Source of the DNA: a virus
Lineage: Duplodnaviria; Caudoviricetes
Virus record (IMG/VR): IMGVR_UViG_3300028048_000142
Location: 106-64,105 of that record
Reading direction: 5' to 3' (one strand)
Length of the DNA stretch: 64,000 nt
Shown piece by piece: positions 1-64,000 of the stretch. Under the pieces are notes generated by a model. That model worked only from the letters and a program-made list of their open reading frames with translations. It was not told the DNA's origin and made no database searches. Each line of letters starts with the position of its first letter. The stretch's first letter is position 1. The position numbers and the translations under genes are program-made.

Positions 1-112
1 ATTTACATACCACTTTTGCTTTCCCTTCTTTTAACAGCTTTCTAACCCTACCACACCGTTTAGTAGGCATTAAGGGTTTTCCATTTTTAGATTTTACGTA
101 TACTAAATACAT
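1..112 (-). CDS. iscB: IscB, 5' part (runs off the window edge); second copy of the element at 15047-16653
   Basis: 1-408 aligns with 16246-16653 at a constant offset of 16245 with few substitutions; encodes [19 protein letters not shown] (PLMP domain). Confidence 0.92.
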
Positions 113-408
113 AATTATTCCTTAAGAATATAATTCAAAGTCCTAAGACTTAGTTGTGCGTATTTAATTGCTGTTACCACAATTAAAATCCGACTTCATC
201 TCGACAATGACATTAAGGCTTGACATATCTTATCGTAAGGCATTTATTACATCAACCTTATCAGTTTTTTAAGATGCTAGAGCATTGATCTGATGCGTCA
301 ATCAAAGGTAGCATGACCCTAATATCGTAGTTTAGATTTCTCTAAACTTAGTCTGGTAAACTGTTATTTAATGAAAGCCACACCCCTTCATGGGGTGGGG
401 TAGTTTAC
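113..408 (-). ncRNA. IscB omegaRNA (HEARO-like) scaffold, copy 1
   Basis: Minus strand starts GTAAACTACCCCACCCCATGAAGGGGTGTGGCTTT directly upstream of iscB; identity with copy 2 stops sharply at 408. Confidence 0.85.
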
Positions 409-1063
409 CATCATCCTCACAATCACATTCACATGCTGCACAGCAGCATTCCGTCACCGGAACTTTTTCCCCATTGAGTTCACAATCTTTAATTATCAGA
501 TCTGGGTCTTCTTCTTCCTCAGATTCTTCTGATTCTGATTCTGTTTCATCATTTATAGTAATGATCTTAAAATCTTTTTTCCATTCATCCGGCAAGCCGG
601 AACGTTTGAACTCAAACCAGTCATAATCAACACTTATAGTCATGGTATTCGTAAATGTATCATCGGTGGTACTTAACTGAACATCTGACATAGTTTGAAT
701 CTTGCAACCGTAAAACATTACTGTAAATAAATAGTTGCCTTTGCTGTTATGCACATCACAGTAGAATGTAAACTCTCGGTTTGCAAATGAACCACTTTTT
801 TGATCTACCGATTTTTCCATCCAGTCTTTGAAAGCCTGATAAACTAGAAAATCTTCATCAATCATCACCGTTAAATCAAGTTCACTATGAGTTACCGAAT
901 CACCAGTCAAGATATGTTTCATGCCTTGAGAAAATGATTCTATAGAATTTATTGTCAATGACGGCAGATTAAATTCCTGTATATAGAACTCATATTTAAA
1001 AACTTCAGATGTACCGGCTATGAAGTTACTTCTTTGTGCATAATTTAAACGGTTCATCATCAA
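368..1063 (-). CDS. gp3: T4 gp3-like tail completion/sheath stabiliser; last residues derived from the IscB element
   Basis: NYAQRSNF...QEFNLPSL...LTVMIDEDFLVYQAFKDWM matches the gp3 pattern; acidic, Cys-rich tail ends in element-encoded KLPHPMKGCGFH. Confidence 0.75.
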   Translation of the reverse strand: MMMNRLNYAQRSNFIAGTSEVFKYEFYIQEFNLPSLTINSIESFSQGMKHILTGDSVTHSELDLTVMIDEDFLVYQAFKDWMEKSVDQKSGSFANREFTFYCDVHNSKGNYLFTVMFYGCKIQTMSDVQLSTTDDTFTNTMTISVDYDWFEFKRSGLPDEWKKDFKIITINDETESESEESEEEEDPDLIIKDCELNGEKVPVTECCCAACECDCEDDGKLPHPMKGCGFH

Positions 1064-1281
1064 CTCTTATTACAATTGTTAAATGCTTTTACACATCCGT
1101 CTAAATACCCACGGTTATAATCATCAATACAAGACTGTTTCTTATAGGTTATTTCCAAGTCTTGAATGAAGTTAAAGGTAGGTATTACCCCACGTTCATA
1201 ATACATATTATAAATATTGTTATACCCTACAGCAAAGCCGTTGTCATAGGTTGCGTTGGTGTTATCATATACTACTGACAT
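1060..1281 (-). CDS. hypothetical protein
   Basis: 73 aa ORF overlapping neighbours in an operon-like arrangement. Confidence 0.55.
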   Translation of the reverse strand: MSVVYDNTNATYDNGFAVGYNNIYNMYYERGVIPTFNFIQDLEITYKKQSCIDDYNRGYLDGCVKAFNNCNKS

Positions 1282-1466
1282 TTTTTATTACCCTCTAAAT
1301 CTTTGATTTCATTTAACTTCTGATGGATCTGCTCATTTGTTTCAATCTTGTTCATAAAATCCACTGAAGTTGGATTCTGATTGAATTTATCAGTAAGTAT
1401 TTGGTAAAAAGAATTACGGAATGAATTGTAATCCGTTGTTACATTTTTAATATCATCAACTTCCAT
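1272..1466 (-). CDS. hypothetical protein
   Basis: 64 aa ORF with AAGGA SD upstream. Confidence 0.55.
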   Translation of the reverse strand: MEVDDIKNVTTDYNSFRNSFYQILTDKFNQNPTSVDFMNKIETNEQIHQKLNEIKDLEGNKKCQ

Positions 1467-1555
1467 TTTTGATTCCTTTTTTTAATTTATTATACTTATA
1501 TTTATATAATTTTTTTTTAATTGTAAACAGTTCAATTTTAAAATCGTTGAATATA

Positions 1556-2239
1556 TCACAGTTTTTCTTTAAGTTCACGGTGTCTGAGAATATATTCTAC
1601 TGCATTCTCATATGACGTATTTGAATACTGCATACGCTCTCGAATTGCAGCTTGATTGATTTTGTATTTATTTATTATCTCGTATTTAACCCTGTATTTT
1701 TCCCCACGGATTACTAACGGCTCAGAATCAAGGTTATCTTTCACCCAGTTATCAAGGGCTTGTTTTTCGATATAATATTCAACAACTTTCTCAAAGGTTG
1801 AATTATTACGTTTCATCATGTGATGAATGTCAACAACCCTTAAATTATAATATTTGGCAGCATCCTTTTTACTTTTAAATTCTTTGCCCCTGATGGTTAC
1901 GTGTATTCCGTCTTTTTCTTTTCTGATAGTTTTAGAACGGCTTTCTAAAATCATCTCAATAGCGGTTTCACATGAAACATTTTTATGTTTCACATAGTAA
2001 TAAAATGTCTGTGGCGGTATGTTCAAAATTTTTAATGCATCAGTTTTTGTGTATTCTTTTCCGTTAATCGTAATCATCTCTTTCACCGGTGGATTTAACC
2101 TTTGCTCTAAAACCATTTCAATCGCAGTTTCACAGGAAACACCCTTATGCTTCATAAGCCAATATACTCTTTGCTTTCTGATATCAAGAATTTTGAATGC
2201 TTTAGTCGGGGTATATTCCTTTCCATTTATTTCAATCAT
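1556..2239 (-). CDS. basic multi-repeat HTH-like DNA-binding protein
   Basis: Four internal repeats (I.INGKEY / IRGKEF / IRGEKY followed by helices); AGGAG SD; sigma70 -35 at 2284-2289. Confidence 0.65.
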   Translation of the reverse strand: MIEINGKEYTPTKAFKILDIRKQRVYWLMKHKGVSCETAIEMVLEQRLNPPVKEMITINGKEYTKTDALKILNIPPQTFYYYVKHKNVSCETAIEMILESRSKTIRKEKDGIHVTIRGKEFKSKKDAAKYYNLRVVDIHHMMKRNNSTFEKVVEYYIEKQALDNWVKDNLDSEPLVIRGEKYRVKYEIINKYKINQAAIRERMQYSNTSYENAVEYILRHRELKEKL

Positions 2240-2615
2240 ACGTAACTCCTATTTTTGAGTATATTACTACATTTTTAACTAAATGTCAAGTACTTTTTTA
2301 ATCATTAAAATTGATTAAAAAGTAATCAAATTGATTAAAAAATAACCATATATTTTAAAAAATGTGATATACATCAAATTTTTTACGAGTTTTTAAGCAA
2401 AAAATATAAATAGGTATATATGTGATATAAATCACAGTTTTGAAATAATGGAGAATAATATTATGTTTACATTTACATTGTTACGTAAAAATGCCGTACG
2501 CTCAGTACCACCATGCACAAAGAAGTATCATTTTTATTATGAAAGATAAAGGTGATCTTGGATTTTTAACATGCGGCATAAAAAAGCCATTCAAGTATTT
2601 GAATGGCTTTTTAGT

Positions 2616-3644
2616 CTATATACGGAAAGTCTGTTGAATATATCTGATACATTCACCATCGGTAAGTTTAGCCTGCACAGTGAATGATGTGTTTTTAGTA
2701 CCGAATACGAATACTGAATTGATATCTTCATCATCAACCGAGATTTCAACCTTATCCGATGATGTGATAATCTGGAAATCAATTTTAGGTGTTCTTGAAC
2801 ATCTGTAATCAATACTTATTTGTAAGTTATTATCATCTATTATAGTTTTAGTTAATGCGTTAATCTTTAAATCTGATAAAGCAGCAGTAAAATAATCACT
2901 CTCATTAGTTTCACCGGTTCGGACTTCCCCATCTTCTGCATTACCATCGGATTCAAATTCATATCCCGGCTGTACTAGATCATTTTCAACAATCATCTTA
3001 TCAACTTCGTTAACATCCGGGGTATGCAGATTGATGTTGTATTTAAGAACCTGTGAATATTCCTGAATAGGTTCATGTAAGAATCCGGCAAGGGTTAAAT
3101 CAAATGTTACCCTTGAAAGATTAATTGAAAGTTCTTCAAATTCTTCAATTTCAAAACTTGCAGAATTTAGCTGTATTACAGCACGATATGCTTCATCAAG
3201 ATTCTTTCGATCATAAACATCAATACTGATATTAGGATTGAATTTAGGGCATACTTCTTCAAGAATTTGTGCTGTTTCACTCATTCCACGACATAAAATT
3301 ACTACACTGTATTCAAAAAGGTATGCAACGGATTGATAAGCATATTCCTGAGTTTCCCCATTACGGAATCTTGAAACTTTATTAAGCTTTGAAGTCTGTC
3401 TGTCTGGATCTTTGCTTAAAGAATTAAGAACAAGATATGCCCTAGGCAGTACATTCATATTGCCGGATATGATTTGCTGCTCAGTCATATTCATTAACGT
3501 ACTCTTTTCAACGTTTTTATAGTGAATAGGGATATTAACAGTAATCAAATCCCCATTTGAATTCTTATACTGAATACATAAATCATTAAAAAAGTTTAAG
3601 AGTGCTAATGTGTATGCTCTTATAGTATTATGATTATAAGCCAT
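2616..3644 (-). CDS. gp15: T4 gp15-like tail sheath terminator
   Basis: YNHNTIRAYTLALLNFFNDL...IPIHY...VLPR motifs; late promoter TATAAATA upstream (about 3677-3684). Confidence 0.85.
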   Translation of the reverse strand: MAYNHNTIRAYTLALLNFFNDLCIQYKNSNGDLITVNIPIHYKNVEKSTLMNMTEQQIISGNMNVLPRAYLVLNSLSKDPDRQTSKLNKVSRFRNGETQEYAYQSVAYLFEYSVVILCRGMSETAQILEEVCPKFNPNISIDVYDRKNLDEAYRAVIQLNSASFEIEEFEELSINLSRVTFDLTLAGFLHEPIQEYSQVLKYNINLHTPDVNEVDKMIVENDLVQPGYEFESDGNAEDGEVRTGETNESDYFTAALSDLKINALTKTIIDDNNLQISIDYRCSRTPKIDFQIITSSDKVEISVDDEDINSVFVFGTKNTSFTVQAKLTDGECIRYIQQTFRI

Positions 3645-3705
3645 TATGAATACCTTTTTATTAATATTTTTTATATATTTATATATAATTTATATAAATT
3701 TTATT

Positions 3706-3730
3706 AGCTATGTTGTAAAGGTGTATTGAT
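3706..3730 (+). repeat. 25-bp TIR copy AGCTATGTTGTAAAGGTGTATTGAT
   Basis: Identical to 10277-10301; inverted copies at 13222-13246 and 20467-20492. Confidence 0.85.
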
Positions 3731-3884
3731 ATGAGTTTACAACCACATAAAACAACCCCCGAATGTTTTTCAACGTTCGGGGGTATTTTAAAATGAATTG
3801 TATATATGAATCAGTCGAATAGTCTATAATTTTTATAATAGAACAACATCCAATGGTTTGCTTTATATTTCATACTTTTGCAAG

Positions 3885-4820
3885 CTATGCACTAAATGTT
3901 TCGAGCATGCTCATTTGTTCGGAACATTTCATTTTTGTTCCATACTTTTCGTTTACTTCCAACATAAAATCGCTAATTGCATTTGGATGATTTTTCAAAA
4001 ACCATTCCACATGATTTCGGATATAATCCTCACGAACATTTGCATCGTTCAAATCATTTGGTACTCGTTTCATTCGTTCGTCAATACTATCAAAACCAGT
4101 GAATTTTTCGGCAAGACGTTCCTTTGTCATTGCAACATATTCTGGATTCATATCAAAACCTATGCCACTTCTATCAGTCTGCTGACACACACGCAATGCA
4201 GTGCCACTTCCAACAAACGGGTCAAGAACAACATCGCCGGGATCAGACGATGCTAAAATCATTCTTTCATATAACCCTTCCGGTTTCTGTGTAGGGTGTT
4301 TTTTGCGGTTTTTATTGCAATAGTGCATATGTGAAAATTCCCATACATTTCCGGGGTTAGCACCACGCATATTATTTACAGAACGATAAAATTTTTGCGG
4401 AACTCTTATATTGTCTAAATGAAAAACAAAGTTTTTTGAACTTTTAGTAAACATCAATATATCGTCATGCCGAGGTGAAAACCCTTTTGTTTTCCCTATA
4501 CCTTGTGTATAAAACCAAGTTATCCAAGAATTAAACGTCATATTTAACTCTTGTTCTAAAATATTAAATATATACGAAATATAGCGCATTCCCATGAAAA
4601 TATAAATTGTTCCATCATCGGTCAATACACGCTTTGCTTCAGTCAACCATTGACGTGAAAAATCAATATAAGCATCAAATTCTAACTTATCTTGATTATT
4701 GCCATAGTTTTTATTCAAATTATACGGTGGATCGGTTACGATTAAACGTATTGTTCCATCAGGTAGTTTTTTCATTTCCTCAATGGCATCACCGCAAATT
4801 ACACTTAATTTTTTATCCAT
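3885..4820 (-). CDS. beta-class amino DNA methyltransferase, M.HpaI-like
   Basis: DPPY before HPTQKP and LDPFVGSGT; WITWFYTQGIGKT and RSVNNMRGANP segments resemble M.HpaI as recalled from memory. Confidence 0.85.
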   Translation of the reverse strand: MDKKLSVICGDAIEEMKKLPDGTIRLIVTDPPYNLNKNYGNNQDKLEFDAYIDFSRQWLTEAKRVLTDDGTIYIFMGMRYISYIFNILEQELNMTFNSWITWFYTQGIGKTKGFSPRHDDILMFTKSSKNFVFHLDNIRVPQKFYRSVNNMRGANPGNVWEFSHMHYCNKNRKKHPTQKPEGLYERMILASSDPGDVVLDPFVGSGTALRVCQQTDRSGIGFDMNPEYVAMTKERLAEKFTGFDSIDERMKRVPNDLNDANVREDYIRNHVEWFLKNHPNAISDFMLEVNEKYGTKMKCSEQMSMLETFSA

Positions 4821-4909
4821 TGATTTTTAGTAGCCTCCCTGTAAAAATCTTCAATTGTTCTCCGAGAACTATGCAAATATTTTTGGTCAAGCAATTTGCA
4901 CATTTCCCA
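4805..4909 (-). pseudogene. 3' remnant of the cognate restriction endonuclease gene
   Basis: Alternative frame WEMCKLLDQKYLHSSRRTIEDFYREATKNQWIKN* overlaps the MTase start by 16 nt. Confidence 0.55.
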
Positions 4910-6219
4910 AGTTTGTGCAGAATCATTGATTTCCATATATCGAGATCTTCATAATCGGCAACTTGAAATAATTGTATTCCGTATTCACGGCATAAATCCG
5001 TTTTAAACTGATGATAATCCGGTTCTTTAAGTGAATGCCAGTATGAACCATTATATTCTATTCCTAGATTTATACTAGGAATTAAAATATCAATCTCATA
5101 CGGCTTGATGATTCTCGAACCGCTTATTGCATCCGGTGCATATTCTTTAACCCATCTGTATAACTCTATTTCCGCATGTGATTTGCCATTTATTCTATAA
5201 TTCGGCTCTGTGATATTATAGCGATTTTTAAATAACGGAACTGCATATTTTGATATATTATAGAATTCTATAAATTCTTCATGATAGAAAAATTTATCTT
5301 TGATAAAGTGTTCACGTACATATTGCTCATTCAGCAAATCATAATTTTTAAAATGCAAATGATTGCTGCTTGTTACACCATACCGCTTAAGGCAGGTTTC
5401 TTTAATCTTTTCAACTATTTCAGAATAATCACCATGATATTGCTCAAACATTGTCTGTTTAGCTTTTTCACGGTTTGTATAGTATGGATCACCATATCTT
5501 TCAATTCTAGTGTTTTTAATTTGCTCTTTTATATCATCATTCGACAAAACGCATTCAGTACCGTATTTTTCAAGGCAAGTTTGTTTAACTTTTTCTATCA
5601 CCTTATCATTCTGTAAAGGATGCTCGCAACCGTATTTTTTAAGGCATGTTTCTTTGCTTTTTTGTTGTACTTCTTTATTTTGAAGAGGTGCAACTCCACC
5701 GTACTTTTTAAGGTTTGTTTGCGCTCTTAATTCACTGTTATTATAAGTTGCATTTCCGTAACGTAATAAACATGTCTGTTTTGCCTTTTCGGGGTTATTT
5801 TTCCAGTTTGCTCTCTTTTTTGCTCTGACTTCTTCTAATTGTGATGTGGATTGAATACCCTCTCCGTATCTTTCTTTCAAGGTATTCTTTAAACTGTTTC
5901 TCATTTTATCTTTTACACGTTCATCACTGTTTGTGCATTTTGAGGAACAATAAATACTTGCCGTGGGTTTTCCACACATCGGGCAGTAGTTTAAAAGGTC
6001 TTGAAAGTATAATGCTTGTAGTTTGGTATCATCTGTATGAATTGTTTGGGATAGCAGTTCTTTGAACTTTTCATTTGCTTTTAGAATGTTTAAAATCTTT
6101 GTTACTGCATATTTTGAAATCTTTTCTTGAATTGTTTTCTTTAAGTTAGATAATAAATCAGGACTGTCTATGTTTTTGTCTACATATGCTTTAATTACAT
6201 CAAATTCTTTATTTTTCAT
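4813..6219 (-). CDS. Hef-like homing endonuclease (zinc ribbon, TxLxxYG repeats, PD-(D/E)xK domain), C-terminally truncated
   Basis: CPMC..CSSKC, TCLxxYG repeats, EIDILIP..GIEYNGSYWH; diverges from paralogue 6393-8168 right after DIWKSMIL.KLGK. Confidence 0.75.
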   Translation of the reverse strand: MKNKEFDVIKAYVDKNIDSPDLLSNLKKTIQEKISKYAVTKILNILKANEKFKELLSQTIHTDDTKLQALYFQDLLNYCPMCGKPTASIYCSSKCTNSDERVKDKMRNSLKNTLKERYGEGIQSTSQLEEVRAKKRANWKNNPEKAKQTCLLRYGNATYNNSELRAQTNLKKYGGVAPLQNKEVQQKSKETCLKKYGCEHPLQNDKVIEKVKQTCLEKYGTECVLSNDDIKEQIKNTRIERYGDPYYTNREKAKQTMFEQYHGDYSEIVEKIKETCLKRYGVTSSNHLHFKNYDLLNEQYVREHFIKDKFFYHEEFIEFYNISKYAVPLFKNRYNITEPNYRINGKSHAEIELYRWVKEYAPDAISGSRIIKPYEIDILIPSINLGIEYNGSYWHSLKEPDYHQFKTDLCREYGIQLFQVADYEDLDIWKSMILHKLGKCANCLTKNICIVLGEQLKIFTGRLLKING

Positions 6220-6392
6220 TCAAAAAATCCTTAAATACAATTTTATCTATATAATATCATTATAAATTTTAAAGACCTATTATATTAACTGCAAAACTAT
6301 ATTTACAACAATAAAGTATCACATTATTTCAAACAGATAAGATTTTCCATGTCTATTTTGCTAGTTCAACACTTTTCGTGTACATAGCCACA

Positions 6393-8168
6393 TTATTCAT
6401 TATTATATGCAAACACATAATTTCCGCAATCATATATTTTTAAATATCCATTATTAAACATATTATCGCTTTCAGATAGATTTGGATCAAAGTTTTCTAA
6501 AAGATTTGATAATTTATGTTTTTGGCATTGATATCTGCTTAAAACCTCAGTATTCTTAACATAAAAATAATTTGGTTGCGTTTCACCAATTTTTGTAAAT
6601 CCTAGTACTTTGTATATTTCACCATACGAAAATCTTTTATTTGCATATGTTATTATACTACCTTTATATTTTTTCTTAAAATAATTAAATAATTTTGATA
6701 CACCTCCAACTATGTGAAAATATTTTTTAGTACACAATCTTATAATTTCATAATCATAATTATTATTAAATCTTGGTTTCCCAAAAGTCATTACTTGTAC
6801 AAGTTCATCATTATAAAATAATCCAATATTTATAGAAGATCTACATTCACCTTGCAAATGATTATCAATCAAAAAATCTTTAATTTGCTCATATTTTAAT
6901 TCTTTTATATTACATTTTCTAGCATAGATTTTCTCGGATTTCCCAAGTTTGTTTAGAATCATTGACTTCCATATATCTATATTATCAAAATCAAATATAT
7001 GCAATAATTGAATACCTTTTGCCTCACACAGTTTTGTTTTATTTAAATGATAATCTTTATCTAAATTAGAATGATAGTATGTACCATCATATTCGATTGC
7101 AATTTTATAATTAGGTAAATATATATCTAATTCTAAAGGTTTTATAATTGTTCTATCACCAGATATTTTATCTTCTATCGGTATCCATTCAAATAATTCT
7201 AATTCCATTTTAGAATGACCAGTATTTGGTGAAACATCATCATTAGGTTCTGTTATTTCAAAAATTCTTTTTATTTTGCATAATCCTGAACGATTTCTAA
7301 TATTAAAATATTCGCAAAACTCTTTAACTTTAAATTTATCATTTTCAATAAAATTTTCACGAATATATTTCTCATTAAAATTTTCCTGATTTGTATGTTT
7401 AAATGCGTTAAATAATGAAAATTTAAGTTTATTACGGACTTCTTTTGATTTTGATACAATATCAACACCATATCTTTCAAGATTTGTTTTCTTTAATTTG
7501 TCTTGATATTCTTTTAATTGAAGTGCATGTTCAACACCATATCTTTCAAGATTTGTTTTCTTTGCTTTATCCTTTACAAAATCTAAAGTTGCCGGGCGTT
7601 CAACACCATATCTTTCAAGATTTGTTTTCTTTGTTTTATCTTTTACAATTTGTGATTGAAATCCATACTCAACACCATATTTTTCAAGATATGTTTTCTT
7701 TATTTTATCTCTAATAACAGTTGAATGCATACCGGTTGTTACGCCATAATTAGAGAAAAGTGTTTGTTCTTTTAATTGTTTTACTATTTCAGAATTGTTT
7801 GAACATTTTAATGAGCAGTATTTATTATTTTTTATTGGTTTTCCACAATTTAAACAATATTTTAATTCTCCATTAAAGTATGCACTTAATAATACTGTAT
7901 CATTTGTTTTTATTTTTTTATATATATCAGAAAAATCATATTTATCTATTATATATTTTAAAAATAAATTAAATGTCTCCGTTTTCTTTATTCTTTTTCT
8001 AAAATCAAATAGTATATTTTCTAACGTATCATTCTTTAATAATTCTGATAAAAGTTTATCTTTATACTCTACAAAACTAGGGACTTTTTTAAATCCTAAT
8101 AGTTTCATGCCAATTCTATTTGGTTTTCTTACAGTATGATCAAACACTTCATCTACATTTATATTCAT
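6393..8168 (-). CDS. Hef-like homing endonuclease with C-terminal GNAT/Mom-like domain
   Basis: CLNC..CSLKC, TNLERYGV repeats, ELDIYLP..AIEYDGTYYH, then EIIRLCT...ITYANKRFSYG.IY..LGF. Confidence 0.78.
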   Translation of the reverse strand: MNINVDEVFDHTVRKPNRIGMKLLGFKKVPSFVEYKDKLLSELLKNDTLENILFDFRKRIKKTETFNLFLKYIIDKYDFSDIYKKIKTNDTVLLSAYFNGELKYCLNCGKPIKNNKYCSLKCSNNSEIVKQLKEQTLFSNYGVTTGMHSTVIRDKIKKTYLEKYGVEYGFQSQIVKDKTKKTNLERYGVERPATLDFVKDKAKKTNLERYGVEHALQLKEYQDKLKKTNLERYGVDIVSKSKEVRNKLKFSLFNAFKHTNQENFNEKYIRENFIENDKFKVKEFCEYFNIRNRSGLCKIKRIFEITEPNDDVSPNTGHSKMELELFEWIPIEDKISGDRTIIKPLELDIYLPNYKIAIEYDGTYYHSNLDKDYHLNKTKLCEAKGIQLLHIFDFDNIDIWKSMILNKLGKSEKIYARKCNIKELKYEQIKDFLIDNHLQGECRSSINIGLFYNDELVQVMTFGKPRFNNNYDYEIIRLCTKKYFHIVGGVSKLFNYFKKKYKGSIITYANKRFSYGEIYKVLGFTKIGETQPNYFYVKNTEVLSRYQCQKHKLSNLLENFDPNLSESDNMFNNGYLKIYDCGNYVFAYNNE

Positions 8169-8387
8169 TGTTAAATTTCCTTAAGGAAATGCCTCAAAAT
8201 TAATTATAATTCTTGAAACAATTCCTAAACAAACATAATACACAATTATGGCTTTATTGTCAACAATATTATTGTTAATAAATGTGGTATATATCACACT
8301 TTTAACTTTAATATTGAAACAAAACCCACACACCTAAAAGTATGTAAATTATTGACGTGTTTCGTGTTTAAAATATGTTCTTATAAC

Positions 8388-8415
8388 AAAAAAACCCTGC
8401 GATTATGCAGGGTTT
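8388..8415 (-). terminator. intrinsic terminator after the major capsid gene
   Basis: AAACCCTGC-loop-GCAGGGTTT hairpin followed by a T run on the minus strand. Confidence 0.75.
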
Positions 8416-8447
8416 ATTTATTTTTACTATATATTTTTTAATAAATT

Positions 8448-10067
8448 TTAGTGTCTAAGGATAGAATTCGTCATATCAACTGCAAATGAGTGAGCGTACT
8501 GTTTTGCACGGTCGTTGCTATCTGCATTCTCAATGCCCGGAATAGTAGAGAGCGCATATCTTGTGCGGGCAATTATTGCTGGCTGTCCAGACTCATAATT
8601 TGTCGTCTTTGTAAATGTTAATGGTACATATGGTGCAAAGAAACCTAAAGCGTCACGTTTATCAGCACCTTTATACATAACAGTTACATAATCATCGGTA
8701 GCATACTGATCGATAATTACACGATAACGGTTATCATAAATTCCGGCAAATCCGCCAGCTACAGGCTGGTTAATATCGCCTGCTGGGGCAAGATTGAATT
8801 TAGCAGTCTGTTCAAGCATTGTAGCAACCATTGGAGAAACAAGGATAACATTACCCTGTCCACGTTTACATTCAATACCGATCTGAGTAGCTTCTTTAGC
8901 AATACGAATTGCCTGAGCGCGATAACGTTCAATTTCCCAACGACCGTCAACCATAAATGTAGGGGTTGCAACACCGCCGTTTGCAATATTTGGGGTAGTT
9001 GTATGGAAACCACCGAAAGTTGTATCTGGCAACCACTGAGAAACAGAGCGTACAAATTCAACGCATTCACGGTCAATTTCAGCCTGAATTTCCTGAGCCA
9101 TTACGTTCATCATTTCAGTTTCAGCATCCATGTCATGCTGTGCCTGTAAATCTTGGAACATTTCAATGGTATAACGACCTTTCAGGTTTCTTGATTTAGC
9201 TTCAACCTGTTTTCTCTGAATGGTGAAACCAATCTCTTTCATGTCAACACCAAGTCTTTCTGCCAATGGGGTTGCTAAACCGCCTTTAACAAGAACCTGC
9301 TGTGTAACAGTATTACCCTGTGCATCGGTTACAGTCCTTGTTTCATAGTGATAATCACCGGTGTAGTATTTCAAAATCTGATTGAAGCAAGCTTCATTAG
9401 ACCATACGTTTCTTACAGTGTAGTTTGTACCCGGAACTGCGTCACCGGCTGCAAGTTTAGCTGTTACACCATCCCATGTTACAAGGATCTTATCTTCTTC
9501 AGAATAAACTACATAACCGCCACCGATTGAAGTACCAGCAGTAGTAGTAACCTGTTCATCACCGCTTGATGCACCAACGCTGGCACCGTTCAGACCGTTT
9601 GCTGGGTTCTGAGCATTTGTAGCATATCCGGCAACGTTGATAACACCGTCTTTTAATACATCAACTGGATCTCCATTTGCATCAACTAACTGATAAACAA
9701 CTCCGCGTGGTTTTGTATCAGATGCAGTCTTATGTAAGCCAGTACCTAAATATTCGTTTACGAGAGCAAACAGATAACCGGTAGGCATTGTCATTGGCTG
9801 AATACCAAGCAGTTCATGAGCAATCAGGTTAGGATAGATACGTCTTACCATTGGCAGCAGAATAGGGGTAAACTGTGCAACGTCATTGGTATATGTACCT
9901 TCACTAATCATTCTGCGAACTGCATTCTGAGTATTCTTTAACAGTACATTCATTAAACGAGTGTTTTCTTCGTTTAATGGTTTGTACATAGATTTTGTGC
10001 TGGTTAAAATTTTATCAGCATAATTTTCACTAAGCACCTTACGGGTAGCTTCATTGATAATATCCAT
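8448..10067 (-). CDS. gp23: major capsid protein
   Basis: LPMVRRIYPNLIAHELLGIQPMTMPTG, VEAKSRNLKGRYTIEMFQDL, FFAPYVPL, QPAIIARTRYAL. Confidence 0.97.
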   Translation of the reverse strand: MDIINEATRKVLSENYADKILTSTKSMYKPLNEENTRLMNVLLKNTQNAVRRMISEGTYTNDVAQFTPILLPMVRRIYPNLIAHELLGIQPMTMPTGYLFALVNEYLGTGLHKTASDTKPRGVVYQLVDANGDPVDVLKDGVINVAGYATNAQNPANGLNGASVGASSGDEQVTTTAGTSIGGGYVVYSEEDKILVTWDGVTAKLAAGDAVPGTNYTVRNVWSNEACFNQILKYYTGDYHYETRTVTDAQGNTVTQQVLVKGGLATPLAERLGVDMKEIGFTIQRKQVEAKSRNLKGRYTIEMFQDLQAQHDMDAETEMMNVMAQEIQAEIDRECVEFVRSVSQWLPDTTFGGFHTTTPNIANGGVATPTFMVDGRWEIERYRAQAIRIAKEATQIGIECKRGQGNVILVSPMVATMLEQTAKFNLAPAGDINQPVAGGFAGIYDNRYRVIIDQYATDDYVTVMYKGADKRDALGFFAPYVPLTFTKTTNYESGQPAIIARTRYALSTIPGIENADSNDRAKQYAHSFAVDMTNSILRH

Positions 10068-10162
10068 TGAGGACTCCTCTTATTTTAATATATTAAAAAA
10101 ACAGTAATGTAAAATCAATTTCGGTAGTTCTTACATCACCTGAAACTTTATTACTATAATTC

Positions 10163-10170
10163 TATTTATA
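10163..10170 (-). promoter_or_regulatory. T4-type late promoter TATAAATA
   Basis: Upstream of gp23; the same octamer precedes gp14, 24434, 26338, 28398, 40576, 41478, 43295, 45154, 47801, gp18, 60454 and 63499. Confidence 0.85.
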
Positions 10171-10276
10171 TTTTTTTAAAAATTTTTATAAAAAAATCTT
10201 GACAACTTGATTTTTGATTAAAAAAGAGGGGGTTTTTGAATATAATATATAAACCCCCGATTATGGGGGTTTATAT

Positions 10277-13246
10277 AGCTATGTTGTAAAGGTGTATTGA
10301 TATTATAACAGTTCTAATTTTGTATTATTATTTCCTGATATTTTAGCATCATAAAGTTTAAACAATAGTTCAACAATTTGTTCTTCGGTACTGTCTTTTG
10401 ATAAACCGTATAATTCAAGTACTGCTTTATCATTATTTTCATGCGCTTTGCGTAATTCCGGCGGCATAGTTAATGAATCATACAAATCTGCAAGTGTACT
10501 CTCTGGGTATTTATTCCTTGCATCTAAAATTGACTGTGCAGCTTTTTCGATCTTTTCTTTTTGCTGCTCGGTAGGTTTTACCCATACAAAATTGTTGTAT
10601 ATTATATTAATTGAATATTGATAATCGCTTTTCATTCTTCCACAAACAAATCTCATCCATGCATTATGAACTACCGAACTTAAGATAGAAAAGTGGAACA
10701 TATCTGCATTTGGGATCATTAGTGCGCTTCCACTAATAATTACTTGAGTTGAAACAAAACCGCACGGCAAATATAATCTTTTTTGTGAAGATACTTTTGG
10801 GAAAACAAGTATATTGCCGCTTTCTGGTTGTCTAATTTCGCCAAAAAGATAAGGCAAATCAGCTAGTTTTTTTGTTTCTGGTCTTGAACTTGAACTTCTA
10901 AAATTATAAGTATTAGTAATTCTTTGCAATATTGTTTTTGATTTGCTTACTTTTGAAGGCTCAATATTTTTTAACCAAATACACCAATTCGTTATCCCAT
11001 TTAGAAATTCTTTCCCACCTATATATCTTCTTAGAAAATTTGCATTGTTTGGATTTTCATTTAATATTAAATCATACTCATTTTCATCTTTTATTATTAG
11101 ATTCCCATCATCTATTGGCATACTGCCATAGATCATAGGAATGCAATTGGATATAGGTTTATTCCTAGAAGTAATATTATAATGATTATGATTTGATGAA
11201 GTACATTTAAGATAACAATTGATGTTTGAAACATTAATTTTTTTATTATTACAATCAACTAAAAATTTATTATCTTTTGGAATTTTAGATATACTAATTA
11301 TAACGCAATGTATATGGGCTTTATTATTAGATTCATTTTGCCAATTAAATGTTTGATAAGCAAAGTTTATAGTAATACCTTTATTGAGTAGATAATTCCA
11401 TAGCAAAGGTGCCTGCTGTCCCTGCGTAATAGAATTTGTCGAAACAAATGCACATTGGCTATCAATAATATAGTCAGCAGCTTTCGAGAACCATGCTGAA
11501 ACATAATCCAAAATTGAACTAGATTTTAGATCTCTAAATACATATAACATATCTTCTTTTTGTTTTATGCTTTGTTCCTTTTTCCCAACAAAAGGCGGAT
11601 TACCCATTATATAATTTAACTCTTTACTAGGGATTAAATCATTCCAATCCATTTTTAATGCGTTTGCAACAATAATATTGTTATTTGATTTTAAAGGCAA
11701 AGTTTGTACATTGGTGTTAATATCTTTTTCTAAGGTTTTCTGTAAACACTGATATTCAGCAATCCATAAAGCAGTTTTAGCTACATCAACGGCAAAATCG
11801 TTTATCTCAATTCCATAGAATTGATTTATAGAAACTTTAACTTGAGCATCCTCAGTAGTTGCAAGTTTTGTTTGAAATTCATCTCGTTCATTAGCACCGT
11901 ATAATTTTATAAGGATTTTATCCTCTAAATCCCTTAATGAAAGATATGTTTCAGTTAAAAAATTTCCTGAACCACATGCTGGATCTAAGAATGTTAAACT
12001 TGCTATTTTATCTTGAAATTCTCTTAATTTTGTATTCCTGACGTTTTCCTGTTTATATTCTAAAATCTCATTAAGTTCTATTTTTAAATCATCTAAAAAT
12101 AAAGGATCTATAACTTTATGTATATTCTCAATAGAAGTATAGTGCATCCCACCTTTTCTTCTTGTTTCAAGATTTAATGTACTTTCAAATATTGAACCAA
12201 AAATTGTCGGACTAATCATACTCCAATCTGTTTCAAAACTTGCTTTATTGATTAGATAATCAATCAGTTCTTTTGATATATTCGGAATGTTAGCTTTTTG
12301 AGCAAATAGACCGCCGTTAATATATGGGAAATCATTGAGTTCTTTTTCCAACCATTGATCTCGGTCTTTAGTTTCTGTATTTAATACAGTGAACAATTCT
12401 TTTAGCTGTTTCCTGAATATATTAGGATCGTCTTTATATTTTACTAGGAATTTTCCAAATTGCTGATGTTCATTAAACATGCCAGAATCTTCTGCGTATA
12501 AACAGAAAACTAACCTTACACAAACTATATTGATTTCATTCAAATCTTTTTCAGATGGGGTAATCCCCTTTTTAGTGAATTCATCTAGTAAAAGATTGTA
12601 AATATCGCCTATTATTTTTCCGGCTGTAATTGAAATCTCTTTTTCTTGTATTATTCTTTCTACTGTATTATCAACTATGAATTTTAACTCATTATATCGT
12701 TTCGGCAGTTCATCTAATTTGATTATAATCTTGGATTCTAAAGGTTGTTTACTGTCCATATCATAGATCTGGAATTCTTTAAAATTGCAGACAATAATCC
12801 ATTTAGCTTTTTCACTTGTAGGCAGATACGTTTGATATTCCCTAGCTTGTTCAAACGGGGTTAAATTGTTATGACTGGGTTGATGCTTGTTTAAATCAAT
12901 ATCAGATGATTTATGCTCTATGAGTACCCGTGTTTTTGGAATGTATATATCTATCTTTTTAGTATTATTGTTTAGATCTTTAATTTTTTTCTCTGAATCA
13001 AGATAATCCATACCATTAAAGTTAAAAGCTGATTGTAATAATTGAAGCCAGAAGTTAAGACGGTATGAATCCTCTGATATTTTACCCTCGGATTTTTCTA
13101 TGCTTTTATACTTTTCAATAAATGATTTAATTGATTTTCTAATTTTAGTATTATCAGCCATACGTCACCTCAGTTTCAATATATTCTAGTATATCAAAAT
13201 TCATAATTGTGTGATTGATACATCAATACACTTTTACAACATAGCT
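10277..13246. mobile_element. transposase-less TIR cassette carrying a MmeI-like RM gene
   Basis: 25-bp inverted repeats (24/25 identical) at 10277-10301 and 13222-13246 tightly bracket one ORF. Confidence 0.8.
10303..13161 (-). CDS. type IIL (MmeI-family) fused restriction endonuclease-methyltransferase
   Basis: N-terminal IDIYIP..VLIEHKS (D..ExK), GMHYTS, FLDPACGSGNFL, GNPPF, C-terminal TLADLYD..TMPPELRKAH. Confidence 0.92.
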   Translation of the reverse strand: MADNTKIRKSIKSFIEKYKSIEKSEGKISEDSYRLNFWLQLLQSAFNFNGMDYLDSEKKIKDLNNNTKKIDIYIPKTRVLIEHKSSDIDLNKHQPSHNNLTPFEQAREYQTYLPTSEKAKWIIVCNFKEFQIYDMDSKQPLESKIIIKLDELPKRYNELKFIVDNTVERIIQEKEISITAGKIIGDIYNLLLDEFTKKGITPSEKDLNEINIVCVRLVFCLYAEDSGMFNEHQQFGKFLVKYKDDPNIFRKQLKELFTVLNTETKDRDQWLEKELNDFPYINGGLFAQKANIPNISKELIDYLINKASFETDWSMISPTIFGSIFESTLNLETRRKGGMHYTSIENIHKVIDPLFLDDLKIELNEILEYKQENVRNTKLREFQDKIASLTFLDPACGSGNFLTETYLSLRDLEDKILIKLYGANERDEFQTKLATTEDAQVKVSINQFYGIEINDFAVDVAKTALWIAEYQCLQKTLEKDINTNVQTLPLKSNNNIIVANALKMDWNDLIPSKELNYIMGNPPFVGKKEQSIKQKEDMLYVFRDLKSSSILDYVSAWFSKAADYIIDSQCAFVSTNSITQGQQAPLLWNYLLNKGITINFAYQTFNWQNESNNKAHIHCVIISISKIPKDNKFLVDCNNKKINVSNINCYLKCTSSNHNHYNITSRNKPISNCIPMIYGSMPIDDGNLIIKDENEYDLILNENPNNANFLRRYIGGKEFLNGITNWCIWLKNIEPSKVSKSKTILQRITNTYNFRSSSSRPETKKLADLPYLFGEIRQPESGNILVFPKVSSQKRLYLPCGFVSTQVIISGSALMIPNADMFHFSILSSVVHNAWMRFVCGRMKSDYQYSINIIYNNFVWVKPTEQQKEKIEKAAQSILDARNKYPESTLADLYDSLTMPPELRKAHENNDKAVLELYGLSKDSTEEQIVELLFKLYDAKISGNNNTKLELL

Positions 13247-13990
13247 TTATCTAATTATATAACATCCATGCTCAGTATAATTCACAGTTTCAAAATCTTT
13301 TGATACTCTTATAGTATTATTAAGATATTCAACAAACTTTAAAAATTCTTCTTCTGGAACATTGTTTAAATCTGCGTAACCAAATCTTAGGTCTAAATCA
13401 ATCGGACAGATTGAAAGATTATAATTGTTTGCATATATTCTGAATGCGAGGTTTTCTGCATCATCTCGATTGTCAAAAAAGAACGGTTCTCTAATTCCGT
13501 TTTCGGGGTTTATAAACTTTTTATCTTGCAGCAATCTTTGTTGTACTTCATGCAACTCGGAAAGGAAGTCAATCACTATTAAAGATGGATTTAAACTCAT
13601 AAGATTAGCAATCAAATACTGCCGTTGATCTCTGCTCAAGTGATACCATGCACCTTCAACAAGGATTGTATCGATATTATGTATGAAATCCGGCTTTTTC
13701 TGAGTGCAATCCCATTGAAATACTCTAAGATTCTTGTATTTCAGTTTTGCTGTTTCTTGACAATGTTCCGGTACAAGGTCTGATGCAAATAATTCAATAT
13801 CTGGAAAGGTATCAAGAATGAATTTTGTATGTATTCCTGTACCACAGGAAATCTGCAAAACTCGTTTTGAATTTTGTAATAGATTTTTGTATAGATATTG
13901 TTTCCGATATAGTTCTAATCTATGACGGTTGTCGGAAGTCAGTCTTTTAGACTCATCATAAGTTTTGTAAAAATCAATTACCTTTTGCAT
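13247..13990 (-). CDS. class I SAM-dependent methyltransferase
   Basis: VLQISCGTGIH, SDLVPEH, GAWYHL motifs; likely start MQKVIDF. Confidence 0.75.
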   Translation of the reverse strand: MQKVIDFYKTYDESKRLTSDNRHRLELYRKQYLYKNLLQNSKRVLQISCGTGIHTKFILDTFPDIELFASDLVPEHCQETAKLKYKNLRVFQWDCTQKKPDFIHNIDTILVEGAWYHLSRDQRQYLIANLMSLNPSLIVIDFLSELHEVQQRLLQDKKFINPENGIREPFFFDNRDDAENLAFRIYANNYNLSICPIDLDLRFGYADLNNVPEEEFLKFVEYLNNTIRVSKDFETVNYTEHGCYIIR

Positions 13991-14780
13991 CTGAATACCC
14001 CGGAACAAGCAAGTTATTTAAAGTCATTCTACCATCTGTCCAGTAGTTGCTTGATTTAATACTGTGGCTGCTGAAAACATCGTTCCATAATGATACATGC
14101 AATCCATGCACATTGAAGATTTCAGATTCTTTAAAATTACCGATTTTCTGATAAACATTCTTAATGTAACTGCTAATTCTAAGATAAGCATTTAAATCAT
14201 CATGGAAATCATCGGTAGCTATGAATTTATAAACTTTTCTTAATTGAACATATGAAATCTTTTCAATAGATTTAAGTTCATTCAAAATTGAAAATATTTC
14301 AAATTCATTATATCTATTAACAACTATTGAAACTCTTAAACTTGCACCATCTTTTAATTCAATTTTATTAATATTATCAAGGATATCAAAAGTTAATAAT
14401 TTTCCGGTGATTTTCTGGAATGTAAAAGGTTCTAAAGATTGCAGACTAACTGAAATCTCTTCATCACATTTGCTTACAATATCCATCTTAGGTAATGATG
14501 CGTTAGTTCTTATACCTACTTTAAATCCATTATACTGCAGATATTCAATAAGTTCAGATAGATAAGGATATAATAAAGGCTCTGAGTTGGTACTTGAAAT
14601 ATAGATTTTAGGTGTCCCCTCTAGGGATGCAATCCATTCCTTGAAGTTTTTCCACTCGTTGAAATGCATGTTATATGGTTTATAAACATCATTATCCATT
14701 TCACAGCCTAAACAGTAAAAACAGTTTAGATTGCATCTACCGTTTATAAGAATTTCACCATAATCAACCATTTTTACCAC
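13974..14780 (-). CDS. radical SAM protein
   Basis: CNLNCFYC (CxxxCxxC), EPLL, IRTNAS motifs. Confidence 0.88.
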   Translation of the reverse strand: MVKMVDYGEILINGRCNLNCFYCLGCEMDNDVYKPYNMHFNEWKNFKEWIASLEGTPKIYISSTNSEPLLYPYLSELIEYLQYNGFKVGIRTNASLPKMDIVSKCDEEISVSLQSLEPFTFQKITGKLLTFDILDNINKIELKDGASLRVSIVVNRYNEFEIFSILNELKSIEKISYVQLRKVYKFIATDDFHDDLNAYLRISSYIKNVYQKIGNFKESEIFNVHGLHVSLWNDVFSSHSIKSSNYWTDGRMTLNNLLVPGYSDAKGN

Positions 14781-15001
14781 CCGTTCAAAAGTGTGAAACC
14801 ATTCTGTTTTAAACAGTTTTCAATATACTCAATTACATCTGTTTCGTTTTTAATCACATCGAAATCATATTTTTTATTTTTATATATATTATAATATATA
14901 ATAAAAACATTATTTGCAAATACTTTCAATTCGATTCCTTGTTCGGGAATTTCAAATATTCGAGTTTCAAACGTGATAAACTTTCCATGAATTTTTATCA
15001 T
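14774..15001 (-). CDS. hypothetical protein
   Basis: 75 aa ORF overlapping the radical SAM start. Confidence 0.5.
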   Translation of the reverse strand: MIKIHGKFITFETRIFEIPEQGIELKVFANNVFIIYYNIYKNKKYDFDVIKNETDVIEYIENCLKQNGFTLLNGW

Positions 15002-15046
15002 ATAATATTCTCTTACGGTATTTAGTAACTAAAATTATATGTGCCT

Positions 15047-16357
15047 TTAACGAGTATATGCAATGTGAACCTTTTCTATATCTATTAGACATGTGTTTCT
15101 TGCAGTTATCCTTTTTATTTTAGATAATTTAGGTGTTTTATCTCTTTTAGGCGCATCTGGAAATTTAATTGTTTTATTGTTTATATCCATTAAAGTCGCA
15201 TAACCTTTGCTATCAATACCTTTTATAAAGTATATATTACCTTTATATTGAACTTTATCATAACGTCTTAAACCGTTTACTTTACCTCTATTCATTCGCT
15301 TTTCAGACCGTTTTCCGTTAGTCTGTCTATAATCACCTTTAGTAACACTTCTTTTAATATATACTATATCAGATTTAAAATTAACATCTGGTCCACCATT
15401 AGCTATTATACATGCATCTATATAATGTCGTTTAGGCAATTTAGCTTCAAAACGATTTTGTTTAGTTATATAACCGTATGTTTCTATTGCATTTGGGTAA
15501 CGGTCAACTAATCGTTTTGAGATTATATTCATATGAGTATCATGTCTTAAAACCCCAAAAGGCATTCCTTTAATGTCTATTGTTATTTTACCATCATGTA
15601 TTTTTGGATGGCATACTGGACATACAGTAATTAAATTCCTTGGATCGTCACTTCCACCCCGACTTCTATAAACAATATGATGTGTTTCTAATCGAATACC
15701 ATTTTTACGTTTATAACCTTCTTTTTTACAACATATCTGACATTCATGATTATCTCGTTCTAAAACGTATTCACGGGCATTAGCATACCCATAAAGTATA
15801 CCTTTTTGATAACCAAAATGTCTATATTTTTCATTATGCAATTTAGGATTTTTCAATAAATGCATATCGAATTTAGCTGTTTCAAAAATTAGATCATCAT
15901 CTGTTACCGGAAGAATAGATTTAACAAATTCAATCTCTTTTACATGAGAATGAATTTTACTAATTAAAGTAGGTGGTAATCTACCTTTTTTAGTACTATT
16001 CTTTCTATTTAAGAATCTAGCTTTTCTATAACGAGTTTTTCTTGAACGTCTGTGTCTCCTATACATCCGTCTTTGTTCCATTTTATCTTTTATGTCATTT
16101 TTGATTGTTGTTTCAGCCATATAAACAGTATCGCCTTTTTCATTAACAACGGCAGAACCGATATGTGATGAACCAACATCAATACCCAAAGACAGTTTTT
16201 GAGTGTACTCAGTACTGTCATAAAGAAGTTTAATCGTAAAAGGACATTTACATATCACTTTTGCTTTTCCCTCTTTTAACAGCTTTCTAACCCTACCACA
16301 CCGTTTAGTAGGCATTAAGGGGTTTCCATTTTTAGATTTTACGTATACTAAATACAT
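15047..16357 (-). CDS. iscB: IscB RNA-guided endonuclease
   Basis: PLMP domain, RuvC-I GIDVG, Arg-rich bridge helix, HNH (CQIC..HHIVYRSRGGSD..NLITVC..CH), RuvC-III HYIDA. Confidence 0.96.
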   Translation of the reverse strand: MYLVYVKSKNGNPLMPTKRCGRVRKLLKEGKAKVICKCPFTIKLLYDSTEYTQKLSLGIDVGSSHIGSAVVNEKGDTVYMAETTIKNDIKDKMEQRRMYRRHRRSRKTRYRKARFLNRKNSTKKGRLPPTLISKIHSHVKEIEFVKSILPVTDDDLIFETAKFDMHLLKNPKLHNEKYRHFGYQKGILYGYANAREYVLERDNHECQICCKKEGYKRKNGIRLETHHIVYRSRGGSDDPRNLITVCPVCHPKIHDGKITIDIKGMPFGVLRHDTHMNIISKRLVDRYPNAIETYGYITKQNRFEAKLPKRHYIDACIIANGGPDVNFKSDIVYIKRSVTKGDYRQTNGKRSEKRMNRGKVNGLRRYDKVQYKGNIYFIKGIDSKGYATLMDINNKTIKFPDAPKRDKTPKLSKIKRITARNTCLIDIEKVHIAYTR

Positions 16358-16653
16358 AATTATTCCTTAAGAATATAATTCAAAGTCCTAAGACTTAGTT
16401 ATGCGTATTTAATTGCTGTTACCACAATTAAAATCCGACTTCATCTCGACAATGACATTAAGGCTTGTCATATCTTATCGTAAGGCATTTATTACTTCAA
16501 CCTTATCAGTTTTTTAAGATGCTAGAGCATTGATCTGATGCGTCAACCAAAGGTAGCATGACCTTAACATCGTAGTTTAGATTTCTCTAAACTTAGTCTG
16601 GTAAACTGTTATTTAATGAAAGCCACACCCCTTCATGGGGTGGGGTAGTTTAC
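16358..16653 (-). ncRNA. IscB omegaRNA scaffold, copy 2
   Basis: About 300 nt non-coding leader conserved with copy 1; predicted guide lies in 16654-16670. Confidence 0.85.
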
Positions 16654-16684
16654 GGAAAGCTATCAATGATGTTTTTAATTTGTA

Positions 16685-16999
16685 TCATACAATGTACTTT
16701 TCAAGTTCCTTTGCAAGTTCGTGATTGCATTCTGTTTCCCAGTAGTTGCCTGTAGAACCGCCCCTTGGGGCATCGTTGCCTGTTGAAACTTTAATCTTGG
16801 CTTTACGCATTAACTCATAAGCATCATGTGCCTGAGGAACAACATTCAGATTTGACCATCCGCCTCTTCGATGCCATGCACTGAAAAAGTGAATTTTGTC
16901 ACCGTTTAATGCATTGATGATGTGTGTTAAAATGCTCTGAGAAGTTTTAGTTTTCACACTGTATCTTAAATTTCCGATAATTCTTTCAGCTAATTCCAT
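16685..16999 (-). CDS. hypothetical early protein
   Basis: 104 aa, GNDAPRGG motif; own sigma70 promoter. Confidence 0.7.
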   Translation of the reverse strand: MELAERIIGNLRYSVKTKTSQSILTHIINALNGDKIHFFSAWHRRGGWSNLNVVPQAHDAYELMRKAKIKVSTGNDAPRGGSTGNYWETECNHELAKELEKYIV

Positions 17000-17031
17000 T
17001 TTTCAAGTCCCTCATTCATTTCGATGTATAT

Positions 17032-17060
17032 ATAATAACAAATTAAAATCTATTTGTCAA
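17032..17060 (-). promoter_or_regulatory. sigma70 early promoter (AAAAAAGTAC-TTGACA-17-TATTAT)
   Basis: The same AAAAAAGTACTTGACA upstream element recurs near 2284 and 17721. Confidence 0.8.
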
Positions 17061-17081
17061 GTACTTTTTTAAAATTTTTCT

Positions 17082-17339
17082 TTAATAATCCGTTTCTTTG
17101 CAAACTTTGTAGCTTGCTTCAATTGCATCTGCAATATCTGTTTTTAAAATTGCAAGGACTGGTGATTCCTTGAAATCATTCAAAAACGGCAATAAGTTGC
17201 TGCAATCAATTGTATCATTAATAATTGCATGTTTGATAGAATCGATAAAGACTTTCTCATCATTATCTGCAGAGTTTGAATTGATTGCAATCTCACATGC
17301 ATGTGCAATTTTCTGTTTTAAAAAATCGTTTCTGTCCAT
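17082..17339 (-). CDS. hypothetical early protein
   Basis: 85 aa, co-oriented operon. Confidence 0.6.
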   Translation of the reverse strand: MDRNDFLKQKIAHACEIAINSNSADNDEKVFIDSIKHAIINDTIDCSNLLPFLNDFKESPVLAILKTDIADAIEASYKVCKETDY

Positions 17340-17342
17340 AAT

Positions 17343-17669
17343 CTACCCCGCAAAGGAAATCTTAACATTTTCAGAATATTTGTATATTTTACGCATCAAT
17401 GGCAATACTGATTTTTTGTCATAATTATTTACTAAATTAGTTGAAACAATTTTCCATTTATTGTTTAAACTGTCCCAGACTTTCACAGTAAACTTTTTCA
17501 ATGATTTTACACGTTCGTTGCTGAAATCCTCGGTTGATTTTTCAAGAACTTCTGCATCTTCACTTTCAGTGATTACATAGTCAGTGAATGCATATTCTTT
17601 AATTGTTGCGGTTCTTCTGCCGGTATAGTTATAACCTTTTGGATTGTAGATTCTGATAATCTTAAACAT
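17343..17669 (-). CDS. hypothetical early protein
   Basis: 108 aa, AGGGG SD and sigma70 promoter upstream. Confidence 0.65.
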   Translation of the reverse strand: MFKIIRIYNPKGYNYTGRRTATIKEYAFTDYVITESEDAEVLEKSTEDFSNERVKSLKKFTVKVWDSLNNKWKIVSTNLVNNYDKKSVLPLMRKIYKYSENVKISFAG

Positions 17670-17931
17670 ATTTAAACCCCTTTTGAAATATGCCTATATA
17701 TTATCAAATATTTTTGTATTTGTCAAGTACTTTTTTAAACTTTTTAATTAAAAATCAATAAAAATAACAGGAAAGTCATTAATGAAATCAGATTACTTTT
17801 TAATCAAACGGGGGGTAAGAGCCTTACCAAATTTCCTTTCACTCTTTTTAACTTCTTATCCTTATCAATCTAAAGTTCCATATATTTCAATTCAGCATAA
17901 ATACTGTATCAAAGTTAAAAGAGGTACAGTA

Positions 17932-19938
17932 ATGGCGAATCTTTCTAAAATCAAATGTGAACAACTTCTTAATGAAATTGAAAAACTTAAAACAAAACTG
18001 GATGCTAATGATTTTGAATCTTTAAATACCCTAAACAAACTTAAACAGGAAATAACAAATAAAAAATATGGTTTGGTTTGGGAACAACATTCAGAAAAAG
18101 TTGATGAAATGCTTGTTGATAATATTCCGGTTTTTACTGAGGATAAAACCAGAGAGATAGTTTCTGACTCATCATTGCCTTATAACTTCCTTTTAGAAGG
18201 TGATAACTTGCATTCTTTAAAACTTCTTGAGAAAACTCACAAAGAAAGAATAGATGTAATATATATAGATCCACCCTATAACACATGCAATAGTTTAACA
18301 TATGATGATTCAAGAGTAGGTTTAGATGATTCATTTAGACATAGTAAATGGTTATCATTTATGAATTTAAGATTGCAAATAGCCAAAAAATTACTAAATG
18401 AGTCTGGAATCATAATGTTGAGTATTGATGATAATGAAGCATATCAACTTAAATTATTGCTAGATGATATATTCGGTGATAATAATTTAATGGGTATATT
18501 TGCAGTAGTTAAGGCAGAAGGTGGAGGAATGGCTAAATATGTTGTTAAAGGTCATGATCTTCTATTTGTTTATGCGAAAAATTTGCAACGCGCTCACCCA
18601 TTAGCCAAAGAAAAAGATATTAGAGGAAATAGAATTTTTATAAACAACATTGAATATTGGATACAAGAAGATGCAATAAGAGAAACTTTTGGTAAATATG
18701 GAAATTTGTATTATGAAGATATTGTGGATAAAAAAGGAAAAGATTTTAAAGAAAAAATAGATGACGGTATAAAAAATAATGAATATATACTATTATCAAA
18801 GCCAAATGGTAAACATATTATAGGAAAATTAAGAAGAATTGATAAAGATTATTCAAAGTTTTATTCAGTAATGAAACATTTAAATGCTGATGGAATAACG
18901 ACATTAAAATCATTAGGTCTTGCTGAATATTTTGATTATCCAAAACCTGTATCTCTTTTAAAAGAAATTATTAAAGGGGCCACTTTCTTTTCTGATCATG
19001 TTCCGATTATTTTAGATTTTTTTGCAGGTTCAGGAACAACAGCCCAAGCGGTAATGGAACTAAATAATGAGGATAAAAAGCAAAGAGTTTTTATTTTATG
19101 CACAAATAATGAAGTTAGTGCTAAATTAAAACTTAAATTTATGCAGAGTCTTGGATATTTAGAAGATTATAAACCTAATGTACAAAATACAGATAATGCA
19201 ATTGAAAACAAGATTTACTCACTATTTACAGATGGTAAAGAAGGTTTTTTAAGACTTGTAGATAATAATAGGATTAAATATGAATCTTTTGGCATTTGTC
19301 AATATGTTACATATGTTAGATTAAAAAAAATTATTGAAGGATATACCTCAAAAATTCCAGAATCTAAAATAATTTATGATAAAAAAATATCTGTAAATAA
19401 TTTTGATAAAACATCTGATTTTAAGCAAGATATAGATAAAATTATTCAAAAACAAGAATATTCTAATTATAAAATCAAAATCACGAGTGACAATAGAGTT
19501 CAACTTATAGCTAGTACAAAAGATTATAAAATATATAATGGTATCCCAGCAAATCTTAAATACTACAAGACCGATTTTATACCCAAAAACTCTAATCAAA
19601 ATCAAACACAAACTAATCAACAAATAAGTCCAAATTCTGGAGTTAATGAAGTTACTTTATGCGATAAGTTACAGGATCATATCAAAGAGTTAATACAGTT
19701 GGAAACACATCATAATATAGATGATGACTATTATAAAATGATATTAAATGATGCAGATTTAAGTGATCTTATCACGATTATAAACAAGAACCCAAATCTT
19801 AAAGAGATTTATATATCATCAACAATATTGTTAGATTCAAATCAAAAGCAAATTTTAGAGTCTAAAAATATCAAAGTTTCTGAAATACCGGATTATTACT
19901 TTTCAAATGAATTAAAAGAGAATGGTGAGTTATGGTAG
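17932..19938 (+). CDS. mod: type III RM Mod-like adenine methyltransferase
   Basis: KKYGLVWE, LLEGDNL, IYIDPPYNT, YPKPVSL, LDFFAGSGTT; GAGG SD before ATG 17932. Confidence 0.9.
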   Translation: MANLSKIKCEQLLNEIEKLKTKLDANDFESLNTLNKLKQEITNKKYGLVWEQHSEKVDEMLVDNIPVFTEDKTREIVSDSSLPYNFLLEGDNLHSLKLLEKTHKERIDVIYIDPPYNTCNSLTYDDSRVGLDDSFRHSKWLSFMNLRLQIAKKLLNESGIIMLSIDDNEAYQLKLLLDDIFGDNNLMGIFAVVKAEGGGMAKYVVKGHDLLFVYAKNLQRAHPLAKEKDIRGNRIFINNIEYWIQEDAIRETFGKYGNLYYEDIVDKKGKDFKEKIDDGIKNNEYILLSKPNGKHIIGKLRRIDKDYSKFYSVMKHLNADGITTLKSLGLAEYFDYPKPVSLLKEIIKGATFFSDHVPIILDFFAGSGTTAQAVMELNNEDKKQRVFILCTNNEVSAKLKLKFMQSLGYLEDYKPNVQNTDNAIENKIYSLFTDGKEGFLRLVDNNRIKYESFGICQYVTYVRLKKIIEGYTSKIPESKIIYDKKISVNNFDKTSDFKQDIDKIIQKQEYSNYKIKITSDNRVQLIASTKDYKIYNGIPANLKYYKTDFIPKNSNQNQTQTNQQISPNSGVNEVTLCDKLQDHIKELIQLETHHNIDDDYYKMILNDADLSDLITIINKNPNLKEIYISSTILLDSNQKQILESKNIKVSEIPDYYFSNELKENGELW

Positions 19939-19976
19939 CATTATTTCAATTTCAAGCCGATGCAGTGAATAGCTAA
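19932..19976 (+). pseudogene. 5' stub of a Res helicase gene
   Basis: ATG overlaps the mod stop and reads MVALFQFQADAVNS* (Q-motif-like), ending at AGCT palindromes. Confidence 0.55.
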
Positions 19977-20007
19977 AAATGTTTAGCTATGCTGTTAAAC
20001 AACATAG

Positions 20008-20466
20008 CTAATTTTTAATCAATGTTTTAAAGTATTCAATAATCAAATCATCTGAGATTTGATCCATTTTACTGCTTTTAAACCATGCACCGTTAGGATG
20101 TTGTGACCAAGCAACAAGTTCACCGGCATTATACTTTCCGAAAAAGTTTATAACAGCATCAATAACTTTGATTTGTGGATCTGTGAGATTGTTTTCTACA
20201 TTTTCTTTTCTATTTAAAAGTGCATCAATGAAGTCAAAATGATGGTTCTTTGCGTAATTATAAAGCTTTGGAAAAACCGGACCGTGGGGATATGCTCTAG
20301 GATGTTCCTTGCAAATCCTTGTATCTGAAGATACTAATACTGCACCATACGCACAGTACATCAATTTTTGAAGTTTAGTCAAATTCACAAAGTAATTTTT
20401 CATAGCACACAGTTTGGCTATGTAGGCTGCAAAATCATAGATGTCAATATCGAGTTCTTTTGGCAT
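20008..20466 (-). CDS. Panacea/SocA-like (DUF4065) antitoxin, orphan
   Basis: NLTKLQKLMYCAYG and RAYPHGPVF motifs. Confidence 0.85.
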   Translation of the reverse strand: MPKELDIDIYDFAAYIAKLCAMKNYFVNLTKLQKLMYCAYGAVLVSSDTRICKEHPRAYPHGPVFPKLYNYAKNHHFDFIDALLNRKENVENNLTDPQIKVIDAVINFFGKYNAGELVAWSQHPNGAWFKSSKMDQISDDLIIEYFKTLIKN

Positions 20467-20522
20467 ATCAATACACCTTTACAGCAAAAGCTGTATATAA
20501 AATTATACAGCTTTACAAATGA

Positions 20523-20834
20523 TTATAACATCATTATATCAAGTCCATATTCTGATGCAATCAGATATTCCACTTTGCAGCCCCGTGCTGTTTCCCAGCC
20601 TTTTGCAAATACTACCAAATCAGCATCGGAAAGTTTAAGAATTGCTCTGCCTAGGCAATAAATAGTAGTATTTACTGAAGCATCTTTTAATGTGTATTCT
20701 CTAAAGTAAGAATCGATGATTTCAAACTTTTCATTACCAAAACGTTTTTTAATTTCAACGATTGCTTCCTCACGGTTCTTGCGAATTTGTTCTTCTGTAA
20801 GATTTTTCATTGGCGAACTTATAAATATTTTCAT
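20523..20834 (-). CDS. nucleoside deoxyribosyltransferase-like (DUF4406-type) protein
   Basis: KIFISSPM...ADLVVFAKGWETARGCKVE. Confidence 0.8.
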   Translation of the reverse strand: MKIFISSPMKNLTEEQIRKNREEAIVEIKKRFGNEKFEIIDSYFREYTLKDASVNTTIYCLGRAILKLSDADLVVFAKGWETARGCKVEYLIASEYGLDIMML

Positions 20835-20888
20835 TTTTTAACCTCTTTTTTAAAATATTATAAATATTTATATAGAGGAATTATATAT

Positions 20889-21704
20889 ATGATTAACTTC
20901 AATAATTTTAATTTTTCACATAAAAATGAATATCTCTTAAATCATTCTATGATTAGAGAGTGTATTCACTTATATGGTATACCGTGCAAATTTGTAATAA
21001 TACAAAAAGTGAACTTCGATCAATCTGTATTTGGTGATTACAGTGCAATTAAAACCAACAATTCAGATACATTTATGATTCATATGTTACCTGAAAATGC
21101 AGAGGATATTGATAAATCACAGTATGAATTTAACGAGTTCGGTTTAAATAACTATGATACCACCATGGGATATATAAGTACATCGGATTTGCCGGAAGGA
21201 TTAAATATAACAAATCTTACAGGCAATCTAATGGTGTTTCCATCTAATCAGATTATGGAGATTTCAGACTGTGAGCAGAAAGTTCCGGGGATTAACAATT
21301 TATGGGCTTATTCAGACCAAGTTTCTGTTTACAGATTAACCTTGAAACCTTACGAAAGACGTGCGCAGGATGAAATTGATAATGAATCGGTACTGAACAC
21401 AGTTGAAGTTAAGGACAACGGACCGGTTGATGTTGCCGAACTCAATTCAGTTAAAGAGATTTTTGATTCCTTAGACGGTTACTTTGATACCTTGTTAAAT
21501 GAAAAAGAAGAACAAGATTATCAAGCTGAATTTGAACCGTTTGCAGAATCAAAAGAGGATGAAACCGGAACTGAGATTATTGAAGAAAACCATGGTAAAC
21601 CTATAGAAAATCCAAAAACCATGAAACAGAAGATTAAAAATAAAGACCGCAGAGTTATTAAACCTGTAGTTGATATTTCAGAAAAAGACCCATTTAACTG
21701 GTGA
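20889..21704 (+). CDS. gp14: T4 gp14-like neck protein
   Basis: MIRECIHLYGIPCKFV..D.SVFGD, FNEFG, GNLMVFP; start after GAGG SD and late promoter. Confidence 0.8.
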   Translation: MINFNNFNFSHKNEYLLNHSMIRECIHLYGIPCKFVIIQKVNFDQSVFGDYSAIKTNNSDTFMIHMLPENAEDIDKSQYEFNEFGLNNYDTTMGYISTSDLPEGLNITNLTGNLMVFPSNQIMEISDCEQKVPGINNLWAYSDQVSVYRLTLKPYERRAQDEIDNESVLNTVEVKDNGPVDVAELNSVKEIFDSLDGYFDTLLNEKEEQDYQAEFEPFAESKEDETGTEIIEENHGKPIENPKTMKQKIKNKDRRVIKPVVDISEKDPFNW

Positions 21705-21710
21705 TAAAAT

Positions 21711-22310
21711 ATGAGATACAATGCAAATGGACAGTTAGTAACGACTGTCAATGATTTAAAACATGTTTTACAATCATCGGTAAAACCGAACAATTATAGA
21801 ATTGAACTGTTAATGCGATATAACATTAACGGTTTTGACAGTAGAACTTTTAATATACTTGTAAAATCGAGTACTTTGCCGGAAAGAAGAATAAACCTAG
21901 CGGAAGTATGGTGCAGAGGTCGTAAAGTTCAATTACGTTCAGAGCAGGAAAACAGCGGCGAATGGGAATGTACTGTAATTGATGATAATAATATGTCATT
22001 AAGAAAATCAATGACAAACTGGTTTGAACGCATTGATTCAATCAGACGTAACATGGCAGGAAACCTAGATTACATGGTATATGCGAATATCTATCAATTA
22101 GATGTACAAAGCAATCCGGTGTTTGGTGTACGTTTGAACAATGTATTTTTATCATCAATCGGAAGTGTGAATTTTGATGATTCATCGGTAGATCAATTAA
22201 CAGAATTTCCGGTAACATTCAGTTACAGTGAAATTGAGCCGCTTGCATACGGTGATAATAACAGCGGATTGATACATCCTGTTTTGTCTGTGAAATCTGA
22301 GGGTTATTAA
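21711..22310 (+). CDS. gp19: tail tube gp19-like protein
   Basis: KPNNYRI, STLPER, GRKVQL, WECTVIDD, EFPVTFSY. Confidence 0.82.
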   Translation: MRYNANGQLVTTVNDLKHVLQSSVKPNNYRIELLMRYNINGFDSRTFNILVKSSTLPERRINLAEVWCRGRKVQLRSEQENSGEWECTVIDDNNMSLRKSMTNWFERIDSIRRNMAGNLDYMVYANIYQLDVQSNPVFGVRLNNVFLSSIGSVNFDDSSVDQLTEFPVTFSYSEIEPLAYGDNNSGLIHPVLSVKSEGY

Positions 22311-22369
22311 TTTTTTTTTTTTTTAATAATTCTTGACAATATTATTAAATATGATATATTTTAAATATA

Positions 22370-22530
22370 AAAAGTTTTTGGGTGAGTTTGCTATAAAGCG
22401 GTTAGAATCCGCTGCCTCCCCACGTGGGAGGTGAAATGATGTCTTGTGAACTTGCCCAACCCCGTAAAGTGTGGGGTTTTGTGGGGGATTATAAAAGTCC
22501 CTAAATTTGTTTTAATTTAGGGACAGTTCC
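22370..22530 (+). ncRNA. candidate promoter-driven structured RNA ending in a TnpB-element right TIR
   Basis: TTGACA at 22333; motifs shared with 31211-31447; last 20 nt identical to 31428-31447. Confidence 0.45.
22446..22490 (-). mobile_element. minimal IS605-type left-end/right-end fusion
   Basis: Hybrid of 48924-48947 and 50322-50350 joined at the shared CCGTAAAG. Confidence 0.65.
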
Positions 22531-23184
22531 TTACCAATCCGTCATGCTGGCATATGTTGCATCATTCCATTTCGGGTCATCTGTTAAATACGTTGCCAGT
22601 ATGCACGTTAAAAATTCATTTTCAAAAACAATTATCTTGCGTGAGTTGAATTTCATAGTTGGAACTAATCCGAAATATCTATACAAATCAATAATCTGTT
22701 TATAATATTTGTATTGACATATTATATAAGGAAAATCATCAAATTTAATATTCACTGAAATTCCATCTAGGATTTCGTGTTCTTCAGACGCAAATACAGC
22801 ACCGTTCTTATTGAAAATCACATATTTACAGTTTTTAACTGTTTTATCTGCATAAGGAAGTATGTTAAAATTTTTCATGTTATTGTATATATTACAAAAT
22901 GTATTATATAATAATAAATCATTAGAATTATTAAAGCATATTTCATCTGTAAGATACAGTTTATCAGTGATTTTCACATCATTTTGAATATTTTTCTTGA
23001 TATAGACAAAATCATCATATGATAATGATAGTTGAATGCCTTTTAATTCCTCAGTGCAGTATTTAACCATGATAATACCATCGCTGACCATTAAGGAACT
23101 ATCAGATACACATAATGGGCTGCATCTTGCTTTGAAAGAATTTGGCAAAATGTTTACAATTTTAGAAAATATTTTAGAATCCAT
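22531..23184 (-). CDS. hypothetical protein
   Basis: 217 aa ORF with GAGG SD. Confidence 0.65.
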   Translation of the reverse strand: MDSKIFSKIVNILPNSFKARCSPLCVSDSSLMVSDGIIMVKYCTEELKGIQLSLSYDDFVYIKKNIQNDVKITDKLYLTDEICFNNSNDLLLYNTFCNIYNNMKNFNILPYADKTVKNCKYVIFNKNGAVFASEEHEILDGISVNIKFDDFPYIICQYKYYKQIIDLYRYFGLVPTMKFNSRKIIVFENEFLTCILATYLTDDPKWNDATYASMTDW

Positions 23185-23769
23185 TTAATCAACCTCACTA
23201 ACTATTCCAAACGGTATCCAACGATGTGCATTTTCCGGCAGATATTTAACATAATTAAGCAAATCCGTAGTATTCAAAGGGGTTTCAAGACCGGAAATAT
23301 AAACTCTCAAAGATTCATCCATATCGGTAGCGTCATACTCATATGCAGTTATTTGACCAATCTTGATTAATGGATTACCTTTTAAATGCCGATACATTGA
23401 AATATCTTTACTATATTGATATCTGATAGTATCACCAATTTTAAATTGTTCCTCAAATTCTTTCAAGGTGAAAGGTCGGTACACCGGTTCTAAATCACGT
23501 ACAAAGACAATATACTGCGGATTATATATAGGACTTGTTTTGTCGTTATTCTTGTATATGACGTAATCCACATGTCCATCTTGGTCGGAAACAGCACCAA
23601 AAGTGCCATAATTTGACGTTCTTAAATTAGCAAGATTTTCAAATGATTCAATATTATTGTTGCAATATGCATATTCACCTATATATTTATTGAGTGCCGG
23701 AATCTCATAACACACTTTTCCAACGGAATATACATCTTCAATACTTTTAATTCTCTTGTCCAGTTTCAC
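23185..23769 (-). CDS. hypothetical protein
   Basis: 194 aa, YRPFT and WIPFG motifs. Confidence 0.65.
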   Translation of the reverse strand: MKLDKRIKSIEDVYSVGKVCYEIPALNKYIGEYAYCNNNIESFENLANLRTSNYGTFGAVSDQDGHVDYVIYKNNDKTSPIYNPQYIVFVRDLEPVYRPFTLKEFEEQFKIGDTIRYQYSKDISMYRHLKGNPLIKIGQITAYEYDATDMDESLRVYISGLETPLNTTDLLNYVKYLPENAHRWIPFGIVSEVD

Positions 23770-23965
23770 TTTTCACTTCCTTTGTTTTGTCTTTCACTCT
23801 GATGTTTTCACATGAACCTGTGGTATTTTCAACACACAGAATTGTCACGTTGTTGTTTCTGAACACCGGTCTGTACTTTTTGTGTTCAAGACCTACTGCA
23901 AGGATTGCACCAGATGCAAACAGACACAAAAGCCAGTACAAAATCTTTTCTTTCTTTGACAACAT
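23747..23965 (-). CDS. small membrane protein
   Basis: One N-terminal hydrophobic segment. Confidence 0.55.
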   Translation of the reverse strand: MLSKKEKILYWLLCLFASGAILAVGLEHKKYRPVFRNNNVTILCVENTTGSCENIRVKDKTKEVKSETGQEN

Positions 23966-23967
23966 CT

Positions 23968-24117
23968 CTATTTTTCCTCAGTTTCAAATTCGGGTGCATC
24001 TCCGGCATCCAAATCATCATCAACATTGTTATTATATCTTGAAATATTGACAATGCAACCGCTGTTTTCAAAATCATCTGAATCATAGAAGTCAGCATCG
24101 TCTAAAAATTCGTCCAT
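23968..24117 (-). CDS. small acidic protein (49 aa, not in ORF track)
   Basis: AGGAG SD; reads MDEFLDDADFYDSDDFENSG...EFETEEK*. Confidence 0.5.
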   Translation of the reverse strand: MDEFLDDADFYDSDDFENSGCIVNISRYNNNVDDDLDAGDAPEFETEEK

Positions 24118-24433
24118 TAGAAAATCTCCTTGCATCTTAAACCTCTAGCAAAATATTAAACCAATGATGAAAAGGAACAAGAACACCCAGATACATTGCT
24201 TTGCAAAATTTTTTAAATCTTTACTCATTTTTAACTCCTTTTTGAATATTATTTTTGAATATAATTGATTTATAGATCTAATGTAAACATTTTTAAAATA
24301 AATTTGTGATTGTTTTCACAAATAAAGTTAGAAAAGCTATGATTTTTAAATGAATTTGAAATAAAATATAAATACAAATAAAAAGTTTTGATACTCTCCC
24401 CATGGGGGGTAATTTTTAAAAGGAAATAAAAAC

Positions 24434-25561
24434 ATGAGATTTTCAGAATACGTTAACCGTTCAAAATCAAGACGTTCATTGCATGAAGATGAACTAAAAG
24501 ACAGTTCATATTATGTTGACTCAAACGGATTTGTAACATCTAATATTGCAGATAAAATTAAATTATCAGATGTTGCTAAAAAAATGTATAATGATATTCA
24601 AAAAGATGACGTTGCATATTCGGTAGAAAAAGCACTTGATGGTGATATTAAAAATTTTGGTTACTTATATAATGGTGGTATCGATGCATTTGTAAACAAA
24701 ATCTACAATTGGGCTAGATTCGGGAAAACATATCGTTATCATGGATGTGAAAATGCTGATATCCAAGCCCTTGCAATTATTCTTGCTAATGATTGGTATG
24801 AGTCAAGAAAAGCTAAACTCAATTTAAAAGAAAACTGCAAACGTAAATCATTGAAAGAATCTGAAACATATGATTTAGAGTTTTTAAAAGATGTTCTGGC
24901 ACAATGCAGTGATGCACAGCTTGCAGATATCTATAATATGATTGTTGTTGAAAATCTGAATAACTGCAGTCTTGCATCTATTGCAGATTCTTTTATTGCC
25001 GGTGAAGATCAAATCTATGAACCTTTCAAATCATTGTTCAAGAAAAACGGTATTAAATTAGATGCAATTTATATGCGTTACAGCACAATCATAGGTACGG
25101 AACTTCCACCGATTGATTATGAAAGATTCGATGAGTACTATGACGGTGAAAGCATCGAAAGTGTTCTAAAGAATGATTTAGGTACTTATTATGATGTAAA
25201 TGTTTATGATTATGGCTATGATTCTTTATTTGTTGAATTAGAAGATATAGCTATTAAAAACGTATGGCAGAAAGCATCCGGCATCGATAATTTAGAATTT
25301 GCAACAAGGTTGCTTGAAGACATTGCAGAAGATCAAGGTATAGACGTTATTCAAAACTATATTGAAGAAAACTATAGACTTAAATCTGCCGATGATATAA
25401 CACCTGATGTTATTAAAAATGCAATTATCGCTGTAGTTCTTAGGGATTTGGGAAATTGCTTATTCATGCTTTCAGAATTAGTAACATTTACTCCTAAAGC
25501 ATTAGATGCAATCAAAAAATTCTGCAAAGACGTTGATGATTTTTACGAGTACTGGCGATAA
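24434..25561 (+). CDS. predicted internal head protein
   Basis: Late promoter; MRFSEYV start resembles the T4 capsid-targeting sequence; LHE/LKE sites in basic linkers. Confidence 0.6.
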   Translation: MRFSEYVNRSKSRRSLHEDELKDSSYYVDSNGFVTSNIADKIKLSDVAKKMYNDIQKDDVAYSVEKALDGDIKNFGYLYNGGIDAFVNKIYNWARFGKTYRYHGCENADIQALAIILANDWYESRKAKLNLKENCKRKSLKESETYDLEFLKDVLAQCSDAQLADIYNMIVVENLNNCSLASIADSFIAGEDQIYEPFKSLFKKNGIKLDAIYMRYSTIIGTELPPIDYERFDEYYDGESIESVLKNDLGTYYDVNVYDYGYDSLFVELEDIAIKNVWQKASGIDNLEFATRLLEDIAEDQGIDVIQNYIEENYRLKSADDITPDVIKNAIIAVVLRDLGNCLFMLSELVTFTPKALDAIKKFCKDVDDFYEYWR

Positions 25562-25666
25562 TTAAAATATTTAAAAGAAAAATGCAAAAACGTGAAGTAT
25601 ATCACTGTTTTTGCATTTTAAATATTATATAATACAAGCATAAGTTCAAAAAAGAGGAAACAAAAA

Positions 25667-26143
25667 ATGAAAATTTATCAGGATATCAATTTATCAGATT
25701 TTGAATTCTGGTCCGGTGCAAAAACATGGGCTGCAGAGTTCACATCTGAGGAATTAGATCAAATTGGTGAAATCCTTGAAAATGATGGATATGCACCTGA
25801 GGGCGGTTGGACAGATACAGCAGTAAATGACTTGTTCTGGTTTGAGCCGGAATTTGTTGCAAGTTTAATTGGTAAGATTATTCCAGACCTTGCTCAAGAA
25901 AGATTTGATGCAGGTATTTCAGCAGTAGAAGATGAAATCCGTAATTATGATGATTTTGAGGAAGAATTTGATAAGGATGCTTTAAAAGAAACCTTTATCG
26001 ATGCTTTCAACGATGACAGCTATGATTACGGTTCTGCCGTTGAAGAACTTGCTGATAATCTGTTTGATGATATTGCAGATGATGAAGATAAAGATTCTTT
26101 AATCAAGTTCTTAGACAAAGCAAAGATTGAAGATTATCTGTAG
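25667..26143 (+). CDS. highly acidic protein
   Basis: FEFWSGA and NDLFWF motifs, very D/E rich. Confidence 0.7.
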   Translation: MKIYQDINLSDFEFWSGAKTWAAEFTSEELDQIGEILENDGYAPEGGWTDTAVNDLFWFEPEFVASLIGKIIPDLAQERFDAGISAVEDEIRNYDDFEEEFDKDALKETFIDAFNDDSYDYGSAVEELADNLFDDIADDEDKDSLIKFLDKAKIEDYL

Positions 26144-26337
26144 GCATTTAGAATGAGCAATTATTGCAATCTAATCACTTGGTTGACAAATTACAAGACT
26201 TTCAAACAGATTGATTGTGATAATTGCTTGTTTTCTTTATAATCCCAATTCACTTGAAATACATATTTCAAAATCTTGATTATTTTTTTGAAAAATATAA
26301 ATAATAGTAAAAAGCAGTTTTCAAAATAAAGGAAAAA

Positions 26338-27624
26338 ATGATGAAAAAGAAAGAATTTTTTAATATTTATGATGATATTGGCAGAACTGCTAAACATCAA
26401 AGTTTTGAGTTTGATGGTGCATCTGCACAGTATCGTTATGACGTAATCCTCGATACTGACGGTAATGTTTATCAAATCGAACAACACCGTGGGTATGGTA
26501 AATCTGATATTTGGACTGAAGAAGAATACGAGTTATTAACTTGCAGCTATGAACAAGCAATTCAGCAAATAAAAAGATATGCTAAAAATCAAGAACGCAA
26601 ATCTCGTATCACCGAATCAAGATTTGGACGTTATTTAAACGAAAAGCAGAATATTTCAGGCGGTGGAACAATCGTTCCGGGACAGGTTCCAGCCACATAT
26701 AAACCAAAAGCAGATTTTAATTTTGCCGGTTATGATATTCTCGATTACGGTTGCGGAACTGGAACAGGCAAAGAATATATCAAAGCACACAATAAAGAAG
26801 AACGCTTTGCCGGTACTAAAGTATTCAACTATGAACCATTCCCTAAATTTCATGTAGATGAAAGACAAAAGTTTATTGCATCTAGCAATCCTAAGAAAAT
26901 GATTTGCTGCAATAACGTATTAAATGTTATTGATGATGATTTAACTGATATTCTTACTGAAATTAAACAAGTTGCAAAACGTGCCGATGTATCTGAAATC
27001 ATCTTTAAGATTTATCAAGGTGATAAATCAGGTAAAGGCAAACAGACCGGCAAAGACAAATATCAGCGTAATGAAAAAACTGCAAACTATATTCCAAAGA
27101 TTAGAAAAGTTTTCACTGGTTGGGATATCGATGAAAGACCATTTAAGACATACTTTATTCGTTTAAGTAAAGGCAAACTGAATGAATCATTTGTATGCGA
27201 ATCAGAGTTCCCAGCACCTAAATTCGAAAGTGAAATTAACAAAGAATTATTCTCATACGATGCTATTGAAAAAGCCGTTAAGAAACTGCTCAGAAATCGT
27301 TATAATGGCTCTGAAACATTAGAATACCACGAAGGCGATTATATGTATTCTTTGGTGTTCAGAAAACATACCAATATGGCAACCACAAATCTTTATGTTA
27401 ATCTCATAGTTGAAAAATACGAAGATGGTGACTGGGAAGAAGTTTACAATAAAGAACTTTTCTACTATGACTTAATGAACGATTCTTGGGATTCATTCAA
27501 ATCTTATGAAGATGAATATGATAGTCCTGAGGAAGAAGAAAAAGCATTTGAAGAACAATATGAAAATATTGTTTCAAATGATATTGCAGATTGGATTTTT
27601 GCAAATACAGAAGATTTATTTTAA
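26338..27624 (+). CDS. multidomain late protein with central SAM-dependent methyltransferase domain
   Basis: ILDYGCGTG, YEPF, CNNVLNVI flanked by ITES/LNE/LNES linkers. Confidence 0.7.
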   Translation: MMKKKEFFNIYDDIGRTAKHQSFEFDGASAQYRYDVILDTDGNVYQIEQHRGYGKSDIWTEEEYELLTCSYEQAIQQIKRYAKNQERKSRITESRFGRYLNEKQNISGGGTIVPGQVPATYKPKADFNFAGYDILDYGCGTGTGKEYIKAHNKEERFAGTKVFNYEPFPKFHVDERQKFIASSNPKKMICCNNVLNVIDDDLTDILTEIKQVAKRADVSEIIFKIYQGDKSGKGKQTGKDKYQRNEKTANYIPKIRKVFTGWDIDERPFKTYFIRLSKGKLNESFVCESEFPAPKFESEINKELFSYDAIEKAVKKLLRNRYNGSETLEYHEGDYMYSLVFRKHTNMATTNLYVNLIVEKYEDGDWEEVYNKELFYYDLMNDSWDSFKSYEDEYDSPEEEEKAFEEQYENIVSNDIADWIFANTEDLF

Positions 27625-27676
27625 CCCATAACCCTCTTTCCACTTTGAGGGGGGTTTAATTTAAAAGGAAAACAAA

Positions 27677-28285
27677 ATGATACACAAATTTAGAAAATCC
27701 TCACGCAGAATGTATGAGTCTGCAGAGTTTGAACTTAGTTTGGAAGATATCGGTGATCTGACACAGGAACTTTTCATGCGTTCGGACGAACTTGCAATGC
27801 CGGATGACAATAACGGGTTCATAAGATTGCTAAACAATGATATGATACGCAAGCTTACAAATTTAGGTTTTGATATAGATTTTGAACGTCAATGTCTTCG
27901 TATCAATGATGTTTATGAAGATGATTGGAAAGATTCAATTTCACGTTTAAATCTTAAAAAAGCTGAACATGGTTGGTATGAGGATGATGATACCGGTTTG
28001 TTCCTGAGATATAATAAAAGTGAAGAATATCTTGAAATCGGCTACGACAGCACATTTGATGCAATTGATATTGATATTTATTCAAACTGGGAAGCCATTG
28101 CAAGCTATATGGAAAAGCGGATTGCAAAAGATGATCTCGATGATTATGCAGATGAAGATGGTAATCCGGCTTTTTGGTGCATATTCGAAAGACATTTTGA
28201 TGAATTTGAAGAAGCAGTGCTGGATTATGCTGAACTTAATCCACGTTTCATTAATAAATTGAAACAAATTCGTAAAAGATTTTAA
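27677..28285 (+). CDS. acidic protein with basic leader, predicted internal head protein
   Basis: KFRKSSRRMYES leader then D/E-rich body. Confidence 0.6.
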   Translation: MIHKFRKSSRRMYESAEFELSLEDIGDLTQELFMRSDELAMPDDNNGFIRLLNNDMIRKLTNLGFDIDFERQCLRINDVYEDDWKDSISRLNLKKAEHGWYEDDDTGLFLRYNKSEEYLEIGYDSTFDAIDIDIYSNWEAIASYMEKRIAKDDLDDYADEDGNPAFWCIFERHFDEFEEAVLDYAELNPRFINKLKQIRKRF

Positions 28286-28397
28286 TTATCTCTATAAAAT
28301 ATCTCATAAATTTCAAAGTTCCTTGCAAAAGGAACTTTTTTATTTTTATTATATATAATATATAAATATATAAAAATTTTAAATAAAAGGATTCCAT

Positions 28398-29414
28398 ATG
28401 CAGTCATTTAAAGAATTTATCCGAGTTAAAGACCGTGAAAGCAAAGTGTTTATTCGAGAAAGCATTTATGAATTAAAACATAATGCTTTTTATAATACAG
28501 ATTACTTCAATAAAAAATATCTGTATGAGGAAGATGCACCGGAAGAAACCGATGCAGAAACCAAAGATAATACTGATAAACAAACTACAGATAAGAAACA
28601 AGATAATACTCTCGATAAACAGGATAATGCAGATGCTATTAGAAAACAGCTAGAATCTATTATTGAGTATGTTTCACCATGTTTTTTATATCTTGGACCA
28701 GAAAGATTAACGAGCATGATAGATGTAATAAATAAAAAACTTACTAAAGATTCCAAGACAGAAACATATATTTTGAATGATTTAAAAAATGCATCTGAGG
28801 AAGATCAAAAGATTATTACCCATTTAAAAGAAACATACTCAAAGATTGAAAATCTGAGTCAGGAACAGGATAAAAAGGGGTTAAACACATCATTAAAAAT
28901 TCAAAATGGTGCAGTTACAATTATAAATGAAGGATTGATAAGTGCTATCACTAAAATCTTTGCAACAATCGGCAAATGGATTAATTTGCTTATGGGTAAA
29001 TTTAAAGAAGAAAAAGGCAAGGAATGTGATACCGATAAAATCAAATCAATCTGGAATGCTGATATTGAAAAAGTAAAACCATCTATGACCGATGATGAAA
29101 AACGTAAACTTGGGGTTACATGGACTAAAGATGTATCGGCTGCCGATGTTGCAATCATGAAAAATGATAAAACAAACTTCTATAAAACAATGTGTTTAAT
29201 CTCGTTGAAGTATGGGCCTAAATCTATTGAGTACATTGCCGAAATAACCAAAAAGATGCTTGCAGACCAAAAGTTAAAAGCATTAAATCCATCATCAGAT
29301 AAGAAACAAGATGATTCTGAGGATGCTAAAAAAGATGATCAGAAAGAAACTAACGAAAGCTATAGATTTTCAAGGTTCGGAAGAATGAGAAGATTAAGTC
29401 GTAGATTTAAATAA
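28398..29414 (+). CDS. predicted internal head protein
   Basis: Late promoter; MQSFKEFI start; IRES, LYEE, INEG, TNES sites; Arg-rich C-terminus. Confidence 0.65.
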   Translation: MQSFKEFIRVKDRESKVFIRESIYELKHNAFYNTDYFNKKYLYEEDAPEETDAETKDNTDKQTTDKKQDNTLDKQDNADAIRKQLESIIEYVSPCFLYLGPERLTSMIDVINKKLTKDSKTETYILNDLKNASEEDQKIITHLKETYSKIENLSQEQDKKGLNTSLKIQNGAVTIINEGLISAITKIFATIGKWINLLMGKFKEEKGKECDTDKIKSIWNADIEKVKPSMTDDEKRKLGVTWTKDVSAADVAIMKNDKTNFYKTMCLISLKYGPKSIEYIAEITKKMLADQKLKALNPSSDKKQDDSEDAKKDDQKETNESYRFSRFGRMRRLSRRFK

Positions 29415-29531
29415 TGTGATCTGTATCACAAAATTATAAGAAACCCACCTTTTAAATGTAGGTGGGTTTTAACTGATATTATTAAATCTCATTTTTTCAC
29501 CACTTTTTTACAAATATTTTTAATAGTATTA
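29323..29531 (+). repeat. imperfect direct repeat (about 208 bp), copy 1
   Basis: Matches 31517-31723 with several substitutions and a 2-nt indel. Confidence 0.9.
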
Positions 29532-31447
29532 GGAACTGTCCCTAAATTAAATCCAATTTTAGGAACTTGTTTAACCTTAATTTCATTGTTAAGTATAGTA
29601 TAAATAATGATTAAAACTTTGAAGCATATCACATTTTTAAAAACAATTTTATTGACATATAAATAAAGGTGTTATATACTTCTTTTTAATATAATGACAT
29701 GTAGTTAAGTTATTGAACTATGAAAAAGTTAAAAGCCAAGACAAAAAATATAAAGCAAACTAAAAAAAGACGCAAAAAGAAAAGTCATAAAGATTATTTT
29801 ATGATTAGTCTTAAATTTGCATATAAGTTAATTTTTGGTGACAAAGAACTTTTAGAGAGATATGAAAAACAAGCTACATCTCTTGTTCATATTTTTTATA
29901 ACTTATTTGTTGATAATCCGAAGATGACATGCCATGAAGCTAACGAGCATATCAAAGGTTATAAGAACCTTGATTTAATGGATTCTTATATGGTTTTATG
30001 CGCTTATAGAAGATCGTATTCGATGTATAAACGTTATAATGTAGACAGTGAAGAACCATTAGGTCATAAACTCGTTTTCGGTAAACGAAAAAACCTAATT
30101 AAAACATCTAAACACACATTATCAAAAAAGGAATTTAAAAAACTAAGAATCTTACCTTTATTTTTAGAAGGTCAAAAAGCTGATTTTGCAAATAGACGTG
30201 TTAGAATTAAAGATAAACACACTCTCGAATTTGTTGTTAATGGTAAAGTGATTTTTGTTTTTAGAGTATCAGATAAAAGATGCGGTATTTTAAATCAACT
30301 CAAGAAAAAACAAGATGCTAAACAAATGCCGATTACATATACCATTGGTGATGATTATATTACTATAACTTATAATCAAAAATTGCTTACAGTTCCTAAA
30401 AATCATAATCTGTTAGCAAATAGAATCATGTCAATTGATATGAATCCTGACTATATTGGTATTACAATTTTTGATGTCGATCAAGATAGCCATATCAGAA
30501 ACATTCTAAAAGCATATGTTATTGACTGGAGTACTATAACTGAAATTCAAAAAGAATTAAAACAAGCTAGTAACTCAGAAGGTAATAAATATCTTACTAA
30601 TAAGAGAAAACATGAAATTAAGAATGTAGGTAAATTTATTTCAGATTTATCAGTATTTTATAAATGCAAATATATAGCAATAGAAGATTTGGATTTTGAT
30701 TCTAATTGCAAGGGTTTTAGGAACTCTAAATGGAATAGGAATTTAATTTTTCAATCATTATTTAAGCATTCCGTCGAAAACGGTGTTACTATTTTACGTG
30801 TTAATCCGGCTTATACAAGTATCATAGGAAATATTGTCTGCAGACATAATATTCCTGACATGTGTAGAAGTGCGTATGAAATTGGTTATCGAGCAGTAAA
30901 AGGACTTCAAAATGGAAATTTCGATAAAGACTGGGTAGATACAAATAAATATCTACATTCGTTAGATAAGATTAAACTCTTTATCACTAAATCGTTGGAA
31001 GAATGCGGTGATAAAGATAAAGAACTTAAAGAAGTTAACAAATTAACATTTAACAATGTAAAAGACTTCATGCATAGAAACAAAATACAGTATAGAGTTT
31101 CTATTGAAGACTGTCATGATAATGAAACAGTCTATATATTTAAAAACGATAAATCGCTAGTTAAGATTCATTCTTACAGCGTAAGACACTATAAAAAGAC
31201 GATTGCTTGATTCGAGAGTTTGCATAGGAAGTATTGCTTTTGAATCAAGTTAGAATGCCGTAAAAAGCAATTTAACTTTAAAATAGCGATTCACTATTAT
31301 AGAGTCTTAAAACAAAAAGAAACTCGAATAAGGTTAGGGTTTCAACTTAATATGTGTAAGCATGATGAGTTCTTTTATGTTGAACTACATGGTGTATATC
31401 ATAGTTCAAATAAGTCCCAAAATTGGATTTAATTTAGGGACAGTTCC
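29532..31447 (+). mobile_element. TIR-bounded TnpB element 1
   Basis: Perfect 29-bp TIR GGAACTGTCCCTAAATTAAATCCAATTTT; TTA on both flanks. Confidence 0.88.
29720..31210 (+). CDS. tnpB: TnpB/Cas12f-like RuvC nuclease (no zinc finger)
   Basis: SIDMNP (RuvC-I), IAIEDL (RuvC-II), VNPAYTSIIG, PDMCRSAYEIG (RuvC-III); promoter TTGACA 29652 / TATACT 29675. Confidence 0.85.
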   Translation: MKKLKAKTKNIKQTKKRRKKKSHKDYFMISLKFAYKLIFGDKELLERYEKQATSLVHIFYNLFVDNPKMTCHEANEHIKGYKNLDLMDSYMVLCAYRRSYSMYKRYNVDSEEPLGHKLVFGKRKNLIKTSKHTLSKKEFKKLRILPLFLEGQKADFANRRVRIKDKHTLEFVVNGKVIFVFRVSDKRCGILNQLKKKQDAKQMPITYTIGDDYITITYNQKLLTVPKNHNLLANRIMSIDMNPDYIGITIFDVDQDSHIRNILKAYVIDWSTITEIQKELKQASNSEGNKYLTNKRKHEIKNVGKFISDLSVFYKCKYIAIEDLDFDSNCKGFRNSKWNRNLIFQSLFKHSVENGVTILRVNPAYTSIIGNIVCRHNIPDMCRSAYEIGYRAVKGLQNGNFDKDWVDTNKYLHSLDKIKLFITKSLEECGDKDKELKEVNKLTFNNVKDFMHRNKIQYRVSIEDCHDNETVYIFKNDKSLVKIHSYSVRHYKKTIA

Positions 31448-31516
31448 TTAAGAAAGTTCATGACCAGTATAATACTGATAAATCCATAAATGCAATGTCG
31501 GATGATGAAGCAAAGA

Positions 31517-31723
31517 ATGCTAAAAAAGATGATAAGAAAGAAACTAACGAAAGCTATAGATTTTCAAGGTTCGGAAGAATGAGAAGATTAAGCCGTAGAT
31601 TTAGATAATGTGATCTGTATCACAAAATTATAATAAACCCACCTTTTGAATGTAGGTGGGTTTTAACTGATATTATTAAATCTCATTTTCACCACTTTTT
31701 TACAAATATTTTTAATAGTATTA
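31517..31723 (+). repeat. imperfect direct repeat, copy 2
   Basis: Matches 29323-29531. Confidence 0.9.
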
Positions 31724-31986
31724 TATATATAATAATAGTCTGCCTTAGAATTATAATTTTTAATGCCTTCTTCATCCCAGTTTGTTGGAAAAACCCAGTG
31801 GAACAACGCTTTAAATTTGTTTTCTCTGCCGATTCTGAATGTATTCAAGTCTATTGTTTTCAATTCATTGACTAAATGAGTATAGTCCATGTTATTGATA
31901 ACTGCATCTAGCAATTCAAAGCATACAAGAAGTGTACGTTCTTTGTCTTTTTCTCTTTTTTCCCATGCTTTCATACAAAACCTCAC
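31663..31986 (-). CDS. hypothetical protein
   Basis: 107 aa ORF; its 3' end is duplicated near 29470-29531. Confidence 0.6.
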   Translation of the reverse strand: MRFCMKAWEKREKDKERTLLVCFELLDAVINNMDYTHLVNELKTIDLNTFRIGRENKFKALFHWVFPTNWDEEGIKNYNSKADYYYIYNTIKNICKKVVKMRFNNIS

Positions 31987-32044
31987 AATAATTCGATTAT
32001 GTTATTATTATATAATAAATAATAAATAAAAACTGTGATATATA

Positions 32045-32670
32045 TCACAGTTTCTTAGGAAACCCTAGATGATGTATGATGTACGGATCTGTGCAAGGTG
32101 GCAGAAACCGATTCCAGCATACATCATTCGGCATTATTCTTATACGATCTCTGAATTTCCAATTGAAAAAGTCCTGTTCTGGACAGCTTGAAAACGGACA
32201 GCTTTTAAAAAACCATTGAAGTTCTTCTATATTAAACTCATATTTAAAATTCATTATCATGAATCTGGCATTGATATATCGTGACGGCTCAATTCCTATG
32301 AAGTCTAAAACCTTTTTACGTTTATCAGACAGTCTATGATAATTCAAATCTTCTAAGCAGCCATAAAGATACTGCTCAGAATACCGTTCAAGAATAGGTG
32401 TGATGTCTTTTTAAACTCTAAATCCAAGTCAAAGTTAAAAACTTGCTCATGCTGCATGGATAAATCTGAAAAGATTTTAATTTTTGCTAATAATAAGTCT
32501 AAAAAACGGTCATAATTAGTATGGGATTTGAAATCAATCTCGATTTTGGGTATTATTTTTGAATTTTTTATTAATTTTGTATTAGAATATATATAATAAT
32601 CATTATTAATATTAATATTTTTTAGATATTTTTCGTAATTTGCATCTAAAACACAGAAACCAATCCTCAT
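32045..32670 (-). pseudogene. GT8-like glycosyltransferase split by a single -1 frameshift
   Basis: DLD motif in the first ORF; YINA, EQDFFN, IIHHLG in the second; one extra A at the A5 run (32408-32412) joins them in frame. Confidence 0.7.
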
Positions 32671-33065
32671 TCTCGGTATATTTTAAGATTATCAACTTTA
32701 AAATTGTATGAAATACCCTCATAGTCGTTATAGATGTTCTGAAATTTGATAAATTGCGGATAGAATTGAACATTATTGAATGTTTTAACAAGTGTATTAT
32801 CAATAGTGACATTTAATGTCATGTTTTGAATATTTGCAGATAATTCACAATGATGTGAACCGGTGTAATTGTAATTGCACAGAACCCCTCCAGATTTGCA
32901 ATATTTCGCACCAAATTCAAAGACCTTTACATCCCTATATAGAATGTAAAACATAGGCTTATTTTCGCTTGCAAGTGCCGTAAAATCGAATGTAAACGTC
33001 CATTTGTTGAAGTTCCAGCAATCTAGGTTACCCTCATCAATGTCTGCAGTATAGTCATATGGCAA
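32667..33065 (-). CDS. hypothetical beta-rich protein
   Basis: 132 aa, late operon. Confidence 0.6.
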   Translation of the reverse strand: MPYDYTADIDEGNLDCWNFNKWTFTFDFTALASENKPMFYILYRDVKVFEFGAKYCKSGGVLCNYNYTGSHHCELSANIQNMTLNVTIDNTLVKTFNNVQFYPQFIKFQNIYNDYEGISYNFKVDNLKIYRE

Positions 33066-33067
33066 TC

Positions 33068-33691
33068 CTATGACAATTCACCAAATGCATCATACACACC
33101 ATTACCGATGTATAACAAGGTAACTGCACTTCCGATACGTCTTAATGTGGTTAAATCGTTTGGGCTGATTGTTACATTTGTTCCTGCTTTGATAGTTAAA
33201 GATGAACTATCACCGCTTACTTTTCGGATTGTTAAAGTCAAACCGACAAAATCCTCGCTTGCCGGTTTGGTTACTGTTATGTTTGCATTATTTGAACTTT
33301 TAACACGCAACAAGGTTCTACCGTCAAAATCTGCATTGACAGTACTGTAACCGCTTGAAACATTTTTAATACGGAATTTAGGAATTGAAGAACCACTGAC
33401 TGATATCTGCTCATGAACCCATTTATCAGACTGATCAGGTCGATTACCTACATTGCCGTCAATTGCTGAACGATAAAACCTGCCATTGTATGAAACGTAC
33501 TCATCACGTTCATAGAATTTAACAGTACTCCAAGTTTCAATCGGAACACCGGTTAAAATATCAAGAACGCTTTTCAATTCCCGAATTTCACGTTTCAAAC
33601 GAAACAGCGGTCGGTTAAAAACCGTTTCATTCGGTTTGTCACCGTTGCGAATTCTGAAATTATCAAAAAATTCTTTTAATGTTACAAACAT
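33068..33691 (-). CDS. virion fibre-associated protein with CBM5/12-like motif
   Basis: WSTVKFYERDEYVSYNGRFYRS..N..P..W; late promoter upstream. Confidence 0.6.
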   Translation of the reverse strand: MFVTLKEFFDNFRIRNGDKPNETVFNRPLFRLKREIRELKSVLDILTGVPIETWSTVKFYERDEYVSYNGRFYRSAIDGNVGNRPDQSDKWVHEQISVSGSSIPKFRIKNVSSGYSTVNADFDGRTLLRVKSSNNANITVTKPASEDFVGLTLTIRKVSGDSSSLTIKAGTNVTISPNDLTTLRRIGSAVTLLYIGNGVYDAFGELS

Positions 33692-33739
33692 AAAAATTTT
33701 CCAAATTATTAATATATTATTATATATATTTATAATTTT

Positions 33740-34033
33740 TTAATTTTTTGTTTCTAATTCAGCAATTTTATCAACGATACTATCATCAAATGCAAGTAAA
33801 TCTTTATATGCAATCAGTTCATCGATTTTCGGTGCAAGTTTCCTGTCTGTCTTGTACATTCTTAATGCTTTAAGAACCACCGTTGTTTCAAGACCCTGCT
33901 CTTCGTATTCACTTTTTAACGCTTTCATATCTTCCTTGATTTTCTTCATTTCAAGTTCAAGATTAAGATAACGTAATGCATATTCAGATGTTAATTTTTT
34001 AACTTCATTGTCTAATGTAATACTCATAGTCAA
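33740..34033 (-). CDS. dsbA: DsbA/GapR-like dsDNA-binding protein
   Basis: LELEMKKIKEDMKALKSEYEEQGLETTVVLKALR pattern, near gp32. Confidence 0.72.
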   Translation of the reverse strand: MTMSITLDNEVKKLTSEYALRYLNLELEMKKIKEDMKALKSEYEEQGLETTVVLKALRMYKTDRKLAPKIDELIAYKDLLAFDDSIVDKIAELETKN

Positions 34034-34038
34034 AGTCC

Positions 34039-34353
34039 TTAATCAATGTCAACTATAATAGAATTTCCAACAATAGTGTAGTTTAAATCTCTTAGAATTA
34101 TATCAATATTATCAGGTATTGAATACAATTCAATTGATACTGCATTATTATCAGGTGTAATGTTCTTAATTTTAATATTAGATGCTCTTAAAATATCCAT
34201 AATAGAATACTGTTTAAGATTCTTTTTTGTAGCTTTTACTACCGGGGTTTTTACTGCCGTGGTATTTGACTTCTGCATCTGTAACAGCTTTGTTGCTATT
34301 TCAGTATCAGAATTTTCAATGTTCGGCTTTGCTACTAAATCTGAAAACTTCAT
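34039..34353 (-). CDS. hypothetical protein
   Basis: 104 aa ORF. Confidence 0.6.
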   Translation of the reverse strand: MKFSDLVAKPNIENSDTEIATKLLQMQKSNTTAVKTPVVKATKKNLKQYSIMDILRASNIKIKNITPDNNAVSIELYSIPDNIDIILRDLNYTIVGNSIIVDID

Positions 34354-34460
34354 AATTTTAACCCTTTAAATTAAATAAGCAAAAGACATTCAAATCCTTT
34401 TAAATGCTTTTGCTTATATTTATATTTTTAATATTTCACATCCATGTGAAGAATTAAAAA

Positions 34461-35474
34461 TTAGCTTAGAGAGTTAAGCAAGTCATCAAATTCAGATTTT
34501 GCAGTAGCTTGCGGTTGCGGTGCTGGCTGTGAAACAGCTTGTACTGTCTGCACCGGTGCAACTTGAACTTCCTGTGAATCTTTAACTTCAGCTTTTGGCT
34601 CAACGGTAGCATGTTTTTCAATGTTAATATTCGGGGTTTCACCCTGAGCCGGAACACCGAACTCACCATAACTTACATAGTATAAGTCATTCTGAAGTTC
34701 CTGATATGACTTGAAGTTTGCCGGATCTTTGAATTCATCCAAATCATAAGTCTTTCTCAAATCTTCAGCGCATTTAGCTTTCACATCATCAAAGTTAGCT
34801 AAATCACCGTAAATTGACTTTCCATCGCCCATGAACTGGAACTGTGATGAATCATAGGTAACAATACCGTTTGTACCTTTCTGGCATTTCAAAACAAATA
34901 CCCAGCCTTTCAATGGATTGAAGATTTCCTTACGTGTAACACCCATCTGCAAATCGGTTTCAGACGGATTCAAGGCTTCCATAAGTTTGTTAGCCATTGA
35001 CTGTGAAAACTCATAAAGGAAAATTTTACCCTCATTATCCTTGTTTGCCGGATCTTTGATTATCTTTATATTTGCAATAAATCTCTTTTGAGGTTTATAT
35101 TTTCTTGCAATATCGGAATCCTTTTCCCACATTGAAACATAAGTTTCATGGAACGGATCTGCAAGTCCAATACTCTTAGGGGACCAGATTGATTTATAAC
35201 GTTTTTGAGTTTTTGGCTCTTTAGTTGTTGCATCAATGGTCTGTTTAGTAATGGTTGTATTGATTTTATACATCTGAATCAAGGTATGAAACTTCATATC
35301 CGGCAAAAATGCAATAATTGCCTGACCTTTCATATCCTTATCTTTTGTTAAGGTGTAGAATCTTTCATCTACATAGCTTTTCTTATCCTGTTCAAAAGGA
35401 TTTACACCGGTCTGTTTTTCAATCTGATTGAAATCAAAAGCATTTAAGTCTAAATTATTCAAATCTATACTCAT
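34461..35474 (-). CDS. gp32: single-stranded DNA-binding protein
   Basis: DERFY, AIIAFLP, RFIANIKIIKDPAN..NEGKIFLYEF, acidic C-terminus FDDLLNSL. Confidence 0.93.
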   Translation of the reverse strand: MSIDLNNLDLNAFDFNQIEKQTGVNPFEQDKKSYVDERFYTLTKDKDMKGQAIIAFLPDMKFHTLIQMYKINTTITKQTIDATTKEPKTQKRYKSIWSPKSIGLADPFHETYVSMWEKDSDIARKYKPQKRFIANIKIIKDPANKDNEGKIFLYEFSQSMANKLMEALNPSETDLQMGVTRKEIFNPLKGWVFVLKCQKGTNGIVTYDSSQFQFMGDGKSIYGDLANFDDVKAKCAEDLRKTYDLDEFKDPANFKSYQELQNDLYYVSYGEFGVPAQGETPNINIEKHATVEPKAEVKDSQEVQVAPVQTVQAVSQPAPQPQATAKSEFDDLLNSLS

Positions 35475-35492
35475 TTTTTCCTCTCTTATATA

Positions 35493-36218
35493 TTACTGCT
35501 TTGGTTTTACGGTCACTTGTAATCTAAAACTTTTTACATTATTAGATTTCATTAAAATTCTAAATTCATCACGGGCTTCATTGTATTTAACACATACAGT
35601 ATAGTCATGTAATGGAATACGCATAAATGTTTCTAATGATATAAGTATATCAAAGTTTTTATGTGTATCGCAAGACTTTTTTAATGTATATGTATTAGAA
35701 GATGCATTGAATTTACCTACTGATGATAATGAGATTTCAACACCATCCTCGCCCTTGAACTCGATAAATTTAAGTTCATCAAGTGCAGCAGATGCACTGC
35801 GTAACTTTTTAATATCATCCTGAGTCAATACAAATTCAGCAACGCTAGGCTTGCTGTCAACAATATCCATCTGCTCAGGCTTGAACTCAAAAGCTGATAA
35901 CAACTGCGGTGCAGTCATCAGGTATCTTGCTTTTGAATGTTCATTTGAGATATTGATGCAGTTGTTTTCAATTACCACATCACGATCATCCGAGTTATCA
36001 CCGAACAATCCAAGAACATTTAAAAAGCCGTTCAAGTTGAACAATCCGATTTCACCATCGAATGTATCATTTTCATCTTCGCTTACTGAGGTAAGATTGA
36101 ATGAAAATGAAATATCATTAACTTCGGATTTACCATAAGTTACCGGTGAACGTAAAATTATCGAATTTGATATTTTACTTATACTTTTTAAAAAATTAGT
36201 TAATTCAGTACTAAACAT
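35493..36218 (-). CDS. gp45: sliding clamp
   Basis: NFLKSISKISNSIIL, EIGLFNLNGFLNVL, DYTV. Confidence 0.82.
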   Translation of the reverse strand: MFSTELTNFLKSISKISNSIILRSPVTYGKSEVNDISFSFNLTSVSEDENDTFDGEIGLFNLNGFLNVLGLFGDNSDDRDVVIENNCINISNEHSKARYLMTAPQLLSAFEFKPEQMDIVDSKPSVAEFVLTQDDIKKLRSASAALDELKFIEFKGEDGVEISLSSVGKFNASSNTYTLKKSCDTHKNFDILISLETFMRIPLHDYTVCVKYNEARDEFRILMKSNNVKSFRLQVTVKPKQ

Positions 36219-36226
36219 TATAACCT

Positions 36227-37210
36227 CTAATTGTTTAACTTCGATCTCTCTAAACCAAATAAAGCCATGCCTAAGGCATTGTAGTATTCATAATTGCTTT
36301 TCGGCACTCTAATCTCATTATCTTCATACTTAGCTGAATTGAAGAAAGCTGAACCACCACCGGATAAGAATATGAAATCACACTTATCTAGGATTTTACC
36401 GTACTTTGTTTCAATCAGTTTCATTAAGTTTATTATATACTCTTTTTTGATGTTATCAATATCTGATTTATAATCATATTGATTACTTCTTAATTTGTAT
36501 ATTCCTGTATCTAAAATCTCTTTAGCTTCATGCAAAGATATTTCACGATTATGTTTTTCTTTGATTAACTGTGAAATTTTAGATGCAATTTTCATAATGC
36601 CTTCATGCTCAATACCCTCGAACACGGATGCACTTGTTTTTCCGTCAACAACACGGAACATATCGAGGGTACTGAACCCGATATCAACACCGATATATGA
36701 TGAATTACCGGTGAATTCCCTTTGTGGATTTGGGAAATCTCTGCCGTATTTGTCAATGCACAGCTTAGACCCAGCACCTTGAGGAATGATAAAAATCTTC
36801 GGGAACTCATAATGACACTCATTAACATCGAATGATGAAATAGCTTCTCTGAAATGACCGCTGAACTGGATCTGTGCCTTTGATAAACCTGAAACAAGTA
36901 TATCCGGCATCTTGCCCTGCAAGTCAGTTTCTAAAATCTTTAAAACCTTTGCAATAAACAATGGTGCATAGTATGCAAGGTTTTTGTATTCAGTAATATC
37001 AATAAGATTTTCCGATGGCAAGGATAAAGCATCTTCACCAACGTAATATGAATGATCTTTGTATTCAAAAGTTCTTGAATCTTTAATATATGAATTCTTT
37101 TGGGTAATTCCTATAACAGATTCAATTTTGAACTTCTTAAGGATTTGGTCATTTTCCATCAAAATACATTTGGTTGACCCGTATCCAATATCTAATCCAA
37201 GTATAAGCAT
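36227..37210 (-). CDS. ParM/StbA-family actin-like ATPase
   Basis: GLDIGYGSTK, PQGAG, GVDIGFSTLD, LSGGGS actin-fold motifs. Confidence 0.9.
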   Translation of the reverse strand: MLILGLDIGYGSTKCILMENDQILKKFKIESVIGITQKNSYIKDSRTFEYKDHSYYVGEDALSLPSENLIDITEYKNLAYYAPLFIAKVLKILETDLQGKMPDILVSGLSKAQIQFSGHFREAISSFDVNECHYEFPKIFIIPQGAGSKLCIDKYGRDFPNPQREFTGNSSYIGVDIGFSTLDMFRVVDGKTSASVFEGIEHEGIMKIASKISQLIKEKHNREISLHEAKEILDTGIYKLRSNQYDYKSDIDNIKKEYIINLMKLIETKYGKILDKCDFIFLSGGGSAFFNSAKYEDNEIRVPKSNYEYYNALGMALFGLERSKLNN

Positions 37211-37220
37211 TTAATTTTCC

Positions 37221-37499
37221 TTAAAATTCCAGTCCGTTTAAATATTTTTCAACATTCGGTGTGTTCGGTGCATCCGGTATTTCAGGCTTTTCAACTATCA
37301 CCGAACTTTGTTCGTCATCGTTATACGTTTCAATACTGTCCCTAGAGTTTTTAAATGTTTTTTCTGTTTTTTCTTTTCTGCAAGGCTTATCCGGTTTATC
37401 AGTTTTATCCGGCTTGCTTGCAACGCAACTTTTTCCATCGCTGAAATCAATCTGTATTTTATCAATATCTTTTGTCGATGTAATATGTAATTCAAACAT
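37221..37499 (-). CDS. small protein upstream of ParM-like gene
   Basis: 92 aa; architecture similar to 37516-37755. Confidence 0.65.
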   Translation of the reverse strand: MFELHITSTKDIDKIQIDFSDGKSCVASKPDKTDKPDKPCRKEKTEKTFKNSRDSIETYNDDEQSSVIVEKPEIPDAPNTPNVEKYLNGLEF

Positions 37500-37515
37500 T
37501 TTAAACTCTCAAAAC

Positions 37516-37755
37516 TTAAAACGATGCATCAAGCATCTCTTTCGGTATCTCTGTAGATTTTATATCTTCTTCAGTAATATCTTCAATTTTAACTTGATGT
37601 CCATTTTCTAATATTTTTTCAGAAACGTCAACACTTTTTTCATTCTTTTTTGAAAAATTTACAGAAGTATGATTGTTTTCTGAATTCTGAAAATCTATAT
37701 GTATATCTACGCTTTTGATATTCTGATTCGGCATATCACGAATTTCAACTATCAT
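37516..37755 (-). CDS. small protein upstream of ParM-like gene
   Basis: 79 aa; N-terminal I...I.IDF and C-terminal F shared with 37221-37499. Confidence 0.65.
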   Translation of the reverse strand: MIVEIRDMPNQNIKSVDIHIDFQNSENNHTSVNFSKKNEKSVDVSEKILENGHQVKIEDITEEDIKSTEIPKEMLDASF

Positions 37756-37767
37756 ATAGCATCCCCC

Positions 37768-39300
37768 TTAAAAATTATCAGATTTAACTTCAATCTCTTT
37801 AATGTCAAATCCTTCTAAAGTATAACATGTTTTCAAACGATTCTTATACTGATTATAAAATATTCCTGAATGCTTTCTGTCACCGTAATCATCTACTATA
37901 TCATAGATTATAGATTTTTCCTTATCTTTATGCAAACGCATTAAACGTCCTACCGACTGTGCAATAGTTGTAAATGCTTTCAATGGAGATGCAAATGTAA
38001 GTACTTCAAGTCTTTTTATATTTGCACCGGTTGACATTAAACTGTAATTTGCAACTAATAATGCACCGTCCTGCTCTTCCATCAAATTACGAATACATTC
38101 TCTATCTTTAGCCGATGTTTCACCATTCATAAAATAAATTTTATACTGTTTTTGAAATTCTAAAGAATCCTTTGAAACAATATTTTTTTCTTCTATATTT
38201 ATATTATATAATTCTCTATATAAATCAATAAAAATTTTCTTTCCATGCTCAGTATGCGAAAATAAAACAAGCTGGGTTTTATTCTTATGAAATGCATTTG
38301 TAACTATCTTATAAAGCATTCTACTTCTTGATTCACAATCCTTAATAATCTGTAGCAGTGCATGATAGTCAGATGTACTTGTAAGCATATTACATGTACT
38401 TTGATCGTGTTTGAAAATAATTGAGTTTACATAAATAGGTGTACCCAGACCCCTTTCAATTAATTCTTTAGAAGTGATAATTACTTTAGGTATTCCAAAC
38501 AAACCTAGTAAAATCATTCTTGCACATGCATCATCCGGCAAAGTTCCGGTGAAACCTAGCTTGATTTTAGTATTAATTGACTGTAATAGAATATCTGAGG
38601 TAACATCAGATGACATTCTATGTACTTCATCACATATAATGTAATCAGGATTGATATCTTTTAAGTCCTTTCGGATTTTCTGCAGACTTTGCCATGTGCA
38701 TATTGTTAATGCTTTGGTGAAATCACTCTTTTTTCCATTTCCTAAAATATCTACTTCATTATATAAGTCTATAAGATTATAAGACTTGATATCATTCTTG
38801 AACTGGGTTAAAAGATTGATGTTTGGTACTATCAATAAGCCTTTCTTATTATGAATTCGGAAAAACTCAATGATCATACTAATTATCAAACTTTTTCCCG
38901 ATGATGTACATAACTGCTGAATTAACTTGAAATTTGTCAATCCGTTGACAATACCGTTTATTTGATAATCATACGGCTCAAAAGGTAAGATAGATTTATA
39001 TTGTGAAATGAAATCTAAAATCTCATCTTTTGTATAAGCAGTCGCATTGTTTTCCGGCAGAATGTTAAATTTTGCATTATGCAAAAGTTGAACATGACCG
39101 TAATAAACAATCAAAGTTTCCTGACCGTTGTTTATGATTTTCTTTGTAAAGTATGTGTAACGTGAACGGAAACCACGTTGTACCATTCGATCATACTTTG
39201 CATTACTTCTTTCAGCTTTTAGAAAGTTATAGATGTTTAGATGTTCTTCCTTTGAGCCTTGAATCGCATAATAAGATTCGTTTACCTTTTTATATTCCAT
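37768..39300 (-). CDS. uvsW: UvsW-like SF2 helicase
   Basis: PYDYQ, TSSGKS, CDEVH, GFTGT, QSVGRLMR. Confidence 0.92.
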   Translation of the reverse strand: MEYKKVNESYYAIQGSKEEHLNIYNFLKAERSNAKYDRMVQRGFRSRYTYFTKKIINNGQETLIVYYGHVQLLHNAKFNILPENNATAYTKDEILDFISQYKSILPFEPYDYQINGIVNGLTNFKLIQQLCTSSGKSLIISMIIEFFRIHNKKGLLIVPNINLLTQFKNDIKSYNLIDLYNEVDILGNGKKSDFTKALTICTWQSLQKIRKDLKDINPDYIICDEVHRMSSDVTSDILLQSINTKIKLGFTGTLPDDACARMILLGLFGIPKVIITSKELIERGLGTPIYVNSIIFKHDQSTCNMLTSTSDYHALLQIIKDCESRSRMLYKIVTNAFHKNKTQLVLFSHTEHGKKIFIDLYRELYNINIEEKNIVSKDSLEFQKQYKIYFMNGETSAKDRECIRNLMEEQDGALLVANYSLMSTGANIKRLEVLTFASPLKAFTTIAQSVGRLMRLHKDKEKSIIYDIVDDYGDRKHSGIFYNQYKNRLKTCYTLEGFDIKEIEVKSDNF

Positions 39301-39557
39301 TATTTAACCCAAACAATATCATACTTCTCAGGTTTATTATCGCATGTATCGGTTGTTCCATCCATGTAAACAACACGGATGCACTGTTTTGTACTCCAAG
39401 ATACTTCAACTTCCGGGGTATTCAATGAATTAAACATAATCCATGATAAAATTGCCACTGCAAGAATTGAAATAACTGTATAGATCATAGCAATTAAAAT
39501 TTTTTCACGTCTTAATGCAGCATTATTCTTATTTTCCCATTCTTCAAAACTCATCAT
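39300..39557 (-). CDS. small membrane protein
   Basis: One TM helix plus PEVEVSWST..C motif. Confidence 0.6.
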   Translation of the reverse strand: MMSFEEWENKNNAALRREKILIAMIYTVISILAVAILSWIMFNSLNTPEVEVSWSTKQCIRVVYMDGTTDTCDNKPEKYDIVWVK

Positions 39558-39667
39558 AATGTATTCCTCTCACAAATCAATGATATCTATTATATATAGA
39601 AACCCCATATTGTCAATGCAAATCTATGAAAAATGTGAGTTAAATCAAGCTGCACTCATTCAAAAGT

Positions 39668-40504
39668 TGCTCAAAGTTGCAATAAACTATTTGAGTTTGG
39701 CAATAGTTTATTAGCAGTTTGAAGTGTTTTGATTACTTTTTAACCAACTGAATGAACCTAGAGCAAGGCTCTGAACTGTTACAGACTTCTAAAAACATGC
39801 TCAAAGTGGCGATAAACTATTTAAGAATGCCAATAGTTTATTAGCAGTTTGAAGTGTTTTGATTACTTTTTAACCAACTGTATGAACCTAGAGCAAGGCT
39901 CTGAACTGTTACAGACTTCTAAAAACATGCTCAAAGTGGCGATAAACTATTTAAGAATGCCAATAGTTTATTAGCAGTTTGAACACATTTGATTACTTTT
40001 TAAACAACTGTATGAACTTAGAACACGGTTCTTAACTGTTACAGAATCCAAAAACATGCTCAAAGTAGCGATAAACTATTTAAGAATGCCAATAGTTTAT
40101 TAGCAGTTTGAACACATTTGATTACTTTTTAAACAACTGTATGAACTTAGAACACGGTTCTTAACTGTTACAGAATCCAAAAACATGCTCAAAGTAGCGA
40201 TAAACTATTTAAGAATGCCAATAGTTTATTAGCAGTTTGAAGTGTTTTGATTACTTTTTAACCAACTGTATGAACCTAGAGCAATGCTCTGAACTGTTAC
40301 AGACTTCTAAAAACATGCTCAAACTATCAATAAACTATTTCAGTTTCCAAATAGTTTATTAGCACTTTGAAAGGTTTTGTTCACTTTTTAACCAACTGTA
40401 TGAACATAGAACACGGTTCTTAACTGTTACAGAATCCTAAAAACATGCTCAAAGTGGCGATAAACTATTTCAGTTTCCCAAAGGTTTATTAGCACTTTGA
40501 GCAT
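39668..40504 (+). repeat. tandem array of about 6.4 units of 129-130 bp
   Basis: TGCTCAAA recurs at 39668, 39798, 39928, 40057, 40186, 40316, 40446; each unit holds two hairpins. Confidence 0.97.
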
Positions 40505-40575
40505 GAAAATTAAAAAACTAAAAATAAATATAAATAAAAATAAAGAATTATATCATTACGAAAGGAATTCAAAAA

Positions 40576-41403
40576 ATGATTGATACAGTAAAATCGCCTA
40601 TCGAGGGTAGATTTAAAGTTGAAGTTTTAAAAGATTTTGAAGTAATCGATAGCTTTGAAGATCACAATACTATCTGTATAAATGCCAGACGTGGCATGGC
40701 AAGTATTTTTTCAAATATAATTGAAGCATTTCAAAAGCCACATGCATGTAGGCTTGCACTCGGAACTTGCGGTGTTACTAAAAACAGATTTACCCCAAGG
40801 GTAGAAAATAAGACTTATACTAGAGATTTGCAGCATTTGTTCACTGAACAATATGCAGATGATTATATTACAAACTATTCATCACAGACTGCAAATGTAC
40901 TTACACCGTACAAGATTTACAGATATAACGATGAGTATTACAGATATTTAAATCCTGATAATGCGGATTCTTATACTATCAATCATGCATTGTTATCAAA
41001 TACCAAAGTTTTTGAAAAGGATTATAAACCATATCTGTATACAGTACCGTTCGATATCTTTGATAAAACATTCTACTCTGCAGACTTAGGTTATAAAATG
41101 AAAGTTGACCGTTCAAAGGCTCAGTGTGAAGCATTTGTGAACGTTGTCAATACCACCGATGCTACAGATAACGATGGTAATGTAATAAGCAATTTTAAGA
41201 GTACAGTTCAATTCGTTTGGGTTATCCCAAAGAACTATGCAAATAATCAAATCAGCAGTTCCGAATACGATACCCAGATGACTTTCTTTAATGAAGCATG
41301 TTTATATGTGAATGACGATCAGTTATTCTGTTATCGTGCATTCCCAACCAAGGTTAAAGATTCATCAACTGCACTGCGTATTACATGGAAAATTATTTTT
41401 TAA
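40576..41403 (+). CDS. putative virion (baseplate/tail) protein
   Basis: Late promoter; DHNTI.., FNEACL, FPTKVKD..LRITWKI. Confidence 0.6.
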   Translation: MIDTVKSPIEGRFKVEVLKDFEVIDSFEDHNTICINARRGMASIFSNIIEAFQKPHACRLALGTCGVTKNRFTPRVENKTYTRDLQHLFTEQYADDYITNYSSQTANVLTPYKIYRYNDEYYRYLNPDNADSYTINHALLSNTKVFEKDYKPYLYTVPFDIFDKTFYSADLGYKMKVDRSKAQCEAFVNVVNTTDATDNDGNVISNFKSTVQFVWVIPKNYANNQISSSEYDTQMTFFNEACLYVNDDQLFCYRAFPTKVKDSSTALRITWKIIF

Positions 41404-41477
41404 AAAAAAATATTAAAAAAATATAAATATGTATATACAATAACTTTAAAATTGCAATTTTATTAAGGGTTTGAACA

Positions 41478-42404
41478 ATGAATTTTAAAAATTTTATTAG
41501 ATGCAGATCAGATAGATCTGATTTTATCAATGAAAAGGAAATTGATAATCTTACAAAGTTATATCGCAAGGTTGCTAATTATTTAGGCGATGTAGATGAA
41601 AAAGTAATCCGCCGTAATCTTATGGTAAGCTTACAGCATTTCGGTATTGATGCCAATCGTGTTCGCATGTTTAAAATTCCTGAAACATGGATGAATAGAA
41701 GCAACATCAAACGTATTGAACGCAGCAAGGTTTCTACAAAGACCTTAACATTAAGACTTCTTGATGTTATGGAAGATTATAAATCACGTACTCTGTTAAC
41801 CGTTGCAGCCGATGGCGATGGTTCAGCACATATCTACATTATTGATGCTGTTAGAAGTCAACTGATTCAAGTATCAAATGAAAGAAACGTAACAATGCGT
41901 AACATTCCTTTACGTGGACAGAAAGGTGAAGTACCTCGTTTCAAGATTTTAGATATCAATTCAAGAATGATTGATAAATTAGATGTTCTTGCAATCTGGT
42001 ATCTTGTAGACAAAGATGCAGAAGTAGATTATAATTTTGATAAGTTCGACCCAAAGAAAAAGGTTGAAGAAAGCGAAAGCCGTGTTTCACGTTTTAGAAG
42101 AAACCCAAGACGTGCCGGAAAGCTTGATGAAGACTGCATCACAATTTCATTTGAAGATGAACTGCCTTGCAAGTTTTTAAGAATCCCACTGGATAATGAA
42201 TATGCTGATTGCCAGTGTGTAGATCCTGAGGATTTTGCAGAGCCGGATGATGAAGAAGTATGTTTTACAAGAAGCATCGATCCTGATAAATTCGTTGATT
42301 CCGATGATGTTGAGGATGATATTGAAGATGCAGAAGATGCAGAAGATGCAGAAAATGCAGAAGATGCAGAAAACGAACTGCTATTTGATGATGAAGAAGA
42401 ATAA
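41478..42404 (+). CDS. predicted internal head protein
   Basis: Late promoter; MNFKNFI..INE start; basic linker and acidic tail. Confidence 0.55.
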   Translation: MNFKNFIRCRSDRSDFINEKEIDNLTKLYRKVANYLGDVDEKVIRRNLMVSLQHFGIDANRVRMFKIPETWMNRSNIKRIERSKVSTKTLTLRLLDVMEDYKSRTLLTVAADGDGSAHIYIIDAVRSQLIQVSNERNVTMRNIPLRGQKGEVPRFKILDINSRMIDKLDVLAIWYLVDKDAEVDYNFDKFDPKKKVEESESRVSRFRRNPRRAGKLDEDCITISFEDELPCKFLRIPLDNEYADCQCVDPEDFAEPDDEEVCFTRSIDPDKFVDSDDVEDDIEDAEDAEDAENAEDAENELLFDDEEE

Positions 42405-42481
42405 CACAAAAAATTAAAAGTTTTTGGCATATGTGGGTTTTAAACTTGCATGTGCCTTTTTTAATGTTTGAGGAATTGAAA

Positions 42482-42727
42482 ATGGTTATCATAGAAACAG
42501 ATAAGAAAAACAACTTTGATAATATATATGAAATATTATATATTAAAGATGATGATGATTTTGAAAATTTTTTATCCGATTCTTATCAAAGACTTGATTT
42601 AGGCAAAACTGAAGAACTAATCTATTTTATCTATTCAGATGATAAATATCTCGAATACAGACCGGTGATAACTCAAATCTATTTTGATATTGTATTATTA
42701 AAAAAGTACTTTTACATCAAACGATAA
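42482..42727 (+). CDS. hypothetical protein
   Basis: GAGG SD before MVIIETDK. Confidence 0.5.
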   Translation: MVIIETDKKNNFDNIYEILYIKDDDDFENFLSDSYQRLDLGKTEELIYFIYSDDKYLEYRPVITQIYFDIVLLKKYFYIKR

Positions 42728-42937
42728 AATGAAAAAAGCCTACTTATGTAGGCTTTAGTTTCTAAGGAGTACATGTAGTTTATTTCATTATCTAAAAGGA
42801 TGATAACCTTTGTCCTATCGGACAGTTTCAATTATCTAGCATTTCATAATTTAATTCTGTTAAGTACATCACATTTTTAAACTATTCAAATGCATTTTTT
42901 AATTTTAAATATATATATTTATAGGAGAATTAAAAAA

Positions 42938-43192
42938 ATGAAAACAATCACAATTATCAAAGACAAAGACAGTTTTGAAAGCAATCCAGATAAAGAATAC
43001 ATGATTTCATGCGGCAAGATTGATCGAAATCCGCCTGCTGAATGGAGAAACCATAATATTATGGATATACTTGATATGGAATTTTCAAAGCTTAAAGAGA
43101 TGTATAATACTGCATCCACAATCAAGGATTTTGATAACCAAATCTACCGGCTTTCGGTAGCATGTCTGCATTTATGGAGAATGAACCATTAG
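42938..43192 (+). CDS. hypothetical protein
   Basis: AGGAG SD before MKTITIIK. Confidence 0.6.
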   Translation: MKTITIIKDKDSFESNPDKEYMISCGKIDRNPPAEWRNHNIMDILDMEFSKLKEMYNTASTIKDFDNQIYRLSVACLHLWRMNH

Positions 43193-43294
43193 AATTTTTC
43201 AACCATTTTTTAAAAAATATAAATATATATAAAACAATTGCAATTTTGTCCCTTGAAAGAGGGACTTCAAAACGTCTAATTAGGAGTTTAAAAA

Positions 43295-44191
43295 ATGGTT
43301 TTCTTAGAGTGGCAACAAATAGGTAAATGGTTCAGCACAGATGATGTGAATAAATCCATTCAAAATCATAATGGTAATAATCTTGCAAACAATCCATGGA
43401 AAGATTCTGCAACTAATACTGCAGATACCCCGGTTTTAATGTTATCTGCATGGTTATCAACTGGCAGTGCGCCTATCGGTGCATCAAATCCGATAATTGC
43501 CAAAGAAGGCAATACAGTTTACTTTAGAAACAATATGAATTATTTCATTGATAATCCACAAAGTAATGCAGTTTTATATAGTTCCGGTTTACGCATTGCT
43601 ATTGATCGAAACAAATCTATTCCATATGATTATCCGTACATAATCAAATTCAAAGCAAGAATTAACAATTATCAAAACAATAATATTACTGGTTATGAAA
43701 GTACCTATAATTTTATGAATATCTGTAATATTGATAAAAAGATAATTGACGGTAGATACAGATTGTGTTTTAACAGTACTAAAAATGTAGGTTTAACCAC
43801 AAATTCAGGACCTAAGAACGCTCAAACTGAAATTGTTTATCCACTGTCAGATGAAATCTTAAACGGTGCATGGTTTGAAGTTGAAGTTTTATGGTCTGAG
43901 TTCAAGGAAACTGTAAGAATCAACGGTTATTCAATCGGTAGTGATGATACTACAAAATCAACTTCAAGACTTGGTACTACCAAGAATGAGATATTACTTG
44001 CAACTTCATATAACAGGAATTCACATGCCCCTTGCTTTGATATTTCAGATATTGAGGTTAAGAGAATATACGAACGCACTGTTACCCCACCTTCAATTAA
44101 GATTACTCAGGAAGATGGTGAGGAAGAAAATACAGTTAAATTAACTGCACAGGCATATACAGACCCAATTCCTGATTTATCTAATCACTAA
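43295..44191 (+). CDS. putative virion protein, beta-sandwich-like
   Basis: Late promoter, AGGAG SD, N/S/T rich. Confidence 0.55.
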   Translation: MVFLEWQQIGKWFSTDDVNKSIQNHNGNNLANNPWKDSATNTADTPVLMLSAWLSTGSAPIGASNPIIAKEGNTVYFRNNMNYFIDNPQSNAVLYSSGLRIAIDRNKSIPYDYPYIIKFKARINNYQNNNITGYESTYNFMNICNIDKKIIDGRYRLCFNSTKNVGLTTNSGPKNAQTEIVYPLSDEILNGAWFEVEVLWSEFKETVRINGYSIGSDDTTKSTSRLGTTKNEILLATSYNRNSHAPCFDISDIEVKRIYERTVTPPSIKITQEDGEEENTVKLTAQAYTDPIPDLSNH

Positions 44192-44241
44192 AATGTTTTA
44201 ACGGTTGCCCCTTTAAGGGGCAACTTATAAGAGGTGACAAA

Positions 44242-44853
44242 ATGGCAGAAAAACAATTAACATCTGTAACCAAATTATATAAAATCTATCCAAAAGCAAA
44301 ACCGGGGATTTTTGAAGTTCTTGATACTGAAATGACCAAAGAAAATTTTACCTTGATTGATAAGGAAAATTTTCTTGCTCAAGCAGCACATGAAAGCAAC
44401 GGTTTCAGCACTTTTGTTGAAAACCTTAATTATAGTGCCGATGGGTTAAGACGTGTTTTTGGAAAGTATTTCAAGAATAAAGATCTCAATTATTATGCAC
44501 GTAATCCTGAAAGAATAGGAAGCCTAGTTTATGCTAACCGCATGGGAAACGGTGATGAGCAGTCAAAAGACGGTTATCGTTACCGTGGACGTGGAATATT
44601 TCAGATTACCGGCAAGAACAATTACCAACGTTGTACATGGCATTTAAAGATTGACTGTATCAAGAATCCTGAATACCTTGAAAGCATCGAGGGTGCTGCA
44701 AAGAGTGCTATCTGGTTCTGGAAATCAAACAATCTAAGCGGTAATATGTCTAATGAAGATATTACAAAAGCAATAAATGGTGGTTTAAACGGTTTACAAG
44801 ACAGAATAAATCATCTTTATGCGATTAGAAAGTTTTTAAGAAACCCTAATTAA
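44242..44853 (+). CDS. glycoside hydrolase family 19 endolysin
   Basis: FLAQAAHES, YRGRGIFQITGKNNY, INGGLNGLQDR. Confidence 0.93.
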   Translation: MAEKQLTSVTKLYKIYPKAKPGIFEVLDTEMTKENFTLIDKENFLAQAAHESNGFSTFVENLNYSADGLRRVFGKYFKNKDLNYYARNPERIGSLVYANRMGNGDEQSKDGYRYRGRGIFQITGKNNYQRCTWHLKIDCIKNPEYLESIEGAAKSAIWFWKSNNLSGNMSNEDITKAINGGLNGLQDRINHLYAIRKFLRNPN

Positions 44854-44941
44854 AATGTTTCCCCCACTTATTGTGGGGGTTTTATTTTTGTGATATGCAT
44901 TGAAGTTTTTATTATATTATATATAATAAAAATATAAAACT

Positions 44942-45112
44942 ATGATGTTGAATGACGTATCTTATGCAGATTTAATCAATAATAAAAACATTCTACTTGT
45001 TGATGACATTATAAGTCATTGTTCATCAAACAAAGAATCTATCCGAACTCTCAAAGACCAATACGAGCCAAAGAAAATTGATGTTTTGACTTTGCTATCA
45101 AAAAGATATTAA
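44942..45112 (+). pseudogene. phosphoribosyltransferase C-terminal fragment
   Basis: 56 aa with degenerate PRPP motif KNILLVDDIISHCSS. Confidence 0.5.
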
Positions 45113-45153
45113 AAATCCGTTATAAATAATAATAAGACACCAGTGGGATATCT

Positions 45154-46236
45154 ATGCTCAAAGTTTTTCAATCAATACTTGAAAGGTTCAAAATGCTAAA
45201 AGAAAGTGAGATTATAAATGTAGTTAAAAACTATGATGGTTTATATGATGTGACTTTAGATAAACCGTCAAACGATTACGATCATTACTTTGTGAACTGG
45301 AGAGATGTACCTAGATATGATAGTGATGGTAAACTCATTCCGCCGGAAGTATTCAAGGAAAAGATTATTGACTCATTCGGTGAAGTGCATTTTGCACAGA
45401 ATTATGAATGTTCTTTTATCGGTTCGAGTCATACACTGATAGATCCAGAAGTATTAAAAGATTTTTCATCAATCGAGCCTTTATATCAAAGAGATGGATT
45501 TTTGAATGTGTTTGAAGAACCAATCAAGAACCACAAATACATTTTAGCAGTAGATCCGGCTAAAACAGGTCTTGATGCTTTTGCTTCACATATATTAGAT
45601 ATTACCACATTCCCTTTTAAACAAGTGTGTTCTGCACAAATATATAAATGTAACTGGCAGATAATGCCGGAATATGTTAATGAATGGGGAATATCATATA
45701 ATAATGCATTTATCATTATAGAAAACAATGAGGGTGCAGGAACTTTCATAGCAGAGATGCTTAGAACGGAATTTGAGTATGATAATTTATTCTTTGAAAG
45801 AAAGACAAATCAAAACAATCCAAACGGTAAAAAAGTAAAAGAAGCCGGTTTTAGAACTACCACTAAATCAAGAAAATTGATTTTAGATACTTTAAAACTA
45901 TTTATGAATAATAAACAGCTTATTATAAATGATAAGAATACTATAACAGAGTTTTATACTTTCATAAATAAAAACGGTAAATATCAAGCTGATGACGGTT
46001 GCCATGATGATATGATAATGTCTTTAGCCCTTGCTTTTGCCCCTTTCTGTAATTCTCATAACTTTGAAGATTTCAGGGAATTGATTAAACAAATCTATTC
46101 CTCAAATTCTGAAGATGCAGTAAGTAAAAATAGTAGTATAACCGATTATATGGTAATCGGTTCATTTGATGATGCGAACGATCAGAACTACAAAAATCAT
46201 GATTATCAATCATCTAGGATGAGTGACTTTTTCTAG
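45154..46236 (+). CDS. gp17: terminase large subunit, nuclease half only
   Basis: FAQNYECSFIGSS, LAVDPA, IENN, GFRTT, DGCHDDMIMSL; no Walker A/B. Confidence 0.9.
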   Translation: MLKVFQSILERFKMLKESEIINVVKNYDGLYDVTLDKPSNDYDHYFVNWRDVPRYDSDGKLIPPEVFKEKIIDSFGEVHFAQNYECSFIGSSHTLIDPEVLKDFSSIEPLYQRDGFLNVFEEPIKNHKYILAVDPAKTGLDAFASHILDITTFPFKQVCSAQIYKCNWQIMPEYVNEWGISYNNAFIIIENNEGAGTFIAEMLRTEFEYDNLFFERKTNQNNPNGKKVKEAGFRTTTKSRKLILDTLKLFMNNKQLIINDKNTITEFYTFINKNGKYQADDGCHDDMIMSLALAFAPFCNSHNFEDFRELIKQIYSSNSEDAVSKNSSITDYMVIGSFDDANDQNYKNHDYQSSRMSDFF

Positions 46237-46568
46237 TCCTGTGGTTCATCGTCAGATGGCGGTCTTATATCCATAGAATGAACAGTCCTTGACTTTGCAT
46301 ATGCATTTGAACCAAAATACACGCTGACTAAGCCGGAGATACTCATAAAATAGATGTTACTCATATCTTCAAGTAATTTTGCTGCATTTTCCAAGTTAAA
46401 ATAAGAGCATATAATGACTAAGAAAGGATATAAAAGCATTCCACCGAGAAGAAACCAAATCATCCACCGCTGAGAATCTTCCTTTTGATCTTCATTTTCA
46501 AGCCTTAACAGTTTTGCTCTAATTATAAGTTCTTGTTCAGTCAAGGCATTGTGAGGTTTGTGTTCCAT
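46233..46568 (-). CDS. two-TM membrane protein, holin-like
   Basis: Two hydrophobic helices ending YFGS; near the endolysin. Confidence 0.5.
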   Translation of the reverse strand: MEHKPHNALTEQELIIRAKLLRLENEDQKEDSQRWMIWFLLGGMLLYPFLVIICSYFNLENAAKLLEDMSNIYFMSISGLVSVYFGSNAYAKSRTVHSMDIRPPSDDEPQD

Positions 46569-46696
46569 ATTATGTGCCTTTTTTACAATTTTTCGTTTTC
46601 TATATATATTTATATAATATATATTAATTTTTAGAAAAATAAAAAGAGCCATATTTAATGGCTCTTTGATTTTTCTCGTTAGAAGTGGAGAGGATT

Positions 46697-47068
46697 TTAA
46701 TTCTTTTTAGCAGTCGGGGTTAAACTGATACGTTCACTTAATTTAGTGTACTGAGCGAGTTCAGACTCGTTAAGCATACCCACGTTAATTGCACTTTTAA
46801 CCTTTGATGCATCTACCTTTAATACGAGGGTTGATGGGGCTTTTTCCTTCAGATAATCGATTGCACCATCGTAATCCTTATAGATTGCCTTTTTCATAGT
46901 AATACTGTTTTCTGCAGTTTCAAGTTTCTTTACATTCAAGCTGTCCATCTGTTCAACAATTACAGATTTTAAGGTCTTCATCTGGTCTTCGATTTCCTTT
47001 GCTTTAGCAGCAAGGTCACAGTAGGTGTCAATGATTGAGTTTAATTCAGTAGCGTTTAAATTTTCCAT
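46697..47068 (-). CDS. coiled-coil early protein
   Basis: Start MENLN; sigma70 promoter and CRP box upstream. Confidence 0.6.
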   Translation of the reverse strand: MENLNATELNSIIDTYCDLAAKAKEIEDQMKTLKSVIVEQMDSLNVKKLETAENSITMKKAIYKDYDGAIDYLKEKAPSTLVLKVDASKVKSAINVGMLNESELAQYTKLSERISLTPTAKKN

Positions 47069-47173
47069 AATTTTTCTTCCTTTCATTTCGTTGTTTCGTT
47101 TTATGCTTTATATATTACTCAAAATGATTTAAAAAGTCAAACATATTTCATTAAAAATGTGATATATATCACA

Positions 47174-47692
47174 CTAATTATATGGGTTTATATTAAATTC
47201 CTCAAAGAGTACTTTCAAGCCTTTAGTCAACTTCTTGGACTTAGGATATTCCAACGGTTTCTTATTAGGGTATTTAACTTTATACTCTTTATTAAGTTTA
47301 TTAAAGTTCTTTTTAGATACATCTTTTTCTTTTTTAACTTCGGATGGGTGAATGTATGGATATGGTTCTTGCTCGTAATATTCAATCAGTTTTCTTAACC
47401 AGTTTATTCGGTCCTGTGGAGTTCTAGCACCTTGAAATCTGCTCGTTGAATTCCAAATTTTTCCCTCAGAAAGATTGTCCTCTTGGCATAATACACCTCT
47501 GACAAGACCATCTCCATTAACCCCATTCTTATCAGATTTTCTCTGCTTGTGTTGATGATCTAAAACTGAATTTTCTAATGTTAACTCTTTACCGCAAATT
47601 GCACATCTGTATCCTTGCTTTTCTAATAACATCTGCTTTATAGTTTTAATATCTTTAGTTTTCAAATTTGTCAAAGTTTCTAATTCTTCCAT
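47174..47692 (-). CDS. gp49: recombination endonuclease VII-like
   Basis: CAICG..LDHQH..GLVRGVLC..N..EG. Confidence 0.85.
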   Translation of the reverse strand: MEELETLTNLKTKDIKTIKQMLLEKQGYRCAICGKELTLENSVLDHQHKQRKSDKNGVNGDGLVRGVLCQEDNLSEGKIWNSTSRFQGARTPQDRINWLRKLIEYYEQEPYPYIHPSEVKKEKDVSKKNFNKLNKEYKVKYPNKKPLEYPKSKKLTKGLKVLFEEFNINPYN

Positions 47693-47800
47693 ACTGATAT
47701 CCTTTTTCTAAAAATTCAGGTATTTAACATGAAATATTAATTATTAATATATATTATATATATAAATATATAAAAAATAATTTTTTAATGGAGATTTTTT

Positions 47801-48289
47801 GTGAAAAAGTATCATCAAGGTTGGTATCCTCTGTCAAATCCTGAAAAATACATCAAACCGGCAGATGGATATATGAAAAGTACTAAGCTTTATGACGGTA
47901 AAATCTTCATTCAGTACAAAAGTTCGCTTGAAAAGAACGCTATTAAGTATGCAGATTTGAATCCAAAGGTCTTGAAATGGTCACAGGAACCTTTCTGCAT
48001 TCAATATATCAAGCCTATTGACAATAAGGAACACAGATATTTTGTAGATATGTATATTGAGTTTGTGAATGGTTATAAAGTAATAGTGGAGATTAAGCCG
48101 TATGATCAAACCATACCGCCTAAAAAACCTAAGAAAATGACCTCTAAACAGATAATAAACTATAAAGACAGTGTAATGACATATATTGTCAATAAAGCTA
48201 AATGGAACTCTGCAAGTAACTTTGCAAAGTCAAAAGGGTTAAAATTTGTCATATTAACCGAAAAACAGCTTAATCCAACTAAAACTTAG
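47801..48289 (+). CDS. gp4: head completion nuclease
   Basis: NPEKY, YKSSLE, WSQE, HRYFVD, VEIKP, NKAKW, ILTE. Confidence 0.9.
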   Translation: MKKYHQGWYPLSNPEKYIKPADGYMKSTKLYDGKIFIQYKSSLEKNAIKYADLNPKVLKWSQEPFCIQYIKPIDNKEHRYFVDMYIEFVNGYKVIVEIKPYDQTIPPKKPKKMTSKQIINYKDSVMTYIVNKAKWNSASNFAKSKGLKFVILTEKQLNPTKT

Positions 48290-48920
48290 GCAAATTATTC
48301 TTATAAGATGGTAGCTGTATTCTGCCATTTAACATATACACTGTTTCCGAATTCTTTATAAGTAAATCCTGTAATTTGAAAATCTTGAAGTTCAAGTCTT
48401 TTTCAAATGTTACTAAATCTTTGTCTTTAGTAATAAGAATATCTTCTCTAGGAATAAAGTTCGGAACAAGTTCGGAGTTTATTAAATATACTCTGTATTT
48501 ATTACGATAAAATTTACCAAAATACCATAGTTTAATCCCTTTCATATTAGCAGACAGTTTTAGTGCCTGCTCTTTAGAACGTATATGCACAAAAGCCGAA
48601 TAAGTTGACTTCGTTGCTTCCTCAAAAGCATCATTAACAATAAATCTGCTAATGTTATCCCGTGTGTCATTACCTCTGCGGTAATGTTTCCAGAAGTCAG
48701 CCGTTTTAATCGGCTTTGCAACTGAAACCATATGCTGTTTATCAATTCTTTCCGCTTTGGTATAATCAAGCAGATTCGGCTCTGTTTTAATGTCAAGATA
48801 CCAGTTAAAAGGCGGTCTTACACAAATAAACTCACGATATTCGCATTTATTATTTTCGAGTGAATTTTTACATCGATTGTAAAATTCAACATCGTAAAAC
48901 GGATCTAACGTAATCAGCAT
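48279..48920 (-). CDS. hypothetical protein
   Basis: 213 aa ORF starting 3 nt after the IS605 right end. Confidence 0.65.
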   Translation of the reverse strand: MLITLDPFYDVEFYNRCKNSLENNKCEYREFICVRPPFNWYLDIKTEPNLLDYTKAERIDKQHMVSVAKPIKTADFWKHYRRGNDTRDNISRFIVNDAFEEATKSTYSAFVHIRSKEQALKLSANMKGIKLWYFGKFYRNKYRVYLINSELVPNFIPREDILITKDKDLVTFEKDLNFKIFKLQDLLIKNSETVYMLNGRIQLPSYKNNLPKF

Positions 48921-48923
48921 TGT

Positions 48924-50350
48924 GTGAACTACTCCTACCCCGTAAAGGGCTTGTGCTTCCTACTTCAACTAGGCTGAATGAGTTTCAAACCCCATTTGGA
49001 TTTGAAGTCATTCAACCTATCCATAGGCACTTCCCTGAGTTCCTCAGGTGTTTCTTTATCAGTTATTAAATGATAAATTAAAATCATATTATTAGCAGCA
49101 TGAACATCTCGATCATTCGTATAACCGCATTCACATGTATAAGTTCTTTCACTTAACGGCATTTTATGCTTAGAGAAACATTTAGGGCATAACTGAGTCG
49201 TTGGAAGCCATTTATTTAATACATGACAGTTATCTAGCTTTTTAGTTTTGCTTTTAACACGTCCTAAGATTTCATGTTGCATCCTTTTACCATATCTGCG
49301 TTTCCAATTTTTTAATTGTTCATCTTGCATTAACACAGTCTTATGGTTTTTAAGTTCATGAACAAGTTTATTAGCTTTATCCTCTTTAATATTATCTAAT
49401 TTGTTATACAGCTTATTAAGCTGGTGTTTTGTTTTATACCAGTTTTTAGAACCTTTGACTTTCCTAGAAAGTTCACGTTGTTTACGTTTTATCTTTTCAA
49501 TCAGTTTAAGATCTACTGTTGATTTAATTTTCTTACCGTTAGAAAAAGTAAAAGCATCTTTAATACCATAATCAATACCTATTTCCTCAGATGTTCTAGG
49601 TATTGACTCTTCTTTTTCAACATAGACAGTTACATGAATAAAATAACCCTCTGCAGTATGAACAAGTTTAGCATATTGAATATCAAAATCACCTTTGATA
49701 TTTTTAAGTTGCTCACCGCCATTAATTCTTAAAGTTCCTTTAATCCCTTGGATATGAATTCTAGTGTAGTTTTCATTGAAAGTAAAAGTGTTTCCATACT
49801 GTTTTAATGGGATTGCTTTAACATATTTGCAGTGTTTTAATTTGCCTACTTTTTGACCGTTTGATTTTTTAGCATGTAAAGAATTTAAACTGTATTGAAT
49901 CCATTCTACAGTACCACGGCGCATTTGAGAACTTAAATGATTTAATTTAACTTCTACATCATTCTTATCTTTATCTTTGTGGGTTATTGTTTTTATCTTA
50001 GTATCAAAATCTTTTAAATTATTTCCTTTTTCTAAAAAATCCAAAACAAAGTTTTTATACCATTTTGCTTCTACATAAAGCATTTTAAAATCATTTTTAA
50101 CTTTATTATTCAGCTTATTTTCTTGAAGTTTGAGAATAAAAGTTTTGATAAGCATATTTGAATGCTTTTCTTTATTCATCTCTTTAGTCAGTCTACCTTT
50201 TTCGTATGCTTCTGCTCTATTCAAGTTAAAAACCTCTTTTAAATACTTTTATTGTATAATATACTATATATATTTATATGTCAAGCATTTTTTTTTATTT
50301 TTTATTGCCTTGTTCCCCACACCGTAAAGGTGTGGGGTTTTGTGGGGATT
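48924..50350 (-). mobile_element. IS605/IS1341-type element (TnpB only)
   Basis: Left hairpin CCCCACACCTTTACGGTGTGGGG; right end GAAGCACAAGCCCTTTACGGGGTAGGAGTAGTTCAC. Confidence 0.82.
48965..50224 (-). CDS. tnpB: TnpB RNA-guided nuclease
   Basis: GIDYG, QDE, TTQLCPKC..CECG zinc finger, DRDVHAANN. Confidence 0.92.
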   Translation of the reverse strand: MNRAEAYEKGRLTKEMNKEKHSNMLIKTFILKLQENKLNNKVKNDFKMLYVEAKWYKNFVLDFLEKGNNLKDFDTKIKTITHKDKDKNDVEVKLNHLSSQMRRGTVEWIQYSLNSLHAKKSNGQKVGKLKHCKYVKAIPLKQYGNTFTFNENYTRIHIQGIKGTLRINGGEQLKNIKGDFDIQYAKLVHTAEGYFIHVTVYVEKEESIPRTSEEIGIDYGIKDAFTFSNGKKIKSTVDLKLIEKIKRKQRELSRKVKGSKNWYKTKHQLNKLYNKLDNIKEDKANKLVHELKNHKTVLMQDEQLKNWKRRYGKRMQHEILGRVKSKTKKLDNCHVLNKWLPTTQLCPKCFSKHKMPLSERTYTCECGYTNDRDVHAANNMILIYHLITDKETPEELREVPMDRLNDFKSKWGLKLIQPS

Positions 50351-50365
50351 GCAAAACCTTTTTAA

Positions 50366-50908
50366 TTATTTGGTATACTTTTTAATAAGCTTTTTTAATT
50401 GTTTAATTACATCATCAAAATCAAGTTCTTCACTTTCTGTAACACGATTATAATATTTATAGCCTTTTGAAGAAAAAAGTGATTTTAATATACCTGATGC
50501 AGTATTTAAAATATCTTGAATGAATTTGCACAATTCTTTAATAGTAATACCTTTTCCAACTTCTTTATATGCTGAAAAGATTTTTTGCAAATACATTTCA
50601 ACTTTTTCACTCATTGACTTCTTTTTATGTACTTTATATTGGTCTTTAATCTGGTTTGCCATTTCAGATGCATTCTCTAATGCATCATCGGAAATTTTAC
50701 CGGTTCTTAAATCAAACGGCAACATTTTATTAAATCCTAAATTATCAAATACATTTACTAGATCACCGTCTTTATATTCAACTGCAAAAATACGATATCT
50801 TTTTGTACGTTTATCTTCGCCGCAATAAACAGTAACACCATTCTCAGATGATTGCTGTTCATCTTCTAAGATTTCATTTTCAATTAAAAATTGTTTAAAA
50901 CTGATCAT
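50366..50908 (-). CDS. predicted internal head protein
   Basis: Likely start MISFKQFLIE, close to the T4 IP targeting sequence; VTES site. Confidence 0.6.
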   Translation of the reverse strand: MISFKQFLIENEILEDEQQSSENGVTVYCGEDKRTKRYRIFAVEYKDGDLVNVFDNLGFNKMLPFDLRTGKISDDALENASEMANQIKDQYKVHKKKSMSEKVEMYLQKIFSAYKEVGKGITIKELCKFIQDILNTASGILKSLFSSKGYKYYNRVTESEELDFDDVIKQLKKLIKKYTK

Positions 50909-50918
50909 ACTATATTCC

Positions 50919-52214
50919 TTAAACTTTTGTAACCCAGCAAACAACACCCTCGTTGATTACTGCATATTTATCATTATCAATTTCAACAATATCACCGCTT
51001 TTATACGAATAAATTGAAGGTGTCCACATCATGTATAATTCACCATAGCAGCTATCAATGAACCCCGGAACACGTACCTGACGCAAATATACCTCATTTT
51101 CATCTTCAAGATATGGTAAACTGTATGCACTGCACATTGGAGATACTAATTGATCTGCAGTAGCATTTGTATGACGGAATGTTTTAACATTATCATAATT
51201 AGGCATTGAAACTGAATTATTTGATGGCATCGTTCCAACAAGGTTGCCTAATGTGTGAAGTTTACTCATAAATAAGCAGCAATTTTTTCCAAATAACACC
51301 CGGTGTTTGTGTTCATGGTCTTCATAGTCGAGTGGTTGTGCAAACCAATATCGCAAATTGTATTTTGAATTTGCATCTAAATTACTGTTTGGTTGATGTA
51401 TTTCGTATTTTTCTGCATCACCATAGCTGGCGCTAGCATACCAACCAACCGGCAATGTTTTGTCTAAAACCAAATTATCGGATACATTTTCATCAAATGA
51501 GAATGTTAATAATTGCGGTTGAACTGCCATATAATTATTATAATCTTTAGAAAACCTGTATAATGCACAGCATAAACTGTTATTACCATTTACTAATGAT
51601 TTATAAAATACTAAATCAACTTCATTGGTAAGACGCTCTACATTATAGAACATATAACCACTGCTGTTATTTCCGGTCCAATACACTACAGTTATTTCAA
51701 TTTTATTATTTAATATAATAAAAGGGAAAAACAAATTATACTCATTCTGATTTTCTCCATCGCTTGGTTTTGAATATCTTGATGCCATGCCTACGGCAAA
51801 CATTGGTAATAGTAAATGGTAATCGCTAGGTTTTATACTATCCCAGTTGTTCACATATATAGATTCAATAGACGGATCTATGTTCATTGCAAGAACAAGC
51901 TTATTATCAATAAACCCGATTGAAAGAACCAGATTATTTTTAGATAAACCTAAAAATACTAAATCGCTTTGATATCTTCCGCCATTTTGAACCCATACAT
52001 CATTGAAATTCCTTGCATGTTGTCCATCATACAATGGCGCACCGGTCATTTCATCAGAACCGTAAGTGATTCTTGACAGTTCAAGAATTTCAGGATTGTT
52101 TGTACGTATCAATGTAATAATGTTATTTAATAATGTATTAAGTTTTTCACTTAATGTATCGGTTGAACTGTCATAGTCAACTGAATATTTAACTTTGTGT
52201 TTAACTGCTGTCAT
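50919..52214 (-). CDS. virion protein, paralogue 3
   Basis: Shared N-terminus (YSVDYDSS.D.LSEKLN) and C-terminus (PGF..C.GELY..W.P..GDIV). Confidence 0.75.
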   Translation of the reverse strand: MTAVKHKVKYSVDYDSSTDTLSEKLNTLLNNIITLIRTNNPEILELSRITYGSDEMTGAPLYDGQHARNFNDVWVQNGGRYQSDLVFLGLSKNNLVLSIGFIDNKLVLAMNIDPSIESIYVNNWDSIKPSDYHLLLPMFAVGMASRYSKPSDGENQNEYNLFFPFIILNNKIEITVVYWTGNNSSGYMFYNVERLTNEVDLVFYKSLVNGNNSLCCALYRFSKDYNNYMAVQPQLLTFSFDENVSDNLVLDKTLPVGWYASASYGDAEKYEIHQPNSNLDANSKYNLRYWFAQPLDYEDHEHKHRVLFGKNCCLFMSKLHTLGNLVGTMPSNNSVSMPNYDNVKTFRHTNATADQLVSPMCSAYSLPYLEDENEVYLRQVRVPGFIDSCYGELYMMWTPSIYSYKSGDIVEIDNDKYAVINEGVVCWVTKV

Positions 52215-52223
52215 TTTAAACTC

Positions 52224-53339
52224 CTAAATTCTTACTGCCCATGTAACAATGCCAGTTCCTAAAATTACAAAATTTTTATTGTCACACGATACTATATCGC
52301 CTATTGCAAATGTAGTTTCCGATGGTGTCCACATCAAATAAATTTCACCAATGCATTTATTATTAAAACCCGGAATATGAACTTTTCGGAAATATCCCTG
52401 CTCTTCACCGATAAATGGTAGATTATAAGGTGTTAATAATGGTGAAACTACATTGTTTTTAGTATTTATACTTTCAAATGAACCCATCTGATTTGATGCA
52501 TTTGAATTATCACATCCATTCATACCGCCTAAAGTATGAAGATAAGCCATGCCTTTACATTCAAAACGGTTTACATAAAATCCGTTAGATGTATAATAAC
52601 CAAACCATTCTCTTAAATCTGTTTTAGAATTACAGAATACCGAACTTAAAGCAGTTGCATTTAACCTTTGATCTGTAATTATACTTATCTGCTCATTAAA
52701 TGAGAAAGCAAGTAAACAGTTATTTGCTTTAGTAATTGCACATCCAAGACTTTGAGTATTTTGATCATCTTCAACGGTTTTAAAAAATGTTAAAATATTT
52801 GTCCCGAATTTATAACCGCTTGAATTTAATCCATACCAGTAAACAACATCAATGCTTATTGTATTATTTGCAACATTATAAGCTGTATTGATATTATATC
52901 TGTTATATGCAGTACCGGTATTTGTAACATATCTACATGCTTTTGCCACGGCAAAAACATTTAATGAATCAGATGTTTTAATATTGTTCCAGTTATCCAT
53001 ATATGTAGACTCAATAGATGGGTCTACATTCATTGAAATAACCAATCTGCCGCCATAAAAACATACCGAAAATACAAGATTATTCTTTGATGTACCTAAA
53101 AAAACTACATCACTTTCAAATCTTCTATTACTTTCGGTAAGATTTGTATTGCCATTGTATAACGGTGCATTGGTCATTTCCTCGGAATTATATTCAATTC
53201 TTGTAAGTTCTAACAATGATGGATTATGTGAACGTATTAAATTTATTATATTATCTAATAATATATTTAATTTTTCACTTAATACATCATTTGAACTATC
53301 ATAAGAAACTGAATATGTTTCTTTTTGTTTTACCGTCAT
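52224..53339 (-). CDS. virion protein, paralogue 2
   Basis: Same conserved blocks as neighbours. Confidence 0.75.
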   Translation of the reverse strand: MTVKQKETYSVSYDSSNDVLSEKLNILLDNIINLIRSHNPSLLELTRIEYNSEEMTNAPLYNGNTNLTESNRRFESDVVFLGTSKNNLVFSVCFYGGRLVISMNVDPSIESTYMDNWNNIKTSDSLNVFAVAKACRYVTNTGTAYNRYNINTAYNVANNTISIDVVYWYGLNSSGYKFGTNILTFFKTVEDDQNTQSLGCAITKANNCLLAFSFNEQISIITDQRLNATALSSVFCNSKTDLREWFGYYTSNGFYVNRFECKGMAYLHTLGGMNGCDNSNASNQMGSFESINTKNNVVSPLLTPYNLPFIGEEQGYFRKVHIPGFNNKCIGEIYLMWTPSETTFAIGDIVSCDNKNFVILGTGIVTWAVRI

Positions 53340-53348
53340 AGATGCACC

Positions 53349-54572
53349 TTAATTAATTCTAACTGCATAACATACAATACCCTCGGTGATAATACCAAAC
53401 TGTTTATCATCAACATTGATAATATCACCAGAAGTGTATTTAGAAGTATTTGGTGAATAGAATAAATACAGTTCACCTTTACAATATTTATTAAATCCCG
53501 GAATTCTTAATTTACGCAAATAACAGTCATCATTCTGAACATACGGAATATTATATGCTGTTAATAATGGCGATACGAAACTATCATTATTCGGAATTGT
53601 GGTTGTAACTGTTTCAATTTCCGGTAAAACATTTGTATTATCGTTACTAGTCTGTCGGATACCTAAAGAACCGCCGATTGTGTGAATGTATGCCATTCCA
53701 TTACCGTCTTGGAAACCATATTTATCTGTAGTTGTTTTAAACCATTGACGGATTTCATATGCACTGTTTGTAATTGATGGATTTGATGAATAAGATAAAC
53801 ATAATGTTGCATTTGCATCATTACCATCAAAATACAGCTTATCAGCCATATTGTTTGTAAGGTTTTCATCAAATGACCAAGCAAGTATAGTAGCTGGCAT
53901 TGCACGGCAAGTTGATGTAGTTGCAGATGAATATCTCCATAAGGCACAGCCTAAACCTTGCGTTCCTGATGAATTTTCAACGGTTTTATAGAATACTAAA
54001 TCAACGCCATTTGTTACACCGTTTGAATTATAGAACATATAAGCATTTGAATAGTCACCATTCCAGTAAACTACATCAAGTTTAATAATTCCATTTGCAA
54101 TTACATACGGAAGATTTACATTATAGCATTGATAAAATGCATTAGCAGCATTACTTCCGTCATCGTACCATTTTGCTGCACGGGTGGTACAATATGGTGG
54201 AACATTATTTGCTGAATGACCGGTTTTATACTCAGCCCAACGGTCTACATACATCTGCTCAATGGACGGATCTATGTTCATTGCAATGGTCAATCTGCCA
54301 TTATAAAAACATAATGACAGTACAATATTGTCTTTATCAGTACCTAAGAAAACCACATCACTCTGATAATGGTATGATGCACCGGTATCATATAAAGGCG
54401 CACCTGTCATTTCATCTGAACCGTAATCAATACGTGTTAATTCAGTCAATTCTGAATTATTACGCAAGATTAAATTTATTATATTATCTAATAATAAATT
54501 TAATTTATCACTTAAAGTATCGATTGAACTATCGTATTCAACTGTATATGTAACTTTTTGTTTAACTGTCAT
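53349..54572 (-). CDS. virion protein, paralogue 1
   Basis: Same conserved blocks; likely start MTVKQK. Confidence 0.75.
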   Translation of the reverse strand: MTVKQKVTYTVEYDSSIDTLSDKLNLLLDNIINLILRNNSELTELTRIDYGSDEMTGAPLYDTGASYHYQSDVVFLGTDKDNIVLSLCFYNGRLTIAMNIDPSIEQMYVDRWAEYKTGHSANNVPPYCTTRAAKWYDDGSNAANAFYQCYNVNLPYVIANGIIKLDVVYWNGDYSNAYMFYNSNGVTNGVDLVFYKTVENSSGTQGLGCALWRYSSATTSTCRAMPATILAWSFDENLTNNMADKLYFDGNDANATLCLSYSSNPSITNSAYEIRQWFKTTTDKYGFQDGNGMAYIHTIGGSLGIRQTSNDNTNVLPEIETVTTTIPNNDSFVSPLLTAYNIPYVQNDDCYLRKLRIPGFNKYCKGELYLFYSPNTSKYTSGDIINVDDKQFGIITEGIVCYAVRIN

Positions 54573-54597
54573 GGTATGTTCCTTTTTTTTTAAAATT

Positions 54598-56463
54598 TTA
54601 ATTCTGACTATCGGTATTGATTTCCACATCTACCGCCATATCAAATACCCTTGTATCACTGTATAACAATGTATCATCTGAATACACATTAAGAGTGAAA
54701 TTATTATGTGACTGATCGCCCGGTGCTTCAAAGTGGATAGTTTTTCCAATTGCATTGATATTATTGATAAGTGTATCAAATTCAATAACAATCTTATCAC
54801 TAGAACTTGTATTTGCCTTGTAAAAATAGACACCATCAAACCCATTACTATCGTAGTAGTTGTGATCTACACTAGGTACTACATAGATATGAACCGGGAA
54901 CTCATTACCCTCGGTATCTTTATAAACCTTTACAATATCGGTCTTACGATCTGTTACTCGATTCTCATAGAAGTCAAGACCCGATATTGAGGTTGCTCTA
55001 AAGTTGATATATTGCCCCTCTGTAAGATTTGTAAACTCAATCTTAAATTTATGATTTACATCATCTTGATTTGATGCGTATGTATCAAAATAATAGGTTA
55101 ATGTATAACACTGCCCACTGCCATTAAAATCTGTTAAATTCTCATTAACATTTTCTTCATGGTATAACAGATTATCATCTTCATCATATAATGCATAATT
55201 AGCATACTTCGCATTTGACGGTGTTCTGAAGGTTTGACCATACCTGATTGTTAAACCTTGTAACAATTCACGTTTAATATCATCTGTGAATTGAATTGTA
55301 ATAGTTAACGGCTCACTGGTATTTAACGGACATATAGTTGTCATCGGTGAAACTCTTTGTGACTGCTCTAAGGCAAACAAATTATGCGGTGCATAATCAT
55401 CAACACCGTTATCATACCACCATCTTGAACTTATAGATACAGTACAATTGTATGTATTTCCATCATCATCACTGAATACAATGTTTTCAGAAGTTGCCGC
55501 TGCACTTCTAGGACTTAAACATTCTACATAGGTTAAATGTTCAAATTTACCATCACCCATTACACCTTGAGATGTTTTATTAACGTCATTATATGAGGTT
55601 AATACAATCTTGTACTTACCCTCATGTTGTACATTTGTACTATCATAATGGTATTCGTTATCATCGGTATTAAATGATAAAGTTGTACTGTCTAATAATT
55701 TCCATGTTTCTAAATCATTTGATACAAATAATTTAAATTTAACCGGAACATTATCATCGTTAATATCATTAAAGGTTAAACTTTCAATATCACTTCTTTG
55801 TATTTTAGTCTGGAATGTTATGCGGTAAATTAAATCCTCATTGGAATCTCCCTCAATAGTATTCCAAGGTGTACCGCCCCATGACTGTGAAACATCTTCA
55901 ACAAAAAATGCAGACGGATTATAAGAATTGTTATTTGATTCAGTTCTACCGTTTAAATATTCAACAACTGCATTTATATCATGATTGTTTGAATCTGTGA
56001 AAACTACATTTTCAGATATTGCATTTGTTTCAAATGTAGAAGTAGTTTCTTTAAATCTTAAACCGTTAAAACGACCATTAGACAAAGTAGCACTTGTATA
56101 ATTGTTGGGTGTTTTAGTTATTTCAACTTTATAATATTTAACTGCACTCTGCTGTTTAGCGGTTTCAACCAGCGATAATGTATCAACAATTGAATCTAAA
56201 TCAACATCCTCAATCAAAGCATTGCTAAGATTATGATTGAAAAAATCAGATTCCTCATCGTTTAATACAAAACTGTCAGCAAATATATCACTGCTTGTAT
56301 CAAGCAATACATTTGAAGGATTCTGATTAAAATAATCGGATTCTTCAATTAATTCATGTCCGATTGTAAATTTATCACGGTCTTCATCGATTAAAACATT
56401 TGAAAGATTCTGATTAAAATAATCAGCTTCTTCAAATTTTTTAATTTTACTAAAAATATCCAT
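54598..56463 (-). CDS. virion protein with three N-terminal repeats and repeated beta domains
   Basis: EE.D(Y/F)FN.N.SN.L three times; repeated ENxVF(S/T)D domain also seen in 56473-57237. Confidence 0.7.
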   Translation of the reverse strand: MDIFSKIKKFEEADYFNQNLSNVLIDEDRDKFTIGHELIEESDYFNQNPSNVLLDTSSDIFADSFVLNDEESDFFNHNLSNALIEDVDLDSIVDTLSLVETAKQQSAVKYYKVEITKTPNNYTSATLSNGRFNGLRFKETTSTFETNAISENVVFTDSNNHDINAVVEYLNGRTESNNNSYNPSAFFVEDVSQSWGGTPWNTIEGDSNEDLIYRITFQTKIQRSDIESLTFNDINDDNVPVKFKLFVSNDLETWKLLDSTTLSFNTDDNEYHYDSTNVQHEGKYKIVLTSYNDVNKTSQGVMGDGKFEHLTYVECLSPRSAAATSENIVFSDDDGNTYNCTVSISSRWWYDNGVDDYAPHNLFALEQSQRVSPMTTICPLNTSEPLTITIQFTDDIKRELLQGLTIRYGQTFRTPSNAKYANYALYDEDDNLLYHEENVNENLTDFNGSGQCYTLTYYFDTYASNQDDVNHKFKIEFTNLTEGQYINFRATSISGLDFYENRVTDRKTDIVKVYKDTEGNEFPVHIYVVPSVDHNYYDSNGFDGVYFYKANTSSSDKIVIEFDTLINNINAIGKTIHFEAPGDQSHNNFTLNVYSDDTLLYSDTRVFDMAVDVEINTDSQN

Positions 56464-56472
56464 TTTTATATC

Positions 56473-57237
56473 CTAAGATGCAAAAATATTGCCTCGTTCA
56501 AGTACTTCTACAGTATTTATAAATTCTTCCAGAGGGTCAAATGTTACATCTTCAATTGTACTGTTTTCCTCATTTGTATTCAAGGTTATTCGACCTTTCT
56601 GATCTATGATTTCAGTTATACTTGTATAAACAACGGTATTGAGATTGTTAATAATCTCATAAGTCACAGTTAGATTTCCACCCGTTGTATAAACAAAAAA
56701 ATTCATATCTGAAATATACTCATAAAGAATATTATTATTGAAATGAATTGTTGCAACAAATGTATCCACATTATCAGCACCTATACATCTTTGATATTTA
56801 GATGTTCTTTTGCCATAAGGGGCAAACATATTATGCGGTGCATTATCATCTTCAGAATTATCCGAATTCCTAGAACTTATTGAAATTGTACATGGAAATT
56901 CAACACCATCGGAATTTTCAAAAATACATTCTTCAATGAGATTTGAGGGATTTGCAGCACTTGAACATTCTTTATATTCGAGGTTTAAAAATTTAACATT
57001 CTGCAATCCGAGAAGATTTGTACTAGCGGCAATATTCTTATCACGTTCAATAGTGATTCGTACCGTGTACGTGTTCAAGGTTTCTTCTGCAACGATGCAC
57101 AAAATATCATACTTCGTACATGTGGTAAGCCATTCTTCTGAAATTGTATTCAACACATAACGTGAATCGGCAAACTTTCTATGAAAGTCTTCCGTAAACC
57201 GTTTTGTGCCTTGTTTATCAAGATATTGTTCGCTCAC
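56473..57237 (-). CDS. virion fibre-like protein
   Basis: GTG start; YLDKQG..RF motif shared with 60032 and 62039 ORFs. Confidence 0.65.
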   Translation of the reverse strand: MSEQYLDKQGTKRFTEDFHRKFADSRYVLNTISEEWLTTCTKYDILCIVAEETLNTYTVRITIERDKNIAASTNLLGLQNVKFLNLEYKECSSAANPSNLIEECIFENSDGVEFPCTISISSRNSDNSEDDNAPHNMFAPYGKRTSKYQRCIGADNVDTFVATIHFNNNILYEYISDMNFFVYTTGGNLTVTYEIINNLNTVVYTSITEIIDQKGRITLNTNEENSTIEDVTFDPLEEFINTVEVLERGNIFAS

Positions 57238-57285
57238 AATTACCCCCAATAAAAGCCCCCACAAAAAGCGGGAGCATAATCATAT

Positions 57286-59961
57286 TTAACCACCAGATAC
57301 CACAGTTGTAAATGAGTTAGTTCCGGCATTGATAAATGACAGTTTGATAAATTCAGCTACGTATGTAGGCTTGATATAGATATCAACAATCATCTGATTC
57401 TGACTGATAACATATGGTGTGTTATTAGTTTCATCACAAACAGTATAGTAATCCTGAATACCACGTCCGGCTTGAACATTTGCCAGATACGGATTGATAA
57501 TGCTCAAAATTCTGTTACGTGTGAATGAATCATTAAATTCAAATACCTGATACTTCGACATCTTAGCTAATGCACGTTCAATGTGATTGAATAAATGCCT
57601 GATATTCAATCTATCAAATGAACTTGCTTTATCAAGCAAGGTCTTTTGACCCCACAATACAACACCCTGAGATGGGAAAGAACAAATGATATTAACATTA
57701 TTCTTGTATAAATCATCTCTCTGTGACTGGTTAGGGTTGAATGCGAGTTTAGTTACATTCTTTAACTGACCTCTATTCAAACCTGCAGATGCCCACCATG
57801 GGTCTAATTCAGCATTGGTCTGCGCTCTTAAACCGGCAACGTCACCGGCAAAGTTAACCCACCGATATGTATCATTATATCTATCATACTGATACTTATA
57901 ATTACCAAATAATGCACAGAACATATTAGATAATGATTCTGTAGAGCCTACACCTCGACCGGAAACCATGCCGTTACCTTTACGATAACCAATCAATGCT
58001 TTAGTAGCATTTGGTGAAGTCTGACCTACACAATCTTCGTATCTTGCACCGATATATGCTACACAGTCAGCACGTGCATTTGCAAGAAGTATTGCTGAAT
58101 AACCGTCATCACGTTCATTTGCAATAATAATATCAATATCCAAATCATCTTTATTTGAGAATACATTATATGCATTTATCAAATCATCAGTCTGAATTGA
58201 ACTGTCGGTAGCATTCCATAAGGTTAATGTTCTACCTTTATAGGAATGAATTGTCTGTGTTCTGCAAGTGTAGTTATCAAGGCTTATAGTATATGCGGTA
58301 GACTGTGCCGGTGCTGTTACAGAAGAACTTGTAATATCAGCCCAAGTTAAACCGTGTTCATCAACACAGTTAGTCCAAGTTTCATACTGTGTACCTTTCA
58401 AATCATTTGCAGTTGTAACAGTAAAATCAATCTCGTTGTTTACAGAATCAAGATTGTACTTGTTTACAGCAATCTCAATATACTTTGATGTATCTGATAA
58501 ATCAGTAAATCTTACAATCTTAATTACGTTATCATACAGCACATAAGATGCAACATCAGGATAATCATCGATTACATCAATTTCATGTAATGGAATTGAC
58601 TCGTTAACAATTGCAAAAATCTTGCTTGAACGTCTGTTAATAACATTTTCAATGTACAATGAATTGTTATTAGAATCCACCTCATCTTTATCAAGTGAGC
58701 AAACAAACTTTTCAACCACTTCATCATTAACAGGATCATAAACAACAACCGCCATTTGATGTGTATGGGTTTCAGGTGGATAGTCAAATACATTATCTAG
58801 CGGAATACCGTCAGATACATAACGTGCAATAAAGCCATCTTCATCCGGTCCGTAATTCTTTTTGAAATCTCTAGGATTTGCAATAACAATCTTATATCTT
58901 GCCATATCAGTTCCCGGATTCCGTGAAAAGAATTTAAGTTTACTCTGTGCTGGAAATGCAAATGAGAATTGCTTATTTTCAAGTTTATAGGTAAACTCTG
59001 AATCGTTTTTAATCTGTTTGTTTGTATTAAACAAATCATACATATCAACCATTGATTTAGCAAGATATCTAATCTTTCTCAATGGGTAGTTTGCTTCGCT
59101 AGGCAGTTTATGTGCGTTGCATTCTGCATCAGTAATATCAGTTCTTAAATACAGTGGAATACGGATATAGTCACCGTTGCTGTCTAAGAGATTGTCAATA
59201 GTATCTGCATTTCGTAAAGTTGTAACACCGTTATTCACACTGTCAGTAATGGTGAAATTGTTAAAATCGTATGCAAGGGCTTCGCATGAACCGTTAAAAA
59301 GTTCAGTGATTTTGAAAATCTTGCATAATGGATTTATAGCATTTGTAGATACAATTCCAACCGGATATGGGGTATTGAATGAATAGCTTGAAGAGCCGCT
59401 TGAAGTTGTAGCAATCGTAAAGTTAACAGGTTTATTCAATACCAGTGCATACAAAGGTGCATTATTAACAATTGTATCAATTATCCCAGTAATAATGTAT
59501 CTAGGCTGATCTATAGCAGTATTCTTATCCGGTGCAAATGAAATTATATCACCTACATTCAAGGTTGTTTTCTTATCAATTACAACAATTTCATCATCTG
59601 TGCCGATACCGAATTGAGACAAACCGTATGGCTGAATACCGTAACCGGATTCAGATGTTATAGTTTCAACCTTTAAATCGGTATCTTTAGGCGCCCCGTT
59701 CATGTTTCCGGCTCTTGAAACAAGCAAGTGATTACCGTACTGTAAAAAATTATAACCTTGATACCATTCATTGTAGTTATCATTTTTTGGAAGACCATAA
59801 ATGTCTTCATATTGTGCAACGGTTGAAATTAAACTGTAATCATCAATAGGTCCACGGGTAAACATACCACCTAATACCGCAACGGTGGAACTTACCACTG
59901 GAACAATTTCCGACATGTCCTTTTCATCAACGTATACGCCGGGGGAAAGCATCTCAGCCAT
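57286..59961 (-). CDS. gp18: tail sheath protein (large, with insertions)
   Basis: LSPGVYVDEKD, PWWASAGLNRG, LWGQKT, FDRLNIR.LF, FEFND, YIKPT. Confidence 0.97.
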   Translation of the reverse strand: MAEMLSPGVYVDEKDMSEIVPVVSSTVAVLGGMFTRGPIDDYSLISTVAQYEDIYGLPKNDNYNEWYQGYNFLQYGNHLLVSRAGNMNGAPKDTDLKVETITSESGYGIQPYGLSQFGIGTDDEIVVIDKKTTLNVGDIISFAPDKNTAIDQPRYIITGIIDTIVNNAPLYALVLNKPVNFTIATTSSGSSSYSFNTPYPVGIVSTNAINPLCKIFKITELFNGSCEALAYDFNNFTITDSVNNGVTTLRNADTIDNLLDSNGDYIRIPLYLRTDITDAECNAHKLPSEANYPLRKIRYLAKSMVDMYDLFNTNKQIKNDSEFTYKLENKQFSFAFPAQSKLKFFSRNPGTDMARYKIVIANPRDFKKNYGPDEDGFIARYVSDGIPLDNVFDYPPETHTHQMAVVVYDPVNDEVVEKFVCSLDKDEVDSNNNSLYIENVINRRSSKIFAIVNESIPLHEIDVIDDYPDVASYVLYDNVIKIVRFTDLSDTSKYIEIAVNKYNLDSVNNEIDFTVTTANDLKGTQYETWTNCVDEHGLTWADITSSSVTAPAQSTAYTISLDNYTCRTQTIHSYKGRTLTLWNATDSSIQTDDLINAYNVFSNKDDLDIDIIIANERDDGYSAILLANARADCVAYIGARYEDCVGQTSPNATKALIGYRKGNGMVSGRGVGSTESLSNMFCALFGNYKYQYDRYNDTYRWVNFAGDVAGLRAQTNAELDPWWASAGLNRGQLKNVTKLAFNPNQSQRDDLYKNNVNIICSFPSQGVVLWGQKTLLDKASSFDRLNIRHLFNHIERALAKMSKYQVFEFNDSFTRNRILSIINPYLANVQAGRGIQDYYTVCDETNNTPYVISQNQMIVDIYIKPTYVAEFIKLSFINAGTNSFTTVVSGG

Positions 59962-60031
59962 TTTTAAACCTCTAATACAATATATACTTTTATTTATATT
60001 TATATTTTATTCAAAATTTTTTTAAAACTTT

Positions 60032-60454
60032 CTAGGCAAGTATTTCAATGTTTGATGAATTTTCTGTAACTTGAATTATTTTGCCGTTTAATTCTTCAAT
60101 CTCAGCCTTAGTTGTTGCAAGTTCTAAAGTAGTTTTAGAACCGTTGCTTGTTTGAATGACAAAAGTTGTCACCTCACCTAAATTTGAAGTATCAAAAACA
60201 TAAAAACCGTGTTGATTCTGTTCAAGTGTAATCAATTCCCACGGATTATTGAGTTTAATACTCATAGTTTCCCAATTTTCTGAATCAATCCAAATCTCAT
60301 TGTTGCCTAAAAAAGTCTGCAAGATCTCATAATTTGTCATCGTTTCCGGTTTTGCTAATGTAATAGCCTCTTCAACCTGTTCAATAGTTTGGAATGTATT
60401 TTTGAAATTACGATAAAGCCGTTTTAAACCGGTTCTGTTAAAATATTCTGCCAT
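60032..60454 (-). CDS. short paralogue of the 62039-63499 fibre protein
   Basis: Shares N-terminal GLK..Y.N.K..F and C-terminal NEIW.DS...ATKAEI domains. Confidence 0.7.
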   Translation of the reverse strand: MAEYFNRTGLKRLYRNFKNTFQTIEQVEEAITLAKPETMTNYEILQTFLGNNEIWIDSENWETMSIKLNNPWELITLEQNQHGFYVFDTSNLGEVTTFVIQTSNGSKTTLELATTKAEIEELNGKIIQVTENSSNIEILA

Positions 60455-60504
60455 TTTTAGAATTCCTATAAATAAGTTTTATTATTATTTATATTTATAT
60501 ATAA

Positions 60505-61979
60505 GGAACTGTAAATAAATAACTTCCGAAATTTAATACATATAAATATATACAAAATTATTTATATTTTTTTATTGCATTTAAATTTTAGAGTAGTATA
60601 CTATATGTATGAAAGATGAAACAAAAACATTATTATCATGTGATACTCAATTCACACCATTTGATTCAATTTATGAAGAATTGGATCATGTATTGTTTTT
60701 GTCTAAAAATCTATATAATACTTGTGTATATATAATACGTCAACTTTTCTTTAAAAAGCGTGACTGTACAGATCCAGTTTTAAAATCAAGCATGAAAGGA
60801 TATATGACTGGATTTGAGTTGTCAAAAATGCTTCAAGATGAAGATAATGTTGATTATAGAGCCTTGCCTGCTGCTGCAGCGCAGCAAGTTTGCAAGCAAG
60901 TTGATAAAGCTTTCAAGGCATATTTTGCAGCATGTAAAGAGGGTTTAACCCCAGAACTACCAAAATACTTAGATAAAGTAAAAGGTCGTAATAAACTTTC
61001 TTTTGCAAAGAATGGAATTTTAAAGAATAATTTAAAAAATGGATTCATAACGCTAGTTAAATTAGGTATCACATTTAAACTTCCAGAATATATAGATTGT
61101 GAATCAGTTCAACAAATTGATATTATTAAAACCGGTAATAGAACCATAAAAGTTATAATCATTTATGCAGTTCCTAAAGTTGAAATGAAAAAGAACAACA
61201 ATAGAATTTTAGGAATTGATGTTGGTGTTAATAATTTGATGGCTGTAGTATCAAATACTAATGATTTTAAGCCAATAATCTATGATGGAAGACCAATTAA
61301 GGAAATCAACCAGTTTTGTAATAAATATGTTGCTAAATATAAAAGTTTATCTAAAAATGTAATAACTGAACGTATATGTTCAATTTATAGAAATCGAGAA
61401 AACAAAATCGATGATTGTTTTCATAAAATAGTCAACGATTTGATTAATCAAGCAGTTTCTAACGATTTTAGTGTTATCGTTATCGGTAAAAATAAAGGTT
61501 GGAAACAAGAGGTCAAACTTGGTGATCAAAACAATCAAAATTTTGTTTGTATACCTCATAATCTGTTAATCAATATGATTAAGTATAAAGCCGCATTATA
61601 TGGTATTACGGTTATAGAAACTGAGGAATCTTATACTTCTATATGTTCTTTCTTTGATAATGAATTTCCGTGTTATCACGAAAATTATAAAGGAGAAAGA
61701 GTGAAAAGAGGATTGTTTAAGAGTTCTTTAGGGTTTATAAATGCCGATTTGAATGCTGCTTTAAACATAATCAGAAAAGTATTTCCAGAGTTTAGCTGTG
61801 AAACAGCTAATTTGAGTATAAATCATTTTAAAAATGTATTAAAGGTAAGCCCTAAGATGCTGTGTAACAGCAATCATCGGGTCTAGTGGGGTCGGGCGAT
61901 TCCTTCAATTTTAAAGCCTTAAACAAGTTTTAAAGTTGTAAATGTAAATAAATTTCGGAAGTTATTTATTTACAATGCC
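60505..61979 (+). mobile_element. TIR-bounded TnpB element 2
   Basis: 31-bp TIR (29/31) GG(A/C)A(C/T)TGTAAATAAATAACTTCCGAAATTTA; TAA on both flanks. Confidence 0.88.
60609..61886 (+). CDS. tnpB: TnpB RNA-guided nuclease
   Basis: SKNLYN, GIDVGVNNL, IVIGKNKGWKQ, EESYTS, INADLNAALNI. Confidence 0.93.
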   Translation: MKDETKTLLSCDTQFTPFDSIYEELDHVLFLSKNLYNTCVYIIRQLFFKKRDCTDPVLKSSMKGYMTGFELSKMLQDEDNVDYRALPAAAAQQVCKQVDKAFKAYFAACKEGLTPELPKYLDKVKGRNKLSFAKNGILKNNLKNGFITLVKLGITFKLPEYIDCESVQQIDIIKTGNRTIKVIIIYAVPKVEMKKNNNRILGIDVGVNNLMAVVSNTNDFKPIIYDGRPIKEINQFCNKYVAKYKSLSKNVITERICSIYRNRENKIDDCFHKIVNDLINQAVSNDFSVIVIGKNKGWKQEVKLGDQNNQNFVCIPHNLLINMIKYKAALYGITVIETEESYTSICSFFDNEFPCYHENYKGERVKRGLFKSSLGFINADLNAALNIIRKVFPEFSCETANLSINHFKNVLKVSPKMLCNSNHRV

Positions 61980-62038
61980 TAAAAAATGGGATGTAATTCT
62001 GCACCCCATTCAATCTTATTTTAAGTTAATCTTAAAAA

Positions 62039-63499
62039 TTACTCAGCAACTACTGTTACATCAGTTGAACCATTTGCAACGGAAATGATCTTGCCTTTGT
62101 AAGCAACGATTTCAGCTTTAGTAGCAGCCAACACACCGGTTGTATTAGTACTACCGTCAGACAGTACAAATGTATCTGCATCGGATGGAACTTCGGTTGT
62201 ATTGATTGCATAGTAGTCGTAATCATTCTTGGTTAAAGAAACTGCGGTTTCACCGGTCTTGGTCAATACAGTCATTGCAGCCCAATCACTGTCAACCCAG
62301 ATTTCATTTTCACCAACAAACAGAGCATCAACTTCAGCTTCGGTGATAGAATCAGCAATGTTAACTTTGGTATCGAGTCCAGCCTTAACAACTTTGTTCT
62401 GTACACCCTTTTCAGAGTTTGCATCTAAAGTATCATCAAGACTAACAGCACCGGTACTTGGATCAACATTAACTACAGTCTGCAGATTTGCGATATCGTT
62501 TGCAAAACCGTGAGCTGCTAACATTGTGTTAACATCTTTTGGTGTTACAATCTTATCAGCAACAGTAGAATCGGTTGTTAAATCGGCAGCAGCAGCTAAA
62601 CCGGCAACATCGTCTAAGTCGCTAGAAACGAGAGTTACATCACCAAACTTACCGGCAACAGAGGTTACATAACCGGCTGTACTGATTTCCTTTGTAATGA
62701 GTGTTGCATTTACACCTTCAACCGGTGGGACTGCCTGTAAATCTTCAGCAACGGCAGGCTGATAACCAGTGATTATAAAGGTTTTTGAATGACCATTACC
62801 ATCGTAATCAGTAACTACTAATACATCACCTTCTTTACTGGTCTTGGTTACATTATTATCCTCATATAAAGCAAAATTATCAGAATTGATTAAATAAGCA
62901 TCATATAGGGCTTTAGTGTCTAAAGTTGTAACGCTGGTGATTGATAAATCAGGTAACTGACCATTAGGAATCTTACCATCAGCACCTAAAGTAGCAACAC
63001 CGTTTGCTGCACCTTTCTGTGATAATGGAACATAATCAGCAATTGCAGTATCAACATAGGTCTTAACAGCACCGCCGCTAACAGCCTTGGTAGAACCTTC
63101 GATTACACTTGCATCACATGTTACAGCACCGGTACTTGAGTCTACAGTGAATACATCTTCAATGTTTCCAACACGGGTTGTAAGAGCATCGAGAGCATTA
63201 GATAAAGCAGCACTTGAATCGCATTCTACCCATGCACCGCCTTCATAAACCCAAGATTTATAGCTGTGAACTTGATCAGGAGCCTCACCTGTTACGGTAT
63301 CAACAATATACAAAACACCTTCAGCCGGGGATTCTACGGATTCTTTAGATGCTACAATCTGTACAGCATCTCTACGGTATTCACTGATTACACTGTCAAT
63401 CTGTGCAGCTACTTGGGTTTCGGTTCTGAAAACCTTTTTTAAATTAGTGTAGAAAAACTTTAAGCCAGCTTGGTCAATATATCTTTTCTTGTCACTCAT
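62039..63499 (-). CDS. virion fibre protein
   Basis: Late promoter; KGAANGVATLGADGKIP..QLP and VTSVAGKFGDV fibre motifs. Confidence 0.75.
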   Translation of the reverse strand: MSDKKRYIDQAGLKFFYTNLKKVFRTETQVAAQIDSVISEYRRDAVQIVASKESVESPAEGVLYIVDTVTGEAPDQVHSYKSWVYEGGAWVECDSSAALSNALDALTTRVGNIEDVFTVDSSTGAVTCDASVIEGSTKAVSGGAVKTYVDTAIADYVPLSQKGAANGVATLGADGKIPNGQLPDLSITSVTTLDTKALYDAYLINSDNFALYEDNNVTKTSKEGDVLVVTDYDGNGHSKTFIITGYQPAVAEDLQAVPPVEGVNATLITKEISTAGYVTSVAGKFGDVTLVSSDLDDVAGLAAAADLTTDSTVADKIVTPKDVNTMLAAHGFANDIANLQTVVNVDPSTGAVSLDDTLDANSEKGVQNKVVKAGLDTKVNIADSITEAEVDALFVGENEIWVDSDWAAMTVLTKTGETAVSLTKNDYDYYAINTTEVPSDADTFVLSDGSTNTTGVLAATKAEIVAYKGKIISVANGSTDVTVVAE

Positions 63500-63654
63500 A
63501 TATTATTCCTTTTTAATGTTAACAATTGTTAAAGTTACGTTTTAACACCCTTTCGGGCAAGTCGTAATTTGATGAATATTTTTTTGTATTCTATCTTTAT
63601 TTATATTTTTTAAGATTTTTTCCTAAAATTTCGGGGGTGGATTAGGGGGGTTGA

Positions 63655-64000
63655 AAGTGGTTAAAAAGTAATCAAAAGTCCCCAAACTGTTAATAAACTT
63701 TTGGCAAAAGCCAATAGTTTATCATCACTTTGAGGGTGTTTTGGGGTTCTTTAACAGTTCAGAGCCATGCTCTATGTGGCTAAAAAGTAATCAAAACCTT
63801 TCAAACTGCTAATAAACTTTTGGCAAAAGCCAATAGTTTATCATCACTTTGAGCATGTTTTTAGGATTCTGTAACAGTTCAGAGCCTTGCTCTATGTGGC
63901 TAAAAAGTAATCAAAACCTTTCAAACTGTTAATAAACTTTTGGCAAAAGCCAATAGTTTATCATCACTTTGAGCATGTTTTTAGGATTCTGTATCAGTTT
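63655..64000 (-). repeat. second tandem array (119-120 bp unit), inverted relative to 39668-40504, runs off the window
   Basis: TAAAAAGTAATC at 63662, 63781, 63901; reverse complement matches array 1 minus about 10 nt. Confidence 0.95.

Follow-up and report, generated by a model that had tools for sequence, protein, structure and literature searches.

The intergenic locus that ends at position 22530 of the window (i.e., the whole 64,000-nt stretch of phage DNA that was analyzed) is probably a solo right-end (RE) remnant of a TnpB-carrying element that has terminal inverted repeats (TIRs) and duplicates TTA, situated in a mosaic region between two convergent genes (Table 1). What survives of the transposon looks like the last 36 bases of its right end, fused to unrelated hairpin DNA. 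A preliminary description of this DNA had proposed a compact omegaRNA of about 160 nt that acts in trans with the 496-amino-acid (aa) TnpB of element 1, and had named a decayed remnant as the fallback. We favor the fallback, since the scaffold of the element's RNA is missing and only the terminal hairpin is shared.

Table 1. Features of the locus and of reference element 1 (window coordinates)
Feature	Position	Strand	Description	Basis
Tail tube gene	21711-22310	+	Left neighbor of the intergenic region	
Sigma-70-like promoter	22333-22360	+	TTGACA 22333-22338, 16-nt spacer with TG, TATATT 22355-22360; expected start ~22367	
Unique GC-rich part	22378-22435	+	5' strand GGGTGAGTTTGC and two hairpins	Fold
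Hairpin 1	22398-22412	+	GCGG-TTAGAAT-CCGC	Fold
Hairpin 2	22415-22431	+	CCTCCC-CACGT-GGGAGG	Fold
Repeated hairpin module copy	22436-22496	+	ATGATG..TGTGAACT, hairpin CCCAACCCC/GGGGTT, TTTTGTGGGGG, ATTATAAAAG	Related copies, nhmmer
RE remnant	22495-22530	+	Hairpin Pd GTCCCTAAATT/AATTTAGGGAC (11 bp, 22497-22524) and AGTTCC	Sequence identity, model R1
TTA	22531-22533	.	Target triplet at which the element family inserts; also the stop codon (TAA) of the convergent ORF	
Putative guide of the preliminary description	22531-22550	+	Flanking sequence, antisense to the 3' end of ORF 22531-23184	
Convergent ORF	22531-23184	-	Right neighbor; its stop codon is TTA 22531-22533	
Reference element 1	29532-31447	+	29-nt perfect TIRs, TTA on both sides	
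TnpB-like ORF of element 1	29720-31210	+	496 aa	Fold match
RE RNA core of element 1	31310-31447	+	Four hairpins (Pa, Pb, Pc, and Pd)	Covariation

Terminus of the locus

The last 36 nt of the locus were 92% identical to the right end of element 1 (31412-31447), and the last 20 nt (TTTAATTTAGGGACAGTTCC; 22511-22530) were identical to 31428-31447, as previously described. The exact terminal 15-mer was found only at 22516-22530(+), 31433-31447(+), and 29532-29546(-). The guide-proximal hairpin Pd (AAGTCYC...GRGAC), which covaries within the element family (CG replaced by UA in L053), is present at 22497-22524 with 11 bp. As at the boundary of an omegaRNA, the 3' end coincides with the right boundary of the transposon and is followed by flanking DNA that starts with TTA. 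This TTA also serves as the stop codon for the adjoining ORF on the minus strand, again in agreement with the preliminary description. TTA or TAA flanks four of five distinct full-length right ends and all six left ends at the phage loci, both ends of L053 and L054, and both sides of 25 of 36 bacterial MITE copies. Taken together, the AAGTCCC...GGGAC hairpin, the identical 20-nt terminus, and the TTA flank bear out the proposed derivation of the locus from the RE of element 1's TIR/TnpB family.

The partner end and the gene that was reported as missing are indeed absent. No left inverted repeat was detected upstream, even with up to three mismatches allowed, and a tblastn search with the 496-aa protein gave a meaningful E value only at 29720-31207. 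The locus thus has the features of a solo insertion sequence (IS) end (i.e., a family terminus at the target triplet, without a partner end or an element gene nearby). We infer that an element of the element 1 family was inserted at the TTA that forms the stop codon of the convergent ORF, and that all of it except about 36 nt (i.e., the guide-proximal hairpin and AGTTCC) was later lost. The remnant would now be joined, at ATTATAAAAG, to one copy of the hairpin module that is repeated in these phages. Against such a history, it is exactly the guide-adjacent hairpin that was kept, improved to 11 perfect pairs, along with the exact 20-nt terminus.

On the minus strand, a terminator-like site (22524-22497; 11 pairs, 4 of them G-C; loop of 6; tail TTTTATAATC), called by consensus match only, lies directly after the stop codon of the ORF. 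The perfect 11-bp Pd hairpin and the T-run that follows it (TTTTAT) probably terminate the convergent ORF.

The identical terminus could also belong to a still-mobile, nonautonomous MITE-like element of the TIR/TTA family, and pairs with the same termini are common in bacteria (43 of 121 ends). However, the left inverted repeat is absent at the mismatch level given above, and the right TTA is the only flank that can be identified, whereas a MITE has both terminal repeats and a target-site duplication on either side. The unit 22378-22530 was not found at other TTA-flanked sites in the window, in five related records, or in the IMG/VR pattern scans. We regard this explanation as extremely improbable.

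Predicted guide RNA scaffold and TnpB-like nuclease of element 1

The RNA structure at the right end of element 1 showed 10 pairs with compensatory changes, compared with 2.1 ± 1.2 in shuffled sequences (0 of 500 as high) and at most 3 when slid, and the covariation of the four hairpins extends to relatives whose protein is 38% identical. Three of these four family-conserved hairpins are missing from the locus, together with the conserved single-stranded blocks GAATAAGGTTA and TTTTAGGT. A covariance model of Pa, Pb, and Pc (R2; filters off; whole window) yielded 62 hits at an E value of ≤10, none of which overlapped 22367-22496(+). The full RE model (R1) scored the locus at 27.9 bits, below the left end of element 1 at 29532-29624(-) (37.5 bits), which is not an RNA and shares only the TIR with the RE; with an effective sequence number close to 1, both models could miss a structural analogue without sequence similarity. 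Only positions 22495-22530 were convincingly aligned by R1. A further R1 match at 8185-8259(-) (19.9 bits), in the promoter region before ORF 6393-8168, was judged to be due to chance. Covariance modeling, which the preliminary description had suggested as a check, did not recover the inner scaffold (R2 was silent on the locus and R1 scored it below the left end). Judged by the refuting condition that it had named (no shared secondary structure), the view of the roughly 160 nt as a compact homologue of the element's omegaRNA is unsupported, the terminal hairpin being the only shared secondary structure.

The preliminary description had also listed motifs shared in order between the two loci (i.e., GAGTTTGC, GTTAGAAT(G)CCG, and ATGATG..TCTT..GAACT). 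The motifs are present in the locus and in the element RE, but homology beyond chance did not hold up. Exact matches of at least 5 nt between 22376-22494 and 31205-31410 formed, at best, a collinear chain of 31 nt, a value reached by 336 of 1,000 dinucleotide shuffles and by 30% of 1,240 other real windows of the phage; of 2,096 other real windows, 84% equaled or exceeded the locus in their match to the RE. The best local alignment scored 17, compared with 16.1 ± 2.3 for shuffled sequences (169 of 500 scored ≥17). Both the motif chain and the local alignment are at chance level. Moreover, GAGTTTGC varies among the element's own copies (GGGTTTAC or GGGTTTGC), and the group ATGATG..TCTT..GAACT falls inside the repeated module. 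Two candidate pairings (i.e., GAGTTTGC with GTTGAACT, and GAACT with the terminal AGTTC) were rejected, as inspection by eye found one-sided changes only across copies, while the local Pc pairing was truly compensatory.

Scanning IMG/VR for the 5' motifs (GAGTTTGC..GTTAGAAT..CCG) returned only the orthologous locus L012 and L019, the latter a chance match in a GC-rich coding region. A scan for AAGTCYC..GRGACAGTTCC gave 42 loci, six of which were known family contigs; among the remaining 36 loci (37 matches), none was followed by TTA and no hairpin was seen.

The 496-aa protein of element 1, described as a TnpB, is supported as a TnpB/Cas12f-like RuvC nuclease by its predicted fold. Its AF2 model had a pLDDT of 84.6, its best PDB fold matches were Cas12f, ISDra2 TnpB, and Cas12k (Foldseek E values, 6e-10 for 8j12_A [Cas12f], 2e-7 for 8exa_A [ISDra2 TnpB], and 2.5e-6 for 8h1j_A), and residues D240, E322, and D380 (RuvC D..E..D) were invariant in 22 sequences. 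By tblastn, it was about 30% identical to the ISCaje4 TnpB of Campylobacter phage CP220. None of the 22 family members matched Pfam OrfB_IS605 or Cas12f1-like_TNB, the protein itself had no NCBIfam, PHROG, or PDB sequence match, and an hhalign comparison with the canonical TnpB of the window covered only 31 columns (E value, 0.022).

Repeated hairpin module

The module copy that adjoins the remnant has counterparts at seven other places across three phage records (50299-50372 in the window; 47962, 57990(-), 58802, 84536, and 87088 in G001; 72823(-) in G002). Where its placement was inspected (L190 and L191), the module lies between ORFs or ahead of a gene start. The nhmmer profile of the module matched the locus with an E value of 1e-16 and the 5' ends of both HEARO/IscB RNAs weakly (E values, 0.004 to 0.006), and gave no match to the element RE at an E value of ≤100. 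The resemblance of the module is to the left end of the IscB elements of the phage and not to the RE of the TnpB element. On the plus strand it is terminator-like, its hairpin forming a weak terminator (four U residues, two of them pairable). This weakness counts against the remnant reading, since transcripts could read through into the remnant and its flank.

Promoter, folding, and conservation

The promoter that had been noted at 22333 is present, is near consensus (11 of 12 matches), and is aimed through the locus toward the terminus. It ranked first among the 22 promoter-like sites found in 21500-23500; shuffled sequences gave 11.6 ± 4.2 sites, so that such sites are common in this AT-rich DNA. 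The GC-richer noncoding stretch was likewise recovered, with a G+C content of 0.38 to 0.51 in 100-nt windows across 22350-22549, compared with 0.17 to 0.27 directly outside and 0.314 in the whole window. The predicted RNA fold of the locus had a free energy of -60.8 kcal/mol (z score, -5.04), and none of 200 shuffles folded equally well. The near-consensus promoter directed through the locus, as well as G+C and folding levels far above those expected if a remnant had been drifting in a genome of 31% G+C, argue against the remnant reading.

Also counted against it is the identity of the 164 nt of the locus in the related phage record G001, whereas the alignment of the two records over about 5.1 kb has 163 differing columns; this identity is weak evidence, since only about 3 to 5 differences would be expected there. 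The promoter is identical in G001, which differs at 22364-22366 (three substitutions and an 11-nt insertion) and in the length of the T-run at 22311-22317. A distant-mode search of a phage database with a 261-nt query returned eight records, in all of which the match was confined to the AT-rich promoter part and spanned ≤24% of the query. Words of the phage were shared by 24 sequencing runs (6 of them RNA); the four runs that held at least half of the words are labeled bovine gut metagenome, from which we claim no habitat, and the DNA runs X3-X19 contained about 40 to 50% of the words of a 10-kb stretch.

The unique GC-rich part had no second copy in the window or the record it comes from, and none in five related phage records or the other loci examined. 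No Rfam family was detected at the locus (best match in 22250-22650, 17.7 bits, compared with a gathering score of 51), and the only passing Rfam matches in the window were two HEARO copies (RF02033) at 189-408(-) and 16434-16653(-). The idea that GCGG-TTAGAAT-CCGC is a tRNA remnant was dismissed, as ARAGORN predicted no tRNA in the window.

The remnant reading accommodates a separate plus-strand transcription unit of about 110 nt, which would begin at the promoter, include both unique GC hairpins as well as that of the module, and end at UUUUGU, mostly upstream of the RE remnant. Alternatively, the structured transcript from this promoter could be an independent small or antisense RNA of the phage, with a function unrelated to TnpB and with the transposon end as a passenger; a read-through product would be antisense to the 3' end of the convergent ORF. 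The locus has the best promoter-like site of the region, GC-rich hairpins unique to it, a module hairpin with UUUUGU that could end such a transcript, and no downstream gene on the plus strand. On the other hand, it matches no Rfam family, promoter-like sites are frequent in AT-rich DNA, and the locus is known in two closely related records only, so no covariation is available. On balance we consider an independent RNA unlikely.

Part of the same DNA could be read as a small protein gene, in which GGGAGGTG (22426-22433) serves as the ribosome-binding site for an ORF of 22 aa (MMSCELAQPRKVWGFVGDYKSP) from ATG 22436 to TAA 22502-22504. The Shine-Dalgarno-like sequence is strong and lies 2 nt ahead of ATG ATG, and the ORF is unchanged in G001. 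However, the Shine-Dalgarno-like sequence forms the 3' arm of a 6-bp GC hairpin, its spacing to the start codon is very short, and the ORF crosses the repeated module, which itself lies between ORFs or before a gene start (L190 and L191) and whose copies elsewhere differ in length. A coding function is hardly credible.

Putative guide and empty sites

The putative guide matched only its own site within the window and only the orthologous locus among the other loci examined. Its 17-mer occurred at 23 IMG/VR loci, all of which except L012 had unrelated contexts by eye and were taken as chance matches. A search for an empty site through relatives of the tail tube gene found only G001, and that through relatives of the convergent ORF found G001 and L189, an unrelated GC-rich contig. 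The lack of an empty site among these relatives and the 17-mer loci weighs against the remnant reading.

It is quite unlikely that the region encodes a promoter-driven, compact chimeric guide RNA (i.e., the unique hairpins, the module, the RE hairpin, and a guide from the flank) that the 496-aa TnpB-like nuclease of element 1 uses in trans (e.g., against co-infecting relatives without this insertion). The correctly oriented promoter, the strong fold, the exact terminus with an RE-type guide-proximal hairpin beside TTA, a TnpB-like nuclease with the same terminus 7 kb away, and the identity of the locus in G001 are all in line with such an RNA. Precedents exist in the PATE elements, which often encode omegaRNAs that need to be used in trans (PMC10055086), and in the omegaRNA arrays of Sigma-TnpB loci (PMC10691335). 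Against it stand the absence of three of the four family-conserved hairpins and of the linkers GAATAAGGTTA and TTTTAGGT, the chance-level motif similarity, a middle part that consists of an unrelated repeated module and places a terminator-like hairpin ahead of the would-be guide, and the lack of a second guide match in the window, the loci examined, or IMG/VR. Very doubtful, too, is the specific proposal of a promoter-driven mini guide RNA that joins the Pd hairpin of a TnpB right end, a hairpin like the left end of IscB, and the two private GC hairpins, and with which the TnpB-like nuclease of the phage would cut co-infecting relatives in trans at the 3' end of ORF 22531-23184.

Family ends in other phages and in bacteria

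Ends of this family without a TnpB match in the stretch examined also occur in related phages (L007/L014, L173, and L013:4585 [L193]), and those of L173 and L013/L193 adjoin the repeated hairpin module. The family terminus (GGAACTGTC) with TTA flanks forms MITE-like pairs in many Clostridia genomes. In bacterial genomes, 121 ends had the same terminus and TTA: 43 were in short MITE-like pairs, 69 had no left end detected within 3.5 kb, one belonged to a clear element with a TnpB-like ORF, and 8 further candidate pairs held ordinary host-like ORFs. Since only one clear TnpB-like ORF accompanied the 121 bacterial ends, the terminus alone is no marker of a guide RNA. Clustering of 150 ORFs inside these ends revealed no recurrent transposase, only host-gene clusters of at most three members. 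Transposases of the IS5 group or of the Harbinger type typically produce 3-bp TWA duplications.

If the remnant reading is true, the locus is ordinary (i.e., another decayed mobile-element end that may have been co-opted as a terminator), and it cautions that an exact terminus combined with a promoter and good folding does not amount to an omegaRNA if the conserved scaffold of the family is lacking. More interesting are its surroundings, in which a single T4-like phage fragment encodes an IscB and a canonical TnpB as well as a TnpB-like nuclease that is invisible to Pfam. A functional guide RNA, in turn, would be a natural guide uncoupled from both the transposon and the nuclease gene in a phage, and the chimeric mini guide would represent a step from a transposon-bound guide to a free-standing, CRISPR-like guide locus.

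Comparison with known systems

The TnpB omegaRNA (reRNA) of IS200/IS605- and IS607-type elements is encoded at their right end; its scaffold stops at the transposon boundary, and flanking DNA supplies the guide. The RE of element 1 fits this pattern, with four covarying hairpins and ACAGTTCC as the last bases before the flank. Of these features, the solo locus retains the boundary and the final hairpin; it lacks the other three hairpins, the linkers, and an adjacent tnpB. The element 1 family differs from IS200/IS605 and IS607 in its perfect TIRs and 3-bp TTA duplication; those two groups have neither TIRs nor duplications (PMC13565253). The DDE-transposase-associated branches of TnpB with inverted terminal repeats include solo TnpB flanked by the same ends (Altae-Tran et al., 2023, PMC10691335) and are summarized as ISL2, IS630, and IS1031 in PMC13565253. 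Elements 1 and 2 of the window are similarly TnpB-only units with TIRs and 3-bp TTA/TAA flanks, with MITE-like pairs in bacteria, but no transposase with these ends was found among the inner ORFs of the 121 bacterial ends.

At its start, the module resembles the left boundary and the first hairpin of both IscB elements in the window, and ACTACCCCACCCC...GGGGTG is common to the module copies L169 and L173 and to 16650(-) and 405(-). However, the likeness to the HEARO/IscB omegaRNA (RF02033) involves only about 32 of 211 model positions, the locus has no HEARO score, and its own module copy is more diverged (ACTTGCCCAACCCC). The PATE elements, which are nonautonomous IS200/IS605 elements (Meers et al., 2023 preprint, PMC10055086), share with the locus a guide-RNA-type end without its own nuclease gene, the nuclease being encoded elsewhere in the genome; PATEs keep both ends and a recognizable omegaRNA, whereas the solo locus has one end and an unrecognizable scaffold. 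Finally, although the locus differs from solo IS ends in lying behind a strong promoter-like site and within unusually GC-rich, well-folding DNA, it resembles them in that a fragment with the sequence of an IS terminus lies at the target triplet, without a partner end or gene.

Gene setting of the solo locus

Nearly the whole of the 64,105-nt IMG/VR virus record lies within the window (G+C content, 31.4%), and three OMEGA-type nucleases (IscB and two TnpB-type genes) are encoded in these 64 kb of a T4-like phage. The solo locus (22333-22550), which carries right-end-like DNA with no tnpB, is located between the tail tube gene and a convergent ORF (22531-23184, minus strand). Two tandem-repeat arrays that lie 23 kb apart (39532-40609 and 63620-63999; ~130-nt and ~120-nt units) are mutually inverted copies (up to 88% over 121 nt), and two minus-strand DUF7487 ORFs (4813-6219 and 6393-8168) contain internal 69-nt periodic repeats (5490-5600 and 7440-7714).

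Features of the phage and copies of the repeated module (G001 and G002, related phage records)
Feature	Position	Strand
Gp23-type major capsid protein	8448-10067	-
Head-closure protein	20787-21704	
Tail tube protein	21711-22310	
IscB (RRXRR + HNH), complete; preceded by HEARO RNA	15047-16357	-
HEARO (IscB omegaRNA) copies, n = 2	189-408 (window start) and 16434-16653	-
Canonical TnpB ORF (Pfam OrfB_IS605 and Cas12f1-like_TNB)	60609-61886	
496-aa ORF of element 1	29720-31210	
Other copies of the repeated module	window 50299-50372; G001 47962, 57990, 58802, 84536, 87088; G002 72823	

Element 1 and the predicted RNA scaffold of its right end

Element 1 (29532-31447) has perfect inverted ends of 29 nt and TTA on each side. 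Its 496-aa protein matched nothing in Pfam, NCBIfam, PHROG or PDB sequences, and a TnpB Pfam match was found for 0/22 aligned members of its family, across which D240, E322, and D380 are invariant. The protein is ~30% identical to ISCaje4 TnpB of Campylobacter phage CP220 and to Lak megaphage ORFs (tblastn). Because the family models are silent and the best matches of an AlphaFold model (pLDDT 84.6) are Cas12f, ISDra2 TnpB, and Cas12k, the label "TnpB-like" is justified through the predicted fold and not through family models. Relatives with 81-85% identity occur in four other IMG/VR records, and more distant ones (43% and 38%) are located in metagenome contigs.

A truncated duplicate follows element 1 (29310-29519 versus 31504-31713, also 31448-31610; 96% over 212 nt, blastn). 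ORF 28398-29414 contributes its 3' end and hairpin to the duplicated stretch, which extends up to the TATTA insertion point; element 1 seems to have brought along some flanking DNA of a relative, unless the insertion site was duplicated. A palindromic motif around TGTGATATATATCACA, possibly an operator, is found at 2395-2443, 8245-8302, 31996-32053, 47132-47180, and 29620-29640; its copies adjoin promoter-like sites, and one of them falls within the left end of element 1.

Six aligned right ends, the 38% relative included, show four consecutive hairpins (Pa, Pb, Pc, and the terminal, guide-proximal Pd), followed by ACAGTTCC. Ten pairs are changed on both sides (2.1 +/- 1.2 in shuffles, 0/500 as high; at most 3 with the partners slid), although these represent few independent events, since the majority come from one divergent sequence. 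Loops and linkers are also kept across the family (e.g., GAATAAGGTTA, TTTTAGGT, and AATAAGTC). Together with the hairpins, they have the appearance expected of an omegaRNA scaffold.

Likeness of the solo locus to the right end

The solo locus shares with the right end the hairpin Pd with its right-end-specific 5' arm AAGTCCC (AAGTTCC or otherwise different in left ends), the last 20 nt, and TTA. A covariance model of the whole right-end core (R1) scored the solo locus at 27.9 bits (E = 8e-5), lower than the left end of element 1 (37.5 bits), which has only the inverted repeat in common with the right end. The R1 alignment skips Pa and Pc and fits Pb to an unrelated hairpin. A model of Pa to Pc (R2), run over the whole window with filters off, placed none of its 62 matches at E <= 10 on 22367-22496 (plus strand). 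With an effective sequence number of ~1, both models test likeness to the element-1 family scaffold and not to every structural analogue.

The preliminary description had also listed motifs shared in order with the right end, and these are at chance level. A collinear chain of exact matches as long as the best one (31 nt) arose in 336/1000 shuffles and in 30% of 1240 real windows from elsewhere in the phage; local alignment of the nonterminal part scored 17 (16.1 +/- 2.3 in shuffles; 169/500 scored >= 17), and 84% of 2096 further windows resemble the right end no less than the solo locus does. What stands of that description is the right-end terminus, the promoter-like site, and the rise in G+C content behind it; the strong fold is real as well.

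A repeated hairpin module and its possible link to IscB

The segment 22436-22496 (ATGATG..TCTTGTGAACT, a GC hairpin, TTTTGTGGGGG, and ATTATAAAAG) is one copy of a module that recurs in these phages, with the layout (ATG)TGTGAACTACCCCACCCC-GTAAAG-GGGTGGGG-TTTTGTGGGGATTATAAAA. A profile of six copies matched the solo locus (E = 1e-16) and had no match on the right end of element 1 at E <= 100; therefore, the third group of motifs formerly attributed to the right end (ATGATG..) belongs to this module. One copy (L191) even carries GATGATGTGGACTAC. Since the first half of the module nearly matches the start of both IscB elements in the window, where GTAAACTACCCCACCCCATGAAGGGGTGTGG is the point from which the two copies run identical, sequence likeness makes an origin from the IscB-element left end, or a hairpin common to both, more likely for the module than membership in a TnpB scaffold. 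The exact onset of identity between the two HEARO/IscB copies, GTAAACTACCCC, marks the left boundary of the IscB element.

A truncated TnpB-element end lies within ~150 nt of 3/6 module copies of G001. Another G001 locus (L192, 47700-48250) has the 3' part of a HEARO-like RNA, then the module in place of iscB, then TTTTAGAGACAGTT, which resembles a TnpB-element terminus; it is another mosaic of OMEGA-element fragments. The 5' part of the solo locus (22367-22445) had no other copy in the window, its own record, five related phage records or the compared loci, and it yielded no Rfam match and no tRNA call.

Possible function of the solo locus

The promoter-like site of the solo locus (11/12 match with TG) is the best in a 2-kb region, the DNA is GC-rich with a fold z score of -5.0, and Pd is a perfect 11-bp stem. 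Relative to G001, 164 nt are identical, while ~5.1 kb of alignment between the records contains 163 differing columns; an 11-nt indel and a change in T-run length lie just upstream. This identity is a weak sign of function, because ~2-3% divergence predicts only a few differences in 164 nt. All four features fit several readings, including the proposal of a working guide RNA acting in trans. We consider such an RNA improbable: besides the silence of the Pa-to-Pc model, the proposed guide matched nothing but its own flank within the window, and outside it nothing but the orthologous locus.

On the minus strand, Pd and TTTTAT form a terminator-like site right after the stop codon of ORF 22531-23184. 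A ~110-nt plus-strand transcript could end at the module hairpin and UUUUGU, before the remnant. We judge that the locus is probably a solo right-end remnant within a mosaic that combines a private GC-rich segment with the repeated module, and that it was probably reused as a terminator. No relative of the tail tube gene or of the convergent ORF showed an empty allele. A 22-codon ORF (22436-22504; MMSCELAQPRKVWGFVGDYKSP) directly behind GGGAGGTG is probably spurious, because it passes through the repeated module.

Distribution of the terminus and comparison with known transposons

Remnants of such elements are common. Related phage records contain TIR copies for which the examined stretch gave no TnpB match (L007/L014, L013:4585 [L193], and L173), and L173 and L013/L193 adjoin the same repeated module. 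With one genome per prokaryote species, the terminus TTTWGRGACAGTTCC followed by TTA was found at at least 121 ends in bacterial genomes (L195-L314, e.g., L206, L222, L226, and L203); among the matches listed, many records bear Lachnospiraceae or Eubacterium MAG titles. A left end lies within 700 nt of 43 of the 121 ends listed, forming MITE-like pairs (often 154-158 nt; TTA on both sides in 25/36 of those printed) that are multicopy in individual Lachnospiraceae/Eubacterium MAGs and also in Parashewanella. For nine ends, the candidate left partner lies at a distance of 700-3500 nt, and only L203 among these is a clear TnpB-like unit (1741 nt; its 473-aa ORF starts, by eye, like the element-1 family proteins). 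For the remaining 69, no left end was detected within 3.5 kb. The 121 ends listed enclose no recurrent transposase ORF, and no transposase bearing these ends came to light. Since only one of the ends listed belongs to a clear TnpB-like unit, the terminus is first of all a transposition signal, usually without any TnpB.

TTA directly follows 4/5 distinct full-length right ends of the element-1 family (TAT in the fifth), TAA, read outward, adjoins 6/6 left ends, and the 38% relative has TTA/TTA at both of its sites. The canonical TnpB unit (60505-61979) has 31-nt inverted ends (28/31 identical; tips GGAAC and GGCAT) and TAA on each side, which makes it the second TnpB unit of the TIR type, likewise with a flank repeat of 3 bp. 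IS5-group and Harbinger-type transposases typically produce 3-bp (TWA) duplications.

PATE elements frequently carry omegaRNAs for use in trans (PMC10055086), and IS200/IS605 and IS607 are described as lacking TIRs and duplications (PMC13565253). PMC10691335 reports inverted terminal repeats in TnpB branches associated with DDE transposases, as well as solo TnpBs bearing the same ends; the element-1 terminus may already be present in the supplementary transposon-end lists of that study.

What the first reader, a model, noticed from the sequence alone, without database searches (positions are those of the whole stretch)
29529..61982. Two divergent TnpBs packaged in TIR elements with TWA target duplications instead of IS605 ends
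Seen: element 1 (29532-31447) has perfect 29-bp TIRs and TTA on both sides; element 2 (60505-61979) has 31-bp TIRs (29/31) and TAA on both sides. Both left ends begin GGAACTGT, each carries only a promoter, a tnpB with RuvC acidic motifs retained, and a 3' non-coding tail. The two proteins belong to clearly different TnpB groups. A third matching right end lies at 22511-22530, again next to TTA. Known: IS200/IS605 elements lack TIRs and target duplications, while 3-bp TWA duplications typify some IS5-family groups and PIF/Harbinger DDE elements. Inference: a non-autonomous DDE-type shell that has recruited RNA-guided nucleases more than once, paralleling Fanzor capture in eukaryotes, and may drive homing between phages. 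Best candidate for an undescribed system here.
Basis: partly seen in the sequence, partly recalled or inferred. Interest (0 to 1): 0.85.

Follow-up and report, generated by a model that had tools for sequence, protein, structure and literature searches.

The report
TnpB nucleases in inverted-repeat phage transposons
Two small jumping-gene elements in a T4-like phage of ruminant guts each carry one RNA-guided-nuclease (TnpB-type) gene between inverted-repeat ends and duplicate 3-4 bases on insertion, a rare but already described way of packaging such nucleases, here with no transposase in sight.

Summary
Element 1 (29532-31447) has perfect 29-bp terminal inverted repeats (TIRs). Element 2 (60505-61979) has TIRs with two mismatches. 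A solo right end lies at 22511-22530.

Related phage and metagenome contigs carry the same elements at other sites, with homology ending at the TIR tips. All 12 distinct complete copies have identical 3-4-nt flanks (TTA, TAA, TATT, CTAG). Two exact empty sites show a 3-bp and a 4-bp duplication, and a third fits TAA apart from one base in a homopolymer run.

Both genes are TnpB-type. P0002 is a RuvC-II-rearranged TnpB. P0001 has no Pfam hit but folds like Cas12f/TnpB and keeps D-E-D. Distant relatives of both sit behind IS607-type serine recombinases, yet these ends are neither IS607- nor IS605-like. The E1 tail is a structured, covarying RNA and is over-represented in metatranscriptome contigs.

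No transposase was found in about 354 kb of five related phage fragments, and none shares the termini.

Best reading: non-autonomous TIR/TSD transposons moved in trans by an unidentified DDE-type enzyme, with TnpB/omegaRNA serving retention or homing. TnpBs inside DDE/TIR elements, including solo ones, are in print (Altae-Tran 2023). I rate this a new variant of a known kind.

The parts
29529..29531 (+). TTA flank left of E1
   Evidence: The same TTA flanks other E1-family copies.
29532..29560 (+). E1 left TIR: 29 bp perfect, imperfect to 29575. It starts GGAACT and is followed by an imperfect hairpin.
29652..29680 (+). sigma-70-like promoter (TTGACA-17-TATACT, 11 of 12) upstream of the E1 ORF
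   Evidence: This is a consensus match only. The stretch is conserved in the G004 copy.
29720..31210 (+). P0001, 496 aa: a zinc-finger-less TnpB/Cas12f-like RuvC nuclease with D240, E322 and D380
31211..31447 (+). E1 3' tail, 237 nt: a structured, covarying, omegaRNA-like region. It ends in a hairpin (31414-31441) followed by AGTTCC.
31419..31447 (-). E1 right TIR
31448..31450 (+). TTA flank right of E1
29256..29531 (+). Upstream copy of the 276-bp segment that is single-copy in relative G001. Positions 29320-29531 are 96% identical to 31514-31723.
31448..31723 (+). Downstream copy of the same 276-bp segment: a remnant 3' end of the homologue of gene 28398-29414, plus an empty intergenic TTA site
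60502..60504 (+). TAA target duplication, left of E2
60505..60535 (+). E2 left TIR (GGAACTGTAAATAAATAACTTCC...)
60609..61886 (+). P0002, 425 aa: TnpB (OrfB_IS605 + TNB). D204 and D380 are invariant. The canonical RuvC-II position is Gly. The invariant E339/E340 lie 6-7 residues before C346, which is the rearranged RuvC-II type.
61887..61979 (+). E2 3' tail, 93 nt. It ends in a 10-bp-stem hairpin (61944-61973) followed by AATGCC.
   Evidence: read from the sequence.
61949..61979 (-). E2 right TIR; the tip reads GGCATTGT
61980..61982 (+). TAA target duplication, right of E2
22497..22533 (+). Solo E1-type right end: a perfect 10-bp hairpin (22497-22524), then AGTTCC, then TTA. It is syntenic in relative G001.

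Best explanation
E1 and E2 are non-autonomous cut/copy-and-insert transposons of one end-family. The terminal octamer is GG(A/C)A(C/T)TGT, and each arm holds a hairpin 6 nt from the tip.

Shown:
- They are mobile as TIR-bounded units.
- They duplicate 3-4 bp of TA-containing target: TTA, TAA, TATT or CTAG.
- They carry only a TnpB-type RuvC nuclease gene and a structured 3' RNA.

Inferred:
- A transposase that makes 3-4-bp staggered cuts moves them in trans. It is most likely a DDE enzyme of the IS5/IS1031/ISL2-like kind, encoded elsewhere in the phage or in the host.
- The nuclease, with an omegaRNA read from the right end into the flank, cuts element-free alleles in co-infecting phages or after excision. 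Recombinational repair then copies the element back (retention or homing).
- The 5' duplicated triplet probably serves as part of the TAM, as reported for Fanzor in DDE transposons.
- The shell has come to hold at least two TnpB lineages whose wider relatives are IS607-type.
For: Mobility and boundaries:
- The G004 copy matches window 29527-31452 only, at 89%, and its flanks are unrelated.
- Further copies lie in G001 (two), G002 and G003.
- Relatives at 38% protein identity (L174, L175, L253) keep the GGAACTGTC tip and TTA flanks.

Target duplication:
- 12 of 12 distinct complete copies have identical 3-4-nt flanks. The chance of a match per pair is 0.024.
- Exact empty sites exist. A single TTA in G001 matches the G004 E1 copy, and a single CTAG in G004 matches the G001 E2 copy.
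- The E2 site is empty in L027/L028 with one TAA, apart from 1 nt of homopolymer run.
- Both flanks vary together (TAA, TTA and CTAG among 4 E2 copies). This fits a duplication, not an inherited end.

Trans-acting factor:
- The TIRs are far more conserved than the cargo. The E2 TIR is nearly identical around TnpBs that are 54% identical.
- The same tip flanks two P0001-family genes that are 47% identical in one MAG.

Nuclease.

RNA:
- The E1 tail folds with z -3.9.
- 13 of 54 predicted pairs are compensatory between two lineages.
- In RNA-library contigs of two studies the tail bins read 718/1459 and 124-131. The ORF bins read mostly 5-61/0-110 (one bin 187.5) and 12.5-54 up to 30953. The DNA run reads 44-108 against 15-91.

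Precedent: DDE-associated and solo TnpBs with inverted terminal repeats (PMC10691335, passages). ISL2, IS630 and IS1031 are named in the review PMC13565253 (passages).
Against: No transposase with these termini was found.
- IMG/VR scans for both end types returned only this phage clade.
- DDE_Tnp_1, DDE_Tnp_4, DDE_3, DDE_Tnp_1_2, rve and Resolvase were found in 0 of 5 related fragments, about 354 kb in all and each 15-59% complete.
- Y1_Tnp gave only 17.6-bit remnants, in 2 of 5.
- Only 7 Pfam families were tested.

The nearest transposase-linked relatives of both nucleases carry serine recombinases, not DDE enzymes.

E1-family flanks are TTA in gene orientation in 11 of 12 ends or copies, and never TAA. 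A symmetric DDE reaction alone does not predict this.

No circle junction or footprint was seen, but only contigs were laid.

RNA depth comes from contigs, and DNA may be present in RNA libraries.

Guide use, the TAM and cleavage are untested.
Confidence: 0.55

Rival explanations
1. TnpA-less IS607-family derivatives, mobilised in trans by a serine recombinase. The flanking TTA/TAA would be a conserved 2-bp crossover core (TA) plus a target preference, not a duplication.
For: - A Resolvase-type ORF of about 200 aa sits directly upstream of P0001 relatives in 8 of 22 viral loci (5 of 5 tested carry Resolvase).
- The same holds for P0002 relatives in 15 of 80 loci (5 of 5 tested).
- A similar ORF of about 203 aa is found in 29 of 157 metagenome and genome loci. 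That set was not Pfam-tested.
- All observed flanks contain TA.
- IS607 exchanges over a 2-bp identity and has imperfect inverted repeats near its ends (PMC6188088, passages).
Against: - With a fixed TA core, the bases between the core and the TIR would be element-borne and constant. They are not: near-identical E2 copies have TAA (window) and TTA (L418, 95.5% identical TnpB), and another has CTAG.
- The whole 3-4 nt is single-copy in the empty sites.
- TnpA-bearing relatives have only short, imperfect, subterminal repeats.
- Resolvase was found in 0 of 5 related phage fragments.
Confidence: 0.15
2. IS200/IS605-like single-strand elements moved by a Y1 (HUH) TnpA in trans. The ends are hairpins, the element inserts 3' of TTA, and its right end itself terminates in TTA, which mimics a duplication.
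For: - Each end has a hairpin with a stem of about 10 bp lying 6 nt from the tip.
- E1-family flanks are strand-specific: TTA in 11 of 12, and never TAA.
- The same phage carries IscB with HEARO RNA twice. Published work assigns such elements to Y1 transposases (PMC4810608, abstract and passages).
- A weak Y1_Tnp remnant lies beside IscB.
Against: - A right-end cleavage motif would be inherited. Instead it co-varies with the left flank: TATT/TATT, CTAG/CTAG, and TAA versus TTA.
- 29-31-bp terminal inverted repeats are not a feature of this family (PMC13565253, PMC4810608, passages).
- No intact Y1 gene was found in 5 fragments.
Confidence: 0.1
3. There is no separate transposase. The RuvC (RNase-H-fold) nuclease encoded in the element, with or without its RNA, itself recognises the TIRs and carries out excision and integration.
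For: - It is the only ORF in every complete copy.
- Several copies and many further junction contexts exist, while seven transposase families are missing from about 354 kb.
Against: - The same tip flanks nucleases with no detectable pairwise similarity.
- The TIRs stay constant while the proteins drop to 38-54% identity. This points to a shared external factor.
- The phage records are 15-59% complete.
- No TnpB is known to transpose (recalled).
Confidence: 0.06

Closest known systems
DDE-transposase-associated TnpB branches (DDE-1 to DDE-6) and their solo derivatives (Altae-Tran et al. 2023, PNAS; passages read)
   Same: TnpB lies within about 250 bp of one end of an element with inverted terminal repeats. 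Some solo TnpBs carry the same ends and are presumed to be mobilised in trans.
   Different: No transposase-bearing partner was found here. The cargo nucleases have IS607-type relatives. The hosts are lytic T4-like phages of ruminant guts. Whether these ends are among the published ones could not be checked, because the supplements are closed.
IS607-family elements (serine recombinase TnpA + TnpB)
   Same: Distant relatives of both nucleases at 25-44% identity sit directly downstream of a Resolvase-type TnpA. The gene order and the 3' RNA tail are alike.
   Different: E1 and E2 have no TnpA, long terminal TIRs and 3-4-bp duplications. IS607 has none of these and targets GG (PMC6188088).
Fanzor1 in eukaryotic DDE transposons
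   Same: A TnpB-type nuclease rides in TIR/TSD transposons of another class. The proposed use of the 5' duplication as part of the TAM matches (review PMC13565253). P0002 shares the relocated RuvC-II glutamate.
   Different: The setting is prokaryotic and phage-borne, the proteins are much smaller, and no transposase lies in cis. The TAM role is untested.
IS1341-type solo-TnpB elements of IS200/IS605
   Same: A single tnpB gene plus a right-end RNA, and non-autonomous.
   Different: Those lack TIRs and duplications and insert 3' of a 4-5-nt site.
Free-standing homing endonuclease genes (seg, mob) of T-even phages
   Same: Selfish nuclease genes lie between conserved genes of T4-like phages. 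There is allele replacement next to the insertion: the divergent allele left of E1.
   Different: Here the nuclease would be RNA-guided and the unit has transposon ends. Homing is not shown.

Membership tests
TnpB/Cas12 (OMEGA) RuvC nucleases | Bilobed Cas12f/TnpB fold with a split RuvC domain | tested here: met
   For P0001: Foldseek hits AsCas12f at 2.9e-10 and ISDra2 TnpB at 7.4e-7, with 71 hits at E<=1e-3, and a profile hit in PDB at 7e-5. For P0002: Pfam OrfB_IS605 at 1e-13 and TNB at 1.6e-10.
TnpB/Cas12 (OMEGA) RuvC nucleases | Conserved D-E-D catalytic triad | tested here: met
   P0001: D240, E322 and D380 are invariant in 23 sequences. P0002: D204, E339/E340 and D380 are invariant in 16 sequences. 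The glutamate is relocated to 6-7 residues before C346 and the canonical position is Gly293.
TnpB/Cas12 (OMEGA) RuvC nucleases | Guide RNA (omegaRNA) made from the 3' end of the gene and the right end, reading into the flank | tested here: inconclusive
   The E1 tail is structured (z -3.9), with 13 of 54 pairs compensatory. Contig depth is high in RNA libraries of two studies. RNA contigs of the solo right-end locus run past TTA into its flank. The contigs give no ends or strand. E2 was not tested.
TnpB/Cas12 (OMEGA) RuvC nucleases | RNA-guided DNA cleavage next to a TAM | not testable with these tools
   Needs biochemistry or a depletion screen.
IS200/IS605 | No TIRs and no target duplication | tested here: not met
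   TIRs of 29-31 bp. Duplications of 3-4 bp, with empty sites.
IS200/IS605 | Y1 HUH TnpA in cis or in the genome | tested here: not met
   Only 17.6-bit remnants, below the cut-off, in 2 of 5 fragments. The genomes are incomplete.
IS607 | Serine recombinase TnpA upstream of tnpB | tested here: not met
   There is none in E1 or E2, and Resolvase was found in 0 of 5 fragments. Distant relatives do have it.
IS607 | No TIR or TSD; exchange at GG | tested here: not met
   Targets are TTA, TAA, CTAG and TATT, and are duplicated.
DDE-type TIR transposon (IS5/IS1031/ISL2-like, PIF/Harbinger-like) | Terminal inverted repeats at the exact boundaries of the mobile unit | tested here: met
DDE-type TIR transposon (IS5/IS1031/ISL2-like, PIF/Harbinger-like) | Short fixed-length target duplication | tested here: met
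   12 of 12 complete copies. Two exact empty sites, plus one with a 1-nt run difference. That TNA/TWA/YTAR targets typify these groups is recalled, not tested.
DDE-type TIR transposon (IS5/IS1031/ISL2-like, PIF/Harbinger-like) | A DDE transposase, in cis or in an autonomous partner with the same termini | tested here: not met
   None was found in the IMG/VR end scans, in five Pfam DDE families across 5 fragments, in 300 + 150 GTDB genomes, or in MAG G006. Absence is not proven.

The most novel reading that the evidence does not exclude
In lytic T4-like phages a TIR/TWA shell has repeatedly taken up IS607-derived RNA-guided nucleases, including a large, mostly viral, zinc-finger-less family that Pfam's TnpB models miss. 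The element spreads without any conventional transposase. Either the RuvC nuclease/omegaRNA itself performs TIR-directed excision and integration, or an unrecognised phage transposase family does. The duplicated triplet would serve as the TAM. This would be a prokaryotic counterpart of Fanzor-bearing transposons that drives gene conversion between co-infecting phages.
Probability: 0.1. Interest if true: 0.9.

Novelty: new variant of a known kind. Interest (0 to 1): 0.55.

Why it matters
TnpB is usually explained through scarless IS605/IS607 transposition, where the guide RNA restores the element at the emptied donor site. Here the same kind of nuclease rides in elements that duplicate their target, inside lytic phages, with no transposase nearby.

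- If the duplicated triplet is the TAM, this is a compact prokaryotic model for how RNA-guided nucleases adapt to DDE-type transposons, which is the Fanzor situation.
- It is also a model for RNA-guided homing between co-infecting phages.
- P0001 stands for a large, mostly viral nuclease family of about 430-500 aa without a zinc finger. It has 607 representatives at E<=1e-3. Standard TnpB models miss it, which may interest genome-editing work.
- The missing transposase is a concrete, findable target.

Tried and rejected
Searches that found nothing or were wasted:
- GenBank phages (megablast of 28000-33000): no match.
- tRNA scan: none.
- A loose end pattern (14 specified bases) in IMG/VR gave 118 or more single hits, none with an inverted partner better than 8 mismatches in 26. 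These are chance hits and the scan was wasted.
- Search for an autonomous partner: nothing beyond this phage clade in the IMG/VR end scans. The pattern was found in 0 of 300 other genomes of G005's phylum and in 0 of 150 other genomes of G006's order. In MAG G006 the 4 exact tips are 3 nuclease-linked ends and one end followed by small ORFs.

Readings considered and rejected:
- TA-only (Tc1/IS630-like) duplication: the TA is not adjacent to both tips.
- 2-bp serine crossover: see the rival explanations.
- Window E1 as a simple insertion: its flanks overlap by 276 bp in G001. I read this as recombination between two E1 copies inserted at two nearby TTA sites in divergent phages (inference).

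Leads not followed or not resolved:
- P0002-relative loci show other TIR families (12 of 80 loci with 16 nt or more, 2 of them E2-type). These were not followed up.
- The low-coordinate end of the third nuclease element in L147 was not found.
- Read laying showed no right-end-to-left-end joint. Only contigs were laid, so this says nothing about circles.
- The predicted complex job, the second structure job and the RNA covariance models were not used.

Full report
**Context.** The window is nearly all of a 64,105-base IMG/VR virus record estimated 35% complete. It is 31% G+C. It encodes a Gp23-type major capsid protein, a tail sheath, a T4-like single-strand DNA-binding protein and a terminase fragment, so it is a T4-like phage. 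It is rich in RNA-guided nuclease loci:
- an IscB-like gene (RRXRR + HNH, 15047-16357, minus strand);
- two HEARO RNAs (189-408 and 16434-16653, minus strand);
- a TnpB at 48965-50224 (minus strand) without inverted ends;
- the two elements of the finding.

**The observation.** Both elements are as described.
- E1 (29532-31447) has a perfect 29-bp terminal inverted repeat and TTA on each side.
- E2 (60505-61979) has arms differing at two tip positions (GGAACTGT versus GGCATTGT) and TAA on each side.
- The solo right end at 22511-22530 is identical to E1's over 20 nt and abuts TTA.
- The 16-mer of the tip occurs far more often than in shuffles (0 of 100 shuffles reach 4).
- Read directly from the sequence, each arm contains a hairpin with a stem of about 10 bp, starting 6 nt from the tip. 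At the right ends the order is hairpin, then AGTTCC or AATGCC, then the flank.

**The genes.**
- P0002 is an ordinary Pfam TnpB with more than 3,000 homologues. In a 16-sequence alignment D204 and D380 are invariant. The canonical RuvC-II position is glycine, and two invariant glutamates lie 6-7 residues before the first zinc-finger cysteine. A 2026 review describes this relocated-glutamate arrangement for Fanzors and some prokaryotic TnpB lineages (PMC13565253, passages).
- P0001 hits nothing in Pfam, PHROGs or PDB by sequence, but it has a large family: 607 representatives at E<=1e-3.
- A profile of 23 P0001 homologues hits the Cas12f/TnpB RuvC-II region.
- The AlphaFold model of P0001 (pLDDT 83) matches AsCas12f, other Cas12f, ISFba1 and ISDra2 TnpB, and Cas12k.
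- In P0001, D240, E322 and D380 are invariant, and there is no zinc finger.
- The nearest Atlas cluster to P0001 has 8,041 members, 44% of them with PF27229 (SSO2105_N), and is mostly viral.
- P0001 and P0002 are not detectably similar by BLASTP.

**Mobility and boundaries.** Four related phage fragments (G001-G004) and several metagenome or MAG contigs carry the same elements elsewhere.
- The G004 copy matches the window only over 29527-31452.
- Copies in G001 (two), G002 and G003 match over 29525/29529-31448/31450.
- Proteins only 38% identical (L174, L175, L253) still sit between GGAACTGTC-tipped inverted repeats flanked by TTA.
- An E2-type element with a TnpB only 54% identical has almost the same TIRs.
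- One MAG holds two P0001-family genes 47% identical to each other, each beside the same tip.
- Laid contigs from ruminant-gut runs show many further junctions at 29527-33 and 31450-57.
- 20 of 24 listed runs, from 14 studies, hold the stretch or a part of it.

**Target duplication.** All 12 distinct complete copies have identical flanks.
- Eight E1-family copies: TTA in seven and TATT in one.
- Four E2-family copies: TAA in two, TTA in one and CTAG in one.

Two random trinucleotides of these phages agree with probability 0.024.

Three empty sites were found:
- G001 has a single TTA exactly where G004 carries E1.
- G004 has a single CTAG exactly where G001 carries an E2-type copy.
- L027/L028 have one TAA at the window's E2 site, apart from a 1-nt difference in an adjacent homopolymer run.

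Because both flanks change together from copy to copy, they are duplicated target. They are not an inherited end motif (IS605 model), nor a fixed 2-bp crossover core with constant element-borne spacer bases (IS607 model).

**The window's own E1 is not a simple insertion.** Its left flank corresponds to an intergenic TTA in G001. Its right flank corresponds to a TTA 276 bp upstream, inside the 3' end of the homologue of gene 28398-29414. The 276 bp therefore stand on both sides of E1. The upstream copy belongs to a divergent allele of that gene, 78% identical to G001 over 29010-29531 against 94-96% elsewhere.

I infer recombination within E1 between two phages that carried it at the two TTA sites. 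That would restore an intact gene. It is the kind of flank replacement expected around selfish nucleases in T-even phages. Contigs of one run show both sites empty.

**Which transposase?**
- Relatives of both nucleases at 25-44% identity lie directly behind Resolvase-type ORFs of about 190-200 aa. This holds for 8 of 22 loci and 15 of 80 loci, with 10 of 10 tested carrying Resolvase.
- A similar ORF is found in 29 of 157 further loci, which were not Pfam-tested.
- Both lineages are therefore IS607-derived. Those TnpA-bearing elements have only short, imperfect, subterminal repeats.
- In the five phage fragments (about 354 kb, 15-59% complete) none of DDE_Tnp_1, DDE_Tnp_4, DDE_3, DDE_Tnp_1_2, rve or Resolvase was found. 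Y1_Tnp gave only sub-threshold remnants beside IscB.
- End scans of IMG/VR returned only this clade.

The DDE attribution thus rests on anatomy alone: long terminal TIRs and 3-4-bp TA-containing duplications. From recall, these typify the IS5-family groups and PIF/Harbinger.

One feature is not explained by a symmetric DDE reaction. E1-family flanks read TTA in gene orientation in 11 of 12 ends or copies, and never TAA. By my arithmetic that is about 0.001 two-sided. Selection for a TAM on the left side would explain it.

**RNA.**
- The 237-nt E1 tail folds well below shuffles (z -3.9).
- Its consensus structure has 13 of 54 pairs with compensatory changes. These come from only two lineages.
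- In RNA-library contigs of two studies the tail bins at 31250-31397 read 718/1459 and 124-131. The ORF bins read mostly 5-61/0-110 (one bin 187.5) and 12.5-54 up to 30953. In the second study the rise already begins at 30954, inside the ORF.
- In the DNA run the contrast is smaller, 44-108 against 15-91.
- RNA contigs of the solo right-end locus continue past TTA into its flank.
- This fits an omegaRNA, but contigs give no ends or strand, and DNA may contaminate RNA libraries.

**Comparison and novelty.** Altae-Tran et al. 2023 (passages read) describe six DDE-associated TnpB branches with inverted terminal repeats, solo TnpBs with the same ends, and branches lacking the zinc finger. The 2026 review names ISL2, IS630 and IS1031 partners. 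The kind is therefore known.

New here:
- the phage setting;
- the absence of any partner;
- IS607-derived cargo of at least two lineages (a third lies behind an E1-type left end) in one end-family;
- the strand-specific TTA.

My searches of the held literature for TnpB with TIR, TSD and phage turned up nothing describing these elements.

**Verdict.** This is a new variant of a known kind.

Noticed in passing
window 15047-16357 (-), 16434-16653 (-), 189-408 (-), about 14961-15059 (-): An IscB-like gene (RRXRR + HNH) with a HEARO RNA upstream, and a second HEARO copy at the window start. A 17.6-bit Y1_Tnp remnant with an internal TGA lies at the 3' end of IscB.
   Followed up: partly
window 48965-50224 (-) and 50272-50356: A third TnpB (phrog_506, 419 aa) without inverted ends. 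The stretch just upstream is 82% identical to DNA that follows a solo E1 left end in relative G001.
   Followed up: partly
window 22330-22533: The solo E1-type right end with a perfect hairpin is syntenic in G001. RNA-library contigs cover it and run into the flank, so it may be a stand-alone guide-RNA locus.
   Followed up: partly
L147 2900-4976 (relative G002; the same in G003): An E1-type left end and promoter region followed by a different TnpB lineage: 435 aa with a TNB domain, 24% identical to P0002. The other end was not found. An E2-type element lies right next to it.
   Followed up: partly
L152 4585-9179 (relative G001 86936...): A solo E1 left end plus about 120 bp, followed by a 763-aa ORF of no known family and an N6_N4 DNA methylase, then a complete E1 copy. 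This may be capture of defence-type cargo.
   Followed up: no
window 39659-40490 and 63655-64000: Arrays of repeats of about 130 bp, shared at 70-85% identity with the related phages.
   Followed up: no
window 60032-60454 (-) and 32006-32811: Indels relative to close relatives. The 140-aa ORF next to E2 is absent from L027/L028, and about 800 bp after the E1 region are absent from G001.
   Followed up: no
window 10303-13161 (-), 17782-19938 (+): A full MmeI-type restriction-modification gene and an N6_N4 methylase in a phage genome.
   Followed up: no
L349, L354, L358, L361, L381 (IMG/VR loci with P0002 relatives at 38-43% identity): Other solo TnpBs between 19-26-nt inverted repeats of unrelated sequence (tips GGTAAC.. 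and GGTGA..). TIR-bounded solo TnpBs may be common in phages.
   Followed up: no
window 45154-46236 (+): The terminase large-subunit match covers only the C-terminal part of the profile (phrog_2 positions 420-617 of 807). The gene may be split or interrupted.
   Followed up: no
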